NCBI GenBank assembly: GCA_965372135.1
Contig: CBDVBD010000001.1
Coordinates: 3,964 to 67,963, forward strand
Source of the DNA: an uncultured bacterium
GTDB lineage: Bacteria > Electryoneota > RPQS01 > CBDVBD01
Direction of reading: 5' to 3'
Length of the DNA: 64,000 nucleotides
The translations under genes were made by a program, and so were the position numbers. Shown piece by piece: positions 1 to 64,000 of the stretch. Position 1 is the first letter of the stretch, and the number at the start of each line of letters is the position of its first letter. The notes below the pieces were generated by a model, which had not been told where the DNA came from, did no database searches, and worked only from the letters and a program-made list of their open reading frames with translations.

Positions 1-393
1 TCTGCTCTTAGGACGATTTTTAACTACCGAGGCATCTCCTGTATAATTGCGTTAGACGGTGGAAAAACCCAACGATTTTCCGTTACCAATCTGGGAATAA
101 TAAAGAATCCGCATTTTGCCGGATCTTTGTGCTACGATAACCCGGTGAAGTCGGATGACGGAAACCTCGGTGTCAATCTATGCGACGATATGTCACTAAT
201 TGAAACAATTAAAGTGCTTTTCGCTTTATCAAAACGTCGCTTCCAAAACCGCCCAAAAACAAAAACCTGGTTAGCTTCCCAAGTTTCAGTCGAAAGCGAT
301 CAGCAGTTTGATTTAGAAATGGACGGGGAAGTTATAAAAACCATGAAAGCGGATTTTACTGTCATCCCGCAAGCTGTGAGGTGCTGTCGATGA
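1..393 (+). CDS. Lipid kinase, DAGK catalytic-domain family (YegS/BmrU-like), C-terminal fragment; 5' end lies outside the window
   Basis: Frame 1 is open from nt 1 to the stop at 393. The C-terminal segment ...FDLEMDGEVIKTMKADFTVIPQAV... resembles the conserved C-terminus of the DAG-kinase-like lipid kinase family. No start codon lies in the window. Confidence 0.4.
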   Translation, partial: SALRTIFNYRGISCIIALDGGKTQRFSVTNLGIIKNPHFAGSLCYDNPVKSDDGNLGVNLCDDMSLIETIKVLFALSKRRFQNRPKTKTWLASQVSVESDQQFDLEMDGEVIKTMKADFTVIPQAVRCCR

Positions 394-1448
394 TTAATAT
401 GGATAAAATTCTGGAAAATGTCATTATTGGTACCTGGGCGGAGCATTTTCAACGTTCCAAGAATCAGGTAAACATACCGCACGAAACTGACGCGGAATTA
501 ATCGAGATTCCCGGCGACCTTGAGCGATATCTTGCGGTCACAATCGATACCGTCGCCGAAGAAATCAGTAGTGGATTATATCGCGATCCCTATACCATGG
601 GATGGGTTACCGTGATGGCGTCGATGAGTGATTTAGCGGCTGTCGGGGCTGATCCTTTGGGTTTAGTGGTATCGGTATCTATCGAGTCACACCGGGAGCA
701 GGTGTTTACCAATGCCATTGCACAAGGTATGGAGGACGCCTGTCGGAATCTTGGTGTGTTTATCCTTGGTGGAGATACCAATGAGACCACGGAAATTTCT
801 TTAACTGCTTGTGCCTTGGGGTTTGTATCCCGGAGTAATATGATATCGAGACGAGGCTGCAAACCGGGAGATGCGGTATTTGTTACTGATGGCATAGGGA
901 TGGGAAATGCCTTAGGGCTGGTTAGGTTGGGAGGATATCCGGATGATTATTTCCCCGAAAGGCTCTACAGACCCATTGCCAATCTCAAACAAGGACAGGT
1001 ATTGAGAGAGTATGCAAGCTGTTGTATGGATACCAGTGATGGACTATTGACCACCTTGGATCAGTTGACGAGAATTAACGGTGTAGGATTTGAAATCCAC
1101 TGTGACTGGATAAAGATACTTGCTCCCGAAGTCTTGGAATTCTGCGAGCATACACAAAGCCCACACTGGTTAATGGCTGCCGGACCTCATGGAGAATTTA
1201 AGCTGGTTTTTACGGTTCCTGAAAACTCTGTAGATTCTTTACTTGCAGTGGCTGACTCGAAAGGATTGAACTTGATTCGCATTGGAAAGGTCCAGATTAC
1301 ACCAGTGGTATCTCTAAAACTAACATCGGGGAAAAGGGTTGAAATTGATATGGCTCCACTGAGAAACTTGCTATATACAGCAGGTGGTGATATGCAGCGC
1401 TACATTGACGAGTTCAGAGCCTTTGGAAAAAAGTGGGGAATTGAATAA
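381..1448 (+). CDS. AIR-synthase-related (PurM-like) ATP-binding protein; ThiL/HypE/SelD-like fold, exact function unclear
   Basis: 355-aa ORF with PurM-family N-domain signature (DTVAEEI..., ...MSDLAAVGADPLG...) and a GGDTNET motif. Overlaps the upstream gene by 13 nt. Confidence 0.6.
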   Translation: MLSMINMDKILENVIIGTWAEHFQRSKNQVNIPHETDAELIEIPGDLERYLAVTIDTVAEEISSGLYRDPYTMGWVTVMASMSDLAAVGADPLGLVVSVSIESHREQVFTNAIAQGMEDACRNLGVFILGGDTNETTEISLTACALGFVSRSNMISRRGCKPGDAVFVTDGIGMGNALGLVRLGGYPDDYFPERLYRPIANLKQGQVLREYASCCMDTSDGLLTTLDQLTRINGVGFEIHCDWIKILAPEVLEFCEHTQSPHWLMAAGPHGEFKLVFTVPENSVDSLLAVADSKGLNLIRIGKVQITPVVSLKLTSGKRVEIDMAPLRNLLYTAGGDMQRYIDEFRAFGKKWGIE

Positions 1449-1476
1449 TAATCGTTAAGATAAGCGGATTAGAACA

Positions 1477-2325
1477 ATGAAACTAATGAAAAGATGGAAA
1501 AATAGGATGGGAATTGAGGGAAGAAGAATACTAGTTACAGGAGCCTCCTCTGGAATCGGATTAGCCTTGGCAAATGCCCTCGCTCGAAAAGGCGCAAATC
1601 TGGTGCTGGCATCTCGGAGAATAGACATTTTACATCAGGTGACCGAAAGAATCAAATCAGAGTATCCTGACAATCCTGCTCCATTAGCACTAAAGTGCGA
1701 TGTTTCAAACAGAGATAGTGTAAGCAACCTTATCAGGCACTGTTTGGATCATCTTGGCAATATTGATATCTTGATTAACAACGCCGGTATTAGTGTCTAT
1801 GGAACTGCTGAAAAAACACCTGTGGACGACTTCCATTCCATAATGGAGGTGAATTATTTTGGTGCGCTTTACTGTATGCTACATGCTATTCCTATCATGA
1901 AAAAGTCGGGCGAAGGCTTGATTGTTAACGTCGTTTCTGTGGGAGCGAAACACGGGATTCCTTACTTGGGTGCCTACTGTGCCAGCAAAGCTGCTCTGGT
2001 GGCATTTGGGCAGAGTCTTCGTGCCGAGTTATCAAACACTGGCATTTCAATAATGAATGTCTTTCCAGGTTATACACAGACAAGTATGTTCGAAAATGAG
2101 AAAAAGGTAGGCGGTGCCCACCGACCTCGAATTCCCTATGCCCCCGCATCGAAAGTAGCCGAGGTAATCGTTAGGGCAATCGAACGCGGGAATCGTGACT
2201 TAGTTCTTTCTAAGGAAGGTAAAACTCTGTTAATTATTCAGAGATTACTACCTTCATTAGTTGATAAAGCTATGGAAAAAATAGCGTTTCAATTGAGAGA
2301 TCCTCAGGAGGTGTGCAATGAGTAA
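1477..2325 (+). CDS. Short-chain dehydrogenase/reductase (SDR) family oxidoreductase
   Basis: Rossmann motif TGASSGIGLA, NNAG motif, catalytic Y-x3-K (YCASK). 282 aa. Confidence 0.85.
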   Translation: MKLMKRWKNRMGIEGRRILVTGASSGIGLALANALARKGANLVLASRRIDILHQVTERIKSEYPDNPAPLALKCDVSNRDSVSNLIRHCLDHLGNIDILINNAGISVYGTAEKTPVDDFHSIMEVNYFGALYCMLHAIPIMKKSGEGLIVNVVSVGAKHGIPYLGAYCASKAALVAFGQSLRAELSNTGISIMNVFPGYTQTSMFENEKKVGGAHRPRIPYAPASKVAEVIVRAIERGNRDLVLSKEGKTLLIIQRLLPSLVDKAMEKIAFQLRDPQEVCNE

Positions 2326-3736
2326 GCCAAAACTGCAGATTATCGTGTTGTTCCAAAATCTTGGTGAAAACCAAACATATTATGCCCGTTCTCCGGCGCC
2401 GCCATTAACGGGTGCCTTAGTGGCTGGATTGACTCCACCGATAGTGGAAGTGGAACTCCTCCATGAGATGGTGCGTCCCATTGATTATGATATGGATGCC
2501 GACTTCATCGCTCTGAGCTTCATGGACTTTTGTGCACCTCACGCCTTTGAGGTAGCACAAAAATTTAGAAAGCTCGGGAAGACTGTGGTAGCCGGTGGAA
2601 GATACCCTTCCACTTTCCCCGAAGAGGTGATACCGCACATGGATGCTGTTGTGGTAGGGGAGGCGGAACGTGTGTGGCATCAAGTAGTTGTGGATATGGT
2701 GGAAGGAAATTTAAAGAAGGTATATCAGGCGCCCATTGGACCTCCTTTAGATGACATACCACCTCCCCGCTACGATCTCATAGAGTCGAATTTTGCGGTT
2801 CCGGTGGTAACGGAAGCCACCAGGGGATGTCCCTACAAATGCAGTTTTTGCCAGCTCAACATCAAACCTGCCCCGTATCGATGCCGTCCGATAAAAGATG
2901 TGATTCGCGATTTAACCGCCACCTCAGAACTACCTCTGCATAAACGCAAAATGGCGATGATCTTGGACAACAATATTGGAGGAAATATAGAATATGCCAA
3001 AGAACTTTTGAAAGAGATCGCAAAACTGAAATTATGGGGTTTAGGAATCCAGTTCAGCTTCGACTGCCTCCACGATAACGAGTTTATAGAATTGTTAGCC
3101 AGAGCGAACTGTACCATGGCTTTCACCGGATTGGAATCGTTGAATGAACCAAGCCTGCAATCCGTCCACAAAAAGCAGAATAGGGTGGAGGAATACCAGG
3201 AGTTGTTTGAAAAACTGAAAAGACATGGGATACTGACTTTTACCGGCATGATGCTGGCTCTGGATGAAGATACTCCGTCCTATTATGAAAACCTGCCAGA
3301 GAAACTCGAGGAGATCGATCCCAGTGCCATCCTTCTTTCCATCTCCATCCCAATTCCCGGGACCCCTTTCCATAAAATCGTGGAGTCGGAGGGACGCATA
3401 TTTGACAAGGACCTTTCCCATTACGAAGGTGACCATCTTGTCTTTTCTCCCAAAGGAGTTACTCCCGATGAAGTCTTCGATGCCTTTCAAACCATAAACC
3501 GGACATTCTACTCCTGGAAAAATATTTTCAAAAGGTGGCTAAGGTTCATCTCGGGATACACAAGGGAAAAGAATATATTCAAACGGATATTCCGGTCGCT
3601 TCTCTTGTCCTACATCTTCTTGAAACTGTCCATTTTTCAAAGAGATCATGCTCAACAGAAAGTGTATCCCCTCTCTGAATCAAACGTACATTTCCGTCCT
3701 GGCGAGATGCAAGAATTTCTTGCTTCCAAAGGCTAA
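2318..3736 (+). CDS. Cobalamin (B12)-binding-domain radical SAM protein (class B)
   Basis: CxxxCxxC cluster motif TRGCPYKCSFCQ. The N-terminal ~150 aa resemble a B12-binding domain. Overlaps the SDR gene by 8 nt. Confidence 0.75.
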   Translation: MSKPKLQIIVLFQNLGENQTYYARSPAPPLTGALVAGLTPPIVEVELLHEMVRPIDYDMDADFIALSFMDFCAPHAFEVAQKFRKLGKTVVAGGRYPSTFPEEVIPHMDAVVVGEAERVWHQVVVDMVEGNLKKVYQAPIGPPLDDIPPPRYDLIESNFAVPVVTEATRGCPYKCSFCQLNIKPAPYRCRPIKDVIRDLTATSELPLHKRKMAMILDNNIGGNIEYAKELLKEIAKLKLWGLGIQFSFDCLHDNEFIELLARANCTMAFTGLESLNEPSLQSVHKKQNRVEEYQELFEKLKRHGILTFTGMMLALDEDTPSYYENLPEKLEEIDPSAILLSISIPIPGTPFHKIVESEGRIFDKDLSHYEGDHLVFSPKGVTPDEVFDAFQTINRTFYSWKNIFKRWLRFISGYTREKNIFKRIFRSLLLSYIFLKLSIFQRDHAQQKVYPLSESNVHFRPGEMQEFLASKG

Positions 3737-3812
3737 ATTCAACAGACTAAGTCCAATACTCATAGAACAGTACAAAGCCTTAGCCTTTGAGTGAAATAGG
3801 ATGTAGATCATA

Positions 3813-5588
3813 ATGACAAAAACAATTTACAAGACTTTTTTAGACGCCGCTCACAGGTTTACCAACAATACAGCGCTGATGTACAAGAAGCAGGGTCGCT
3901 ATTCGGAGATTAAGTACTGCGAGCTTGTAGAATCGGTAGAAACTGTCGCTGCGAATCTCGTTGGGTTAGGTGTAAAAAAAGGCGACACGGTTGGTATCTT
4001 TTCCAACAATCGCCCGGAATGGGCGATTGCAGACTTGGCTTGCATGAAACTTGGTGCTGTGGTGGTTCCTATTTATCAGACTTTGCCGCCTGCTTGTGTA
4101 GAGTATGTAGTCAATGATTCCCATACCAGCCTAATCTTTGTAGAAAACAATGAACTTTTCACGGTAGTTGATGGAATTAGAAGCGAAGTTCCCGATCTTA
4201 AAACGGTGGTTATCTTTGATTCATCTGGGATTGATAGCCGAAAAGATTTCTTGAAATTTCGTGATTTGAATCGTGTAGATTCTCGTGAGAGCGTTCCGGA
4301 TGTTGCAGCATCAGGCGATGACGTGGCGACAATAGTCTATACTTCAGGGACTACCGGTGACCCAAAAGGTGTTGTCCTTACCAATAGGAACATCGTAACC
4401 AATGCATTTGCCACCATCAATCGTTTTAGGGTGATACATAAAGATATCATTCTATCCTATCTTCCCCTTTCGCATATGTTCGAGCGAACCTGCGGTTATT
4501 ACGTATTTCTCTTCGCCGGGGGATGCATTGCCTATGCCGAAAACCTATCGACCGTCGCCGATGATGTCAAAGAAATCCGACCTACCATTATTCTTGCCGT
4601 TCCAAGAGTTGTCGAGAAGGCTTATGAGAAAGTTGTAACAGAATTGAGACGAAGTCCTTATCTTAAACAAGCTCTTGTGACCTACGCGATAAAGTGTCTT
4701 AATACTTATGCCAATCTTAGTCATAAAAAAATGAAAATTTCAATTGGATTAAGAGTGAAATGCGCAATTTTTAATGCATTCGTATCACCTAAATTCAGAA
4801 AACTGGGTGGTGGCAGGCTCAGAATTATAGCCACTGGAGGCGCACCTCTTAACAGAAAAATTGCCAAAGCTTTCTATATTTTTGGACTGAATATCGTCGA
4901 AGGATATGGTCTTACCGAAACCGCCCCAATTGTATGCTGCAATTCCGTAAAAGACAATAGGCTCGGAACCGTGGGGAAACCCCTTGAAGAGATTGAAGTC
5001 AAGATCGGTGATGGCGATGAAATCCTCATCAGAGGTCCGAATGTAATGAAGGAATATTTTAGCAAACCCGAGGATACTAAAAAGGTTATTGAAAGTAATG
5101 GCTGGTTCCACACCGGTGATCGGGGAAGGTTTGATGAATCCGGACATCTAATTATCACTGGCAGAATCAAAGAGATTCTTGTTTCCTCATATGGGAAAAA
5201 GATCCCATCAGCTCCTATTGAAGCCCAAATAGCAGGCAGTGAATATATTTCCCAGGTTGTTCTCTGTGGCGATAATAGGAAATGCGTTGGAGCATTGGTT
5301 GTACCGAATAGAGAGCAGATACAAAAACATGCAAAGGAGGGAAGTATTCATTCTAATAGTTATTCCGATCTGCTTGAAACTGACGGAATAAAAGCACTGA
5401 TAAAAGGTGTGATTGAAAAGTCAACAGAAGATCTTCCATCCTATGAGCAAATCAAGGTTTTCACCGTTATTCCTGAGGAATTCACAGTGACTAATGGTAT
5501 GTTAACCCCAACAATAAAACTAAGAAGAAACAAGATATTAGAGAAATATCGTAAAGAGATAGATGCGATGTATGCACCATCAGAATGA
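3813..5588 (+). CDS. AMP-dependent synthetase/ligase (long-chain fatty acyl-CoA ligase-like)
   Basis: AMP-binding signature YTSGTTGDPKGV, GYGLTET motif and a C-terminal small domain. 591 aa. Confidence 0.85.
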   Translation: MTKTIYKTFLDAAHRFTNNTALMYKKQGRYSEIKYCELVESVETVAANLVGLGVKKGDTVGIFSNNRPEWAIADLACMKLGAVVVPIYQTLPPACVEYVVNDSHTSLIFVENNELFTVVDGIRSEVPDLKTVVIFDSSGIDSRKDFLKFRDLNRVDSRESVPDVAASGDDVATIVYTSGTTGDPKGVVLTNRNIVTNAFATINRFRVIHKDIILSYLPLSHMFERTCGYYVFLFAGGCIAYAENLSTVADDVKEIRPTIILAVPRVVEKAYEKVVTELRRSPYLKQALVTYAIKCLNTYANLSHKKMKISIGLRVKCAIFNAFVSPKFRKLGGGRLRIIATGGAPLNRKIAKAFYIFGLNIVEGYGLTETAPIVCCNSVKDNRLGTVGKPLEEIEVKIGDGDEILIRGPNVMKEYFSKPEDTKKVIESNGWFHTGDRGRFDESGHLIITGRIKEILVSSYGKKIPSAPIEAQIAGSEYISQVVLCGDNRKCVGALVVPNREQIQKHAKEGSIHSNSYSDLLETDGIKALIKGVIEKSTEDLPSYEQIKVFTVIPEEFTVTNGMLTPTIKLRRNKILEKYRKEIDAMYAPSE

Positions 5589-6147
5589 ATCGCTTGATAA
5601 TGCATTCAGAATGACTTCGTGCTCGATGATCGGGAGAAAAATTGAATAATTACAGGTCAATATAAATATCATTCCGCATTAGCGCTGATCCCTTGTCCCA
5701 TTCGACAATTCCCCCCCCCGAAATTCCCAAAGTCACCCAATCTAATTAAAGATTTGAGAATCCATGCCAAAGAAATTTGTTCTTGGGAAAGAAATCACTT
5801 GATTTATATTTAGATAATAATTATATTTCATATATTTGTAAAAAAATGACTGTGAATGAACGTCATAAAACCACATGTAACTGTGAAAATCATGCCCTGA
5901 TTCGACAACGAACAACTAATCTATTCCGGGCAACCACTTGTATACAGCATATCCTCGTCATCATCTCTTTGAAATAAACGGTTGTTCCCATGCATCCAGA
6001 TCATTAAATATGGAAACAACCGAAATAATATTTGTTATCTACCATCACTTTTTTCATACACACTTAAAAGACAGCAGTGATTAATCATAATGGGTCATTA
6101 GTGTTAGAAATGATTGGATGAATAATTAAAAACTTGAGGAGAAGATC

Positions 6148-7713
6148 ATGAGAACAAGTGTATTCGCAACCACATTTACGATCATATTACTGGTCGTAAC
6201 CGGCGCATTGGCGGAGGTACCACACCAAATCAACTACCAGGGGATGTTGACCGATACCAGCGGCAATCCCATTAATGAGGTCATCACTCGGATGACATTT
6301 TCCCTGTATGCGGATTCCGTTGGAGGGGGTAGCTTATGGAGTGAAATCCATTCCGGCGTCCCGGTGACCGATGGCTTATTTCGGGTTACGCTGGGAGCGG
6401 ATTGGCCGGTTCCGGCATCCCTGTTCGATGGCAGTACGCTATGGTTAGGAGTCATGGTAACTCCGGATGGACAAGACATGACTCCTCGCCAACCTCTGGT
6501 ATCGGTGCCTTATGGATTCAAATCCCAAAACGCTGATCACGCGGTCACTGCTGATACAGCAAGGTGGGCTGAAGACTTCCAGGTACCTCTCCATGTCACA
6601 GGCGACACCGTGGGAACCGCTATCATCTGGGGTACAAACAATACCGAAACCGGAATGGGCATAAAAGGTGAAAACGCCGCCGGCAATTATGGCTACCTTG
6701 GCAGTGGCAGCTATGGCGTCTATGGGGAACACGTATCCAGCGGCAACTTTGGCTATTTTGGCAGCAGCCAATACGGCGCCTATGGGAAGCACGAGTCCTA
6801 CAACAAATACGGTCTCCTCGGCGCCACTTGGGCTGGAGCATTTGGCAAAGATTTGGATACCCAAAATCTTGGCGGACTCGGCCACAGCCTACGTGGAGCA
6901 TACGGTCAGAACAGTAACGGCAATCGTGGCTACCTGGGCGAGGAAGAATGCGGCGTCTACGGTCAATACGGGTGGAGCGGTCCCAATGGCTACATCGGTA
7001 GCACCAACTATGGGGCATATGGAGAATACACCAACGGAAACTACGGCTACTCCGGTAGCACCAGCTACGGCGCATATGGATACCACAACAACGGCAATAG
7101 CGGTGCCCTCGGTACCAGCAGCAATGGGGTGTATGGCTTAACGGGTAGCACTAATGGCTATGGCGGCTACTTCTTGGCTTACGCCACCGGAGCATCTGGT
7201 ATCTTCGCCTGGGGAAGCGCCAGTGGTTATGCCGCGGAATTTAGAGGGAATGTTATCATCAAACACGTGAGCACCGGTGCAACCGTGATGGAACTGGGGG
7301 AAGGTTTGGACTACGCCGAGGGCTTCCACGTATCGGACGAGACCGGCATCGCGCCCGGAACTGTCCTGATCATCGATCCTGATCACTCCGGTAAATTGAC
7401 GATATCAGACAAATCCTATGACTCAAAAGTCGCTGGAATCGTCGCCGGCGGAAAGGGGTTGGGATCGGGTGTTCGCTTGGGATCCGATGAATTTGATTAT
7501 GATGTGGCGTTGGCGGGCAGGGTGTACTGCAACGTGGATGCGACCGAGACCGGTGTGGAAGCTGGCGACCTGCTAACCACCTCCACCACACCGGGCTATG
7601 CAATGAAAGCGTCGGATTATTCGCGCGCCCCTGGCGCTATTTTGGGAAAAGCAATGGAGAAATTAGAGCGCGGGGAAAAGGGTCAGATATTAGTTCTTGT
7701 AACTTTGCAATAA
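6148..7713 (+). CDS. Secreted Gly/Tyr-rich repeat surface protein, tail-fibre-like (N-terminal conserved beta domain, GxYGY repeat core, C-terminal globular domain)
   Basis: N-terminal signal peptide (MRTSVFATTFTIILLVVTGALA). Conserved N-domain INYQGMLTD...LWSE...VPYGF. About 30 imperfect repeats of G-(N/S)-(Y/F)-G-Y-x-G-S-x-x-Y-G-x-Y-G. Upstream RBS GAGGAG. Confidence 0.6.
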   Translation: MRTSVFATTFTIILLVVTGALAEVPHQINYQGMLTDTSGNPINEVITRMTFSLYADSVGGGSLWSEIHSGVPVTDGLFRVTLGADWPVPASLFDGSTLWLGVMVTPDGQDMTPRQPLVSVPYGFKSQNADHAVTADTARWAEDFQVPLHVTGDTVGTAIIWGTNNTETGMGIKGENAAGNYGYLGSGSYGVYGEHVSSGNFGYFGSSQYGAYGKHESYNKYGLLGATWAGAFGKDLDTQNLGGLGHSLRGAYGQNSNGNRGYLGEEECGVYGQYGWSGPNGYIGSTNYGAYGEYTNGNYGYSGSTSYGAYGYHNNGNSGALGTSSNGVYGLTGSTNGYGGYFLAYATGASGIFAWGSASGYAAEFRGNVIIKHVSTGATVMELGEGLDYAEGFHVSDETGIAPGTVLIIDPDHSGKLTISDKSYDSKVAGIVAGGKGLGSGVRLGSDEFDYDVALAGRVYCNVDATETGVEAGDLLTTSTTPGYAMKASDYSRAPGAILGKAMEKLERGEKGQILVLVTLQ

Positions 7714-7722
7714 CAGGAGGTT

Positions 7723-9168
7723 GTGATCATGAGAAATGTAATTATCATCATTCTGGTCGCCTCCTTTGCAATCATGCTGCCGGTATCGACGGTTTCGGCT
7801 GAGATAGTGAGTAAAGACCAGGCTCTGACGGTGGCAACAAACTGGATTGCATTCATTCTTCAGGCGAAAGGAGATTGGGGCGGCGCCAAGACGGCGGAGG
7901 TAATAGAAATACAGGAATTCAAGCGTGGGGATCGGCTGCTGGGTTATTTTTGCCATGTGAATCCCAGAGGTCATATCGTGATTTCCCTGCGCAGGGAGCT
8001 GGCGCCGGTGAAAGCGTATTCAGCTACCTGTAATCTGGATCCTGGGATGGAGGAAGGGTTGGTTGACCTTATCAAAGACGGCATGGAACGAATCCTGGAT
8101 GGGATTATACAGCAGATAGGTCCCGTGGAAACGGTCCGAACCGAAGACATGGAAAGCATCCTTGAAATCGACTACCGTCAAACATGGTTAGCAATTGAAA
8201 ACGGAGTCGATATGAACTACCAGATGAGCGACACACTGCTTAATTCATCCTGGCATCAGGGTGACCCTTATAATCAACAGTGTCCAGCGCCACCGGGGGG
8301 TGATGACTGCACCGCTCCTCGCTGCTTGGTGGGGTGTGTCGCCACGGCTGGTGCCCAAATAATGCGGTACTGGAACTGGCCCCCCTATGATAATCATAAT
8401 CCACCCAATATTTATGATTGGCGGAACATGCCCGATCAACTTACAGGGTCGTCACCCCAGATAGAAATTGATGTTGTCGCCGATTTATGCCATAATATTG
8501 GGGTTGATGTCGGTATGAGTTACTGCGCTGGTGATGGTTGTCAATCAAGTGCACAAACTTACGATATGGAAGGTGTGTACGAAAATCTCTACCGTTATTC
8601 CCCTGATGGTGGAAGATCGAGCAGGAACCAAGTTAGCGCAGTGGAATGGTTTAACATGATAAAGAATCAACTTAATATGAATCGCCCCATCCATTACAGA
8701 GTTGAGGGACATTCAATTGTCTGTGACGGCTGGCAGGAGACCGGACCGGGACCCCTGCGGGAATACCATATGAATTATGGTTGGGGGGATGGCAATAATA
8801 CCTGGTGGACCCTGGGTGCATTGCTCTTCGGCGGTATCGATGAGGAATACATGCTGTACGGTATATTTCCCAACGTATCACTGGGAACTTCATTTTCCGG
8901 TACCTACGCCAGGAACGATATCCTTCCCTACCGTTATTTCGATCGGGATGCTTTGGGGACGACGGCAGTATTTGAAGCTGGTCAGAGGTTGCAGTTTCTC
9001 CCCCGTATCACTGTAACCTGCGCCCCCGGGGGTGGGAATTATGTCCGAATCCTAAGTGGGGCTTTTTCTTGGACCCGTCTATTTACAAGAGGAGATATCT
9101 CAAAAGGCATACGCCTTGCTGGAGGTGAAGTCAAGTTTCATCCTGGCGGCTCATTGAAGTTACATTAG
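7723..9168 (+). CDS. Peptidase C10 (streptopain/SpeB-like) family cysteine protease, secreted
   Basis: Signal peptide. Motif SWHQGDPYNQQCP...GCVATAGAQIMRYWNWP matches the C10 catalytic Cys region. Lies 10 nt after the upstream gene. Confidence 0.7.
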   Translation: MIMRNVIIIILVASFAIMLPVSTVSAEIVSKDQALTVATNWIAFILQAKGDWGGAKTAEVIEIQEFKRGDRLLGYFCHVNPRGHIVISLRRELAPVKAYSATCNLDPGMEEGLVDLIKDGMERILDGIIQQIGPVETVRTEDMESILEIDYRQTWLAIENGVDMNYQMSDTLLNSSWHQGDPYNQQCPAPPGGDDCTAPRCLVGCVATAGAQIMRYWNWPPYDNHNPPNIYDWRNMPDQLTGSSPQIEIDVVADLCHNIGVDVGMSYCAGDGCQSSAQTYDMEGVYENLYRYSPDGGRSSRNQVSAVEWFNMIKNQLNMNRPIHYRVEGHSIVCDGWQETGPGPLREYHMNYGWGDGNNTWWTLGALLFGGIDEEYMLYGIFPNVSLGTSFSGTYARNDILPYRYFDRDALGTTAVFEAGQRLQFLPRITVTCAPGGGNYVRILSGAFSWTRLFTRGDISKGIRLAGGEVKFHPGGSLKLH

Positions 9169-9232
9169 CCGAGCGGTGGAAGTCTGGTTTTGTTGTGGAT
9201 TACCTAACCATCTATTGAAATGTCGGATTCTG

Positions 9233-9265
9233 CGGGACAGGCGGTGACAACGCTGTCCGTTTTAT
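9233..9265 (+). terminator. Candidate intrinsic terminator after the C10 peptidase gene
   Basis: 6-bp stem GGACAG/CTGTCC with a 12-nt loop, followed by TTTTAT. Confidence 0.3.
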
Positions 9266-9444
9266 GGGTTCATCCCTTCGTAACACAAGAATGTACACGC
9301 GTGGGGATGTATCCAAAGGAGCGAGACTATTCGAAGGAGGTATTAAGCTTTACGCCAACGGTTGCATCAGTTTTCACTGATGTCTGATAACAGATTACAT
9401 GACTAAACTAAAATAATCCTTTTAACGTGGCAAAGGAGTGAGAC

Positions 9445-9927
9445 ATGAATCCAAACGCGAACAAACTAATCTTGGGCTCAATCGTCCTAATGCTGGTAGT
9501 TTGTATTACAACACTATTGACCGCCCAACCGTCCAGCGACAATTACATCCTGAAAAAATGGGCGATTTCCAGCGGGGGTGGGAGTATGAGTTCCGATAAT
9601 TACCAAGCTGTCGCCGTCATCGGGCAGAGCAGCCCTCCCGGGACCTCCTCCAGCACCAACTACACCTTATTCAGCGGCTATTTACAGCCACTATTTGGAG
9701 CACCGGGAGCTGCGTTGGTTTGGGTTTGGACGGACAGCGCCAACGTTTATCTGGACTGGGACGATGTCCCCAACGCTACTTCCTACAACATCTATCGGGC
9801 TAACGACCCCGGTGTCACGGTTGTACCAGGTAATCTGATCGGTACCAGTGCCACCTCGAACTACACCGACACCAATGCGGTGGCGGACAGCGTCAAATTC
9901 TTTTACCTGGTCACCTGCAGCAATTAA
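9445..9927 (+). CDS. Small secreted/membrane-anchored protein with Fn3-like C-terminal domain
   Basis: N-terminal hydrophobic signal/anchor, a Ser/Gly-rich linker, then a beta-rich segment (VYLDWDDVPNATSYNIYRA...). RBS AAAGGAG upstream. Confidence 0.5.
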   Translation: MNPNANKLILGSIVLMLVVCITTLLTAQPSSDNYILKKWAISSGGGSMSSDNYQAVAVIGQSSPPGTSSSTNYTLFSGYLQPLFGAPGAALVWVWTDSANVYLDWDDVPNATSYNIYRANDPGVTVVPGNLIGTSATSNYTDTNAVADSVKFFYLVTCSN

Positions 9928-10160
9928 TTATTTACTAATAGTGCTGTCAGGTGCCCTCACCTGATAGTCATTGCTGGTGAACCGAAACATTCTCACGCCG
10001 GGGCGATTTATCCTTTCCCTAAGCGGGCATTGAGGGATTTCATCCATAGGGCAGCCCGGCAATCGCCGGATCATCGCTCCATGGAATTAAACTCAAATAG
10101 ATGCAGTGTGTCCCGCCGTAGCTGGATACGCTACCAAAACATAAACTTGAGGAGAGAATA

Positions 10161-10256
10161 ATGAAACCCCACACTTTGCCAATTACCATAACGATCATTT
10201 TACTGATCGTAAGCGGGGTATTCGTGTCATCGGTTGGTGAAATTATAGAAGTTTGA
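10161..10256 (+). CDS. Candidate 31-aa hydrophobic peptide (single TM)
   Basis: Strong RBS GGAGAG 7 nt upstream of the ATG. Sequence MKPHTLPITITIILLIVSGVFVSSVGEIIEV. Not verifiable from sequence alone. Confidence 0.25.
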   Translation: MKPHTLPITITIILLIVSGVFVSSVGEIIEV

Positions 10257-10482
10257 AAATCGCAGCAAAATTGAGTCCCAGTAGGTTTTCCTCCCAGCTG
10301 CAGACGGTTTGCGGAATGTTTCCGGTTCGGAATGAATATTCAGTCGATTGCCGGACGAAAAACCCGACAGGAACTTGGTTCTATATTTTTTGGTGAAATT
10401 ACTTCTTATCACCAATGTAATCAGAAACTAAAATCTCAAAAACTAGAATAATCTACTATTATGTAAAAAATCGAAAAACTTC

Positions 10483-10511
10483 TTGACAATTGATTTTCCT
10501 ATGATTATGTT
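10483..10511 (+). promoter_or_regulatory. Sigma-70-like promoter candidate (TTGACA-17-TATGTT)
   Basis: TTGACA at 10483-10488, a 17-nt spacer, then TATGTT at 10506-10511. Confidence 0.3.
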
Positions 10512-10650
10512 TTGTCATGTGATAAGAGATTCGTTTGAAACATTGGAGGAAATACACTTCGTGGAGTAATAGCTGGTTATTATATGTACCTGGGTCGAAG
10601 ATAAGCCCCCAAATCATGCAGATAGCTGAATTCACCGATTAGAGATACCC

Positions 10651-10684
10651 CCGACCTTCGACCGGTCGGTTTATTTTTTTTATT
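10651..10684 (+). terminator. Intrinsic terminator 2 nt upstream of the response-regulator start codon
   Basis: Perfect 6-bp GC stem CCGACC/GGTCGG with a 7-nt loop, then a 15-nt T-rich run TTTATTTTTTTTTATTT. Confidence 0.5.
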
Positions 10685-10685
10685 T

Positions 10686-12050
10686 ATGGGAATGATTATG
10701 AAGAAACCAAAAATTCTGTTAATTGATGATGACCCTCTGTTTCTGAAAACCACCCAGCAACAATTGGCGGAATTAGGCTATGACACTAATACTGCTCCGG
10801 ATGGAATCTCAGGTAACCGTGAGATTTCCGCTGATAATTATGCCTTAATTTTGCTGGACTTGCGCCTTCCCGACACCGATGGATTGACTTTATTAAAGAC
10901 GTGGCAAGACAAAATGATTCCCTCACCGGTTATCATGATTTCCGGCGAAGGAACCATCCCCGAAGCGGTCAAAGCCATGAAACATGGTGCGCTGGATTTC
11001 TTGGTGAAACCGGTAGATATCGATCTGTTAGAGGTGGTAGTGAAGCGTACGTTGTCTTCTCAAAAATTGGTGAAAGAGAACCTTAGGTTAAAGCAGTTGG
11101 TTCGTCCGGACAAAGCTGTTTTCCTGGGTGATAGTGATGTGGTGAAAGAGTTACTCGATATCGCTGACAAAGTGGCAGATAGCGATCATCCCATATTGCT
11201 TGAAGGCGAAACCGGAACCGGGAAACAGGTTCTGGCGCACTATATTTTACAACATTCCAACCGAATCAATGAACCGTTCGTGCAAGTGAATTGTGCAGCC
11301 ATTACCCCAACCCTGTTCGAATCAGAGCTGTTTGGACATGAAAAAGGCGCATTCACCAGCGCTCATGTCCGAAAAATCGGCAAATTGGAGCTGGTGGGTA
11401 AAGGGACTCTTTTTTTGGACGAAATTGGTGAGCTGCCGCCCGAATGTCAGGCGAAATTGTTAACTGCAGTTGAAAACAGAACCTTCGAACGGGTAGGGGG
11501 GACGTCTGTCCTCTATTTTGAAGGCAGGATCATCGCCGCCACCAATCGGAACCTGGAAGATGAAGTAACCAACGGAAATTTCAGGAAAGACCTGTTCTAC
11601 CGGCTGAACACCTTTCGGCTAAATTTACCTCCTTTGAGGGAACATATCGAGGATATACCCATATATATCAACCACACTTTAGACCAATGCGGGCGGAAAT
11701 ACGGTAGTACTTTCGATTCACCGGAACCGGACGTGCTGGAGCAGCTAAAGAAATATCATTGGCACGGTAATGTCCGTGAAGTCATCCATCATGTTGAGCG
11801 TATCGCGCTGTTTTCCGACAGCAAAAAAATTCCCAAACGCCTCTGGCTGACTTTACCTTCGCTGGTGCAAGACCCATCCACTGATGAATATGAAACCAAC
11901 CTGCAAACCGCCATAGATTCCTTCAAAGAGCAGCACATATTGAAAATACTGGCAAATTGCGGTGAGAATCAGACCGAAGCGGCAAAACGCTTAGGCATTG
12001 GTCGCACTTACCTAAATCGATTATTATCATCATATAAAGATCATAAGTGA
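10686..12050 (+). CDS. Sigma-54-dependent response regulator (NtrC family: REC + AAA+ + HTH)
   Basis: REC domain (LLIDDD..., D54-like LLDLRLPD). Sigma-54 interaction domain with Walker A GETGTGKQ and motif ESELFGHEKGAFT. C-terminal HTH. The true start may be the Met at 10692 or 10698. Confidence 0.9.
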   Translation: MGMIMKKPKILLIDDDPLFLKTTQQQLAELGYDTNTAPDGISGNREISADNYALILLDLRLPDTDGLTLLKTWQDKMIPSPVIMISGEGTIPEAVKAMKHGALDFLVKPVDIDLLEVVVKRTLSSQKLVKENLRLKQLVRPDKAVFLGDSDVVKELLDIADKVADSDHPILLEGETGTGKQVLAHYILQHSNRINEPFVQVNCAAITPTLFESELFGHEKGAFTSAHVRKIGKLELVGKGTLFLDEIGELPPECQAKLLTAVENRTFERVGGTSVLYFEGRIIAATNRNLEDEVTNGNFRKDLFYRLNTFRLNLPPLREHIEDIPIYINHTLDQCGRKYGSTFDSPEPDVLEQLKKYHWHGNVREVIHHVERIALFSDSKKIPKRLWLTLPSLVQDPSTDEYETNLQTAIDSFKEQHILKILANCGENQTEAAKRLGIGRTYLNRLLSSYKDHK

Positions 12051-14506
12051 GCGCTATTCCCATCAAATATCAACGTTCCATTGCGGTCATCTGCTTTATC
12101 TGTATTGGATTGATTGGCACCGTCAACGTATCCCGTCGGATGCATTTTGGAATCAATGTCGACCAGATCGACGGACACACATTCATTAGTTCAATCGAAC
12201 CGGGAAGTCACCCTGAAATTGCTGGGTTACAGGTTGGTGATGAGCTATTGGCAGTGGACGGTAAAATCGTTCAGAACAAAGCGGTTGCCAGATGGATTCT
12301 AATAGGTGTAGAATCCAGGTCACCGTCTGTTTTTCTTGTCCAGCGAGGTGACGAACGATTCAACATCACACTCCCGCCGGAATCACAATTCGATATCGGA
12401 TTTCTGATTCTAAATGCGCTGTTGGGTATCACTTTTATCATCGTCGGCACCGTAGTGTGGTGGAACGGTTTTTCGGATGCAACAGTCCGATCTTTCTTTC
12501 GGTTGAACTGTTTTGCCGGAGCCGCTATCCTTCTATTCTCACATGAAAACACTCTGCATCCATTATTGCTGCACCATGCATATTCCTTCGCCTGGTTATT
12601 TACCTATTGCATGATACCATCGGCACTGTTGGAATTCATAATCAGATTTTCAAATTATTTTGAACAACCACGCCGTCACTCGACCACCGTCATCATCCCA
12701 TATTTACCTCCCATCGCGACATTCTTAACCCTAAGTGTTTTCTATCACTACGCTTACAATTCTTTTAGTCCGCACTGGATTACCCGCTATGAAACATTAT
12801 TTAATATAGGTTTCGGCGGGATTCTGTTAATCTACTTCACCGGCAGTATCTTATTATTGCTGCGAAACTATCTCAAACCGTCGAATCAGGTGGAAAAAGA
12901 CCGCATTCGCTGGCTGCTCATTTGCACATTCCTCGGGCTGGCGCCATTTTTCTTACTCTATAAAGTACCCGCGCTTTTCGGCTTAAATCCCTTTATTCCC
13001 CTTTGGACGGCATTTACACTGATGTTAATCGTCCCCATCGGTTGGGGGATGGCGGTGGCATCGTTCCGGATGTTGAAATTGGAATGGGTGCTGTCCCGGA
13101 CCATCGTCTATGCAATTTCCGCCGCCCTGGTTCTATATTTAATGTTAACGGCAGCGTCAAGCAGCATCGGATATGTTCAATACAAAGATACCACCTCCTT
13201 GATCGTTTTGTCGGTGCTCGGAATTGTGACGATATCCTTAGCAGTCTCAGGATTAATCGGATATGTTCGCAAGTTTATCGACCGGATTTACTACCACGAC
13301 TGGTACCGGTACGAAAAAGCGCTTCACGATCTTGGGGTGGAGCTATCCGGCTCCATCACCGAAAAAGCTATCGTTGAAATCCTTACCGAACGTTTTCCTT
13401 CAATATTGAAAATCACAAAAGCGACACTTCTAATCAAAAGCGATGACGGCAGCTTTCTGCTGCCCCATCAAACCACAGAACCAGGTAAAGGGAGGTTGGA
13501 GACAATTCAAAAATTACAAAAAGACTTTGCGGATATTACTAATTTCCCAAAAGATAGTCGTCTCGAACTGTCATCCTCCGATATAGGCGAACTTGGATAC
13601 CAGTATGTGTTGTACCTGGTGCATACCAGCGACATCATTGGCATCTTATTGCTGAGCAAAAAACTCTCAGGTGCACCCTTCAGCATTCGCGATCATCAAT
13701 TACTGGAGACTATGTCGAGTTATGCCGGCACCGCTATTGCCAATTTGGGTCTCACCCGCAAGTTGCTTGATACCGAGAAACGCGGATTGGCCGTGGACAT
13801 GGCGGGCGGGATAGCTCATGAAATCAACAATGCCCTGTCGCCCTTAATGGGACAAGCCCAACTAATTGAACGTTCTCTGTCACGAAGCCCTGAATCCGAA
13901 GGACAACGGGAAATGACTCAAAGAACTAATATAATCGTCGATATGTGTAATCGTATTAAGCGAATCGCTCTGAACTTAGGAAAAATTTCAGAACCCCTCC
14001 ACCTTGAGAAAACCTCGCTGTCTTTGAATGATGTCGTGGAAGAAATCCTGCAGATAATGTCCGAAACTGCCGGTCGCATTAAGCGTTACAAACTAAATGA
14101 TCCCCACGCCAAATTCCAGCTTTTCAAAAATTTGGATAAAAATCTGCCCTCAATAACAGCCGACCATCAGCAGTTAAACCAAGTATTTATGAATCTCATC
14201 CTAAATGCTTCAGATGCCATGGAGCCGCAAGGGCAGGGTACCCTAACAGTTAGAACCCAATTTGCGCAGGAACAGAATTCCGTGGTGGGATTTGTCGAGG
14301 ACACCGGTCCCGGAATTCCACACCATTTGAAGGACAAAATTCTCCAACCCTATTTTACCACCAAAGAAGAGGGCAAAGGAACCGGACTGGGATTATCCAT
14401 CGTCCGCTCCATAATCGAAGCCCACGGCGGTCAATTAAAAATCCACTCCACCGAAGGTCACGGCACCCGCATAGAATTCACCCTCCCCATCAGCAAGTCT
14501 GACTAA
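12047..14506 (+). CDS. Sensor histidine kinase with N-terminal PDZ-like domain and multi-TM sensor region
   Basis: PDZ-like GLQVGDELLAVDG. At least 8 predicted TM helices. HisKA H-box HEINNALSPL. HATPase_c G-boxes DTGPGI and GTGLGLSIV. Overlaps the RR gene by 4 nt. Confidence 0.85.
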   Translation: MSAIPIKYQRSIAVICFICIGLIGTVNVSRRMHFGINVDQIDGHTFISSIEPGSHPEIAGLQVGDELLAVDGKIVQNKAVARWILIGVESRSPSVFLVQRGDERFNITLPPESQFDIGFLILNALLGITFIIVGTVVWWNGFSDATVRSFFRLNCFAGAAILLFSHENTLHPLLLHHAYSFAWLFTYCMIPSALLEFIIRFSNYFEQPRRHSTTVIIPYLPPIATFLTLSVFYHYAYNSFSPHWITRYETLFNIGFGGILLIYFTGSILLLLRNYLKPSNQVEKDRIRWLLICTFLGLAPFFLLYKVPALFGLNPFIPLWTAFTLMLIVPIGWGMAVASFRMLKLEWVLSRTIVYAISAALVLYLMLTAASSSIGYVQYKDTTSLIVLSVLGIVTISLAVSGLIGYVRKFIDRIYYHDWYRYEKALHDLGVELSGSITEKAIVEILTERFPSILKITKATLLIKSDDGSFLLPHQTTEPGKGRLETIQKLQKDFADITNFPKDSRLELSSSDIGELGYQYVLYLVHTSDIIGILLLSKKLSGAPFSIRDHQLLETMSSYAGTAIANLGLTRKLLDTEKRGLAVDMAGGIAHEINNALSPLMGQAQLIERSLSRSPESEGQREMTQRTNIIVDMCNRIKRIALNLGKISEPLHLEKTSLSLNDVVEEILQIMSETAGRIKRYKLNDPHAKFQLFKNLDKNLPSITADHQQLNQVFMNLILNASDAMEPQGQGTLTVRTQFAQEQNSVVGFVEDTGPGIPHHLKDKILQPYFTTKEEGKGTGLGLSIVRSIIEAHGGQLKIHSTEGHGTRIEFTLPISKSD

Positions 14507-14651
14507 TTATCACTTCCCTTCACTTCCCTTAAACAGAATCCAAGCCTGCATTTCTCATGTATGATTCTCTGAAACAAGTGTATAGTGCAAAGCACAGTCT
14601 GACTTGTTCTCAAATCTGATTAACTTATTAAATAATAACCTATAATGATTG

Positions 14652-14667
14652 TGGCATGGCTATTGTA
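14652..14667 (+). promoter_or_regulatory. Sigma-54-like -24/-12 element TGGCATG-N4-TTGT (GC to GT at -12)
   Basis: GG-N10-G(T) spacing correct. Lies about 50 nt upstream of the ATG at 14716. Shares TGGCATGGCT with the element at 16969. Confidence 0.35.
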
Positions 14668-14715
14668 TTTAGATGGTGCAGAACTTCACTGAACACCTAA
14701 TTGGAGGAAATTAGA

Positions 14716-15198
14716 ATGTACCATCAAAACAAGATTCGCCCCTCAATCTTTAAGGGTTTTTGTTTTCTGAATCATTCCTTGCGGAAAAGCATTTTTTGGA
14801 ATACAATGATCTGTGTTCTCTGCGTTCTAATATTTGCTTCCATTGGACTTACTCAGATGGACTATGCCTCTCTGTCAAGTGATGATATGGTCGGATCGTA
14901 TGGGCAACCAAGTGAAGACGACAACCCACCTGCTGCTCCGTCATCCACCAAGAGATTTCGTATTTCTTTGAGCTGGGCTTTGATACAGGCAGAACCCAGT
15001 GATGGTTTGATTCACACATTCTCATCATCTGAATCTGGTGGATCCAATGGTGGTTTTCTCAGCGCGCTGCTCCATATCAATCAAGGTAAACCGCTTGCAT
15101 CGGCTTTTGGAATCAATTGTTGCATCACCGACGGTCTCGGTTTAGAACTAACGGTGCGCATCGTTGCCAATGATGGGGTGAGTGGCGCAAGCAGCTAA
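14716..15198 (+). CDS. Hypothetical membrane-anchored protein
   Basis: ATG at 14716 preceded by GGAGGA. One N-terminal TM (MICVLCVLIFASIGL). No recognisable domain. Confidence 0.4.
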   Translation: MYHQNKIRPSIFKGFCFLNHSLRKSIFWNTMICVLCVLIFASIGLTQMDYASLSSDDMVGSYGQPSEDDNPPAAPSSTKRFRISLSWALIQAEPSDGLIHTFSSSESGGSNGGFLSALLHINQGKPLASAFGINCCITDGLGLELTVRIVANDGVSGASS

Positions 15199-15261
15199 TC
15201 CCATCCGGGCGGTGATGAGAACAACACACATCAACCACTTTAGCTGGAGAAGGGAGTCATC

Positions 15262-15813
15262 ATGAAAACCCTATCATCTTACCGAGCTGCAATTGTAATT
15301 GGATTGTCGGTGGCAATCCTTCCGGTTGGGCTTTCAGCGCAGCCTCGGTCACCGGAAAATGGAACCACTTATGTTCGATAAAATTGTAGTGGACCCCGAC
15401 TGGGTTTTACCTATGTGCCGGGAGATAACGAAGTCTGGCGGAAATTGGATGACAAAAACATGGGTCGCGTGTTTACTCAGTTTGGTTGGCAATTTGAATA
15501 TGTAGTGGTTCCCAAAGGTAGAGGGCCATCTTACGCCATCGAATTTCTTCCCCTTATCGCGGGTGTTGAATATGGAAGGTTCATTCCAAGTGGAACGCTA
15601 ACGATGGGCATCCGTGCTGCTGGAGGCTTTGAGTTTGCAGTAGGACCAACCGTTTTACCATGGAAAGCCGCGCTGTCAATTCAAACTGGTACCAGTATAC
15701 ATTTCGACGAAACAAACATCCCGGTGCGATTGATTTACACACATAATCCCGATGGCAGCATTATTTCATTATTGGTCGGCTATGCCATCGGTAAAGCGAA
15801 GTCGGAATCGTAG
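15262..15813 (+). pseudogene. Signal-peptide / outer-membrane beta-barrel-like ORF interrupted by one in-frame TAA (15379-15381)
   Basis: ATG at 15262 encodes a signal peptide (MKTLSSYRAAIVIGLSVAILPVGLSAQP). The same frame continues after the TAA into a 145-aa beta-strand-alternating sequence ending ...GYAIGKAKSES. RBS GGAGAAGGGAG upstream. Confidence 0.4.
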
Positions 15814-15905
15814 CATCCTTCAGCCCAATTCCTTTAGTTCAAACCATGCTTTGCATTAATCTGTTACTATTTGGCTGAAACGCGGAATTCGGTTTCATAA
15901 TAATT

Positions 15906-16775
15906 TTGTATTGCAATAAGGTGTTCACGTCTTTGGAGATTTCACCGGTATTATTGGAAAAAGAATCCAGACTTTTGAGGCAAATGATGGACGCTGGAAC
16001 AACATTCGCGGTTAATGAGATGGATCGATATGAAGCACAGCCTAATATTCATAAATGGCTGTTTATTTTCGGACTGTGCTTCGCTGTCTGGCATATCATC
16101 CCGGTGTTCCTGGGTTGGGAAATCAAGGGTAAGTTTACAATCGGCGACCTGGTAGATCTATCCACACCGTTCGTTCTACTCGGACTTGTGCTAAAATTGT
16201 ATTTCATATTACAGCGACAGCGAAGAGAAACAGAGGGATGGGAAAGAGTCTCCATTTTTGGTCAACTTCTACTAATTTTCGGCGCCATTGTCTTCGTCCA
16301 GGGACACGGTATCCATCTCGCCAGCAACGCCATTTATCGATACTTAGTCGGAAACCCAACCTCGCCTCTGTCTTCACTAACCTATTTCTTTGATGAGATC
16401 CAAAGCCATTTCTTCTGGGATTCGGGATTATTGCTGATCGCGTTCGGACTGATTCTGCTTGACTATTGTTCGGATTCCCGATCAGAACCAATATCGGCAC
16501 CATCTAAACGTTGGATTTTCTGCGGTGCCTTATTATATGGATTCACCCATTTCTGCAATGGCGTGGAAGGACAAACCGCTGTTTTGACTTTCCCGGCAGC
16601 AGTTCTTATCCCAGTTCTCCTTGTCCTAATATCCTGGGTAATGCATCTGCGATTGCTGCTTAGTCCTGTTATCCTCTTCTATTTTACCGCATTCCTCACT
16701 GCCGACATCCTCTTCATTTTCTGGGGCATACTGCACAAAGGATTCCCCCAATTCAGTGAATTGGGCTGGTTCTAA
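15906..16775 (+). CDS. Integral membrane protein (about 8 TM), unknown function
   Basis: Multiple hydrophobic helices. No recognisable motif. Confidence 0.5.
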   Translation: MYCNKVFTSLEISPVLLEKESRLLRQMMDAGTTFAVNEMDRYEAQPNIHKWLFIFGLCFAVWHIIPVFLGWEIKGKFTIGDLVDLSTPFVLLGLVLKLYFILQRQRRETEGWERVSIFGQLLLIFGAIVFVQGHGIHLASNAIYRYLVGNPTSPLSSLTYFFDEIQSHFFWDSGLLLIAFGLILLDYCSDSRSEPISAPSKRWIFCGALLYGFTHFCNGVEGQTAVLTFPAAVLIPVLLVLISWVMHLRLLLSPVILFYFTAFLTADILFIFWGILHKGFPQFSELGWF

Positions 16776-16968
16776 GCCCCGACACTGAAAACATTCCCTC
16801 AAAATCCTGTCCAAAGCAACTCAATTTCCCTGATATACCCCTCACTACTTATCTGCCTACCTAAGCGCGTATTCAGTGTACACAAAAGCATTAATCTGTT
16901 CAATTCTCTATACACTTCCCTGGAATTTCCTATAATGTAATACATTATCATTCAGTTACTTAAATCAT

Positions 16969-16984
16969 TGGCATGGCTTTTGAG
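16969..16984 (+). promoter_or_regulatory. Sigma-54-like -24/-12 element TGGCATG-N4-TTGA
   Basis: Same TGGCATGGCT core and spacing as the element at 14652. Lies about 55 nt upstream of the ATG at 17039. Confidence 0.3.
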
Positions 16985-17038
16985 TTATAGCAAAGCGTAA
17001 GTGTAGAAATGTTTTTTTGGGTTAAAGAAGAGGTTGTC

Positions 17039-18379
17039 ATGAAAAATCGTAATAGACTGGTATTGCTAATTGCATTAATGGTCGCAGCTGTGCTTAGTGG
17101 TTGCGATTCACCTATGGGACCTGACGAACCAAAACAACCCAAGAGTACCGGGCATTCTCCTCCGTTACCTGGAAATCTGCTAATTAATGTTGAATCGGAT
17201 GAGAGTGAATTCGATAGCGTCCTGTGCTTTGTACCCTCATATTCATTAGAGTTAATTAAAATGCTGCATGAAGGAGACTGCTATACTGTCAATATACAAC
17301 TGGATTCTGGAAGTTATAACATAATTTCCGAGGGATACCGTGAAGGACATGCAACTTATTCAGGATTTGGTACAGGACAGGTATCATCAAATCAAACAAC
17401 AACCATCGATATTTCATTGTCCCAAAAGGCATATGAGGTTGTAGGTTCCACTGATTTATTTGGGAGAGCAGAGAAAGTTGTTGTTGTAGGTAACTACGCT
17501 TATGTGCAGGTTAACAGTGCGTATCCTACTTATGATCCTGGTCTTCAAATAATTGATATCTCCAATCCTGACAATCCTACTTCTGTTGGATTCTACCGGT
17601 CAACATATTCGTTTCGAGATATTGCAGTTGCTGGAGGCTATGCCTATGCAGTGTGTGGAGGCTTAAGAGTGATCGATGTCTCCAACCCTTCTGGACCCAT
17701 AGAAGTTGGATGTCTTGTATCCACCATAATTGCTTTTGCCGCAAGAAATATCGAAATTAACGGGAATTACGCTTATGTTTCGGGATACATCAATTTTTAT
17801 GGATGTGGCATGTATCTTTGGGTGATCGATATTTCAAATCCCACTAATCCTGTGCAAGTTGGATTTAACTACACGATGGGAACGCTCTGTAGTGTCATTG
17901 AGGTCTCAGATCAATTCGCTTATTTAGCATGTGGGCAAAATGGTTTAATGGTTATGGATGTATCCGATCCAACAAATCCCAATGAAGTAGCTCAATGTGG
18001 ATTTTCCTATGCTGCATGGAAGATATCCGTCTCCGACGACTACATCTATGTCGCTGGAGATTCCCCTAATATAACGATTGCGGATATATCTACACCTTCA
18101 GATCCCGTAGAAGTTGGTTGTTGTTATTATATCTGGTATCCAAATGAAATTGCGGTATCCCAGGATTTCGGTTATGCTGTTACCGATTACAGTTTGATTG
18201 AAGTTAAGGCTACAGATCCTTCCAATCCAATTATTACAGGCTTATGCAGGCTCCCACAAGATACAAAGAGTATTGCCATTTCTGGTGATTACGCTTACGT
18301 AGCCTGTGATTCGAATGGATTGCAGACTGTTTACATTGGTGAGAAGCGACGGAAAAACGAAAATGTGGAGGAAGAGTAA
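17039..18379 (+). CDS. LVIVD-repeat beta-propeller lipoprotein
   Basis: Lipobox LSGCDSP. Six repeats of the (L/V)x(V/I)(I/M)D(I/V)S(N/D/T)P..P..VG pattern, e.g. LQIIDISNPDNP and LRVIDVSNPSGP. Real start likely ATG 17039 (RBS AAGAGG). The ORF track started at 17009. Confidence 0.75.
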   Translation: MKNRNRLVLLIALMVAAVLSGCDSPMGPDEPKQPKSTGHSPPLPGNLLINVESDESEFDSVLCFVPSYSLELIKMLHEGDCYTVNIQLDSGSYNIISEGYREGHATYSGFGTGQVSSNQTTTIDISLSQKAYEVVGSTDLFGRAEKVVVVGNYAYVQVNSAYPTYDPGLQIIDISNPDNPTSVGFYRSTYSFRDIAVAGGYAYAVCGGLRVIDVSNPSGPIEVGCLVSTIIAFAARNIEINGNYAYVSGYINFYGCGMYLWVIDISNPTNPVQVGFNYTMGTLCSVIEVSDQFAYLACGQNGLMVMDVSDPTNPNEVAQCGFSYAAWKISVSDDYIYVAGDSPNITIADISTPSDPVEVGCCYYIWYPNEIAVSQDFGYAVTDYSLIEVKATDPSNPIITGLCRLPQDTKSIAISGDYAYVACDSNGLQTVYIGEKRRKNENVEEE

Positions 18380-18999
18380 TGAAAAAGCAAATGCATAATC
18401 AAAATGGAACGTTGGACCGATTCCTTGCCACCTTCAATCAATTTATCGGAAGTGGTGTCCTGATCGCCGTTGTCATTCTATCTGGTGCCACTGTTGTTTC
18501 AGCCGCACAGAAATCACAAATCAAAAAGATTCCTTGTGTAACCGTCGTCAGCAAAAACGGTGACCAGCACCCCGGTAGAGTGTTTGATGTTTCTGACACA
18601 TCACTAACACTGTGGTGCAGCGAAGAGCTGTATAGTGATCAGAATCGCAGCCAACATTCCAGGAATGTACACTACTCGGAAATCAGTCACATTATCATCG
18701 AGGAGAAAGGCAATACTGTATCTGGGGTGGTTATTGGAACGTTGCTTGGCGCAACTCTTGGATTGTTCAGTTCGCAGCTTGTACCGGTTACATGGACCAA
18801 TGTGAACTGGTCGCCGTTCGAAATGGCGGAAACCATGTTGGAAACCCCGATGGTTTTGATCTGTGCAGTCCTTGGTGGAGTCGCCGGTGCGTTGAATGGG
18901 ATCGACACAAAAGTTCAGATAAACGGCGATATCGAATCATTTCATAATATCGTACCAATTCTTCAAGAGATCAAAGTTAAAGAAGGAGAATCACCATGA
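18379..18999 (+). CDS. Secreted small protein: N-terminal KDG-type beta domain plus C-terminal glycine-zipper TM segments
   Basis: Start ATGA overlaps the upstream stop. Signal/anchor sequence. Motif VVSKNGDQHPGRVFDVSDTSLTLW. Gly-zipper segments GVVIGTLLGATLGLF and AVLGGVAGALNG. Confidence 0.5.
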   Translation: MKKQMHNQNGTLDRFLATFNQFIGSGVLIAVVILSGATVVSAAQKSQIKKIPCVTVVSKNGDQHPGRVFDVSDTSLTLWCSEELYSDQNRSQHSRNVHYSEISHIIIEEKGNTVSGVVIGTLLGATLGLFSSQLVPVTWTNVNWSPFEMAETMLETPMVLICAVLGGVAGALNGIDTKVQINGDIESFHNIVPILQEIKVKEGESP

Positions 19000-19868
19000 A
19001 GTCAACACAATATTTTTTGATTCTGATTTTACTCGTTTTATCCATCGCCTCCAATTTCGCTGTTGCACAGCAGGGCACAACCTCCCAAGATAAAGTATAC
19101 CAAATTGTGTTGAAAGACGGATCGAGGCTAATTGGGATGATTGAGGATGAGGATAACGATACCATCAGCCTAACAACCTTAATCGGCATTGAGATCAACA
19201 TCGAAAAGAATCAAATTGAGAAAATGAAGCTTCTTTCGGGTGTAGTAGTGGGTGGAAAATATCGGCGGTCTGACCCGAATTATACCAGGCTGTTCTTCGC
19301 CCCCACTGCGCGACCCCTGAAATCAGGGCAAGGGTACTTTTCCATCTATGAATTATTCCTTCCTTTTGTAGCCGTTGGCATTGGTGACGTACTCACATTA
19401 GCTGGAGGAATCTCCATATTTCCCGGAGCCCCACAACAAGTGTTTTATTTGGCGCCCAAGGTTACGCCAATCCATCTGAAGGGTATTGATATGGCAGCGG
19501 GTATTATGCACATTGGCTCAACTGGGGGAAATAGCGAAGGTATGGGCATAATCTATGGATTAGGTACATTTGGTTCAACTGCCAGTGCCTTTACGCTTGG
19601 CCTTGGGTGGGGATATGCTGGGAAAGAAACCGCCGACAAACCAATTGTCATGGTTGGGGGGGAACTGCAGGTATCCAATAGTTTTAAGTTGATCACCGAG
19701 AATTGGTTCCCGCCTGATTCGGAAGTTTCCCTCATCTCTTTTGGATTCAGGATGTTCGGTGATAACCTTGCTGCAGACCTGGGTCTCTGTAATCTGGCAG
19801 GCGCAGGAATGCGGGGATTTCCGTTTTTCCCCTGGGTTGGCTTTGTCTATAATTTCAATACAACATAA
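18996..19868 (+). CDS. Secreted protein: KDG-type N-domain plus beta-rich (barrel-like) C-terminal region
   Basis: 4-nt overlap with the upstream gene. Signal peptide. Motif IVLKDGSRLIGMIEDEDNDTISLTT. Ends ...VYNFNTT. Confidence 0.5.
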   Translation: MKSTQYFLILILLVLSIASNFAVAQQGTTSQDKVYQIVLKDGSRLIGMIEDEDNDTISLTTLIGIEINIEKNQIEKMKLLSGVVVGGKYRRSDPNYTRLFFAPTARPLKSGQGYFSIYELFLPFVAVGIGDVLTLAGGISIFPGAPQQVFYLAPKVTPIHLKGIDMAAGIMHIGSTGGNSEGMGIIYGLGTFGSTASAFTLGLGWGYAGKETADKPIVMVGGELQVSNSFKLITENWFPPDSEVSLISFGFRMFGDNLAADLGLCNLAGAGMRGFPFFPWVGFVYNFNTT

Positions 19869-19956
19869 TCATCAATTAGTGCTTGTAAGTAATTTCCTAT
19901 TTACACTAACACAAATCTTCAAGTACTATCGAACAAAAACACGTGAGGAGGAAAAA

Positions 19957-21222
19957 ATGAAGAAACGGAGTAATTTTTATTCAACCATGATCGCTTTGGT
20001 GCTGCTGTCAACTACCTGTTACTTTTCGGGTAGCGCCCAAGCCGGTCAATCACCGGAAGCACTGACCAGTGCAGCGCTCAAACCAGCCACCGTCGAAGTC
20101 GGAATGTCCAGAATATTCCACCTCCGAGATGGAAATGTCGTTGCCGGGACCATCACCGCAATCGAACACGATTCCATCGCGGTGATCGAAGCCCCGGATG
20201 GCACGCTACGCATTCCCACTTGGGAGATCCTCGAGGAGATGGTGGATCTGACAAAAAACGACAACACCCGCTTCGTGGGTCCGGTCCTTTCCGAGGACGA
20301 CTACTCGATTTCCATCAAGACCCCCTATGGCGTGGTTGTGGTACTGAAGCGCGACATCCAATCCATGGATCGCTATTACGGTGACAAAAAAGTGAGCTGG
20401 GAGGAAGAGAAGCAGCGGTTCTATCCCGCTGAAGAGCTTATCGACATCTTCCTGGATCCCACTGCCTTTCCACTGCAACCGCATACCATCTATCTGAGCG
20501 GTCTATCTCTGGGCTATGGGTTTACCGAAAATTTTATGCTGCGAACCCAGTTCGGGAACAACTTTGTGTACGACCTGAACCTGCACCCCATGTTCCGCAT
20601 CTTCCGCCGTACCACTGGAACCTCGGAGATCAGCTTAGCCGTCGGTGCCAGGCTATTCAGCCATCATAAAGTTAAACAGCAAGCCGAAAAGTACAGCCAA
20701 TGGATTATCGACACAGGTCTCGATAGTTCCTTGCACGAAAAAGGCGCTGTGCTCGTGGATAGTGTGCTGGAAGATCCCGATAAAAAGGAGTTCTACTGGG
20801 AATCTTATCTGGTCCTGAGCCGCCGCCAAAATCTTCCCAGCGGTCGCGGGAAATGGGGTTGGCATTTGGGTGTGCAAACCAACTCCATGGTGCACACCAG
20901 ACCGGAATTAAATCCCGAGTATGAATGGGACGATGAGTTTGAATTCCCCTACCGGATCTGGGCAGCCATGGACTATGACCTCACCAAAAAGCTGAAATTC
21001 CTCATCGAGGTCTTTGCCGATAACGGACACAAGTTTATCACTCTCGAGGAAACCGCCCGCAGCTATTTCGATTTCGATAACACACCGTTCTCCGTGGAAA
21101 CCCAAACCGGTGACTACCAACCGGTGGACCTCGATTTCGGGTTCATCTACACCATCACGGAAGCGTTTCGGCTCGGGTTACACTTCCAGTCTCCCTACTT
21201 GGAAATCTATTGGAAATGGTAG
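19957..21222 (+). CDS. Secreted protein: two KDG-type N-domains plus beta-barrel-like C-terminal region
   Basis: ATG at 19957 preceded by GAGGAGGAAAAA (the ORF track extended it to 19741). Signal peptide. Motifs FHLRDGNVVAGTITAIEHDSIAVIEAPDGTLRIP and ISIKTPYGVVVVLKRDIQSMDRY. Ends ...YWKW. Confidence 0.5.
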   Translation: MKKRSNFYSTMIALVLLSTTCYFSGSAQAGQSPEALTSAALKPATVEVGMSRIFHLRDGNVVAGTITAIEHDSIAVIEAPDGTLRIPTWEILEEMVDLTKNDNTRFVGPVLSEDDYSISIKTPYGVVVVLKRDIQSMDRYYGDKKVSWEEEKQRFYPAEELIDIFLDPTAFPLQPHTIYLSGLSLGYGFTENFMLRTQFGNNFVYDLNLHPMFRIFRRTTGTSEISLAVGARLFSHHKVKQQAEKYSQWIIDTGLDSSLHEKGAVLVDSVLEDPDKKEFYWESYLVLSRRQNLPSGRGKWGWHLGVQTNSMVHTRPELNPEYEWDDEFEFPYRIWAAMDYDLTKKLKFLIEVFADNGHKFITLEETARSYFDFDNTPFSVETQTGDYQPVDLDFGFIYTITEAFRLGLHFQSPYLEIYWKW

Positions 21223-21243
21223 AAAACATAAGGAGACACCATC

Positions 21244-21726
21244 ATGAAGAAAATCTCGATATTACTTACGTTTTGCATGCTGCTCCATCCCCTAATTGGT
21301 TTCACGCAGCAAACAAACGGAATCGACGACGGCGATGACCTATTCCAAGCCCGTTCCATTAAGATAAACCGAATGTCGGTGGAATGGAAACACGAACCCA
21401 TGGACCTGATTTTGCAAAATGGGATAAGTTATTCCGGCAAATTCATCGCACTGCAGAATAACATCTTTCGATTACAAAGTAATGGTCAGGTTAGAGAAGT
21501 CCCGTTGAAGGATGTGAAAACCATCGTCCTGAAACGAAAGCCCCAGGACCTGCTTTTGGTTGGGTTGTCTGCCGTAGGTTTAGCCGCGTTATTTGCTGGT
21601 GGAGCGTCATTGGGCTTTGACGCATCCGATCAAACAGTTGCCGGTGCTGCTGGGGTTGGTGCAGTGGTAGGTGTTGCAATCGGTTGGCGAGCATTCTACC
21701 AAAACATCGAAATCCCAACCAAGTGA
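21244..21726 (+). CDS. Secreted small protein: KDG-type domain plus C-terminal glycine-zipper
   Basis: RBS AAGGAGA. Signal peptide. Motif LILQNGISYSGKFIALQNNIFRLQSNGQVREVPLKDVKTIVL. Gly-zipper GAAGVGAVVGVAIGW. Confidence 0.5.
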   Translation: MKKISILLTFCMLLHPLIGFTQQTNGIDDGDDLFQARSIKINRMSVEWKHEPMDLILQNGISYSGKFIALQNNIFRLQSNGQVREVPLKDVKTIVLKRKPQDLLLVGLSAVGLAALFAGGASLGFDASDQTVAGAAGVGAVVGVAIGWRAFYQNIEIPTK

Positions 21727-21895
21727 GCGAGACTATTGCAATTAGAACAATATAGGGGGCAACAGGAAAAAGAGTGAATCCTATATTCATTAGAAGTGTT
21801 TACTTTGATCACTCTAAAGGTAATATTCGATACATGCCTGCCTCTGTTGCCCCTTATTATTTGTTTCAAAAGCCCATTTGACGTCAGACTTTGGA

Positions 21896-24800
21896 TCACA
21901 CTAACTTAAATGTCTTGATTTCAAAAGGATTCAACATCAACTCTATCGGGTTTGCACATGATAACTTATCACCGTCTTCCCATTCCATCAAATTAGTATC
22001 CACTAAAAAGGCATCGGGATTCCCCACTATCAACTGCCCAGTAGACAAACGCCCTTTGGTCTCCACAATTCGCAGAATCAGACAATCTTCCTTTTCTGCC
22101 TTTTTCATCACTTCCAATGACAAACCATCTCCCTCCAGTTTCCACGGCACTACAAATTCTCCCGCATCGTACCCATTAAAAGTCGTAATGCCCCCATTCA
22201 GATGTGCCGCTTGAGCAATCACATTGGAATGGATTAACTCCCCATTATGTGGGAGAAAACTATATGTGAATTGATGTATTCCTTGATCTGCATCGGGATC
22301 GGGATTGGTCGGTGCGCGCAGCAAATTCAAATCCAACACATTGCCCAGAACTTTATGACCGTATTTACAGTCGTTCAACAGTGCCACCCCATAATCTTGC
22401 TCTGAGATGTCGGCATACTTATGAGCCGCCACCTCGAATTTCGCCGCATCCCACGATGTATTGCGATGCGTAGCACGTTGGATATACCCGTATTGAATAT
22501 CAAACGTCGCCTGATCGGTATAAACCTCCACCGGGAACGCCACCCGGAGCATCTTGTGCTTTTCCCGCCACTCAACGGTCGTATCGAAATCCAATTTCTT
22601 GCTGTGATTTGCCAACGTCACCTTCTGCTCGATGTCGGATTTTCCGACACCTAATCTGAACCGGAATCCTTGTCTGACTGGACCCCGGGGAAGGAAATCC
22701 ATACCGCTGGCTGTAGCGGTATCAATTACTGCATCTTCGTAGAAAATCTCGATTTCCCATGCGTCGAAATCATTGGGGTGATCCTCGTAGAGCGTCAACA
22801 CATTCCCCATTTTCCCTTCCGGTATAATGTTGCGCTTGACCTCCTTATCCCATGCTTGCAATAACCGTCCGTCATTATCAAATTGATACCGCACCAGGTC
22901 GTTTTCCAACACCAAACTGCTGGTGTCCACCGGAACCGGAACATCTCCTGAGGCTTTCTTGATAGTTACAAAGGAATATGGCGGAATATTAATCTGGACT
23001 ATTACCTGCTCACCTTCCCATTGCGCAGGAAGTGTATTCCCGTGCTGGTCTTCCACGCCACACTGTTGCCAGCCCTCTGGAAGCACCACCGGACCATGGT
23101 AAGGATAATGCGTACTGTTAAACGCTACCAGCGCATCGTGGCTGGGATTAAACAGCTTCTCTGCGGCTCTTTGCATCAAATCATCCAGGCTATCTAAAGC
23201 TTGCCGGTATTCCGTATGCGTCACCTGGTACACTTTGGTAATGCTGGACCCGGGCAAGATGTCGTGAAATTGATTAATCAGCACCGTTTTCCAAATCCGA
23301 TCCAATTCTTCAGAAGGGTAGAATTCCAATGGCAGACACGACCATAAAAATTCCGTCACCTTTAACTGTTGTTCCAATAATCGGTTCTGTTTCTTGACCA
23401 ACCCGTGAGTAGTCAACGTCCCTCTATGTGCTTCCAGGTACAATTCCCCCGCCCAAGTGGAGATATTATCTCGGTGTGTATCCAACCGATGGAAAAAATC
23501 CCTGGCGGTGCCGAAACGGACACGTGGCGCGCCCTCCAAATCCTCCATCCGCTTCCCCAATTCGATATTTTCCTCTTTTGGACCGCCACCGCCGTTCCCG
23601 GTGCCGAACAAGCTAATAAACTCCGGCAGGAATCCCTTTTCCTTAAACTTGTCCTGCGCCGGAACCAAAAAATCGGTGGACAGATAACTGTTATACGTGT
23701 CTTCCGGAGGGAAATGTGTAAGGACTTCGCTGCTGTCGATCCCACGCCAGATAAACGTATGATGGGGAAACTCGTTAATCTGATTCCATGACAACTTCTG
23801 AGTTATGAAATAGTCGATACCGCTTTTCTTCATAATTTGCGGCATCGATCCCGAATACCCAAACACATCCGGAAGCCAAAGGTTATCAACATCGATCCCG
23901 AATTCATCCATGAAAAAATTCTTGCCGTGCAGGATTTGCCTGACCATCGATTCCCCGCTAATTAGGTTACAGTCCGCCTCCACCCACATCCCCCCTTGCA
24001 GTTCCCACCGTCCTTCTGCTACACGTTGCTTGATCTTTCCATACAATGCCGGGTAATGTTCTTTAACGAACGCATATAACTGCGGCTGCGACGCCCCGAA
24101 CACATATTCCGGGTACTGATCCATCAGCGCGATTTGACTGGAAAATGTTCGGGCGCACTTCCGAATCGTTTCTTGCACCGTCCATAGCCATGCTGTATCG
24201 ATATGAGCATGTCCTACGGCGGTTGCCGCCAAATCCGACTCACACGTTGGTTTATCCAATTCCTGTTTTAAACGTGCTCGACACTTACCTGCATTGTCCC
24301 GATGATCGGTGAATGCATCGATCGCTGAATTGACCGTATCGATGATGCATGCCCGGCGTACACTGTCCTTGGGCAGGTGCTTGATCAATCCTATCAACGT
24401 CCGCAAGTCCAGGTGCAGCTCCCAAATTTCCTCGTCGAACACACACAACCGCATCGCAACCACTTTGGCATCGTAATACCCATATCGCTTTGGCGAATCC
24501 AACGCCGGATCCGGTTCGGTAATCACCCCGAACAGTCCGTTGGCAGCCGCTTCTACCCATAACTCGATTTCCTCACCACCGGCACAACTATCAATCAAAC
24601 GTACTACATCCCGGCTGAACTCCTCCCGGAATACCGACCCGTTGGAGATCCCCTGGAGCATTTCCCCGTCACCCGAATACACCAATCCTTCCCCGGAGAA
24701 ATCCAACCATGCCGCCACTTTCTTCCCCTTCCAACTCGTCGGAACCTGCACTTTCAGATGAAACCAGGCACTGTCCCACGTTTCCCCCCAAGAATCTCCT

Positions 24801-25012
24801 TCTCGAATCGGTGTATACTCTCCATTGAGACGATCCTGGAAAATCACTGGTTCCTTCGACCGGAATAATTCCCCATCCAAAGGTACAAAATCACTCAGAA
24901 TTTGATCACCTACACGTTCGTAGAATCGTTCGATCCGGGTCACCCGAATTTCTTCAATTTTTTCATTCATATTTCGCCAATTTTTCCGTTCTTTCGTCAA
25001 TATATCCATCAT
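21896..25012 (-). CDS. Glycoside hydrolase family 38 alpha-mannosidase
   Basis: GH38 N-terminal catalytic signature GHAHIDTAWLW...ETIRKCARTFSSQIALMDQYPEYVFGASQPQLY. 1038 aa, with a long C-terminal beta-sandwich region. Confidence 0.85.
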   Translation of the reverse strand: MMDILTKERKNWRNMNEKIEEIRVTRIERFYERVGDQILSDFVPLDGELFRSKEPVIFQDRLNGEYTPIREGDSWGETWDSAWFHLKVQVPTSWKGKKVAAWLDFSGEGLVYSGDGEMLQGISNGSVFREEFSRDVVRLIDSCAGGEEIELWVEAAANGLFGVITEPDPALDSPKRYGYYDAKVVAMRLCVFDEEIWELHLDLRTLIGLIKHLPKDSVRRACIIDTVNSAIDAFTDHRDNAGKCRARLKQELDKPTCESDLAATAVGHAHIDTAWLWTVQETIRKCARTFSSQIALMDQYPEYVFGASQPQLYAFVKEHYPALYGKIKQRVAEGRWELQGGMWVEADCNLISGESMVRQILHGKNFFMDEFGIDVDNLWLPDVFGYSGSMPQIMKKSGIDYFITQKLSWNQINEFPHHTFIWRGIDSSEVLTHFPPEDTYNSYLSTDFLVPAQDKFKEKGFLPEFISLFGTGNGGGGPKEENIELGKRMEDLEGAPRVRFGTARDFFHRLDTHRDNISTWAGELYLEAHRGTLTTHGLVKKQNRLLEQQLKVTEFLWSCLPLEFYPSEELDRIWKTVLINQFHDILPGSSITKVYQVTHTEYRQALDSLDDLMQRAAEKLFNPSHDALVAFNSTHYPYHGPVVLPEGWQQCGVEDQHGNTLPAQWEGEQVIVQINIPPYSFVTIKKASGDVPVPVDTSSLVLENDLVRYQFDNDGRLLQAWDKEVKRNIIPEGKMGNVLTLYEDHPNDFDAWEIEIFYEDAVIDTATASGMDFLPRGPVRQGFRFRLGVGKSDIEQKVTLANHSKKLDFDTTVEWREKHKMLRVAFPVEVYTDQATFDIQYGYIQRATHRNTSWDAAKFEVAAHKYADISEQDYGVALLNDCKYGHKVLGNVLDLNLLRAPTNPDPDADQGIHQFTYSFLPHNGELIHSNVIAQAAHLNGGITTFNGYDAGEFVVPWKLEGDGLSLEVMKKAEKEDCLILRIVETKGRLSTGQLIVGNPDAFLVDTNLMEWEDGDKLSCANPIELMLNPFEIKTFKLV

Positions 25013-25216
25013 CGTTATAGTCGCCCTACATGGTCAGCACCCGATAAACCATCATTATAGGAGATTTAATCGTCTGACATGTATGGTGAAACCTGTCAAT
25101 CAAATATACTGGTAACCATCTTTTTTATCAAGGGAAATTTCGGAAATGTGGGGAGCTGATTTTTAAGGAGTAACGATAATTTAGGAATGGGGTGGAAAAG
25201 AGAAAAATCTGTTGAC

Positions 25217-26560
25217 TCAGAAACGTATCGTAAATACTGTGTTTACACCAAGTACTGAACTGACGTTCATGGTGGCGCCGTGCAATCGCATGATTTGTTT
25301 TGACAAGCTTAACCCGATACCGGAACCCTCGGTTTTAGTGGTGAAGAATGGGATAAAGATTTTGTCCAGGACTTCCGCTTTTATGCCGTGTCCGTTATCT
25401 TCCACCTGGATCACCGGACACCCCCGTCCGTCGGTCCTGGCAATCATTTTGATGGTCGGATTGGGAGCGTTTTCCAGGGCTTCTACGGAATTTTTACAGA
25501 GGTTGATCAATACCTGTTCGATCATGTTGGGATCAGCGGTCAGTTCCAATGTTTCCGGGTCCACCGATACCTGGAGATCTATGGATTTTTGCCGGATTTG
25601 ATCCCCCATCAGGTTTCTTATTCGATTGAATAATTCTTCAATCAGGAATACTTCGTATTTCGGTTTGGGAATCCGGGTTAGTTTTCGGTAATCCTCCACG
25701 AAATGCAAAAGTCCATTACTGCGTTTTTCGATGGTTTTTACTGCGTTAACGATGTCATTGACAGCTTCATCCTCAGGATTGAATTTATCGGTATCAGCTG
25801 ATAACATTAATTTTGTTGTGGAGGCTAAGGAAGAGATGGGTGCGATGGAATTCATGATTTCGTGCGTTAAGGTACGGATAAGTGTCTGCCAGGCTTCCAT
25901 TTCCTTTTCTTCCAACTCCCGCTGGATGTTGGTCAACGACACCAAGGTAAAGGATTGCTGATGAGAGACGAATCCAGTGGCGTAAATCGACAATTGCAGC
26001 GATCGCTCTTCGTCCTGCAAGTTGATTTGTTCTTTCTCGCCGGGTTGGATATTTATAAGGGTGTCTGCCAGTTCCCGGCTGATGGGGGATAGCAGTTTGA
26101 TATTACGAAGGTTAGGGATTTTTAGCAGGCGTTTGGCGGCATTGTTGATCAACGTAACTTCCCCGTTCACGTCGTATGATATCAGACCCACGCCGACATG
26201 TTGGATAATGGTTTGAATGAAGCGATGATGCTCTTCCTTTTCCATCCGGATTCGCTTGAAGTTGTTCAAGACTTCGCCGAATGCATTGTGCAGGTCTTTG
26301 AATGTGGAACCTTTGGAAGTGCTGGCAAAGGGTTGCGAAAAGTCGGAATATTTTATTGATAACAGGAATCGTGTGACGTCGCGGTTGGTTTTTTCCACGT
26401 AGTGGAATAGTGCAAACACCTGATAAATAATGAGTACACCGACAATGAATACCGTGGCATACAGTTGTGTTTGGAATAGAAGATAGAGAAACAGGAATAT
26501 GGTGGCACCCAACAAAATCAGCCGCAAGGTGCAGTTTAGGCGGAACCGTTTAAAGATCAT
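25217..26560 (-). CDS. Sensor histidine kinase (2 TM, HisKA + HATPase_c)
   Basis: Two N-terminal TM helices. H-box LTHEIMNSIAPI. G-boxes EDNGHGI and GSGIGLSLSKQI. Overlaps the RR gene by 11 nt. Confidence 0.85.
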   Translation of the reverse strand: MIFKRFRLNCTLRLILLGATIFLFLYLLFQTQLYATVFIVGVLIIYQVFALFHYVEKTNRDVTRFLLSIKYSDFSQPFASTSKGSTFKDLHNAFGEVLNNFKRIRMEKEEHHRFIQTIIQHVGVGLISYDVNGEVTLINNAAKRLLKIPNLRNIKLLSPISRELADTLINIQPGEKEQINLQDEERSLQLSIYATGFVSHQQSFTLVSLTNIQRELEEKEMEAWQTLIRTLTHEIMNSIAPISSLASTTKLMLSADTDKFNPEDEAVNDIVNAVKTIEKRSNGLLHFVEDYRKLTRIPKPKYEVFLIEELFNRIRNLMGDQIRQKSIDLQVSVDPETLELTADPNMIEQVLINLCKNSVEALENAPNPTIKMIARTDGRGCPVIQVEDNGHGIKAEVLDKIFIPFFTTKTEGSGIGLSLSKQIMRLHGATMNVSSVLGVNTVFTIRF

Positions 26561-27926
26561 GCTTCTCCATCCTTCGGTACAATGAGGCTCGAGTGATGCC
26601 TAATTCCTTTGCGGCATAAGTCACGTTCCCTTCGTACTTGGTCAAGGCTTTTCTGATGATGGTTTTCTCCACGAAATCCAAGTCGAAATTATCGAATATC
26701 AAACCTTCCAGGTTTGCCACGGCAGACGGAAACAGAAAATCCGACGGTTGCAGCGTTTCGGTCTCCGCCAGGATAACGGCTCGTTCGATGGCATGCCGGA
26801 GTTCACGGATATTTCCGGGCCAATGATAACGCTGAAGCTTTTTCATGGTGGCGGAATTGATACTGTCTATGGGCTTTTTATATTTCTTGGAAAAAATCGA
26901 TACGAAGTGATCCACTAACAGCGGGATATCGTCCACACGTTTACGGAGTGGAGGTATTTGGATTTCCACGGTGTTGATGCGATAGAGCAGGTCCTGGCGA
27001 AATTCATTGCCCTGCACCATGTCATGGATATGCAAGTTGGTGGCGCATATCAAGCGAATATCGATGTCGATGGGTGCATTCGATCCCAGCCGGATTACCT
27101 GGCGGTTTTCCAATACCCGCAGCAGCTTCGCCTGCAGGGCTATCGGTACGTTTGCGATTTCGTCCAAGAAGATGGTGCCGCCGGAAGCTACTTCGAATCG
27201 ACCCGGTCGGTTTTCCTTGGCATCGGTGAAGGCACCTTTCATGTAACCAAAGAGTTCACTTTCGAACAACGTATCGGAAATCGCACCCACATCCACACTG
27301 ATAAAAACTTCATCCGCGCGTTCCGAGCCGCGGTGCAGAGCGCGTGCCACCAATTCTTTTCCCGTGCCGTTTTCCCCCAAAATCAACACATCGGCATCGG
27401 TATCCGCCACCTTTCGAATTGCGTTGAACACCTCTTGTATTGCGGAACTGACTCCGATCATTTCGTGGAAACGCTGATCGATATCGGCACTTAATTGCTT
27501 TTGGCGCGATCGGAATTTATCCACCTCACGCTGCGACTGACGCAGGTTCATTGCGGAGGATAGTGTAGCTAACAGCTTTTCGTTCTGCCAGGGTTTCAGC
27601 ACAAAGTCGGTGGCACCTTGTTTGATGGCTTTAACCGCCATTTCCACATCACCGAAAGCGGTAATCATAATCACCACCGCCGAGGGGTCGATTTCCTGAA
27701 TCTTTTCCAACCAGTGAAACCCTTCCAATCCGCTGGTTACATCCTCGGTAAAATTCATGTCCAGCAGGATAACATCGTAGGTCTCATTCTGTAGCAACGA
27801 TGGGATATGGTCGGGATTTTTTTCCGTGTGTACCACTGAGATATGCTGCTTGAGGAACATCTGTGCAGCAAGGAGGATATCCTCATTATCATCGACGATC
27901 AGGATTCTCCCGGAAACCTTAGCCAT
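26550..27926 (-). CDS. Sigma-54-dependent response regulator (NtrC family)
   Basis: REC (RILIVDDNEDI...LLDMNF), AAA+ sigma-54 domain (GENGTGKE, ESELFGYMKGAFT) and HTH. The ORF track starts at 27950 (MIDKKVDLMAK...). The Met at 27926 is preferred because it has AAAAAGG upstream and is the typical REC start. Confidence 0.9.
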   Translation of the reverse strand: MAKVSGRILIVDDNEDILLAAQMFLKQHISVVHTEKNPDHIPSLLQNETYDVILLDMNFTEDVTSGLEGFHWLEKIQEIDPSAVVIMITAFGDVEMAVKAIKQGATDFVLKPWQNEKLLATLSSAMNLRQSQREVDKFRSRQKQLSADIDQRFHEMIGVSSAIQEVFNAIRKVADTDADVLILGENGTGKELVARALHRGSERADEVFISVDVGAISDTLFESELFGYMKGAFTDAKENRPGRFEVASGGTIFLDEIANVPIALQAKLLRVLENRQVIRLGSNAPIDIDIRLICATNLHIHDMVQGNEFRQDLLYRINTVEIQIPPLRKRVDDIPLLVDHFVSIFSKKYKKPIDSINSATMKKLQRYHWPGNIRELRHAIERAVILAETETLQPSDFLFPSAVANLEGLIFDNFDLDFVEKTIIRKALTKYEGNVTYAAKELGITRASLYRRMEKHDL

Positions 27927-27962
27927 GAGATCAACCTTTTTATCAATCATCTGTTGTCTCGT

Positions 27963-27991
27963 AATATATGGATTTACAGCGATATTGTCAA
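27963..27991 (-). promoter_or_regulatory. Sigma-70-like promoter for the RR-HK(-GH38) unit (minus strand TTGACA-17-TATATT)
   Basis: Minus-strand reading: TTGACA (27986-27991), 17-nt spacer, TATATT (27963-27968). Confidence 0.35.
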
Positions 27992-27997
27992 GTATTG

Positions 27998-28015
27998 GTG
28001 AATGAAAATATTCAC
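27998..28015. promoter_or_regulatory. Perfect palindrome GTGAAT-N6-ATTCAC (candidate operator/activator site)
   Basis: GTGAATgaaaatATTCAC, immediately adjacent to the minus-strand -35 element. Confidence 0.3.
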
Positions 28016-28134
28016 TTGTGATTTCGGATTACTTCTGTATGGCAAATATCATTCCACATGCGCAAATTTATATACTGAGAAACCAGCGGCTAAGGCTCAG
28101 CAGCGGTTAAGCATGATAAGTAGTTAGCCTTTAG

Positions 28135-28150
28135 TGTCCGATATCGGACA
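28135..28150. promoter_or_regulatory. Perfect 16-bp palindrome TGTCCGATATCGGACA (candidate enhancer/UAS for the NtrC-type activator)
   Basis: Lies about 210 bp upstream of the sigma-54 -24/-12 element, with AT-rich (IHF-like) DNA in between. Confidence 0.35.
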
Positions 28151-28360
28151 TTAGTTGACCGGAACCGAACACTGGACGCCGATTGTCAGGTAATATCAGG
28201 ATTAGTCTGGAGTGGGTGAACTGGGGGAATGGTCAAAGGAATCGCATGTGGATATGAAATTGTATTATGATAATTATAATATAGATACAACATGAATAGG
28301 ATTTCCGATTTTGTCATTGTTGGAATTTAAGTACGTATGATATATTATATATACCCGCAT

Positions 28361-28375
28361 TGGCACCAATCTTGC
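28361..28375 (+). promoter_or_regulatory. Sigma-54 (RpoN) promoter TGGCAC-N5-TTGC
   Basis: Exact GG-N10-GC consensus (TTGGCACCAATCTTGCC). Predicted TSS near 28387. The first gene's ATG is at 28423. Confidence 0.6.
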
Positions 28376-28422
28376 CTAATATAATGAACATAGAATTGCT
28401 ATTTTCTGAGGAATGGAAGATC

Positions 28423-29676
28423 ATGGACCGTCAAATCAAGAAAAAGAAGTGGACACCAAAACGGATTGCTACGATGTCCTTAGCTGCCGTTTTTTTGGTA
28501 TTTGCATTGAAAGTCATTTTATTCGATACCAGGGACACCAAGCTGAATGTCAATGCCGAAAGGCTGTCTATTTCCACCGTTACAAAAGGACCATTTCAGG
28601 AATTTATCGCGGTGACCGGAACCTTGATTCCCATCAAGACCATCTATTTGGACGCCATCGAGGGGGGTAGGGTGGATTCGATATACCTGGAAGCTGGGAC
28701 CTATGTCAATAGAGGCGACAGTATTTTGAAATTGGTGAATACCAACCTGATGATGGATATTATGTACCGGGAAGCGGAGCTGTTCCAACAGAGCAATAAT
28801 CTGAGAAACACACGGCTTTTGATGGAGCAAAACCGTCTGAGAATCCAAGGTGAGATTCTGGAATTGGATTACCAGATTACCCAGCAGCGGCGTGTAGTGG
28901 AAAATAATGAGGAATTGAAAAAGAGGAATTTGATTGCCGATCAGGACTATGAGGAAGCATTGGATCAGTACCAGTATTTGATGAATACACGGGATCTGAC
29001 ATTGGTATCCCACCGGCAGGATTCGGTATTTCGGGAGGTGCAGGTTGAACAATTGGAGGCAGGGCTGGACCGGATGGAAGAAAACCTCGAATTTGTGAGA
29101 CAAAATGTGGAAAACTTGATTCTGAAGGCTCCCTTTTCCGGCCATCTGACGTCGTTGAATGCGGAGATCGGGGAATCAAAAGTCCGGGGAGAACGGTTGG
29201 GGCAGATCGATGTGTTGGACGGTTTCAAAGTGCGCGTGGCGGTGGATGAGCACTATATCACCCGGGTGAATATCGGGCTCAGAGGGGAATTTACCTTGGC
29301 GGATTCGATCTATCAATTGATAATCAAGAAAGTGTATCCGGAGGTGATTAACGGCAGGTTTGAAGTGAACATGGAATTTGTGGATCAGGAACCGGAGGAA
29401 GTCCGGCGCGGGCAATCGCTGCATATCCGGTTGGAATTAGGAGATTTGTCGGAAGCACTGCTTCTGGATCGCGGCGGATTTTACCAGAGCACCGGCGGGC
29501 AGTGGGTATATGTGTTGGACGAATCAGAACAGTTTGCGATAAAGCGCAAGATCAGGATCGGGCGGCAGAATCCGGAAGTGTTTGAGGTGTTGGAAGGGTT
29601 GGAACCGGGTGAGAAGGTGATAACCTCGTCTTATAGTAACTACGGAGATGTGGATAGATTAATGCTAAAACAGTAG
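28423..29676 (+). CDS. HlyD-family periplasmic adaptor (membrane fusion protein) of the ABC efflux system
   Basis: N-terminal TM anchor. Barrel-sandwich/biotinyl-like motif and long coiled-coil hairpin. Beta-barrel C-terminal region. Start ATG 28423 with GAGGAATGGAAG upstream. Confidence 0.8.
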   Translation: MDRQIKKKKWTPKRIATMSLAAVFLVFALKVILFDTRDTKLNVNAERLSISTVTKGPFQEFIAVTGTLIPIKTIYLDAIEGGRVDSIYLEAGTYVNRGDSILKLVNTNLMMDIMYREAELFQQSNNLRNTRLLMEQNRLRIQGEILELDYQITQQRRVVENNEELKKRNLIADQDYEEALDQYQYLMNTRDLTLVSHRQDSVFREVQVEQLEAGLDRMEENLEFVRQNVENLILKAPFSGHLTSLNAEIGESKVRGERLGQIDVLDGFKVRVAVDEHYITRVNIGLRGEFTLADSIYQLIIKKVYPEVINGRFEVNMEFVDQEPEEVRRGQSLHIRLELGDLSEALLLDRGGFYQSTGGQWVYVLDESEQFAIKRKIRIGRQNPEVFEVLEGLEPGEKVITSSYSNYGDVDRLMLKQ

Positions 29677-29695
29677 TAACAGAAAATCTTTTACA

Positions 29696-29734
29696 TGCTT
29701 TCGTGGTGCAGGGTGTCAACGAATCTTGATTCCT
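29696..29734 (+). other. Perfect 10-bp-stem hairpin (GTGCAGGGTG / CACCCTGCAC, 19-nt loop) in the adaptor-ATPase intergenic region
   Basis: Begins 20 nt after the adaptor stop. Followed by an A-run rather than a T-run, so it is not a canonical terminator. Confidence 0.4.
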
Positions 29735-29798
29735 CACCCTGCACAAAAACCGAATTCGAAACATAAAAAAATGTACAACATACAACATGGAGTCGAGA

Positions 29799-30488
29799 AT
29801 GATTAGGACCAAGAACCTCAAGAAAGGTTACACTACGGAAGAGGTGGAAACCACAGCGCTGGACAAGGTGAATGTGGAGATCAAAGAGGGTGAATTTGTT
29901 GCCATCATGGGTCCGTCGGGGTGTGGAAAATCCACCCTGCTGAACGTGATGGGGATGCTGGATAATCCTACGGAAGGGGAATATTATTTCCTGGGTAATG
30001 AGGTGTCCAAGTCCACGGAACGGCAGCGGGCGCAACTTAGGAAACGGAACATCGGGTTTGTGTTTCAGAGCTTTAACCTGATCGACGAATTGACCGTATT
30101 CGAAAATATCGAACTGCCGCTCTTGTATTTGGGGGTCTCATCCTCCGATCGCAAAACGCGGGTAGGTGAAGTGATGGAGCAGATGCAGATCACACCTCGG
30201 AAAAACCATTTTCCCCAGCAGCTATCCGGTGGTCAGCAGCAGCGTGTGGCGGTTGCGCGAGCGGTGATTGCCAAACCCAAGCTGATTCTGGCGGATGAGC
30301 CCACCGGGAACCTGGATTCCAGCCACGGCGATGAGGTAATGAAAAATCTAACCGCGTTGAACGAAACCGGCACCACCATCATCATGGTGACGCACTCACC
30401 AACCTATGCCGACTACGCACACCGCACCATTCATCTGTTTGACGGTCATGTGGTTACCGAAAATATCAGCGGGACGGTCAGTGTTTAA
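29799..30488 (+). CDS. ABC transporter ATP-binding protein (MacB/LolD-type stand-alone ATPase), copy 1
   Basis: Walker A GPSGCGKST, signature LSGGQQQRVAVARA, Walker B ILADEPTGNLD. ATG 29799 is preferred (GGAG 6 nt upstream). The ORF track starts at 29787. Confidence 0.85.
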   Translation: MIRTKNLKKGYTTEEVETTALDKVNVEIKEGEFVAIMGPSGCGKSTLLNVMGMLDNPTEGEYYFLGNEVSKSTERQRAQLRKRNIGFVFQSFNLIDELTVFENIELPLLYLGVSSSDRKTRVGEVMEQMQITPRKNHFPQQLSGGQQQRVAVARAVIAKPKLILADEPTGNLDSSHGDEVMKNLTALNETGTTIIMVTHSPTYADYAHRTIHLFDGHVVTENISGTVSV

Positions 30489-30567
30489 TGATCTCCTCAA
30501 CAACTGGTATTCAGAGAATCCGGCTGACGCATTAAAATATGAATGATCTAACATTAATGAGTTACCC

Positions 30568-33018
30568 ATGTTTGAAAATTACCTGAAAGTGGCATTTCGC
30601 AATCTAATTCGGAACAAACTGTATTCTGTCATCAGCGTAATAGGTTTGTCGGTGGGAATTGCCTGTTGTACCTTGATTTTCCTGTATGTGCAGCAGGAAT
30701 TATCCTTCGACCGATTCCATGTGAATGCGGATAATCTCTATCGCATGGTTCGATACGAAGTAGGAACCGATGAGCTTGCCAATGGAACTGCCTCCATGTC
30801 GGCACTTCTTAATGCAGAATTGAAGGAAACCTTTCCGGAAGTTGTGGGCGCAACACGGGTTTCCGGCTCACAACAATTGGTGCAGCATGGTGACCAGTCG
30901 TTTTCCGAAGCAGTGGTGTTTGTGGATCCCGATTTCTTTCAGATGTTCTCCTTTCCTCTGATTCAGGGTGACATTGGCAGTGTGCTCGATGATCTGAATT
31001 CTACTGTGCTTACCCCTGAGATGGCACGGAAGTATTTCGGCGATGAAGATCCCATCGGCGCTACTATTACTATGCAGTTAGGGGAAACTACCCTCGATTT
31101 TTCCGTATCGGGAATTATCGAGGAAGCTCCGGACAATTCCAGTATTCAGTACAGTTTTTTGGTCTCTAACGACCATTTGAAATATATTTTCCCCGAAAGG
31201 TTATTGGAAACTTGGGGTATTATTCTTTTTCCCACCTATGTGCAATTAAAACCTGAAACAGATATTCAGGCTTTCGAGCAAAAGGTGACCGGTCATATCG
31301 ATCGGTTGTCTAAAGAGGAGGGAATCGAAAGTACTCTATTATTTATGGCAGAGCCGCTGACCGAAATCCATCTGAATCCCAACCTGGATGGAGCGATGAT
31401 ACCCAGCAGCGATCCGCTGTATTCATATATTTTAGCTGCTATCGCCTTTGCCATGTTATTGATTGCCTGCATCAATTTCATGACGTTGGCAGTGGGACGA
31501 TCCAGCAGCAGGGCGCGGGAAGTGGGTTTAAGGAAGGTATTGGGCGCTCAGCGAGAACAAATCATGAAGCAGTTTTGGGGAGAAGCACTGTTTCTAAGCG
31601 TTACAGCATTAATTATTGGTGTTGCACTGGCTGAAGTTTTCTTGCCCACATTTAATGAATTGGCTCAGAAGGAGCTGTCGCTGAATTTATTTTCTGATTG
31701 GACTATGCTGCCGGCGCTGATTGTAATAACATTGATAACTTCATTCTTGGCTGGGATTTATCCGGCAATGCTTTTGTCCAAGCTCTACCCCGTGGATACC
31801 TTCCGCGGGGCGATCAAATTGGGAGGCAAAAGCGGTCTAATCAATGGATTGGTTGTGCTGCAATTTGCCATTTCGGTGTTTCTGATAGTGTGCACGTTTA
31901 TCATATCATCGCAGATGAAGTATATCAATACCGAGGATCTTGGATATAATAAGGAAATGGCTGTAACATTTCCCACTGGTGTCACTGGCGAAGAGGCGGC
32001 GAACCTTCTAACTCGGTTCCGCAATGAAGTTACCGGTCAGGCATCGGTGGTAGATGTGACTGGGTATTCCTACGGATTGGGGCAGTCGTGGCTTTACATC
32101 AACTACGGTGATGAGGAAGGATTTACGGTTTTGATAGGCGAAGACATCACCGGTCCGGGGTATGCCGATGCCTCGGAACATGCAAAAGATTATTTCTATA
32201 TCAATTGGGTTGATCCCTATTACATCCCAACCATGGGGATTAATGTAGTTGAAGGACGCAATTTCCTACCCGACCATCCCGCGGACGTGAATGGCGCAAT
32301 TATCCTCAATCAAACCGCGGTGGAAAATTTTGGCTGGGAGGATGCCATCGGCAAGCAGCTTCCCAAGGGATTTAGTGATGCCATGGTGGTAGGAGTGATG
32401 GAAGATTTCCATTACTATCCCATGCACAGAGACATCGAACCGCTGGTTCTACATATGCCCCGACACGATCACCTGAGCAGCATCAACGGAATCGCAGTGC
32501 GGATTCTATCTGAGGACCTTCAGGGAACATTGGCATATCTTGAGGATGCATGGACGAATGTCAGTAACGGGAATCCGTTTAGTTATTCCTTTTTGGATGA
32601 GGATATCGCCAACCAATATTTCAACGAGCTACGGTGGCGTAACATCGTCAAGTATTCGTCGGTTTTCTCGTTTCTGGTGGCGTGTTTGGGATTGTTTGGA
32701 TTGACGTCGTTGGCGGTGGCAAAGCGCACCAGGGAAGTGGGAATTCGAAAGGTGTTGGGCGCCTCGGTATCACGGATTGTCGGGATGTTTACCTGGGATT
32801 TCGCGATTTTAGTGATTATTGCGAACGTTATCGCCTGGCCGGTAGGGTATTTTGTGATGAAACGGTGGCTGGAAGAGTTTGCTTTCCGCACCAATATCAG
32901 CATGGTGACCTTTATTCTGACCGGCGCGATTGCCCTTGCGATTGCGTTATTGACGGTGAGTTTTCAGGCGGTGAAAGTCGCTTTAGCGAATCCGGTGGAT
33001 GCTTTAAGATATGAATAA
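30568..33018 (+). CDS. MacB/FtsX-type ABC permease, double FtsX domain (paralog 1 of 10)
   Basis: 816 aa. N-terminus MFENYLKVAFRNLIRNK with TM1. Two periplasmic-core/FtsX modules with motifs ...IACINFMTLAVGRSSSRAREVGLRKVLGA... C-terminus ANPVDALRYE. Confidence 0.8.
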   Translation: MFENYLKVAFRNLIRNKLYSVISVIGLSVGIACCTLIFLYVQQELSFDRFHVNADNLYRMVRYEVGTDELANGTASMSALLNAELKETFPEVVGATRVSGSQQLVQHGDQSFSEAVVFVDPDFFQMFSFPLIQGDIGSVLDDLNSTVLTPEMARKYFGDEDPIGATITMQLGETTLDFSVSGIIEEAPDNSSIQYSFLVSNDHLKYIFPERLLETWGIILFPTYVQLKPETDIQAFEQKVTGHIDRLSKEEGIESTLLFMAEPLTEIHLNPNLDGAMIPSSDPLYSYILAAIAFAMLLIACINFMTLAVGRSSSRAREVGLRKVLGAQREQIMKQFWGEALFLSVTALIIGVALAEVFLPTFNELAQKELSLNLFSDWTMLPALIVITLITSFLAGIYPAMLLSKLYPVDTFRGAIKLGGKSGLINGLVVLQFAISVFLIVCTFIISSQMKYINTEDLGYNKEMAVTFPTGVTGEEAANLLTRFRNEVTGQASVVDVTGYSYGLGQSWLYINYGDEEGFTVLIGEDITGPGYADASEHAKDYFYINWVDPYYIPTMGINVVEGRNFLPDHPADVNGAIILNQTAVENFGWEDAIGKQLPKGFSDAMVVGVMEDFHYYPMHRDIEPLVLHMPRHDHLSSINGIAVRILSEDLQGTLAYLEDAWTNVSNGNPFSYSFLDEDIANQYFNELRWRNIVKYSSVFSFLVACLGLFGLTSLAVAKRTREVGIRKVLGASVSRIVGMFTWDFAILVIIANVIAWPVGYFVMKRWLEEFAFRTNISMVTFILTGAIALAIALLTVSFQAVKVALANPVDALRYE

Positions 33019-33036
33019 CAAGGATTAGGAGTAACT

Positions 33037-35433
33037 ATGATTAAGAATTATCTGAAGATTGCCTTGCGAAACCTGATCAAACACAAAGCGTATTCCGTCA
33101 TCAATGTGGCGGGATTGGCGATCGGGATCACGTGTTGTTTTCTGATAATTTCTTATGTGGTCAATGAATTGCAGTTCGAACGATTTCATGAGAATAGGGA
33201 TCGGATTTACCGGGTGACCACGGAAGTGAACTTCGGTGGGCGGACAGACTTTTTGGCGATGGGGACGGTTCCATTGCTGCCGATTATGGATGATGAAATC
33301 CCGGAAGTGGAACATTCAGTTAGGTTTAGTCCGGAACGGAATGTGTTGATCAGTTATGAGAATAACCGCTTTCAGGAACCAAATTTCTACTTTGCCGATT
33401 CCACGTTGTTTGAGGTGTTTACCTTCCCCTTGAAGCAGGGCGATCCAAACTCCGTATTGAGTAAACCTTTTACGATGGTAATTACCGAGGAAATGGCGCA
33501 AAAATATTTTAGTGATGATGACCCGATTGGGAAGGTGTTAAAGTACGAAAACGAGCATGATTTTGAGGTGACCGGTATCCTGCAGAATATACCTCCCCAT
33601 ACACAGCTTCGTGGTGATTTCTTTGCCTCGTTTTCAAGCAAGATCGCATTCGAAACCCCGGATTTCCAAAGCTGGGGACGTCTGGGTGAAACGTACAATT
33701 ATATCTTATTGATAAAAGGAGCTAATCCGTCGGTAGTGGAGGAAAAGATTCCCGGGTTACTGGAGAAGCATGTTGATCCGGGGATGGCGTCGATTTTCAC
33801 GTTTCATTTACAGCCCTTGAAGCGTGTTTATCTTCATTCGGATTTGATGGGAGAACTTCGACCAAAGGGTAATATAGGGTATGTGTATCTGTTCTCCGCG
33901 ATCGCGATTTTGATTCTGTTGATTGCCTGTATCAATTTTATGAATTTGTCCACTGCGCGGTCGATGCACCGAGCCCGGGAAGTCAGCCTCCGGAAGACAT
34001 TTGGTGCAAACCGACAACAAATAATTAACCAGTTCTTAGGTGAATCGATTGCGATTACATCTGTTTCGCTTCTGCTTTCGGTTGCATTGTTCGAGCTTCT
34101 CCTGCCGGTATTTAACCGATTTGTGGAAAAAGAGCTTTCCACGGATTATTTACACCAGATTTGGATGATACCGGGGCTGGTGGTAATTACCATGGTGGTG
34201 GGATTGATTGCCGGAAGTTATCCTGCGTTTTTCCTGTCGAGATTTCAACCGGTGAAAATACTGAAAAGCAGCACATCCACCTCATCAACAAAATCCCTTC
34301 TTCGAAGGACATTGGTGGTGTTTCAATTTGCGATTTCCATTACGTTGATTGTGGCGACTTCGGTGGTGTTCAGTCAACTGCATTTTGTGAAGAACACGGA
34401 TTTGGGGTTTGAAATGGACCATGTGGTGATTCTGCAAATGGACACTCCGATTGTGCAGCAGCAGTATGAGCCCATGAAACGGGAATTACTGCAGGATCCG
34501 AACATTATAGATGTCGCAGGGGCATTTTCACTGCCCGCCAACGGTCGGTTGATGAAGACAGGTGTAACTGCTGAAGGATTGTATCCGGAAAAGATTCCAC
34601 CGATGCAGGCAGTTAGTGTGGATTACGATTATGTGGATGTGTTGGGTCTTGAGATGGTGCAGGGGCGGAATTTTTCTAAAGAGTTCAGCACCGATGAAAG
34701 ACAAGCGGTTATCTTGAACCAGACGGCAGTGAATACGTTAGGTTGGCAGGATCCGATTGGAAAACAATTTTCGGTGCCTGGTGAATGTACGATTGAACAT
34801 GGGGATGCGTATGTGATTGGAGTGGTGAAGGATTTTCATCTTCGATCGATGCGTGAAACCATCGAACCCATGTTTATGTTTATCAAACCATCCCTGTACC
34901 AATTATTGGCGGTTCGAGTAAAGCCACAGGATATTTCCGGGGCGTTGGCATCGATAGAGCGGATTTGGGGGACCTATGCAGGATCGACTCCTTTCAATTA
35001 TTCCTTTATCGAAGAGGATTTCGATGAGATGTACCGTTCCGAAGCCAAACTCAGCCAGATTTTTACCGCCTTTTCACTGTTGGCAGTGTTTATCGGGTGT
35101 TTGGGGTTGTTCGGATTGACGGCATTTGCCGCGGAACAGCGCACCAAGGAGATCGGAATCCGGAAGGTGCTGGGAGCATCCGTTACGAATATCGTTGGCT
35201 TGTTGTCCAAGGAATTCGTGATATTGGTGATAGCTGCGAATGTGATTGCTTGGCCCATTGCGTATTACAGCATGAATAAGTGGCTCGAAAATTTCGTCTA
35301 TCATATTGAAATGTCAGTATTTACTTTCGTGATGGCAGCATTAATTGCTTTGGTGATTGCGGTTGGCACTATGAGTTTTCAGGCAATTCGGGCAGCACTC
35401 TCGAATCCGGTGGATGCGTTACGCTATGAGTAA
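33037..35433 (+). CDS. MacB/FtsX-type ABC permease (paralog 2)
   Basis: 798 aa. N-terminus MIKNYLKIALRNLIKHK. FtsX motifs LIACINFMNLSTARSMHRAREVSLRK and EQRTKEIGIRKVLGA. Ends NPVDALRYE. RBS AGGAG. Confidence 0.8.
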   Translation: MIKNYLKIALRNLIKHKAYSVINVAGLAIGITCCFLIISYVVNELQFERFHENRDRIYRVTTEVNFGGRTDFLAMGTVPLLPIMDDEIPEVEHSVRFSPERNVLISYENNRFQEPNFYFADSTLFEVFTFPLKQGDPNSVLSKPFTMVITEEMAQKYFSDDDPIGKVLKYENEHDFEVTGILQNIPPHTQLRGDFFASFSSKIAFETPDFQSWGRLGETYNYILLIKGANPSVVEEKIPGLLEKHVDPGMASIFTFHLQPLKRVYLHSDLMGELRPKGNIGYVYLFSAIAILILLIACINFMNLSTARSMHRAREVSLRKTFGANRQQIINQFLGESIAITSVSLLLSVALFELLLPVFNRFVEKELSTDYLHQIWMIPGLVVITMVVGLIAGSYPAFFLSRFQPVKILKSSTSTSSTKSLLRRTLVVFQFAISITLIVATSVVFSQLHFVKNTDLGFEMDHVVILQMDTPIVQQQYEPMKRELLQDPNIIDVAGAFSLPANGRLMKTGVTAEGLYPEKIPPMQAVSVDYDYVDVLGLEMVQGRNFSKEFSTDERQAVILNQTAVNTLGWQDPIGKQFSVPGECTIEHGDAYVIGVVKDFHLRSMRETIEPMFMFIKPSLYQLLAVRVKPQDISGALASIERIWGTYAGSTPFNYSFIEEDFDEMYRSEAKLSQIFTAFSLLAVFIGCLGLFGLTAFAAEQRTKEIGIRKVLGASVTNIVGLLSKEFVILVIAANVIAWPIAYYSMNKWLENFVYHIEMSVFTFVMAALIALVIAVGTMSFQAIRAALSNPVDALRYE

Positions 35434-35539
35434 ACATCGATCAGATACATCTAAGATAAACAAGGACATCGTCAGCACAAGTCCTGCTTCCGAGGTTGAA
35501 GAGCCGCTGGCGACTGTGGATCGTACCATTCCTAATGTG

Positions 35540-36320
35540 ACGTCCAATGATTACTCTCTTCAACCGGTTGTAATATATCTCCATTCCCACTTCTCCTTCG
35601 AAGGATCGGGTGGCAGTTTCGCATTCATTAACATCCTCTCAATGATTGCAGTTCTCATTTTGTTGATAGCCTGCTTCAACTTCATGAATCTTAAAACTGC
35701 CAGATCTGCCACCCGGTCCATAGAAGTGGGGCTTTATGAAAGTAATGGAGGTTTCTAAGGGCGCCTGAAGGGTCAACATCATCATTTTGTGAGGTTTTGT
35801 TATGTTTGGCACATTTTGGGAAATCGTTCGGCGGGATGTCGCGGATATCAGTGCGAATCTCGTGAGTAATCTTGCCGGCTTCATTGTCAGTATGGTGTGT
35901 TGTGTGTTGGTGTTTCTCTGTATTCAGAATAACCTGAATACGACTAACACCCATAGTGAATTGAATCCGAAACAACCCATGAACATAGAATACGACCGTG
36001 GAATGAAAGGCGTTTCTATTCACGGTACTTCGTCAATGGTGATACCGTCCATTGACGAAGGGTTTTGCTTGTGTGACATGTTTTCCTTTCCGTTGGTGAT
36101 GAATGTGCGGAATAATTCAATTTTTCAAGAACAGAGGGGCTTAATCACCCATCCGATGATTCAGCGACAACTGGACGGACAAAACCAACCGACACAACCT
36201 GAACACACAGACCAAATAAACTGTCCAACTAAACCATGGCGGGATGTTTCAAGGATCGATTATGGTCGAATGAACCATCATGTAAGATATAAACTACTGT
36301 CTAAGTTTCAAAGTAGTTAA
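35540..36320 (+). pseudogene. Decayed MacB/FtsX permease remnants: an internal TM2-region fragment followed by an N-terminal TM1-region fragment
   Basis: Fragment 1 (...SFAFINILSMIAVLILLIACFNFMNLKTARSATRSIEVGL..) matches the conserved FtsX block. Fragment 2 (...AGFIVSMVCCVLVFLCIQNNL... ...CDMFSFPLVMN..) resembles the permease N-terminus and FxFPLxxG block. Both carry stops and frame breaks. Confidence 0.5.
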
Positions 36321-36378
36321 TTGTCTGTCGAATATAAAGATCGACTGTGTTGTTTCTCTCAACAAAAAGGAGTTGCTC

Positions 36379-37047
36379 GTGATACGCTTAAAAGATGTAA
36401 CCAAATTCTACTCTGCTGGAACCATGAATACCTATGTCTTGCGTCACATAGATTTGGAAATCGAGGAAGGTGAATTTGTGACTATAATGGGACCATCCGG
36501 TGCCGGTAAAACTACTCTAATGAACATCATTGGTATGCTGGATTCCATGTCGGAAGGGGAATATTATTTCCTTGATCAGGAAGTGCACCGCCTCAACGAG
36601 AAAAAACGGGCTGCACTGTACAAGGAAAACATGGGATTCGTGTTTCAGAGCTACCATCTAATCGATGAACTCACGGTGTACGAAAACCTGGAAACCCCGC
36701 TTCTGTACAAGAAAATCAAGGGTGGTGAGCGCAAAAGCATGGTGTGTGATATTTTGGACCGGTTTCAGGTTGTGGGAAAGAAAAACCTATTTCCGAATCA
36801 GTTATCCGGCGGACAGCAGCAGCAAATCGGCGTAGCTCGGGCGATCATTACCAATCCAAATCTACTGTTAGCGGATGAGCCCACCGGGAACCTCCATTCT
36901 TCACAGGGGGAGGAAATCATGGATATGTTCACCCAGTTGAACAAGGACGGCACCACCATCATTCAGGTCACACACTCGGAAAAGAATGCCGCCTACGGCA
37001 ACCGGATTATTTACCTGAAAGACGGTTGGATTGTGGACAGTCTCTAA
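36379..37047 (+). CDS. ABC transporter ATP-binding protein (MacB/LolD-type), copy 2
   Basis: Walker A GPSGAGKTT, signature LSGGQQQQIGVARA, Walker B LLADEPTGNL. GTG start 36379 lies 6 nt after AAGGAG (the ORF track gave TTG 36373). Confidence 0.8.
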   Translation: MIRLKDVTKFYSAGTMNTYVLRHIDLEIEEGEFVTIMGPSGAGKTTLMNIIGMLDSMSEGEYYFLDQEVHRLNEKKRAALYKENMGFVFQSYHLIDELTVYENLETPLLYKKIKGGERKSMVCDILDRFQVVGKKNLFPNQLSGGQQQQIGVARAIITNPNLLLADEPTGNLHSSQGEEIMDMFTQLNKDGTTIIQVTHSEKNAAYGNRIIYLKDGWIVDSL

Positions 37048-37202
37048 TGAACTCATAATTATCCAACTATGGGAAGCCGCCCGGCTGCTGAAAACAGCAC
37101 CGATCAGTGACGCATTGATCTTGAACCAAATCGCCGAACAACAACTGGAACTACCACGTTCGTATTAATAATGTTAACAAAGACTTAACCTTGAGGGACA
37201 AT

Positions 37203-38441
37203 ATGAAGAGGATTACCGCAGCAAATATTTTAATTCTGTGCTTGGTTGCAATTAGCACCAGCGTATGGGCAGTGATCGACAACCAAGGCGTTATCGCAAA
37301 ATACAACACGGTTGCCCTTGGAAGCCAATATAAAACATCCGATTCCGAAGCCGATGCGGTTGCACTCGAACGCATCATAACTGTTGGCAGAACTGACAAC
37401 CGGATTATGGAGTATTTGGATTATTTGTGCAACGAAATCGGTGGGCGTCCCGCTGGGTCTGACAATGTACATACCGCAAGTGAATGGGCACGTGACAAGT
37501 TTATCAGCTTTGGCTTATCCAATGTACATATTGAGGAAAGCTCGCATACAGGTGGGGGTGGTTGTGGATCGTGTTCTGGGGATTCAAATATTGTTCGGAA
37601 GATCTTCTGGGCGATAAAGTCTCGGTTTACAAAGAACAAAACGATTCCAATTTATAATGTTGTAGCGGACATTCCAGGCACACAGTACCCGGATGAGTAT
37701 GTGATAGTCGGTGCGCACATCGATTCCGATGATGCCGGAACCGGAGCATCCGACAACGGCACCGGAGTTGCCGCCACATTGGAAGCGGCGCGGCTGTTGA
37801 TGGAATCAGGCGCTAAACCACGTCGCACCATAAGATTCATCCTATTTGATGGGGAGGAGATTGGAAAAATTGGGTCCCAAGCTTACGTATCTAATCATCC
37901 GGAACTAACGTCGAAAATCACTGCAATGCTGAATATGGATCAGGGTAGTGATCATATCTCGGGAATCCATGCCACCGAAGCTATGATGGGTGATTTCCGG
38001 AATGTATTTGCACCGATCGAATCACTAAATCAGGAAATGCCTTTCAAGATTGAGAAAGTCGATCACTTGTCGGATATTATCAAGGAATGCTGTGGAAGTG
38101 CTGGCACCAGCGATCACGGATCGTTTTTTGAAGCCGGTGTGCCGGCGTTTTCTTGGCTGCAGCAGGGAAAGAATCCGGTTCGATACCAGCCGCATACGAA
38201 ACATGATACTTACGACAAAGTAAATCCCGACCATCAGGAACATTCGACAATGGTAGTTGCGATTGGCGCTTTGGGAATTGCTAATCTAGACCATATGTTG
38301 TACCGGTCACACTCAACATCGTTGGTCGATCAGGATTCACCAAACCAACCCAAAATCATCAATTGGTGCTACAAATTGTTAATGAGTTATAAGCATATAG
38401 TGAAGCAAGTTCGGCAGGACAGCACACCTGCTATTGAGTGA
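37203..38441 (+). CDS. M28-family zinc peptidase (aminopeptidase-like), secreted
   Basis: Signal peptide. Metal-ligand blocks VIVGAHIDSDDAGTGASDNGTGVAATLEAARLL and ILFDGEEIG. ATG 37203 is preferred over TTG 37191. Confidence 0.75.
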   Translation: MKRITAANILILCLVAISTSVWAVIDNQGVIAKYNTVALGSQYKTSDSEADAVALERIITVGRTDNRIMEYLDYLCNEIGGRPAGSDNVHTASEWARDKFISFGLSNVHIEESSHTGGGGCGSCSGDSNIVRKIFWAIKSRFTKNKTIPIYNVVADIPGTQYPDEYVIVGAHIDSDDAGTGASDNGTGVAATLEAARLLMESGAKPRRTIRFILFDGEEIGKIGSQAYVSNHPELTSKITAMLNMDQGSDHISGIHATEAMMGDFRNVFAPIESLNQEMPFKIEKVDHLSDIIKECCGSAGTSDHGSFFEAGVPAFSWLQQGKNPVRYQPHTKHDTYDKVNPDHQEHSTMVVAIGALGIANLDHMLYRSHSTSLVDQDSPNQPKIINWCYKLLMSYKHIVKQVRQDSTPAIE

Positions 38442-38500
38442 TAAAGGATAGCTATGGTTAAACTGACATCAAATCGTAACCTGATAGATGAATAGTATTC

Positions 38501-38534
38501 GCTGTCATATTAGCCTCATTATGACAGCATTTTG
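38501..38534 (+). terminator. Candidate terminator/attenuator after the M28 gene
   Basis: 9-bp stem GCTGTCATA/TATGACAGC with a 10-nt loop, then ATTTTG. Confidence 0.3.
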
Positions 38535-38640
38535 ATAAATAGTGAAAGAACATACACAGCACACTTAATGATAACAAAATAATGAGCTTCCGACATGTCA
38601 TCATTAGACTATATTTCAATCTAATTGCTGGGAGGGTATC

Positions 38641-41034
38641 CTGTTTCATAACTACTTAAAAGTGGCTATTCGTAATCTCCTGCGACACAAAGGATACTCC
38701 CTTATCAACATCATAGGTTTGGCGGTGGGGATGGCATGCTGTATTCTGATAATGCTGTGGGTGATGGATGAGTTGAATTATGACCGATACCATGAAAATG
38801 CAAATAATATCTACCGGGTTATCGGAGAACGGCATTACAGTGATCGAAAGGCTGAATTTGCCACCATACCTCCACAGGCATGTGATCTGTTGTTGAATGA
38901 GTTCCCAGAAGTGGTGAAAGCCACCCGGTATTTTGAAACCCGAGGCAGTCATGGAACCTGGCTGATACGACACGGTGATTTAGCTTATTTAGAAAAAACC
39001 AGTGGCGCGGCTGACCCGGCGTTCTTCGAGATATTCGATTTTCCATTCATTTCTGGAGATCCGGCAACCTGTTTAGATGATCCTTTTAACATAGTTATGA
39101 CTGAAACCACCGCAAAAAAGTATTTCAGTGAGGATGAAGCGGTGGGGCAAACTTTGCGGTTGGATGATACTTGGGATTTTATAATTACTGCTGTGATCGA
39201 AGATATACCGCGTAATTCTCATTTTCAATTCGATTTTCTGATGCCGAACACCATTTTCAATGAAATCGGTGGTGACCTGGAAAATTGGAATTTCTGGACA
39301 TTTCATACCTATGTGCTTTTGGATGAACAGGCAAATTATCGTGATGTCAGTGCGAAAATCGGTGATTTGATTGTCCGTCATAACGAGCAGTTACCCAGCA
39401 GGTTGTTTTTGCAGCCGTTAACGGATATCCACCTCAAATCGAAATTCGAAAGAGATGTGGTCGGTCTTAGTGACATTACTTATGTCTATTTATTGTCAGC
39501 TATTGCGGTATTCATTTTACTGATAGCTTGCATCAATTTCATGAACTTAACCACCGCCATTGCCGGCAAGCGAGCCAAGGAAGTCGGTTTACGAAAAGTA
39601 GTGGGCGCAGTTAGGGGCAATTTGATCCGGCAATTTTTAGGGGAGTCTATTCTCCTATCATTTATTGCTCTGGTTGTCGCATTAGCCATAGTGGAAGCCT
39701 TGCTTCCCGTGTTTAACGATCTATTAGCAAAAGAATTAACACTTCATTTATTAGATTCAGGAAAGGTTTTCTTATGGTTACTGGCGATAGCGATACTTAC
39801 AGGAATCGTGTCGGGTAGTTATCCGGCTTTCTTCCTGGCATCTTTTCAACCGGCTACTGTATTGAAAGGCTCCCAGAAAAGCAAGAGTGGTAAAACCTGG
39901 TTCCGAAGAATAACGGTTATTTTTCAGTTCACACTGTCAGTGGCTTTGATAATCTCCACCCTGGTGGTGTACAATCAACTGAAATATATTAGCAACAAAA
40001 AATTGGGATTTGATAAGGACCATCTTGTATATATCAATTGTGCCGGGCAGATGGGCGTTCCACCAAAATTTGATTCAGTGAAACAAGAGTTCCTGAAGAT
40101 TCCAGGTGCCAAGGGTGTAACAAGTATTCTCCAGTTACCGCCGGATATTTATTATGTAGCGAATAACTTTGGATGGCAAGGAAAAGATCCTGAAAACACA
40201 GAATATATACGTTTTGCTAGTACCAGTGATGATTTTACAGATGTATTTCAAATTCCAGTAACCCGGGGCAGATCGTTTTCCCGGGATTTTCTTGGTGATT
40301 CCGCATCGGTGTTGATTAACGAAACGGCTGCAAAAGTGATGGGATATGATAATCCCTTGGGAAAACAAATAACCGCACCCAATATTCAAACTCAGAAAAT
40401 AAATACGTTTACCATTGTCGGTGTTCTGGAGGATTTCCATTTCCGATCATTGCATGAACAAGTTGCACCCCTGGTGGTATTCCGGAACACAAATTTCTTC
40501 AATTACATAGTAGTTCGAATCATCACGGAAGATATAACCGGAACCATGGCGCAACTTCGGAAAACCACCAAGGAAGTTCTGCCAGAATTTCCTCTGGATT
40601 TCCGCTTTTTGGATGAGGACTATGACATATTGTACCGAACCGAATACAGGCTGGGCAGCCTGGCACAATATTCCACCCTGTTGGCGATTTTGATATCCTG
40701 TCTGGGTTTGTTCGGTTTGGCATCCTACACCGTTGAACAACGCACCAAAGAAATCGGGGTCCGCAAAGTATTGGGTGCATCAGTGTCCAATATCGTGCTG
40801 CACCTATCGAAGGAATTTGCATTTTGGGTAATTATCGCCAACATTATCGCTTGGCCGGTTGCCTATTACGCGATGAATCGGTGGCTGGAAAATTTCGCCT
40901 ACCGGATCAATGTAGAGTGGTGGACCTTTGTCACTGCAGGTGTGCTTGCCTTTGTGATTGCGTTCATCACTGTGAGTTTTCAGGCTATCAAAGCAGCGAC
41001 CACTAATCCCGTGGATGCTTTGAGATACGAGTAG
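38641..41034 (+). CDS. MacB/FtsX-type ABC permease (paralog 3); start codon uncertain
   Basis: The ORF track starts at GTG 38662 (MAIRNLLRHK). The conserved N-terminal block NYLKVAIRNL is encoded upstream in the same frame (LFHNYLKV), so the true start is probably a non-ATG codon (CTG 38641, 4 nt after GGAGGG), or the gene has lost its start. Ends NPVDALRYE. Confidence 0.65.
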   Translation: MFHNYLKVAIRNLLRHKGYSLINIIGLAVGMACCILIMLWVMDELNYDRYHENANNIYRVIGERHYSDRKAEFATIPPQACDLLLNEFPEVVKATRYFETRGSHGTWLIRHGDLAYLEKTSGAADPAFFEIFDFPFISGDPATCLDDPFNIVMTETTAKKYFSEDEAVGQTLRLDDTWDFIITAVIEDIPRNSHFQFDFLMPNTIFNEIGGDLENWNFWTFHTYVLLDEQANYRDVSAKIGDLIVRHNEQLPSRLFLQPLTDIHLKSKFERDVVGLSDITYVYLLSAIAVFILLIACINFMNLTTAIAGKRAKEVGLRKVVGAVRGNLIRQFLGESILLSFIALVVALAIVEALLPVFNDLLAKELTLHLLDSGKVFLWLLAIAILTGIVSGSYPAFFLASFQPATVLKGSQKSKSGKTWFRRITVIFQFTLSVALIISTLVVYNQLKYISNKKLGFDKDHLVYINCAGQMGVPPKFDSVKQEFLKIPGAKGVTSILQLPPDIYYVANNFGWQGKDPENTEYIRFASTSDDFTDVFQIPVTRGRSFSRDFLGDSASVLINETAAKVMGYDNPLGKQITAPNIQTQKINTFTIVGVLEDFHFRSLHEQVAPLVVFRNTNFFNYIVVRIITEDITGTMAQLRKTTKEVLPEFPLDFRFLDEDYDILYRTEYRLGSLAQYSTLLAILISCLGLFGLASYTVEQRTKEIGVRKVLGASVSNIVLHLSKEFAFWVIIANIIAWPVAYYAMNRWLENFAYRINVEWWTFVTAGVLAFVIAFITVSFQAIKAATTNPVDALRYE

Positions 41035-41046
41035 AAAAGGACTAAC

Positions 41047-43464
41047 ATGTTCAAAAACTACATTAAAATCGCGGTAAGAAGCCTGCTCCGGCAGAAAGGC
41101 TATTCCTTTATCAATATCGTTGGTCTTGCCATCGGGATGGCAGCCTGCATGCTAATCCTGCTGTTCATCCAGCGTGAGTTATCCTTTGAGAATATGCACA
41201 AAAATGCCGACCGGATTTACCGGGTAATGATCATAGATGCGGCACTGGGAACTCACGGGCAGCGCGCCGGAATAACGTTTCCTGCAGTTGCACCAGACAT
41301 CAAGGGAAAATTCCCGGAAGTGGAAGATGCACTGCGCCTGTCAGGCGGACCGCAGGTGCTGCTTACTTACGGCGACAATTCAGGTATCTTTGCGGACCAG
41401 GTGCGCATGAGCGATCCGAATTTCTTCGAATTTTTCGACTTTCCGTTGTTACAGGGTGATCCTGCTACGGCACTGTTGGAACCCTACACAATTGTATTAA
41501 CCGAGACACTTGCCGATCAGGTATTCGGTGATGAAGACCCCATGGGGAAGACCCTGAGGACAGGTAGAGCGTATGATGTGACTGTTACGGGTGTCCTTCA
41601 GGATCTCCCGGATAACACACATCTGGACTTCGATGCCCTTGGATCCATGTCCACATTGGAATCCAGAGCCCGGGACGACCAGCCCGAAGGATCCACTGAT
41701 CCGATATGGTTGGAAAGCTACAATATTGTCAACATGCCCACATATATGCGCTTGAAAGAAGGCGCTTCGTCGGAAGGGCTCGATGATAAATTCACCCAAA
41801 TGTTACGAGACAACGAAGTGTCGGAGAATTTTTCGATTACGGTACAGCCTCTCCTGGATGTCCATCTGAAATCAACAGATATCATTTTCGATTCCATAGC
41901 CAACAAGGGCGACATCAAAAACATTTATATCTTTTCCATCATCGCATTATTAATCCTGTTGATTGCATCGGTCAATTATATGAACCTTTCCACCGCGCGA
42001 AGCGCCGAACGCGCCAAAGAAGTGGGGCTGCGTAAAGTAGTAGGCTCCATGCGGTCGCAGCTTGTGATGCAATTCTTGGGAGAATCGTTAATTACCACAT
42101 TCATATCATTAGTCATCGCCATCCATATCGCAATTATTGTCCTTCCTTTTCTGAACAATCTTACCGGCGCTTCCATGTCTTTGAATCTAACCGGTAACAT
42201 TGTATTGGATATATTCATCTTGGGAATGCTGCTAATTGTTGGTGCACTGGCGGGATTATATCCAGCATTTGTGCTGGCGAATTTTAAACCGGTAACTGTA
42301 CTGAAGGGAACATTCCATTCCGGGCGGAAGGGTACTTTTCTGCGTAAGGCGCTGGTGGTGTTTCAATTTACCCTCTCCATCGCTTTGATCTGCATGACGG
42401 TGGTGGTGCAGAAGCAAATGCACTATATCCAGAATAAGGATATCGGGTATGATCGCCATCAGGTGGTGGTGTTTGAAACGTACAGTGGGACAATGAGGGA
42501 GAATTTGGGTACGTTTCGTGACGAAATAGTCAAACACAGTGCTTTTGTTTCCGCAGCAACTTCTACCAATATTCCCGGCAGAACCTTTGGGCGTACAGGG
42601 GTGATACCTGAAGGTGCTTCTGAGGAGGAGATCTGGATACTCAGTCAAATGACCATCAGTCCGGAAACAATCGAAGCATTGGGAATGGAAATTGTCGAAG
42701 GGCGGAATTTCAGCCGGGAACGCTCCACTGACACCAGCGGCGTGGTGTTGGTAAACGAAGCAGCGGTTCGGCATATCGGATGGGATAAACCACTGGGGAA
42801 AAAGTTCTACTTCGACGATGATGATTCCATTGGGGCAGAGATAATAGGAGTAGTTAAGGATTACCACTTTATCGAAATGCGCCAGAATATAGAACCGGTT
42901 ATCATGTTTCCGTTAGCCGGTTCCCCGGGGAATCTTCTTGCGGCACGGATTCAGTCGGGACGGATTCCTGAAGCGATGGCGTACGCCGAAGAGAAATGGC
43001 ACGAATCGTTCCCCGAATATCCGTTTTCCTATACCTTCATGGACGAGGAGTTCGACAACCTTTATCGGCGTGATATAAACACCAGTAAAATCGTCAACAT
43101 CTTTTCCGGATTGGCGATTTTCATCGCCTGTCTGGGATTGTTCGGTCTCGCCAGCCATTCCACCACCCAACGTATTAAAGAAATCGGCGTGCGAAAAGTC
43201 TTGGGAGCTTCCATACCCGTCATTATCCGGTTGCTGGTTTTGGATTTTATCAAATGCGTGGCATTGTCGAATCTGTTTGCCTTACCCCTTGCCTGGTATG
43301 TTTCGTCCAAATGGTTGCAAGGATTCGCCTACCGGGTGGAGTTGAATCCTGCTCCCTTTGTGGTGGCAAGTCTGGCAGCTCTGGCAATTGCTGTATTGAC
43401 CGTCTTGAGCCAATCATGGCACGCTGCGCTATTAAATCCAGCCAAAGCTCTAAGATACGAATAG
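41047..43464 (+). CDS. MacB/FtsX-type ABC permease (paralog 4)
   Basis: 805 aa. N-terminus MFKNYIKIAVRSLLRQK. FtsX blocks present. Ends NPAKALRYE. Confidence 0.8.
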   Translation: MFKNYIKIAVRSLLRQKGYSFINIVGLAIGMAACMLILLFIQRELSFENMHKNADRIYRVMIIDAALGTHGQRAGITFPAVAPDIKGKFPEVEDALRLSGGPQVLLTYGDNSGIFADQVRMSDPNFFEFFDFPLLQGDPATALLEPYTIVLTETLADQVFGDEDPMGKTLRTGRAYDVTVTGVLQDLPDNTHLDFDALGSMSTLESRARDDQPEGSTDPIWLESYNIVNMPTYMRLKEGASSEGLDDKFTQMLRDNEVSENFSITVQPLLDVHLKSTDIIFDSIANKGDIKNIYIFSIIALLILLIASVNYMNLSTARSAERAKEVGLRKVVGSMRSQLVMQFLGESLITTFISLVIAIHIAIIVLPFLNNLTGASMSLNLTGNIVLDIFILGMLLIVGALAGLYPAFVLANFKPVTVLKGTFHSGRKGTFLRKALVVFQFTLSIALICMTVVVQKQMHYIQNKDIGYDRHQVVVFETYSGTMRENLGTFRDEIVKHSAFVSAATSTNIPGRTFGRTGVIPEGASEEEIWILSQMTISPETIEALGMEIVEGRNFSRERSTDTSGVVLVNEAAVRHIGWDKPLGKKFYFDDDDSIGAEIIGVVKDYHFIEMRQNIEPVIMFPLAGSPGNLLAARIQSGRIPEAMAYAEEKWHESFPEYPFSYTFMDEEFDNLYRRDINTSKIVNIFSGLAIFIACLGLFGLASHSTTQRIKEIGVRKVLGASIPVIIRLLVLDFIKCVALSNLFALPLAWYVSSKWLQGFAYRVELNPAPFVVASLAALAIAVLTVLSQSWHAALLNPAKALRYE

Positions 43465-43474
43465 GAGAGGAAAT

Positions 43475-45826
43475 ATGTTTCGCAATTATTTCAAAATAGC
43501 AGCCCGAAACCTGGTTCGGAACAAAGGATATTCCTTCATCAATATCTTCGGTCTTGCCATCGGCATGGCGTGCACCATTTTAATTCTTTTATGGGTGCAG
43601 CATGAACTGAGTTACGACCGATTTCATGAAAATGCCGACCGGATTTATCGTATTAACAAGCAATATCAAATGGGCAACGAAGTCGATGCCAACTCTTCGA
43701 CCCCCTATCCGTTGGCGAATACTGCGAAGGAGTCCTTTGCGGAAATTACTGAAGCAACAAAATTTACTTACCGAAGTGCCCTGGTAAAGTATCAAGACAA
43801 GGTCTTCAAAGAAAACCACGTATGTTTTGCCGATTCCGCATTTTTTCGAGTGTTTCGATTTCAGGCGATAGAAGGGGATCCGAATATCGCCCTCACTGAT
43901 CCCAACTCTCTGGTAATCACGCAGAATCTCGCAGAAAAATATTTTGGCACTGAACCAGCACTGGGGAAAACTGTTACCGTGGATAATTTACAGGATTTTA
44001 CCGTATCCGCCATAATCCAAGACATTCCCGAGAATTCCGAGCTTCAGCATAACCTGTTTATCCCCGTCTCATTTGTAGTAGAAAGAGAATCCGAGGGTGA
44101 AACTGATTGGGGTTCCCATTGGTTCATAACCTACATTTTACTGCATCAGAATGCCAATCCCTCCGAATTGGAAGCGAAACTTTCTGCGATGATAAAGGAA
44201 AAACTCGAAACGGAACAAACGTCGTTAAGACTGCAGCCGTTGACAGGGGTCCATCTCTACACACCCATGGGGGAAAGTGTTGGTCTGAAATATGTGTATT
44301 TCTTCTCCATTATTGCAATTGTCATCCTGGGGATTGCTTGTATCAATTACATGAATCTCGCCACCGCCAGGTCAGCGAAACGTGCCAAAGAAGTAGGCTT
44401 GAGGAAGGTTGTGGGCGCAAAAAGAACCCAAATCATCTATCAGTTTTTCGGGGAATCGCTCCTGTTTTCGGTGATAGCGTTGATAGTAGCAGTGTTTTTA
44501 GTCGAATTGGCTCTTCCCGCTTTTAGCAACCTAACCGGAAAAGAACTTCATTTTAACTACATGGATTACAGATTTGGATTGCTTGCTGTTGTTATCGTTG
44601 GAATTACCGGAATAATATCCGGGATATATCCCGCGGTATTTCTATCCTCCCTATCACCCGTCACCACATTGAAGGGAACATTGCAGCGTAATCTATTGGG
44701 ATTACTGCTTAGAAAAGGGTTGGTAATAATCCAGTTTTCCCTTGCCATTATCTTAATGATTGGCACCGGAATCATCTTTTCACAACTGAGATACATCCAG
44801 AATAAAGATTTGGGGTTCGATAAAGACCATTTGATGTACTTACCTTTACCACGAGAATTACGAAACAGTTTCGATGCCGCGAAAGCCGAACTTCTTGAAA
44901 TTCCCGATATTCTTGGAATTACCAGGTCAATGGGCTTCCCCAATGATGTTGGAGCGATTATCCGGGGGATCGTCTGGGAAGGAAAGGAGACTGATGAAGG
45001 GGCTGCGTTTGCCTTCGAAACCATTGACCAGGATTATATTGAGACCGTAGGTCTGGAAATCGTCCAGGGCAGAAATTTCTCCCACGATTTTCCCGATGAC
45101 ACCCTGAACTACATACTGAATGAAAAAGCTATTGGGGTGATGGGGATGGAAAACCCAATTGGAAAACCATTCAATATAGATGACGAAGCGGAAGTGAATG
45201 GGGTTATTGTCGGTGTGGTGAAGAATTTTCATTCTAAGCCGCTTAACTACGAGATTGAACCGTTGATGTTTATGATGTACCCGGATTATTATCGTCGGAT
45301 ACTGATCAGGACTAATCCCAAAAACATCAAAAACACAATTAAACATATCGAAAGCGTGTGGAAAAAATTCGTACCGGATTATCCGTTTGAATACCGCTTC
45401 CTGAATGAAGATTTTGACAGTGCCTATCGTGCTGAACAACGTGCCGGAACTCTTTTTGGATATTTTGTAGTCCTTGCCATCTTACTGTCCTGTTTGGGGT
45501 TGTTCGGTTTGACGTCGTTCAGTACCGAACAACGCACCAAGGAAATCGGGGTTCGAAAAGTGTTGGGAGCGACGGTGCCCGCTATTGTGGTTATGCTGTC
45601 TAAGGAATTTACCAAATGGGTGCTGTTGGCAAACATCATCGCCTGGCCCATCGGTTATTTCATCATGAAGAAGTGGTTGGAGAATTTCGCGTACCGGGTG
45701 GACATTGGAATTGAGATATTCATTGGTTCTGCGGTGCTTGCATTGGCGATTGCCACGTTGACCATCAGCTACCAGTCGATAAAAGCAGCTATTGCAAATC
45801 CAATAAAAGCACTGAGATACGAATAA
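43475..45826 (+). CDS. MacB/FtsX-type ABC permease (paralog 5)
   Basis: 783 aa. N-terminus MFRNYFKIAARNLVRNK. Ends NPIKALRYE. RBS GGAGAGG. Confidence 0.8.
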   Translation: MFRNYFKIAARNLVRNKGYSFINIFGLAIGMACTILILLWVQHELSYDRFHENADRIYRINKQYQMGNEVDANSSTPYPLANTAKESFAEITEATKFTYRSALVKYQDKVFKENHVCFADSAFFRVFRFQAIEGDPNIALTDPNSLVITQNLAEKYFGTEPALGKTVTVDNLQDFTVSAIIQDIPENSELQHNLFIPVSFVVERESEGETDWGSHWFITYILLHQNANPSELEAKLSAMIKEKLETEQTSLRLQPLTGVHLYTPMGESVGLKYVYFFSIIAIVILGIACINYMNLATARSAKRAKEVGLRKVVGAKRTQIIYQFFGESLLFSVIALIVAVFLVELALPAFSNLTGKELHFNYMDYRFGLLAVVIVGITGIISGIYPAVFLSSLSPVTTLKGTLQRNLLGLLLRKGLVIIQFSLAIILMIGTGIIFSQLRYIQNKDLGFDKDHLMYLPLPRELRNSFDAAKAELLEIPDILGITRSMGFPNDVGAIIRGIVWEGKETDEGAAFAFETIDQDYIETVGLEIVQGRNFSHDFPDDTLNYILNEKAIGVMGMENPIGKPFNIDDEAEVNGVIVGVVKNFHSKPLNYEIEPLMFMMYPDYYRRILIRTNPKNIKNTIKHIESVWKKFVPDYPFEYRFLNEDFDSAYRAEQRAGTLFGYFVVLAILLSCLGLFGLTSFSTEQRTKEIGVRKVLGATVPAIVVMLSKEFTKWVLLANIIAWPIGYFIMKKWLENFAYRVDIGIEIFIGSAVLALAIATLTISYQSIKAAIANPIKALRYE

Positions 45827-45887
45827 ATAAAATCAAATACATAAAATACCACCTTGATAAATGCACTGAGGAGATTGGAATACTTAA

Positions 45888-48161
45888 GTGACCTTTTGGA
45901 ACAAATTCGGATTCTCTTTATTATTAGCACTTTGCTCCTGCCATTTAGCCTTGGCGGATAATCCCATCCGTGGATTTGTAGTGGATGCCACCAGCGCTGA
46001 ACCACTACCGGTAGCAAATGTAGTAATCGAGGGAACCCAACGGGGAGCATTCACCAACCTGGACGGCTATTTCGTGATCGATCACCTGGAACCCGGTGAG
46101 TATACCCTTCACTTGTCACATCTTGGATACCAAACCACCGTGGTGAAGATCGTGGTGTCTGAAACGCTGATGGAACCGATAACCTTCGAATTAACCCCCA
46201 CAGCCATCGAACTGGAAGCAGCAGAAGTGACTGTGAAAAGAAGGGACGTGCGCAGAGCCCCCACTGTTTCCAGTGTGCCGTTAACCGGAAGTACTCTTCG
46301 AAGATTACCGTTGCTGGCGGTGGAATCTGATGTACTCCGAGCCGTGCAAGCCATTCCCGGCGTCAAAACCTCATCAGAGCTGTCCAGTAGTATCTACGTA
46401 CGGGGTGGAAGTCCTGACCAGACCTTGATACTCTTGGACCACAATGTGATCTACAATCCCAATCACCTGTTCGGAATCTTCAGCACCTTCAATGCCGATG
46501 TCACCAAACGTGTCAATTTGATGAAAGGCGGTTTCCCCGCTGAATATGGAGGGCGATCCGGGAGCGTCTTGGAGATAGTCACCAACGAAGGAAATCGTAA
46601 AGAATTCACAGGTCAAGCGTCGGTGGGTATTGTGTCCGCTCGGTTGGCACTGGAAGGTCCTCTGCCCGGGAACAAAGGATCCTACGCCATTTCCGGGCGA
46701 CGGAGCTACGTGGATCCTCTGGTGAAGTTCCTGCTTGCGGAAGGCATCGATTTGGACATTCCGGACTATTTCTTCTATGACACCAATGGCAAATTAAACA
46801 TTGACTTATCCAAAAAAAGCACCCTAAACTTATCCGGATATTGGGGCAAGGATGACCTCTATGTAAATTATGGTCCGGAGAGCAATCAGACTGATGTAAA
46901 TATGCAATGGGGTAACGGCTTATTCACCAGTCGTTTCCGTCATGTCCTGGGTCGGAATTTGTTCCTTTCTGCCAATGCTGCCGTCAGTCGTTATCGTTCG
47001 GAATCCAGCGAAGAAAATCATGGTGTGTTCGTATCGGAAACCGATGACACACTTCTGGACTATCTGTTAAAAGTCGATTTGGAATTTTTGGGCAACGACG
47101 ACCACCGCATAAAGACCGGTGTGGCGGTGAACCGCTACGATTTCACCTTGAATGCAAGAGAACTCGGTGTGACGGAAGCACAGGTCGATGAAATCAGCCA
47201 TTTGTATTCGGCATACATTCAAGATGGCTGGCGAATCAGTGCACATTTCGAAATGAAGCCCGGGTTGCGGGTATATTATTATGATAAAGGGAATTACATC
47301 GAATTCGACCCCCGCTTAGCTTGTGTCTATCATTACACTACCGACATGCGCTTCAAAATCGGAGGAGGACGCTACACCCAGTTTATAAATCTCCTCAATT
47401 TCGGTGAGGGGATGAGCAACTACGACATCTGGGTGCCGGTGGATGAATCCCTGGGACCGTCCCGTTCCGATCAATTGGTGGTAGGATTTGAGTGGGAACC
47501 TTCGAACAAGTATGAATTCACCGCGGAAGCCTACTACACCGACATGAATAATATCGTCGAATATAACCGGGTTCGCACCAAAGAAGTCGAAACTGCCAGT
47601 GATGTGTTCCTCCCAGGTGGTGACGGTTATGCCTATGGTATGGAATGGATGTTCCAACGCACTGCTGGTCGTCTGACCGGATGGTTGGGTTATTCACTCG
47701 CTTGGACTAAACGACGGTTCGAAGGAACATACCTGAACAATGGTAACTGGTACTACCCCATCTGGGACCGTCGACACGATTTCATTGCGGTGGCAAATTA
47801 TATCCTGAATCAACGCTGGGAGTTTTCCGGAAGTTGGAGGTTTCACACTGGGCAAGGATATACTCAAGAACTGGGAATATATCCCAGCCGATATACCAGC
47901 TATGGATATGACCGCCAAATTTTATACGGTGACCTGAACAATTACCGGTTTCCGACGGATCATCGGTTGGACATCGCCGCGGCATTCCATCACGAATTCT
48001 GGACCGGACATCCCGCGACAGTGCGGTTTGGATTATACAATGTCTATAGCCGCCGGAGTTACTGGCGACGTTCGGTAAGCACCAAAAAGAATCCTGTGGA
48101 AATTGAGGATGTCAGACTGCTGCCGATTCTTCCTATGTTCAATTATGAAGTGAGGTTCTAA
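45888..48161 (+). CDS. TonB-dependent-receptor-like outer-membrane protein (CarboxypepD_reg domain + plug + barrel)
   Basis: Signal peptide. CarboxypepD_reg-like block IRGFVVDATSAEPLPVANVVIEGTQRGAFTNLDGYFVI. Plug motifs (SSIYVRGGSPDQTLILLDHNVIYNPNHLFG). C-terminal aromatic residue (..YEVRF). Confidence 0.7.
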   Translation: MTFWNKFGFSLLLALCSCHLALADNPIRGFVVDATSAEPLPVANVVIEGTQRGAFTNLDGYFVIDHLEPGEYTLHLSHLGYQTTVVKIVVSETLMEPITFELTPTAIELEAAEVTVKRRDVRRAPTVSSVPLTGSTLRRLPLLAVESDVLRAVQAIPGVKTSSELSSSIYVRGGSPDQTLILLDHNVIYNPNHLFGIFSTFNADVTKRVNLMKGGFPAEYGGRSGSVLEIVTNEGNRKEFTGQASVGIVSARLALEGPLPGNKGSYAISGRRSYVDPLVKFLLAEGIDLDIPDYFFYDTNGKLNIDLSKKSTLNLSGYWGKDDLYVNYGPESNQTDVNMQWGNGLFTSRFRHVLGRNLFLSANAAVSRYRSESSEENHGVFVSETDDTLLDYLLKVDLEFLGNDDHRIKTGVAVNRYDFTLNARELGVTEAQVDEISHLYSAYIQDGWRISAHFEMKPGLRVYYYDKGNYIEFDPRLACVYHYTTDMRFKIGGGRYTQFINLLNFGEGMSNYDIWVPVDESLGPSRSDQLVVGFEWEPSNKYEFTAEAYYTDMNNIVEYNRVRTKEVETASDVFLPGGDGYAYGMEWMFQRTAGRLTGWLGYSLAWTKRRFEGTYLNNGNWYYPIWDRRHDFIAVANYILNQRWEFSGSWRFHTGQGYTQELGIYPSRYTSYGYDRQILYGDLNNYRFPTDHRLDIAAAFHHEFWTGHPATVRFGLYNVYSRRSYWRRSVSTKKNPVEIEDVRLLPILPMFNYEVRF

Positions 48162-49076
48162 ATGAGCGATTTCTTGACTTTCGCAGAACCTGCACGTTCA
48201 TATAGAACCCTGTGGTTGCTGATTCCGGGCTTAATCTTAATTCTGTTAGTATCCAGTTGCGAAAAAAATCCCACCGAAGTGGAAGAATACATTCGCGAAC
48301 CGGTTCTGTCCGCGTTTATCCATAACGGGAAAAGGGTGGATTACATCTTTCTTGACCGGGTGGCGTCGTTGGATGCGGTCTATCATCCGGATGATTGGTT
48401 CATTTTCGGTGCAGACGTAAAGATGTTTCCGGTTGATAATCCAGCAGCCGGAGATACTATTCATTTCCGGGAATATTATCGGTTTGTCGAGGGATGGGTG
48501 TACACTCCGGACCCGGGGAACCATTTGTACCCCCAGGCGTTCGTGCGCTATCGGATCGAAGCACGAAAACCCGACGAGAACATTTACCTGTGGGCGGAAA
48601 CGATGATGCCCGATACCTTTTCTATCACTGTGACAAACCATGAAGTTATCAACGACACTATCTGGATTCCGCTGGATTGGAACGATCCTCCCTTAGAACT
48701 GATTTGGACAAAAGCAGATTCCGCCGGAGGGTACGTTCTCCGAACCATGTGCCAAAATATTGACCCCTTGACACAAAATGTCTTGCCGTGTATTCCACTT
48801 GATCCAAATTACGAAATTGGGGAAGAACCTGACCTTCAATATCTCGAGGTGGTTGGAAGAAGTGCACGTAGCGTGACAGTACCTTGGTTGGCAGTCAATT
48901 ATACAGATCATAACTTGATCGAAATCCAAGCCACCAGCTTGGATTACATCGAATATTTGGAGTCGCTGTTTAATTTTCAGGAATCCAATCCTATATCCAA
49001 CGTCCATGGCGGGCGTGGTGTGTTTGCCGGATTCTCAACCGACCATATCATACTAACAATGCAATCGGTCAAGTAG
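48162..49076 (+). CDS. Lipoprotein partner of the TonB-dependent-like barrel (DUF4249-like context)
   Basis: ATG directly after the upstream stop. Lipobox LLVSSC. Adjacency to a CarboxypepD_reg barrel is typical of DUF4249 lipoproteins. The domain call itself is low-confidence. Confidence 0.4.
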   Translation: MSDFLTFAEPARSYRTLWLLIPGLILILLVSSCEKNPTEVEEYIREPVLSAFIHNGKRVDYIFLDRVASLDAVYHPDDWFIFGADVKMFPVDNPAAGDTIHFREYYRFVEGWVYTPDPGNHLYPQAFVRYRIEARKPDENIYLWAETMMPDTFSITVTNHEVINDTIWIPLDWNDPPLELIWTKADSAGGYVLRTMCQNIDPLTQNVLPCIPLDPNYEIGEEPDLQYLEVVGRSARSVTVPWLAVNYTDHNLIEIQATSLDYIEYLESLFNFQESNPISNVHGGRGVFAGFSTDHIILTMQSVK

Positions 49077-49107
49077 AGACCAATTGCCACAAAGAAAGAG
49101 GGATGAT

Positions 49108-51510
49108 ATGCTGAGAAACTATCTGAAAATTGCTTTTCGCAATATCTTAAGGCACAAAACCTATTCCTTTATTAATGTTGCAGGTTTAGCCATCGGAATG
49201 GCGTGTTGCATCCTGATCCTGCTCTGGGTGAACCACGAACTGAGCTACGACAAGTTCCACGAAAATGCAAACCGAATTTACCGCCTTTGCCTGGATACCA
49301 ATATCGGCGGCAGCGAGCTGCAGGCACCCGTGAGCTGCGCACCGGCACCCCTCGTGATGGTGCAAGAATTCCCGGAAGTCGAAGATGCGGTACGAGTGCA
49401 ACCCTTAGGAAAAGTCCTGGTAGAGACCGGATCCAAAAAGTTCTATGAGGAATATATCTTCTACTCTGATAATTCAGTGTTCAACGTGTTTAGCTTCCCG
49501 TTATTGCAGGGCGATCCCCAGTCAGCGCTGGTCACAGCTTACTCAATCGTGCTGACTGAAACCATGGCGGCGAAGTATTTCGGAGATGAAAATCCTATCG
49601 GTAAGACCTTAACAATCAACAACGAAAATGAGTTCACCATCACTGGAATAATGCAAGATGTTCCATACAATTCGCACTTGAATTTCAATATGTTATGTTC
49701 TTTTGAGACATTATATGCCGAGAACAGAGAGTATCTGGAAATATGGCTTGAGTTCTCCTATTGGAGTTATCTGTTGCTGGCAGAAAACACTAATATCTTA
49801 GCGCTGGAGCAGAAATTTCCCGAATTAATAGACCAGAATATGGGTGACGAACTGGGAAAAATCGGAGGAACTTTAGATTTTTTTCTACAACCTCTCACTG
49901 ATATCTATTTATATTCAAAAATGGATTACGAAATTTCTACTCTGGGAGATATTACAAATGTTTACCTCTTCGCCGGTATCGCTCTGTTTGTCCTGCTAAT
50001 CGCTTGTTTCAATTTCATAAATCTATCCACTGCCCGATCGGCAATTCGTGCACGGGAAGTCGGAATACGAAAAACCTTTGGCGCAGTTCGTGGCAAACTA
50101 ATCGCACAGTTCCTGGGCGAATCTATTATCTATAGCTTGCTGTCCTTGATAATAGCCGTCATCCTGTTGGAAATGTTCGTACCGGTATTCAACTCCATGA
50201 CCGAAGGAAAGCTGGATGTCAATCTATTCCAAACACCATGGCTGATCCCGGGATTGTTGGGGCTGGCAGTTTTGGTGGGATTGATCGCCGGTAGTTACCC
50301 TGCGTTCTTTTTGTCTTCCTTCAAGCCGGTTAAGGTGTTCAAAGGAAATCTGAAATTGGGTGCTGCAAATTCCCGGTTCCGAAGCATTTTAGTGGTATCT
50401 CAATTCGTGATTTCCATCGTTCTGATCATCGGCACAATAACCATATATCAACAATTACGGTACATGAAAACTAAGAAACTGGGCTTCAATAAAGAACAGG
50501 TTCTTGTAATCCCCACTGTCAGTGATGTAGAGGATCAGTCCAAATCCGCCCTAAAACACGAATTGGCGAGCGTGAATGGAGTAGTGAACGTTGCTCTGAC
50601 CAGCTTCATCCCTGGTGAATTCACCAGTAAAAGCGTATTTATTCCGGAGGATTTTTCCGAAGATCAAACTCAGATGATCGCCCATTTCTATGCCGATGAA
50701 AATTTTCTACCAGTATTGGGTGTGGAAATGCATGCTGGACGGAATTTCTCTCTCGAATTCGCCACTGATACCGCGGAAGCGATAATCATTAACCAAACCG
50801 CTGTCCGGAAATTTGGCTGGGACGATCCGGTAGGGAAGACTATAAAAACTCCGGATATTGAAAATGGGGAAATTATTTGGAAACCCAATACCGTCATCGG
50901 TGTGGTGAAGGATTTTCATCTCACATCCTTGCACAAAGAAATCGAACCCCTAATCATCCGCAATATCTGTGATGCCAGCATGATGTGCCTGCGTGTTTCC
51001 ACCGACCAAATCCAACACACATTGGATCTCCTGCAAGGTAAGTGGAACGACATTTTCCCGCAGCAACCCTTTGATTACTATTTCCTCGATGAATCTTATG
51101 ACAACCTGTACCGTGCCGAGCAGAGGTTGGGCGATATAGCGTTATCCTTTTGTCTGCTGGCAATTTTCGTAGGCTGCCTTGGATTATTCGGGTTGTCTGC
51201 GTTTACCGCCGAACAGCGCACCAAGGAAATTGGTATTCGGAAAGTGTTGGGCGCTTCTGTGTCAGGCATGGTCTTAATGTTATCGAAGGAATTCACTAAA
51301 TGGGTGGTGATAGCCAATGTTATTGCCTTTCCCATAGCCTATTTCGTGATGCGCCACTGGTTAGAGAATTTCGCATATCGCATCGATGTAGGTTGGACTA
51401 CGTTCGCGTTGGCTGCGATTCTGGCACTGATTATTGCCGTGATTACTGTCAGCTTCCAAGCTGTCAAAGCCGCGGTTGCTAATCCAATTAACTCCTTGCG
51501 ATATGAGTAA
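49108..51510 (+). CDS. MacB/FtsX-type ABC permease (paralog 6)
   Basis: ATG 49108 (MLRNYLKIAFRNILRHK) with AGAGGGATGA upstream. The ORF track started at 49084. Ends NPINSLRYE. Confidence 0.8.
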   Translation: MLRNYLKIAFRNILRHKTYSFINVAGLAIGMACCILILLWVNHELSYDKFHENANRIYRLCLDTNIGGSELQAPVSCAPAPLVMVQEFPEVEDAVRVQPLGKVLVETGSKKFYEEYIFYSDNSVFNVFSFPLLQGDPQSALVTAYSIVLTETMAAKYFGDENPIGKTLTINNENEFTITGIMQDVPYNSHLNFNMLCSFETLYAENREYLEIWLEFSYWSYLLLAENTNILALEQKFPELIDQNMGDELGKIGGTLDFFLQPLTDIYLYSKMDYEISTLGDITNVYLFAGIALFVLLIACFNFINLSTARSAIRAREVGIRKTFGAVRGKLIAQFLGESIIYSLLSLIIAVILLEMFVPVFNSMTEGKLDVNLFQTPWLIPGLLGLAVLVGLIAGSYPAFFLSSFKPVKVFKGNLKLGAANSRFRSILVVSQFVISIVLIIGTITIYQQLRYMKTKKLGFNKEQVLVIPTVSDVEDQSKSALKHELASVNGVVNVALTSFIPGEFTSKSVFIPEDFSEDQTQMIAHFYADENFLPVLGVEMHAGRNFSLEFATDTAEAIIINQTAVRKFGWDDPVGKTIKTPDIENGEIIWKPNTVIGVVKDFHLTSLHKEIEPLIIRNICDASMMCLRVSTDQIQHTLDLLQGKWNDIFPQQPFDYYFLDESYDNLYRAEQRLGDIALSFCLLAIFVGCLGLFGLSAFTAEQRTKEIGIRKVLGASVSGMVLMLSKEFTKWVVIANVIAFPIAYFVMRHWLENFAYRIDVGWTTFALAAILALIIAVITVSFQAVKAAVANPINSLRYE

Positions 51511-51521
51511 TAGGGAGAAAA

Positions 51522-53858
51522 ATGTTTAAAAACTACCTAAAAATCGCGATTCGAAACATTGTCAAAAGCAAATTCTATTCCGTGATTAACGTGGTAGGGC
51601 TCGCCATTGGAATGGCGTGCTGTATCCTGATTTTGTTGTGGATACAAGATGAAGTGAGCTATGACAAATTCCACGAAAACAGCAATCGTATCTACAGAAT
51701 TGTCTTAAATGATTATATCGGTTCACCGCCACCGTTGGCACCTTTAATCGAGCGGGAGATACCGGAAATCACCAAGACCGCCAGAATCGATGTCTATACC
51801 AAAGCCTCCAGTTTTGTTTTCAGCTATGGGGATAAATACTTCAACGAAGATAGATTTTTTCTGGTGGATCCGGCGTTTTTCGAGATGTTTTCCTTTGATT
51901 TCATTACCCAGCAATCAGATGATGTGCTTAAGGACGCCAGTTCAATTGTGATCTCTGAATCCACTGCGAAGAAATATTTTCTGGAAGAAAATCCCATCGG
52001 AAAAGTATTAAATCTTGAAGGCAAGCGGGATTTTGTGGTGACCGGTGTATTTAGGGATATACCGAACAATTCTCACATGCAGTTTGACTTGGCGGGATCC
52101 TATCATCTACTCATCGAAAAAGATGGATCAAAATTGGAAGAACATTGGGGCGCATATAATTATCTGACCTATTTCATGACCGAACATCCGGTGGCTCCTC
52201 GGGTGTTACGGGATAAAATCGGTGAAGCTTTCACGCGTCATACTGAGAATACCAATAATCCTTTTTTCGTGCAAAGGTTAACCGACATCCACCTGAAATC
52301 TCATGTCACAGGTGAAATCAGCCCAAACGGCAGCATCATAGATGTTTACATATTTGCTGCTATCGCGTTAATTGTACTGCTGATCGCATGTATAAACTAC
52401 ATGAATCTCGCCACGGCACGGTTTACAAAACGGACGAAAGAAATTGGGGTGCGCAAAGTGATAGGAGCCAGCCGGAATCAGTTGATTTGGCAATTCTTTG
52501 GTGAATCGGTTATCATGTCAATTATTGCTGTTTTATTGTCTGTCGCATTGGTAGAACTGGTTTTACCGATATTTAATCCCTTAGTGGATAAGCAGTTACA
52601 TTTGAATTCGCTGCGAGTAGAAATGGCTGTGGGATTAATTTTATTGGCGTTGTTGACTGGTCTGGTTGCTGGGAGTTACCCGGCATTTTTTCTATCCTCG
52701 CTGAAACCATCGAACATAATTAAAGGGAAAATCGATACCGGTCGACGTGGTTCCCAGTTTCGAAAATCGATGGTTGTACTGCAATTTGCCTTGTCAATAT
52801 TCTTCTTTTTGTTTGCGATTGTTATCAGTCAGCAGATGACATTTTTGAAGACGGTGGATTTAGGATTCAACAGAGACCACATTGTTAATATCCCAATTGG
52901 AAAGGGAGTGAATGAACGACTTATCGCCTTGAAAAGTGAATTGATGAACATACCTGAAGTTCAAAATGTCTCCTATTCCAACTTTTCCAGTGGTTACAAT
53001 CATTATCGTCAGAGCACCTGGTGGGAAGGACGACCGGAGGATGACTGGGATATGATGAGGTGGACCCCCGTGGATCAAGATTTTATCAAGACTTTTGATT
53101 TGGAAGTGATTAAGGGAAGTGACTTTTCTCAAGGAGAACAACATCTAAATCAGTATGTGTTAAACGAATCTGCTGTAAAATATATTGGCTGGGATGATCC
53201 GATTGGCAAACAATTTCAGATCATCAGGAAAGGCGAAGTGGTTGGTGTGGTGAAGGATTTTAACTTCAAGTCGTTGCATGAACCGATTCAACCTGTTGCG
53301 TTGGTGGTTTTTCCGAAGCTTTTAACCCATATTTCAATTCGGATCATTCCGCAAAACGTATCAGGAGCATTAGGAAAAATTGAAACAGTTTGGAAAGAAT
53401 TGGTTCCTGATCGCCCTTTCGATTATTTCTTCTACGATGAATCCTATGACGCCATGTACCATGCAGAGCAGAAGACCGGGAAAATTTTCCGCTATGCCGC
53501 CCTAACTGCGGTGATAATTTCCTGCCTTGGGTTATTCGGAATAGCATCCTATGCCTCGGCGCAGCGCACCAAGGAAATTGGTGTTCGGAAAGTCTTAGGC
53601 GCCACGGTGGCAAGCATTATCGGACTGATTTCCCGGGAGTTCGTAATTTTAGTGGTTATTGCCAATCTAATCACTTTCCCAATTGCCTATTACGCCATTG
53701 GTAAATGGCTTGAGAATTTCGCCTATCATATCGATGTCGGCGCAGGTGTATTCTTGCTGGTGGGGATTCTTGTTCTGGTTATCGCATTGCTTACCGTGGG
53801 GTTCCAGGCTGTCAGAGCAGCCGTCGCTAATCCAATAGATTCACTGAGATACGAATAA
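51522..53858 (+). CDS. MacB/FtsX-type ABC permease (paralog 7)
   Basis: N-terminus MFKNYLKIAIRNIVKSK. Ends NPIDSLRYE. Confidence 0.8.
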   Translation: MFKNYLKIAIRNIVKSKFYSVINVVGLAIGMACCILILLWIQDEVSYDKFHENSNRIYRIVLNDYIGSPPPLAPLIEREIPEITKTARIDVYTKASSFVFSYGDKYFNEDRFFLVDPAFFEMFSFDFITQQSDDVLKDASSIVISESTAKKYFLEENPIGKVLNLEGKRDFVVTGVFRDIPNNSHMQFDLAGSYHLLIEKDGSKLEEHWGAYNYLTYFMTEHPVAPRVLRDKIGEAFTRHTENTNNPFFVQRLTDIHLKSHVTGEISPNGSIIDVYIFAAIALIVLLIACINYMNLATARFTKRTKEIGVRKVIGASRNQLIWQFFGESVIMSIIAVLLSVALVELVLPIFNPLVDKQLHLNSLRVEMAVGLILLALLTGLVAGSYPAFFLSSLKPSNIIKGKIDTGRRGSQFRKSMVVLQFALSIFFFLFAIVISQQMTFLKTVDLGFNRDHIVNIPIGKGVNERLIALKSELMNIPEVQNVSYSNFSSGYNHYRQSTWWEGRPEDDWDMMRWTPVDQDFIKTFDLEVIKGSDFSQGEQHLNQYVLNESAVKYIGWDDPIGKQFQIIRKGEVVGVVKDFNFKSLHEPIQPVALVVFPKLLTHISIRIIPQNVSGALGKIETVWKELVPDRPFDYFFYDESYDAMYHAEQKTGKIFRYAALTAVIISCLGLFGIASYASAQRTKEIGVRKVLGATVASIIGLISREFVILVVIANLITFPIAYYAIGKWLENFAYHIDVGAGVFLLVGILVLVIALLTVGFQAVRAAVANPIDSLRYE

Positions 53859-53882
53859 CTTTAACATGTTTTTGAGGATATC

Positions 53883-56267
53883 GTGATTAAAAACTATTTG
53901 AAAGTTACGGTTCGGAACCTGTTCAAGAACAAAGTGTATTCTATCATCAACATCGTTGGCTTAGCCATTGGAATGTCGGGAAGTTTATTGATCTCCATGT
54001 ATGTCGCGAATGAGATGAGCTACGAGAATTTTCATCAAAACCGCCATCGTATTTATCGGATCTCTCTCGGATTTGGAAACAGTGACGGGAAAATGAAAAT
54101 GGCAGGAGTAATGCCTGCCTTGGGTCCCGCATTGCTCGAAACCATCCCCGAGGTGGAAAATGTTGTTAGATTCTATTCTGATCGTGGTGCAAGTATATCA
54201 TACAATGAAATTACCAGTACCGAAAACCGGTGTATGTTTGCAGATCCCGCCATATTCGATATTTTTTCTTTCACCCTAAAAAGCGGCGACAAAAATTCTG
54301 TGTTGACGGAACCCTTAACGATGGTGTTAACGGAAAGGATGGCGCGAAAATATTTTGGGACCAGCGATCCTGTGGGACAAATTATGATGTACGATGATGA
54401 ATACCCGATGCAGATCACTGGAGTTATGGAAGATGTCCCCGCAAATACTCACATAAAATTCGATGGGTTGATTTCCTATGCCTCCCTGGAAACAATGCAA
54501 CGAAGCGTGCAATCACCCTGGAACAATTTCGGGAATTGCTTTACATACATCCTGATGCATGAAAATACCACACCGGTAGGATTGATGGAGCATATCAAGC
54601 AGCTTCTGAGTACAAATACATCCCAGCAGTTTGCTGATATGTTCGATTTCTATGTGCTGCCGCTTAGTGAAATACATTTGTCATCCGGTTTCATGGGTGA
54701 TTTGGAAGCCGCGGGAAATCGGTCATTTATCATCCTTTTTTCCGTGGTGTCGGTTCTGGTGTTGGTGATTGCTTGTTTCAACTTCATGAATTTATCCACC
54801 GCACGTTCCCTGAAACGGATGAAGGAAATTGGGGTAAGAAAAGTGCTTGGTGCCAATCGTCTGCAACTGATGAAGCAGTTCTTAACCGAATCGATGTTAA
54901 TCGCCATCGCATCGATCTTACTTGGTTTAGTATTATTTGAATTGTTCTATCCTACTCTGAATTCATTCATAGGAAGTACCTTGGATGTTGAACACCAGAA
55001 CTATGGATATTTATTCTTGTTCATCCCAGTGATACTGATTGTAGTTGGATTGATTGCCGGCAGTTATCCAGCCCTGCATTATTCTCGTAATTCATCCATC
55101 GATTGTCTAAGAACCGATACGATGATACATTCCGGAAAATCGTTTTCACGGCGGTTTCTGGTGGTGGCGCAATTTGTGATTTCCATCGTTCTAATCGCCG
55201 TGACTGTCACCGTGTTTCAGCAACTTCGATACATGATCGATGCGGATCTCGGTTTCGATAAAGACAATGTGGTGTTGATATATATCCCCTGGGACCAGAA
55301 AGAAGGCAATCAAAAATATTCCGTCATCAAGGAGGAGCTCTTACAATATCCCAATATTAACAGTGTTTCCGGATTGTACGTCGTGCCGGGCATTAACAGC
55401 CGGGAGCGAAGAGGAGTACGTTTGGAAGGTACTGAAGAAGATCAATTTATCATGCTGCAAGCTGCATCGGTTGATCGTGGATTTATTGATGTGTTAGGAT
55501 TAGAGTTACTGTCAGGCAGGGATTTTTCCGATGGCGAAACTTTCAGTATAATCTTGAACGAAGCAGCAGTGACTAATTTGAACATCCAAAATCCCATCGG
55601 GAAAACTCTGGGTGTGTCAAGGGAAGATGGCATGGAAGACGCCACCATTATCGGAGTAGTCAAGGACTTTCACCTGTATTCCAAACAGGAGGATATCGAA
55701 CCTCTGATGATGTATATTAATCCGGAATATTACAATATGATTGGGGTTCGAATCGAGCCTAACGATGCTGCATCTACACTCGCCTACATGGAGGACAAAT
55801 GGAAGCAAATCGATCCCGAATCTTCCTTTCAATACTCATTTTTGGATGAAACGTACCAAAAACTATATCGTTCCGAAGAGAGAATCGGACAGCTATTCAC
55901 TGTGTTTTCCTTGTTGGCAATCCTGATTGCTTCTCTGGGCTTGTTTGGTCTGGCTTCCTTCATGACGGAACGTCGCACCAAGGAAATCGGTATTCGAAAA
56001 GTCCTGGGTGCTACCATATCCAATATCATTGCCATGATATCACGGGAATTTGTGGTTTTGGTGGTCATTTCCGGCATCATTGCGATTCCCATTGCTTATT
56101 ATTTTATGAATAAGTGGCTGGATAATTTCGCATATCATATCACAATTAGTGTTGGCGTGTTCCTGCTGGCGACGATTTTGGCACTGTGTATCGCATTATT
56201 GACTGTTAGTTTTCAGGCAATGAAAGCCGCATTGGCAAATCCGGTGAAATCATTGAGGTACGAGTAA
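53883..56267 (+). CDS. MacB/FtsX-type ABC permease (paralog 8)
   Basis: GTG start. N-terminus MIKNYLKVTVRNLFKNK. Ends NPVKSLRYE. Confidence 0.8.
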   Translation: MIKNYLKVTVRNLFKNKVYSIINIVGLAIGMSGSLLISMYVANEMSYENFHQNRHRIYRISLGFGNSDGKMKMAGVMPALGPALLETIPEVENVVRFYSDRGASISYNEITSTENRCMFADPAIFDIFSFTLKSGDKNSVLTEPLTMVLTERMARKYFGTSDPVGQIMMYDDEYPMQITGVMEDVPANTHIKFDGLISYASLETMQRSVQSPWNNFGNCFTYILMHENTTPVGLMEHIKQLLSTNTSQQFADMFDFYVLPLSEIHLSSGFMGDLEAAGNRSFIILFSVVSVLVLVIACFNFMNLSTARSLKRMKEIGVRKVLGANRLQLMKQFLTESMLIAIASILLGLVLFELFYPTLNSFIGSTLDVEHQNYGYLFLFIPVILIVVGLIAGSYPALHYSRNSSIDCLRTDTMIHSGKSFSRRFLVVAQFVISIVLIAVTVTVFQQLRYMIDADLGFDKDNVVLIYIPWDQKEGNQKYSVIKEELLQYPNINSVSGLYVVPGINSRERRGVRLEGTEEDQFIMLQAASVDRGFIDVLGLELLSGRDFSDGETFSIILNEAAVTNLNIQNPIGKTLGVSREDGMEDATIIGVVKDFHLYSKQEDIEPLMMYINPEYYNMIGVRIEPNDAASTLAYMEDKWKQIDPESSFQYSFLDETYQKLYRSEERIGQLFTVFSLLAILIASLGLFGLASFMTERRTKEIGIRKVLGATISNIIAMISREFVVLVVISGIIAIPIAYYFMNKWLDNFAYHITISVGVFLLATILALCIALLTVSFQAMKAALANPVKSLRYE

Positions 56268-56285
56268 AGGTATAAGGAGTCGAGC

Positions 56286-58661
56286 GTGTTTAAGAATTAT
56301 TTGATTATTGCCTATCGTAATTTGGTTCGTAACAAGCTGTATTCCATTATCAGTATTGCTGGATTGGCGATTGGATTGGCAGGCTGTCTGCTGATTATCG
56401 GTTTTGTCAATCACGAACTTAACTTTGAGAACTTCCACCAGAACAAAGATCGCATCTTCCGTGTCGCTGGGATCTTCTCAGTCGGAAATGCCAGCATACC
56501 GATGGCGAATATCCAGTCTTCACTCGGTCCAGCTTTGCAAGAGGAATTTCCGGAAGTGGAACAAATGGTCAGATTCCGGGCAAAACCCATTACCCGCATC
56601 ACAATTGAAAACCGGGATATTGTCCTGGATGACAACATGGTTGCTGCTGAACCAGCGCTGTTGAATATTTTTACTCTGCCCTTAAAAGAAGGAAATCCCC
56701 AAACCGCCTTAAACGCACCGTTTACCATCATTATTTCTGAAGAAATCAGTAATAAGTATTTCGGCAGCCAAAGCCCCATCGGGCAAACCTTGACCATCCA
56801 GGATGAAATGGAATTTGAAATCACCGGCGTGATGAAAAAACTTCCCACTAACACACAAATGCACAGTAACTTCATCTGTTCCTATTCCACCTTAGAAAAA
56901 ATTGGGGAAGAAGTGAAATCTTGGTACAATATCTTAACCGATTACACCTATGTATTGCTGCACGAAAACGTTGATCCGGCAACTGTTGAAGAGAAAATAC
57001 CCGCCTTATTGGAAAAACACGCCGCTGATGAAGCGCCGAATTTCCAAGTCTTTCTGCAGCCGTTGGAACGAATATATCTCCACTCGAAGTTAAGTCATGA
57101 ACTATCTCCCCGTGGAAACCTGAATATCATCTATCTCTTTTCCGGCATAGCGGCGGTAATCTTAATTATCGCCTGCATCAATTTCATCAACCTCGCCACC
57201 GCCAGAACCTCCCATCGAATGAAGGAAGTCGGAGTACGCAAAGTCCTGGGCGCCTATCGCCACCAATTAATCAAACAGTTCCTCAGCGAATCCGTGCTTA
57301 TCACCATTATTTCCATGCTGTTGGGAATAATCTTATTCGAACTCGCCTTACCGCATCTGACGACATTTTTAGGGCGTGATCTCACCATTAACATCTACCA
57401 AGACCCGGTAATTCTAACAGCAATTGCGGCAATGATTATCGTAGTCGGTGTTCTTTCCGGTAGCTATCCGGCGTTGATAATCTCCAAATTCAACCCGTAT
57501 GTGGTCTTGCGAGGCGGCATCACCAAACGAACCTCAAAATCAACCTTAAGACGGATTTTAGTGGTGGTACAGTTCACCATGGCAATCGTTCTGATCTGCT
57601 GTACATTGACCATCTTTAAACAAATTAACTATGCTTTAACAACAGATTTGGGTTTCGATAAAGAGGACATCCTGCTGCTAAATCTCGATGAAGAATTGAC
57701 CGCGGAAAAGAGCCAGCTAATCAAAAGTGAAATCCTGCAGAAAACTAATGCTATCAATGCGTCTATTGTTGCCAACGCACCCGCGGGATTTGGAATTACA
57801 CTCACCACCGTGATTCCGGAAAATAAACCGGACGAGGAAACTAAATTCATACACCTAAATAATGTTGATCAGGATTTCCTAAACACCTTTGGTATCGAAC
57901 TGGTTAGCGGTCGGTTCTTTTCGGAGGAATACCCGTCGGAACTTACTAATGCGATCGTGATTAATGAAACCGCGGTCAAAGAATTCGAAATTGAAAACCC
58001 AATTGGATTCAAATTTATGCGAAGCGAGGATGAATATACGGTGATTGGCGTGATAAAAGATTACCACACCCAGACCCTGCATGATCGTATCCCCTCCTAT
58101 GCACTATTCTATGCACCCCAATATCACCGCTTGCTGACCGTGAAACTGCCTCCGGAGAATCAAGCGGAAATCATAGCCGATATCGAACAGGTGTGGAGTA
58201 CCATCCTTCCCGAACATCCCTTTGAATACCAATTTCTGGAGGGCATGATTCGTGAATCCTATAAAGAAGATCAGAGAATCGGCACACTTTTCATCATGTT
58301 CTCCCTGCTGGCGATCTTCGTAGCATGCCTGGGATTGTTCGGTCTGGCAGCCTTTGCTGGTGAGCAGCGCACCAAGGAAATCGGTATTCGCAAAGTCCTG
58401 GGTGCTACCGTGTCGAACATCATTGGATTGCTGTCCAAAGAATTTCTGTTTTTAGTTGCGATTGCGAATGTTATCGCAATCCCGATTGCTTTTTATGTCA
58501 TGAGTAAATGGCTGGAAAATTTTGCATATCGTACGGAAATTAGCTGGGTGATCTTTTTCTTAGCAGCATTCTTGGCGTTGATGATTGCCTTGATAGCCAT
58601 AAGCTTCCAAGCTGTCAAAGCAGCTGTTACTAATCCAATTGAATCTTTGAGATATGAATAG
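56286..58661 (+). CDS. MacB/FtsX-type ABC permease (paralog 9)
   Basis: GTG start after AAGGAG. N-terminus MFKNYLIIAYRNLVRNK. Ends NPIESLRYE. Confidence 0.8.
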   Translation: MFKNYLIIAYRNLVRNKLYSIISIAGLAIGLAGCLLIIGFVNHELNFENFHQNKDRIFRVAGIFSVGNASIPMANIQSSLGPALQEEFPEVEQMVRFRAKPITRITIENRDIVLDDNMVAAEPALLNIFTLPLKEGNPQTALNAPFTIIISEEISNKYFGSQSPIGQTLTIQDEMEFEITGVMKKLPTNTQMHSNFICSYSTLEKIGEEVKSWYNILTDYTYVLLHENVDPATVEEKIPALLEKHAADEAPNFQVFLQPLERIYLHSKLSHELSPRGNLNIIYLFSGIAAVILIIACINFINLATARTSHRMKEVGVRKVLGAYRHQLIKQFLSESVLITIISMLLGIILFELALPHLTTFLGRDLTINIYQDPVILTAIAAMIIVVGVLSGSYPALIISKFNPYVVLRGGITKRTSKSTLRRILVVVQFTMAIVLICCTLTIFKQINYALTTDLGFDKEDILLLNLDEELTAEKSQLIKSEILQKTNAINASIVANAPAGFGITLTTVIPENKPDEETKFIHLNNVDQDFLNTFGIELVSGRFFSEEYPSELTNAIVINETAVKEFEIENPIGFKFMRSEDEYTVIGVIKDYHTQTLHDRIPSYALFYAPQYHRLLTVKLPPENQAEIIADIEQVWSTILPEHPFEYQFLEGMIRESYKEDQRIGTLFIMFSLLAIFVACLGLFGLAAFAGEQRTKEIGIRKVLGATVSNIIGLLSKEFLFLVAIANVIAIPIAFYVMSKWLENFAYRTEISWVIFFLAAFLALMIALIAISFQAVKAAVTNPIESLRYE

Positions 58662-58697
58662 TCTCGAACATTGGGGATAAAATTCTAAGGTTTAACC

Positions 58698-61112
58698 ATG
58701 ATTCAAAATTATTTAAAAGTCATAGTTCGCAATATCCTCAGATATAAAGGATATTCCTTCATTAATATTTTCGGCTTGACCATAGGCATAGTCTGTTTTG
58801 TCTTGATTGCACTGTTTGTACAGGACGAATTGAGCTATGACCGTTACCACCAGAAAGCAGACCGGATTTACAAAGTCGGCATTTCAGCGTTAGTGAATGA
58901 CAGCGAAATTCATGGCAACCTGGCAAGTGCACCATTCGCCTTTACACTTCTCGAGGAATTTCCGGAAGTCGAAGCGGTCACCCGTATTCGAAACTTCGGA
59001 TTTCCCGTGATACGATATGACAATAAAGCCTTCAGTGAAGAGCGATGGTTTTATGCCGACTCGACATTTTTCGATGTGTTCACTGTGCCATTCCTACAGG
59101 GAGATCCAAACACTGCACTTACACAACCACTTTCAGTAGTATTATCCCGCTCCATGGCGGAGAAATATTTCGGTGATGAAGATCCCATGGGAAAAATCCT
59201 GAATTCGGACAATCGGACGGATTTTTTAGTGACCGGTGTTTTTGAGGATGTTCCTCACAATTCCCACGTTCATTATGATTTCCTGGCATCTATGTGCTCA
59301 GTGGAGGACAGCCGAAATCAAAGGTGGCTCAGTAACAATTATCACACCTACTTTGTATTGAATGGGGCAGCGTCGACAGAGGAATTTGAAGTAAAAATAC
59401 AAACATTAGCCGATAAATATGTTTTTCCAATAGCTACACAAATCTTTGGAACTTCAGTTGATCAGTTGTTTGCAGAGGGAGGATATTTTAGGTACCTAAT
59501 GCAACCGGTTACCGATATCCATCTCTATTCACACCTGGAATATGAACTCGAACCGAACAGCGATATCCGCTATGTGTATATATTTTCAATTATCGCCATT
59601 GCAATTCTACTCATCGCTTGCGTCAACTTCGTGAATTTAGCAACCGCTAGATCAGCTAGGAGGGCTAAAGAAATTGGGATACGGAAGACCGTGGGATCGA
59701 GCCGTTTTCAATTGATCCGGCAATTCCTGGCGGAAACCATTGCTATGAGTTTCGTAGCAGTTTTATTGGCACTACCAATAATTGAAATATTACTGCCCCA
59801 ATTTAACTCTTTAACTGGGAAACACCTTAGTCTTTCGTACCTGCAAAATCTCCAAACCATTCCAATTCTCCTTGGGATCACCCTGCTGGTGGGAATCATT
59901 GCCGGCACCTATCCTGCGCTATATATGGCATCGTTCGATCCTGTGCGAGTCATGAAGGGTGAATCAATTGGAAACCAGAGAAAATCCAGACTGCGGAGCG
60001 TGCTGGTGGTTTTCCAATTTGCAGTTTCCATAGCCCTTATAATCGGGACTATTTCGGTGTACCGGCAATTAGAATTCATTCAAAATGTGAAGTTAGGTTT
60101 TCAGCGGGAGCAGGTAGTTATAATTAAAAAAACTGATGATCTTGGAGCACAGATTGATCCTTTTATGCAAGAATTGCTAAGTGTTCCAGGAGTGGTTAGT
60201 GTGTCCAAGAGTGGGAACCTAATGGGGACCTACTTTGGCGATAATCTTTATCGATCGAGTGTTGCCCCAAAGGAGGATAATCAGATTACACGGAGAGTAT
60301 GGACCGATAGAAATTTCGCTGATACCTATCGGATGAAAATGGTACAGGGGAGTTATTTTTCCGAAGAATTTACCGGGCATCAGGATAAGATAGTAATTAA
60401 TCAGTCAGCGGTTTCAGCTTTCGGATTGACCGATCCGATTGGGCAAAAGCTTGTCGATACGGACACGGATCAAAACGAATTCACAATTATAGGGGTAGTG
60501 GAAGATTTTCACTTCGAGTCCCTGCAATTCCAGATAAAACCACTTTTGATCCATCCATTGGCGTCCGATGACATTGCGAAATTCACTTCGGTGCTCATTG
60601 AGCCCGGAAAAATTAGGACTATGTTATCTTCTTTCCAGGATATCTGGCATAAATACGCCCTGAATCAGGCGTTCGAATACGAGTTTTTCGACGAACGTTT
60701 CGCGAAATTATATCTTACGGAAGAAAAAACTGGACAAATTCTAATGGTGTTTACAATCATCGCTATTTTTATAGCCAGTTTGGGCTTATTCGGTTTAGCC
60801 GCATTCATTACACAGCAACGCACCAAGGAAATCGGCATTCGGAAAATACTTGGTGCCAGCGTGTCAAATATCATTGGATTGCTGTCCAAAGAATTTCTGA
60901 TTTTAGTTGCGATTGCGAATGTCATCGCAATCCCGATTGCCTATTACGTTATGAGTAAATGGCTGGAAAATTTCGCATATCGTATGGAAATTAGCTGGGT
61001 GATCTTTTTCATGGCAGCGGTTCTTGCATTAATAATTGCCATGATATCGGTTAGCATCCAAGCCATCAAAGCCGCTGTCGCAAATCCGGTAGATTCACTG
61101 AGATATGAATAA
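58698..61112 (+). CDS. MacB/FtsX-type ABC permease (paralog 10)
   Basis: N-terminus MIQNYLKVIVRNILRYK. Ends NPVDSLRYE. Confidence 0.8.
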   Translation: MIQNYLKVIVRNILRYKGYSFINIFGLTIGIVCFVLIALFVQDELSYDRYHQKADRIYKVGISALVNDSEIHGNLASAPFAFTLLEEFPEVEAVTRIRNFGFPVIRYDNKAFSEERWFYADSTFFDVFTVPFLQGDPNTALTQPLSVVLSRSMAEKYFGDEDPMGKILNSDNRTDFLVTGVFEDVPHNSHVHYDFLASMCSVEDSRNQRWLSNNYHTYFVLNGAASTEEFEVKIQTLADKYVFPIATQIFGTSVDQLFAEGGYFRYLMQPVTDIHLYSHLEYELEPNSDIRYVYIFSIIAIAILLIACVNFVNLATARSARRAKEIGIRKTVGSSRFQLIRQFLAETIAMSFVAVLLALPIIEILLPQFNSLTGKHLSLSYLQNLQTIPILLGITLLVGIIAGTYPALYMASFDPVRVMKGESIGNQRKSRLRSVLVVFQFAVSIALIIGTISVYRQLEFIQNVKLGFQREQVVIIKKTDDLGAQIDPFMQELLSVPGVVSVSKSGNLMGTYFGDNLYRSSVAPKEDNQITRRVWTDRNFADTYRMKMVQGSYFSEEFTGHQDKIVINQSAVSAFGLTDPIGQKLVDTDTDQNEFTIIGVVEDFHFESLQFQIKPLLIHPLASDDIAKFTSVLIEPGKIRTMLSSFQDIWHKYALNQAFEYEFFDERFAKLYLTEEKTGQILMVFTIIAIFIASLGLFGLAAFITQQRTKEIGIRKILGASVSNIIGLLSKEFLILVAIANVIAIPIAYYVMSKWLENFAYRMEISWVIFFMAAVLALIIAMISVSIQAIKAAVANPVDSLRYE

Positions 61113-61133
61113 ACTTAATTAAAGGTGAACATC

Positions 61134-61412
61134 ATGAGAGAAGTCGTCATTCAAATTCCTACAATCGAAGCGGAACAGAATATTGAAATCGATGTCAAAA
61201 TCAACGGCAGAAAACGCACCATCAAGTACCGGGTAGAAATAATAGACTGGGAAGGCGATGAGCCTACCACTGAAACCAGACTGGAAACTATCCGTAGCGT
61301 AATCCGGGAACGTGACCGCGACTGGGAACTGATCCAAATCGGTGCACCAATTAAGGACAGTGTCCCGATTATGTTCCGGAAACGAATGAAAAACAACCAT
61401 CACAATAATTAA
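61134..61412 (+). CDS. Small hypothetical protein (92 aa, charged, no TM)
   Basis: ATG 61134 preceded by AAAGGTG. No recognisable motif. Confidence 0.35.
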   Translation: MREVVIQIPTIEAEQNIEIDVKINGRKRTIKYRVEIIDWEGDEPTTETRLETIRSVIRERDRDWELIQIGAPIKDSVPIMFRKRMKNNHHNN

Positions 61413-61424
61413 TTGGCATTATGT

Positions 61425-61466
61425 GCCACCGTAACCGATTCCGTGGATTCCCTAAGATACGAATAA
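61425..61466 (+). pseudogene. Fossil 3' end of an eleventh FtsX permease (13 codons ...ATVTDSVDSLRYE* with stop)
   Basis: VDSLRYE-stop is identical to the paralog C-termini. Nucleotide similarity to CCGGTGGATTCACTGAGATATGAATAA. No upstream permease body. Confidence 0.5.
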
Positions 61467-61511
61467 AATATGAATAATAACGAAATAGCCTGATCTGTAA
61501 GGTCGCAGAAA

Positions 61512-61548
61512 AATCCCGTGCCGGATGTTCGGCAGGGGATTTTAATTT
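61512..61548 (+). terminator. Intrinsic terminator at the end of the permease array
   Basis: A-run, then an 11/12-bp stem AATCCCGTGCCG/CGGCAGGGGATT with a 6-nt loop, then TTTAATTT. Confidence 0.45.
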
Positions 61549-61631
61549 CCGCCCCTTTTTACTTGATTTTCTCGTCTGATACCTTATATTATTGTTACCA
61601 TGACTTCTTAATCCAAATTCGAGGTGTGACA

Positions 61632-64000
61632 ATGAGGAAATCATTACCATCCGGAACAGTAAGTCTATGTTTTCTATTGATGTTTCTCACCTTCCCCGGT
61701 ATAGACCTCCAAGCCGATCCTCAACCACTACCCGCCGATCCGAATATTCTCAGTCTGGTGAACCAGTTAAGCGCTGATTCATTATTGGAAAATGTCACTA
61801 CGCTTGTCAATTTCCACACTCGGCACACCTATTCGGACACCGTATCCTCAAACCGCGGCATTGGTGCCGCCCGCACCTGGACCCGGGCGAAATTCGATTT
61901 ATGGGGCACCTCCACTGAATTTTTCCCCTGGACCTCCTATTTTGGCGGACACCTATTTAATTGTTACAACGTACACGCCACCGTGAACGGAAATGCCGGA
62001 GATATTCCCGGCATAATCCTCGGTGGACACCTGGATTCGCGTGGGGCTTCAGGCTCCGATACCTCCGTCTTCGCACCCGGCGCAGATGACGACGGCAGTT
62101 CGGTGGCAGCCATGCTTGAAATGAATCGCGTCCTGGCAGGTACCAACTTGGATAACATCATTACATTATCCGCCTTCGCCGGTGAGGAACAAGGACTGCT
62201 GGGCGCTCATGCCTATGCCCAATCATTACAAAATTCCGGTGCCGATCTCACCGCCATGCTTAACATGGATATGATCGGACACATCGTTCACCCAAGCGGC
62301 TTAACGGATTCCACCACCCTGCGTTGCTTTTCCGGACCACCCCAGGGATCATCCTCCCGCCAGTTAGCCCGGTACGTGAAATGGGTCGGGGAAGCCTATT
62401 CCGATGGATTGACCGTCACCCTGATCAATGCCTTGGATCGTCCTGGTCGCAGCGGTGACCACGTCGCATTCTACAACCGCGGCTTCCCGTCGGTACGTAT
62501 CATGGAAACCGCCGAAGACGTCGCATTTCAACACGGTCCCAACGACATCCCCGAAAATATGTCATTCTCCTATGCCCGGAAAATCTGCCGGCTTGTCCTT
62601 GGTGTAACCACAGTTTTGGCATTAACTGAATCACAGCCGCCGGCGCCGGAAGTGATCAATGGTGGTGATGGCGAAACCTTGATAGTATCCTGGTCGGATT
62701 CCTTGACCCCACCTCCCGGAGGAGTTATTCGCATCGCGTATCGAATAACGGATGAGTTGAACTGGGAGGATATCCTGACCACTTCCGATCCTCCCCCTTA
62801 CGTAATTTCCGGATTGACCGAATATCAAGAATACGGCATCAGCATTTCCGTATCGAATCAGGACGGACTGCCATCACCATTCAGCGGTGAAACCAACGGC
62901 ACACCAATTGGAGCTGTGCCCCCGGATAACTTCGAAACCACATCCACGCCCAACAATGTACACCTGCAATGGACACCCCGACCCGAACAAAATACTCAGG
63001 ATTACCTCATCGAACGCACCATTCCCGGCGGGCAATTCGCCCAAATAACCACCATAACTCATCCTGATTCGGAATGGTTCGACACCGACCTGGAAATCGG
63101 ACAGTTGTATCTGTACCGTGTAAGAACCCGTACCACAGAACAAATTGTTGGAGAACCGACCCCCATTCAGGAAGGTCGCTTGGCATCACATCACCTGGGA
63201 ATCCTGGTGATAGATGCCACTCCCGATGGTGCAGGTGCCCCCAGTTTTCCCGGTGATGAGGAGGTTGACCAGTTCTACGATTCCCTGCTGGCAGCTTTCG
63301 AAGTTTCGGATAACTGGGATCGACGAGACAGCATCAATGCCAATGTGACCATTTCCGATGCCGACTTGGCACCCTATTCCCACGTCTTCGTACACATCGA
63401 CGCTATGAATACAACCATTGCTGAAGATACCACTGCGTTTCGTAAGTTCCTGGCGAATTGGGGGAGAATTATGATCTCGGGTTGGAGGTTGTCGAATGTG
63501 TTAGCAGGAAGAACCGGCTACAATCACGGGTTCCATCCCGGCGACTTTATGTATGATATATACGGAATCGATTCCATCCGAGTCACTCCACTGCCTGAGA
63601 TGGAATTTGTCGGAACCTCGGGATCGAGCGGTTATCCCAACCTGGATTTCGATTCGGCACGATTCCCGGTATGGCAGGGGGGACTTCTCCTGATAGATGC
63701 GATATGGACAGAAACCTTCCCCGGCGACGTGGATGTGATTGCCACGTTCTTGGCAAATTCAGGTGCTTCCTATCCTCATCATGGACGAAACATCGGACTT
63801 CGTGGAGGAAGCGCCAACCCTTCCTGGATCCTCATGGATGTCCCGGTATTTTACATGACAACTGCTTCGGCGTATAATTTCCTGAACCATGCTTTAAGTG
63901 ACCTTGATGCGCCAATGGTTTATGTGGACGATCCGGGAGTGGAGGTTACACCCCTTAGATTCCAATTAGCCAATCCATACCCCAATCCATTCAACGCCAT
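61632..64000 (+). CDS. Secreted M28-family peptidase with Fn3-like repeats and T9SS-type C-terminal sorting domain onset; 3' end lies outside the window
   Basis: ATG 61632 with GAGGTG upstream. Continuous frame to the window end. The automated ORF track missed it because there is no stop in the window. Signal peptide. M28 blocks GGHLDSRG...APGADDDGSSVAAMLE...FAGEEQGLLGAHAY...MLNMDMIGH. Two Fn3-like segments. The last residues ..LANPYPNPFNA match the start of a T9SS/Por C-terminal domain. Confidence 0.7.
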   Translation, partial: MRKSLPSGTVSLCFLLMFLTFPGIDLQADPQPLPADPNILSLVNQLSADSLLENVTTLVNFHTRHTYSDTVSSNRGIGAARTWTRAKFDLWGTSTEFFPWTSYFGGHLFNCYNVHATVNGNAGDIPGIILGGHLDSRGASGSDTSVFAPGADDDGSSVAAMLEMNRVLAGTNLDNIITLSAFAGEEQGLLGAHAYAQSLQNSGADLTAMLNMDMIGHIVHPSGLTDSTTLRCFSGPPQGSSSRQLARYVKWVGEAYSDGLTVTLINALDRPGRSGDHVAFYNRGFPSVRIMETAEDVAFQHGPNDIPENMSFSYARKICRLVLGVTTVLALTESQPPAPEVINGGDGETLIVSWSDSLTPPPGGVIRIAYRITDELNWEDILTTSDPPPYVISGLTEYQEYGISISVSNQDGLPSPFSGETNGTPIGAVPPDNFETTSTPNNVHLQWTPRPEQNTQDYLIERTIPGGQFAQITTITHPDSEWFDTDLEIGQLYLYRVRTRTTEQIVGEPTPIQEGRLASHHLGILVIDATPDGAGAPSFPGDEEVDQFYDSLLAAFEVSDNWDRRDSINANVTISDADLAPYSHVFVHIDAMNTTIAEDTTAFRKFLANWGRIMISGWRLSNVLAGRTGYNHGFHPGDFMYDIYGIDSIRVTPLPEMEFVGTSGSSGYPNLDFDSARFPVWQGGLLLIDAIWTETFPGDVDVIATFLANSGASYPHHGRNIGLRGGSANPSWILMDVPVFYMTTASAYNFLNHALSDLDAPMVYVDDPGVEVTPLRFQLANPYPNPFNA

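Follow-up and report, generated by a model that had tools for sequence, protein, structure and literature searches.

We describe a 33-kb locus of an uncultured bacterium in which ten intact permease open reading frames (ORFs) of approximately 780–816 amino acids, all on the forward strand, are accompanied by one HlyD-type adaptor, two stand-alone ATPases (A1 and A2), a TonB-dependent-receptor-like gene and a gene for a DUF4249 protein. The locus is best explained, with moderate confidence, as a sigma-54-switched exporter in which a motor of A1 and A2 and a single adaptor would be common to interchangeable permeases, with the TolC component encoded elsewhere. Family membership, topology, the pattern of divergence, the promoter and regulator genes and the recurrence of a conserved module in other genomes are established here. 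The ATPase, adaptor and TolC counts for this organism refer to the window, i.e., the whole 64-kb stretch of DNA that was analysed.

A Pfam search of the window ORFs placed the main elements, namely ten permeases, two ATPases and one adaptor, where an earlier sequence-only reading of this DNA had located them. The spacers of 10–40 nt that it described are present inside the permease runs (10–36 nt), but not across the array, which is broken by a 939-nt stretch bearing two permease pseudogene fragments, by A2 together with an M28 peptidase gene, and by the receptor/DUF4249 pair. The pseudogene fragments, a relic permease 3' end, the M28 peptidase and a second terminator-like hairpin had been overlooked. 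The arrangement had also been considered unusual, but a cluster of about ten ADOP paralogs has already been published, in an account of the Psychroflexus torquis genomic islands (PMC3914696), and the layout is common and previously noted in Bacteroidota-related bacteria.

A family of duplicated MacB/FtsX permeases

Two permeases precede A2, P1 (30568–33018; 816 amino acids) and P2 (33037–35433; 798). They are followed by P3 (38641–41034), P4 (41047–43464; 805) and P5 (43475–45826; 783) and, behind the receptor/DUF4249 pair, by P6 (49108–51510; 800 from ATG 49108, with the frame open from TTG 49084), P7 (51522–53858; 778), P8 (53883–56267; 794), P9 (56286–58661; 791) and P10 (58698–61112; 804). 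P3 lacks an ATG, GTG or TTG where its paralogs usually start; its conserved N-terminus can be read from CTG 38641, which is preceded by GGGAGG, and the first canonical start is GTG 38662. All ten ORFs pass the Pfam cut-offs for MacB_PCD (104–131 bits; cut-off 27) and FtsX (83–110 bits; cut-off 25.5), and they are MacB/FtsX-type (type VII ABC) permeases. The sequence-only reading had seen the FtsX block twice in every ORF; both domains were detected twice in nine of the ten, including P1, whereas P5 gave a single MacB_PCD match. The shared termini, M-x-x-N-Y-x-K at the N-terminus and N-P-x-x-[AS]-L-R-Y-E at the C-terminus, are genuine. Searched against PDB sequences, a profile of the ten paralogs matched MacB, LolC, Spr0695, YtrF and a permease domain from P. 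gingivalis.

P2 was chosen for AF2 modelling. The model (pLDDT 82.7, pTM 0.74) contains eight transmembrane (TM) helices and two periplasmic domains, with the coupling helices located at residues 313–321 and 703–711, and Foldseek retrieved YbbP as the best full-length match (9GE6, E = 6e-19), followed by MacB, LolE and BceB. According to this model, each permease is a fused pseudo-dimer of two MacB-like units with two coupling helices; one permease would thus stand for a whole permease dimer and would need two ATPase subunits. YbbP likewise combines two MacB-like repeats and two periplasmic domains in one polypeptide, and in YbbAP two coupling helices connect this single polypeptide to two ATPase subunits (PMC12646458). 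YbbP differs, however, in having 10 TM helices, two of them linking the repeats, as compared to eight in the array family; YbbAP has no adaptor and a lipid hydrolase as partner, and sequence identity to the array permease is only 12–14% in the Foldseek alignment. MacAB-TolC shares the permease fold and the adaptor family with the array, and relatives of the locus carry TolC. MacB itself is a homodimer of 4-TM subunits with an N-terminally fused ATPase, in contrast to the fused units and separate ATPases of the array, which also has ten permease paralogs and no TolC in the window.

The best NCBIfam match of the array permeases is ADOP (TIGR03434, "ADOP family duplicated permease", also "acidobacterial duplicated orphan permeases"), a family with the same MacB_PCD-FtsX-MacB_PCD-FtsX architecture of approximately 800 amino acids. 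The matches extend end-to-end with 289–320 bits (289 for P1); the curated cut-off is 622.3, and with scores so far beneath it the array permeases are a sister group of ADOP and not members. ADOP genes also come as large families of paralogs, in most cases with no ATPase gene next to them; in contrast, the array has an adaptor and two ATPases in cis, and the relatives found here are not Acidobacteria but KSB1, Bacteroidota and Ignavibacteria, all of the FCB group, and members of some further phyla. A count over 40 related genome loci gave 167 permeases, 21 ATPases and 10 adaptors. Permease excess is therefore the rule in related genomes and, given the fused pseudo-dimers, the 1:1 ratio of permease to ATPase that the sequence-only reading had expected is the wrong yardstick; a large permease excess is normal for this duplicated-permease family. 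The order of a divergent kinase/sigma-54 regulator pair followed by adaptor, ATPase and permeases recurs in several groups, i.e., in Ignavibacteria, Chitinophagaceae, Mucilaginibacter, Hyunsoonleella, Saprospiraceae, Melioribacter and Calditrichaceae.

The published P. torquis example, genomic island 43, is a 42-kb cluster of ADOP paralogs with about ten duplicated MacB-type permeases and a few transporter genes, including ATP-binding ones, which is called intriguing and of unknown role in the authors' account of the island (PMC3914696). It belongs to another organism, differs in gene order and is described there as highly expressed by proteomics; the passages on the island mention neither a sigma-54 regulator nor a receptor/DUF4249 pair nor a pattern of two ATPase types (PMC3914696).

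Divergence and decay of the paralogs

Pairwise identities among the paralogs are 35–45% for protein and 47–54% for DNA. Collapsed or expanded copies produced by assembly would account for the repetitive look of the region, the only feature in their favor, but the copies are far from near-identical at the nucleotide level, and an artefact is therefore excluded. High similarity is limited to a gene-conversion tract of approximately 200 nt that P9 and P10 share at their 3' ends (87–97% identity). In addition, public data include a 73-kb contig that encodes a protein identical to P2.

As the sequence-only reading had anticipated, the paralogs diverge most in their periplasmic domains: pairwise identity averages 31.5% in periplasmic regions (30–32% for the individual domains), 49.6% in TM helices and 58.9% in the cytoplasmic elements that contact the ATPase. 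The most similar elements are the coupling-helix-2 loop (86.7%), the C-terminal helix (74.4%) and the coupling-helix-1 loop (61.9%). Since an alignment of 64 sequences revealed conserved coupling helices throughout the family, their conservation in the array is no proof that the paralogs share these particular ATPases.

Four of the permeases have orthologues that are 56–64% identical in the nearest relative, the metagenome locus L001 (P2, P6 with 64%, P8 with 57% and P9 with 56%); to other paralogs, these four are at most 44% identical. Judged from these identities, the ten permeases are old, diverged paralogs. Permease copies do decay, because two pseudogene fragments are present on the forward strand. 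The first (35444–35749; hmmsearch with the paralog profile, E = 5e-19, positions 229–321; repeat families D6 and D7) spans the end of PCD1, TM2 and coupling helix 1, and the second (35802–36068; E = 1e-6) corresponds to the N-terminal profile positions 1–89. A relic permease 3' end (61429–61466; repeat family D11), terminating in VDSLRYE and a stop codon, is 74% identical to the 3' end of P7.

The array could consequently be viewed as a birth-and-death surplus, in which one or two permeases work with the ATPases and most copies are redundant or idle. These three remnants, the missing canonical start of P3, a gene order that is shuffled between the array and L001, and the "orphan" label of the related ADOP family in the literature would all fit such a surplus. 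Nevertheless, we consider it improbable: ten ORFs of approximately 800 codons are still open at approximately 50% DNA divergence with all invariant motifs kept, four permeases have clear orthologues in another organism, and the equivalent Psychroflexus cluster is, in the account of that island, highly translated (PMC3914696). Open ORFs, retained motifs and orthologues point to long-term purifying selection on separate lineages.

Motor, adaptor and outer-membrane components

The first gene of the array (28423–29676, forward strand) encodes a periplasmic adaptor (membrane fusion protein) of 417 amino acids with one N-terminal TM anchor and a Pfam HlyD_3 match; it scores 112.8 bits against the NCBIfam profile RND_mfp (cut-off 94.9). 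Translation from ATG 28423 is more likely, judging from the sequence, than from TTG 28360, which overlaps the sigma-54 promoter. A1 (29787–30488, forward strand; Walker A GPSGCGKST; Pfam ABC_tran, 127 bits) and A2 (36373–37047, forward strand; Walker A GPSGAGKTT; Pfam ABC_tran) are 55% identical (123 of 224 residues). Signature, Walker B and H-loop are intact in A1, and the motifs are fully canonical in A2 as well.

After ADOP, all three component types find their best NCBIfam match in a functional analogue, DarBCD (NF038008, NF038010, NF038007), which similarly comprises a duplicated permease (DarB, profile of 777 positions), an adaptor (DarC) and a separate ATPase (DarD). All scores are below the equivalog cut-offs, i.e., 104–173 bits against 700 for the permeases, 205.9 against 450 for the adaptor, where DarC is the best named match, and 279.8 (A1, its best NCBIfam match) and 251.5 (A2) against 375 for the ATPases. 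DarBCD is described as a tripartite trans-envelope exporter, the deletion of which lowers the darobactin titre 2–4 fold (PMC8442675). It differs from the array by having one permease gene and one ATPase gene, and neither darA nor darE was seen to adjoin the array.

In related loci, an A1-type gene follows the adaptor gene and the A2 type is conserved. Each of the ten related loci with two ATPases has one A1-like and one A2-like gene, the two are often adjacent and ahead of any permease (L005, L024, L058, L077), and the minimal locus L039 has the order adaptor, A1, a single permease, A2 and TolC. This pattern points to one A1+A2 motor common to the permeases and makes a fixed pair likelier than the combinatorial use of two ATPases suggested by the sequence-only reading. 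Close to that earlier suggestion is the possibility that A1 and A2 are alternative homodimeric motors with their own permease subsets, e.g., A1 with P1–P2 and A2 with P3–P10. Both ATPases have a canonical Walker A, Walker B, signature and H-loop, which makes homodimers conceivable; the A2 gene lies after P1–P2 and before P3–P10; P3–P5, which follow A2, have an identical coupling-helix-1 motif, RAKEVGLRKVVG; and the type VII systems of MacB, LolD and YbbA use homodimeric ATPases (PMC12646458). The presence of one gene of each type in all ten loci with two ATPases, their frequent position side by side and the occurrence of both with a single permease in L039 argue against separate motors, which we regard as rather unlikely.

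Two putative outer-membrane components are encoded within the array on the forward strand, a TonB-dependent-receptor-like protein (45888–48161; Pfam CarboxypepD_reg, Plug and barrel domains; C-terminal Phe) and, immediately 3' of it, a predicted DUF4249 lipoprotein (48162–49076; Pfam 34.7 bits) with a signal sequence and a lipobox (LLVSSC). Among related loci the pair is found only in L001. A homologue of the receptor occupies the same position in L001 and L002, and such a homologue alone adjoins a single permease in two further loci. That no TolC-like gene is present in the 64-kb window was confirmed: no OEP/TolC match was obtained among the window ORFs tested with Pfam, and two TolC proteins encoded in related loci gave no hit in a tblastn search of the window. 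The proposal that the TonB-dependent barrel replaces TolC is not supported, because compact relatives (L039, L047, L054, L071) carry a TolC-family gene directly after A2 and the receptor/DUF4249 pair is restricted to L001.

The slot of this TolC gene is held in the array by the gene for an exported M28-family metallopeptidase (37203–38441, forward strand; Pfam Peptidase_M28, 132.9 bits) with an N-terminal signal or anchor. A second M28-like exported protein is encoded directly after the array, from 61632 to the window end. Hydrolases are known partners of type VII ABC systems (PMC12646458), and YbbP is the best full-length structural match. The permeases might accordingly be mechanotransducers that activate or feed periplasmic hydrolases, here the two M28 peptidases, in the manner of FtsEX with EnvC and YbbAP with TesA, instead of exporters. 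An adaptor as first gene of the operon and TolC in the relatives are, however, hallmarks of tripartite efflux, related loci almost never have an M28 gene (1 of 40), and ten permeases cannot be simply paired with two peptidases; we therefore give this explanation a low probability. A small ORF of 92 amino acids (61134–61412, forward strand), located 21 nt after P10 and ahead of the terminator, has no family match in Pfam.

Regulation and proposed mode of export

Divergently from the array, the reverse strand encodes a histidine kinase (25217–26560; Pfam HATPase_c and PAS_8) and an NtrC-type, sigma-54-dependent response regulator (26550–27950; Sigma54_activat, 219.6 bits; Response_reg; HTH_8), which consists of a receiver, an AAA+ sigma-54 activator domain and HTH_8. 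A homologous kinase occupies the same divergent position in about ten related loci, and the sigma-54 regulator is likewise divergent in related loci. The sigma-54 promoter that had been proposed ahead of the array is borne out by an exact match to the consensus, TGGCACCAATCTTGC (28361–28375, forward strand; -24/-12 elements TGGCAC-N5-TTGC), together with the divergent activator; it is the sole exact match in the 64-kb window, where 0.13 are expected by chance. Of 12 related loci, only 5 have a similar site ahead of the adaptor gene; sigma-54 has been linked to FtsX-like permeases by an in-silico study (PMC12316311). A perfect 16-bp palindrome, TGTCCGATATCGGACA (28135–28150; repeat scan I4), approximately 225 bp upstream of the promoter, is a candidate activator-binding site.

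The array is closed by an intrinsic-terminator-like hairpin with a T-run (61509–61558, forward strand; hairpin 61509–61543; RNAfold -25.2 kcal/mol). This hairpin had been described as the only terminator, but another terminator-like hairpin (38501–38528, forward strand), with a 9-bp stem followed by AUUUUGAU (-12.9 kcal/mol), lies after the M28 gene and is a possible internal transcript boundary. Because of this hairpin, a single transcript over the whole 33-kb array, as implied by the sequence-only reading, is not assured, and P3–P10 may be transcribed separately from another promoter. The forward-strand hairpin between the adaptor and A1 genes (29706–29744; -20.4 kcal/mol) has no T-run.

The kinase has two N-terminal TM helices, as predicted by hydropathy, which are separated by a loop of only approximately five residues, and thus it lacks a periplasmic sensor domain. 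In BceAB-BceRS, a type VII ABC permease is also paired with a histidine kinase without an extracellular sensor domain, and this analogy suggests that the array kinase may sense transporter activity. The Bce modules differ in that BceB combines 10 TM helices with a single extracellular domain, the regulator is of the OmpR type and not sigma-54-dependent, an adaptor is absent, and the hosts are Firmicutes.

In the preferred explanation of a common A1+A2 motor and adaptor, the locus would be a MacAB-type (type VII ABC) envelope export or efflux system that the two-component system and sigma-54 appear to switch on, and in which the inner-membrane permease would have been amplified into ten paralogs. 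The single adaptor and both ATPases would be common to all ten permeases, with A1 and A2 most likely acting as one pair on the two coupling helices rather than as alternative motors. ATP-driven mechanotransmission, as in MacAB-TolC, where periplasmic-side substrates are expelled via adaptor and TolC, would push the substrates through the adaptor, presumably outward, to a TolC-type outer-membrane duct that is probably encoded elsewhere in the genome. The permeases would thereby represent interchangeable modules, the diverged periplasmic domains of which would pick different substrates, likely peptides, toxins or amphiphilic compounds, from the periplasm or the outer leaflet of the inner membrane.

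Composition and control of the array

The ten full-length paralogs of the array (P1 to P10, numbered from 5' to 3') are type VII ABC permeases of the MacB-FtsX superfamily. This bears out the sequence-only reading, which had recognised ten MacB/FtsX permeases: in all ten, the Pfam search passes the cut-offs of both MacB_PCD (PF12704; 104-131 bits, cut-off 27) and FtsX (PF02687; 83-110 bits, two stretches each, cut-off 25.5), and MacB_PCD occurs twice in nine of them, with one stretch above threshold in P5. Hydropathy of the paralog alignment indicates eight transmembrane (TM) segments per permease, and an AlphaFold2 model of P2 built from 64 sequences (pLDDT 82.7, pTM 0.74) agrees. The model starts with an N-terminal amphipathic helix, TM1 and periplasmic domain 1 (residues 57-267), continues with TM2, a short coupling helix (313-321), TM3, TM4 and a disordered linker of about 20 residues, and proceeds in its second half through TM5, periplasmic domain 2 (463-665), TM6, a further coupling helix (703-711), TM7 and TM8 to a C-terminal helix. 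By this layout, the permease is predicted to consist of two 4-TM units of the MacB type, fused directly to each other. In other organisms, many close family members (homologues P0129, P0132, P0141 and others) are extended at the N-terminus by about 73 residues, which all ten window paralogs lack.

In a Foldseek search against the PDB, the top match of the model was Escherichia coli YbbP (9GE6, E = 6e-19), followed by MacB, Spr0695, the periplasmic domain of a Porphyromonas gingivalis permease (3IS6), LolE/LolC, BceB, YtrF and HrtB, with a probability of 1.00 to YbbP, MacB, LolE, BceB and HrtB. The sequence profile of the paralogs recovers the same PDB set, and the periplasmic domains match those of the P. 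gingivalis protein and MacB with TM-scores of 0.69-0.80 (normalised to target). ABC3 porters contain four, eight or ten TM segments (PMC3654945), and a structural review of the MacB family shows only 4-TM and 10-TM forms (PMC5985334); no solved structure of the 8-TM form was returned by our PDB profile and Foldseek searches.

All genes of the array lie on the forward strand. The first encodes the HlyD-type adaptor (HlyD_3 in Pfam; RND_mfp 112.8 bits, cut-off 94.9); its frame is open from 28360 to 29676, and since a sigma-54 promoter overlaps the TTG at 28360, translation probably starts at ATG 28423, yielding a protein of 417 amino acids with one TM anchor. It is followed by a stand-alone ATPase, A1 (29787-30488), by P1 and P2, by a 939-nt stretch without an intact gene and by the second ATPase, A2 (36373-37047); both are MacB/LolD/FtsE-like and match ABC_tran. 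Downstream are an M28 peptidase gene (37203-38441; Peptidase_M28), P3 to P5, a TonB-dependent-receptor-like gene (45888-48161; CarboxypepD_reg and Plug), a DUF4249 lipoprotein gene (48162-49076), P6 to P10 and a 92-amino-acid ORF, before a hairpin with a T-run (61509-61558) ends the array. The 10-40-nt spacers noticed initially hold inside the permease runs P1-P2, P3-P5 and P6-P10 (10-36 nt), but the array as a whole is interrupted by other genes. Only P1 lies directly 3' of an ATPase gene, as the 939-nt stretch with its pseudogene remnants stands between P2 and A2, and the M28 gene between A2 and P3; P2 to P10 have no ATPase gene immediately beside them, and both ATPases are nonetheless inside the array. 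A second exported M28-family peptidase-like protein, recognised by sequence motifs only, is encoded at 61632-64000 (more than 789 amino acids, running past the window end), and together with the first it brackets the second part of the array.

P3 has no ATG, GTG or TTG at the position of the conserved N-terminus (38638-38662). The codons there are ATC CTG TTT CAT AAC TAC, with GGGAGG 5-6 nt upstream, and the first canonical start is GTG 38662; P3 would either use a non-canonical start or begin at GTG 38662 with seven fewer residues.

The proposal of sigma-54 control was upheld. The intergenic sequence TGGCACCAATCTTGC at 28361-28375 is the sole exact match in 64 kb to the consensus TGGCAC-N5-TTGC (-24 GG / -12 GC), with 0.13 expected, and a perfect 16-bp palindrome (28135-28150) is located about 225 bp upstream of it. 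Divergent from the array, on the reverse strand, are genes for a sigma-54-dependent response regulator (26550-27950; Sigma54_activat), about 410 bp from the promoter, and a histidine kinase identified by Pfam (25217-26560). By its sequence, the array is thus placed behind a sigma-54 promoter and beside the gene of its putative activator. A sigma-54-like site is also found 5' of the adaptor gene in five of 12 related loci, in addition to the window (background 0.12 per region), and an in-silico survey reported sigma-54 promoters, in Bacteroidia and other classes, ahead of FtsX-like permease genes (COG0577; PMC12316311). The kinase has two N-terminal TM helices about five residues apart, with hardly any loop outside the membrane and no periplasmic sensor domain, and in this it resembles the intramembrane-sensing kinases of Bce-type ABC transporters. 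It probably senses within the membrane or, more speculatively, via the transporter in the manner of BceS. Another sigma-54 response regulator, with a PDZ-containing histidine kinase after it (10686-14506, forward strand), is encoded 14 kb ahead of the array; no target operon was evident for it.

The hairpin at 61509-61558 had been taken as the only terminator; it is present, but a further terminator-like hairpin (38501-38528; -12.9 kcal/mol), followed by AUUUUGAU, is located 3' of the M28 gene. Whether a single 33-kb transcript spans the array is uncertain. The gap between adaptor and A1 contains another hairpin (29706-29744) with a 10-bp GC-rich stem (-20.4 kcal/mol) and an A-rich rather than T-rich 3' sequence. 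Inside coding sequence, scans for terminators and for sigma-70-type promoters, the latter with a tool whose coverage lies outside Bacteroidota-type promoters, gave counts near or moderately above shuffled expectation and were disregarded, and no Rfam match to an RNA family was found in the window.

Several neighbouring ORFs of the array have no Pfam match. Unrelated neighbours at 381-9168 and 21896-25012 are an AIR-synthase-related protein, a short-chain dehydrogenase, a B12-binding radical-SAM enzyme, an AMP-binding enzyme, a C10 cysteine peptidase and a GH38 alpha-mannosidase, along with an LVIVD-repeat protein at 17009-18379. A link between the array and the upstream radical-SAM, AMP-ligase and C10-peptidase genes was rejected, as these are at least 20 kb away with unrelated genes between.

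Divergence and turnover of the paralogs

The ten paralogs share 35-45% protein identity and 47-54% identity in codon-aligned DNA. Because they are so far from near-identical, collapse or expansion of a repeat during assembly, a check attached to the initial reading, is ruled out; a protein identical to P2 is also present in public data on a 73-kb contig. The divergence is centred on the periplasmic domains, as had been suggested: mean pairwise identity is 31.5% there, 49.6% in the TM helices and 58.9% in the cytoplasmic parts, with the coupling-helix-2 loop (86.7%) and the C-terminal helix (74.4%) most conserved. This comparison uses amino-acid identity per domain instead of dN/dS because synonymous sites are saturated at about 50% DNA identity, and even orthologues share only 56-64% protein identity. 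In 54 homologues of other organisms, too, these cytoplasmic motifs hardly vary, a conservation that fits ATPases shared between the permeases and is no proof of sharing.

The nearest metagenomic relative, L001, with a protein 57% identical to P2, encodes at least eight permeases of the family and has the receptor/DUF4249 pair among them (12461-15640), a pair that is absent from most genome loci; as a single-copy marker in the genome scan, the receptor protein recovered no relatives. Orthologues of P9 (56%), P6 (64%), P2 (56%) and P8 (57%) are present in L001, each at most 44% identical to any other window paralog, and their order differs from that in the window. The paralog lineages are therefore older than the split of the two organisms, and the arrays have been reshuffled over time. 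That orthologues persist in another organism, and that reading frames have stayed intact despite deep divergence, argues against the permease copies being a redundant surplus.

Two permease pseudogene fragments (35444-35749, E = 5e-19; 35802-36068, E = 1e-6) lie between P2 and A2, and a relic permease 3' end, ..VDSLRYE*, is found at 61429-61466; the fragments show that copy loss is ongoing. P9 and P10 are 85-92% identical over their last approximately 100 residues (58360-58540 and 60810-60990) and 87-97% identical across about 200 nt of the corresponding DNA; outside this tract the proteins are 10-48% identical and as diverged as any pair, a pattern indicative of local gene conversion. In addition, P1 to P5, upstream of the receptor gene, all end in ..ALRYE and P6 to P10 all in ..SLRYE, and P3 to P5 have an identical coupling-helix-1 motif, RAKEVGLRKVVG, which suggests either local homogenisation or descent from two ancestral sub-arrays. 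The pseudogene fragments, the relic 3' end, the start of P3, the identity of the M28 gene and the hairpin at 38501-38528 had all escaped the sequence-only reading.

Two ATPase types in a conserved module

Duplicated permeases of this kind are abundant. With the paralog profile, 56,751 clusters (50% identity) were retrieved at E <= 1e-30 among 1.84 billion representatives, and a scan of one genome per species gave at least 585 confirmed matches. Taxa among the matches listed include Chitinophagaceae, Mucilaginibacter, Spirosoma, Dyadobacter, Flavobacteriaceae, Saprospiraceae, Ignavibacteria, Melioribacter, KSB1, Latescibacterota, Aminicenantes, Zixiibacteriota, Calditrichaceae and Rhodothermales. 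We classified the ORFs of 40 genome loci, each 20 kb or longer, by profiles made from the window genes and counted 167 full-length permeases, 21 ATPases of the MacB type and 10 adaptors; these loci are the best matches to P2 and therefore describe the family through a biased sample. The shortage of ATPases in the array is consequently real but not unusual, being the norm of the family. At least four permeases are present in 21 and at least six in 14 of the 40 loci, and eight or nine are packed end to end in several, for example in Spirosoma sp. KNUC1025 (L023), Persicitalea (L048) and a Flavobacteriaceae bacterium (L061).

Judged by their sequences, A1 and A2 are cognate-type ATPases encoded together with type VII permeases and an adaptor. 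They are 55% identical, and all ten related loci with two ATPases (L005, L016, L018, L024, L039, L047, L051, L058, L077 and L078) contain one of the A1 type and one of the A2 type, with score gaps of 50-135 bits. A1 and A2 represent two orthologous ATPase types; as they look like a fixed pair rather than alternatives, the combinatorial use of ATPases that had been proposed is less likely. The A1 type is located 3' of the adaptor and the A2 type beside A1 or after one to four permeases. A divergent kinase and sigma-54 regulator, followed by adaptor, ATPase and permeases, recur in L005, L014, L021, L039, L047, L051, L053, L077 and L080.

The most compact locus, L039, reads adaptor-A1-one permease-A2 and continues with a 479-amino-acid gene of the OEP/TolC family. 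L047 (Hyunsoonleella pacifica) has the order adaptor-A1-three permeases-A2-TolC, and a TolC-family gene is also found 3' of A2 in L054 and L071; a full tripartite set is encoded in relatives. A 799-amino-acid open frame in L078 (15421-17817), which matches the A2-type ATPase with 245 bits and TolC weakly with 25.5 bits, could be either a fusion or an artefact of the reading frame. The window retains the core of the module as far as A2 (adaptor-A1-P1-P2-two decayed copies-A2), and its TolC slot is occupied by the M28 peptidase, followed by eight further permeases. No TolC-family outer-membrane factor is encoded in the 64-kb window, as first noted, but the idea that the TonB-dependent barrel stands in its stead was dropped, as TolC is present in relatives and the barrel does not belong to the conserved module. 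In E. coli, too, TolC is encoded elsewhere than macAB, and the TolC serving the array would likewise be located elsewhere in the genome.

The combination of one A1 and one A2 with a single permease in L039 suggests that a fused type VII permease may be driven by a heterodimeric ATPase motor, and joint action of A1 and A2, probably as a heterodimer, would fit this 1:1:1 ratio. By the same comparison of loci, the A1/A2 pair and the single adaptor would be common to all ten permeases. Less probably, A1 and A2 would form two homodimeric motors, each for its own subset of permeases, as both ATPases are fully canonical and P3 to P5, located 3' of A2, are identical in their coupling-helix-1 motif.

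Relation to known transporters and implications

The array is a further case of a widespread and known kind, and the window is not special within its family. The family resembles the acidobacterial duplicated orphan permeases (ADOP; TIGR03434) in its internal duplication and length of about 800 amino acids, and aligns end to end with the 803-position profile, but the five paralogs scanned score below the curated cut-off (289-320 versus 622.3 bits). A 42-kb cluster of Psychroflexus torquis, which consists mostly of ADOP and contains ten paralogs beside other transporter genes, is described as highly translated and as having an unknown role (PMC3914696). In the literature searched, a single paper names ADOP, we found no functional study of the duplicated MacB-type permease family, and searches on FtsX/MacB paralogs in Bacteroidetes, on 'MacB_PCD' and on sigma-54 in Flavobacterium turned up no relevant work.

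The closest functionally named system is the darobactin exporter DarBCD, the best match after ADOP for all three component types, although all scores stay below the equivalog cut-offs (DarB 104-173 versus 700 bits, DarC 205.9 versus 450, and DarD 279.8 and 251.5 on the array ATPases versus 375). Darobactin output falls 2-4 fold when DarBCD is deleted (PMC8442675). The array is not part of a darA/darE peptide biosynthetic cluster, having neither a radical-SAM nor a precursor gene beside it; the sole radical-SAM gene (2318-3736) is 25 kb away with unrelated genes between. With MacAB-TolC, the array has in common that a HlyD/RND_mfp adaptor is encoded with the transporter. In MacB proper, however, the ATPase is fused N-terminally to a 4-TM permease, whereas the array ATPases are separate genes, and the MacB equivalog gives 35-45 bits on the window permeases versus an NCBIfam cut-off of 966. 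YbbP differs in having 10 TM helices, two of which link the repeats, as opposed to eight in the window permeases, and its NCBIfam model scores 23.6 bits versus a cut-off of 999.

By analogy with the MacAB-TolC and YbbAP structures, each of the two coupling helices of one fused permease would contribute to binding two ATPase subunits, the periplasmic domains would be moved by ATP binding and hydrolysis, and substrates from the periplasm or the outer leaflet would leave via the adaptor and an outer-membrane duct (PMC5985334, PMC12646458). The diverged periplasmic domains may confer different specificities. Analogy with FtsEX and YbbAP-TesA also suggests that the permeases could be hydrolase partners acting with the two M28 proteins, but M28 genes do not belong to the conserved module. 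Returning to export, we tentatively outline a 'multiplexed' pump, which we consider rather unlikely as a complete description: one adaptor, a heterodimeric A1/A2 motor and one duct would be common to a set of interchangeable 8-TM permease cartridges, each with periplasmic domains tuned to a different substrate, and a Bce-like intramembrane-sensing kinase would register transporter activity and drive their sigma-54-dependent expression. In the literature searched, no ABC system is described in which heterodimeric ATPases act on a fused type VII permease and at least ten permeases are exchanged. The initial observation is thus confirmed with corrections, and its interpretation is supported in part.

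Duplicated MacB-type 'orphan' permeases constitute a very large family, and many genomes of Bacteroidota, Ignavibacteria, KSB1 and related groups from soil and the sea devote tens of kilobases to similar arrays. The window itself brings no unique feature, but the comparison yields leads that are testable in culturable relatives: the two conserved ATPase types, the minimal adaptor-A1-permease-A2-TolC operon, and the sensor-less kinase with its sigma-54 regulator. If one ATPase pair and one adaptor serve many permeases, this would be a new route to substrate breadth in ABC pumps, and the shared ATPase pair could explain the long-noted orphan status of these permeases.
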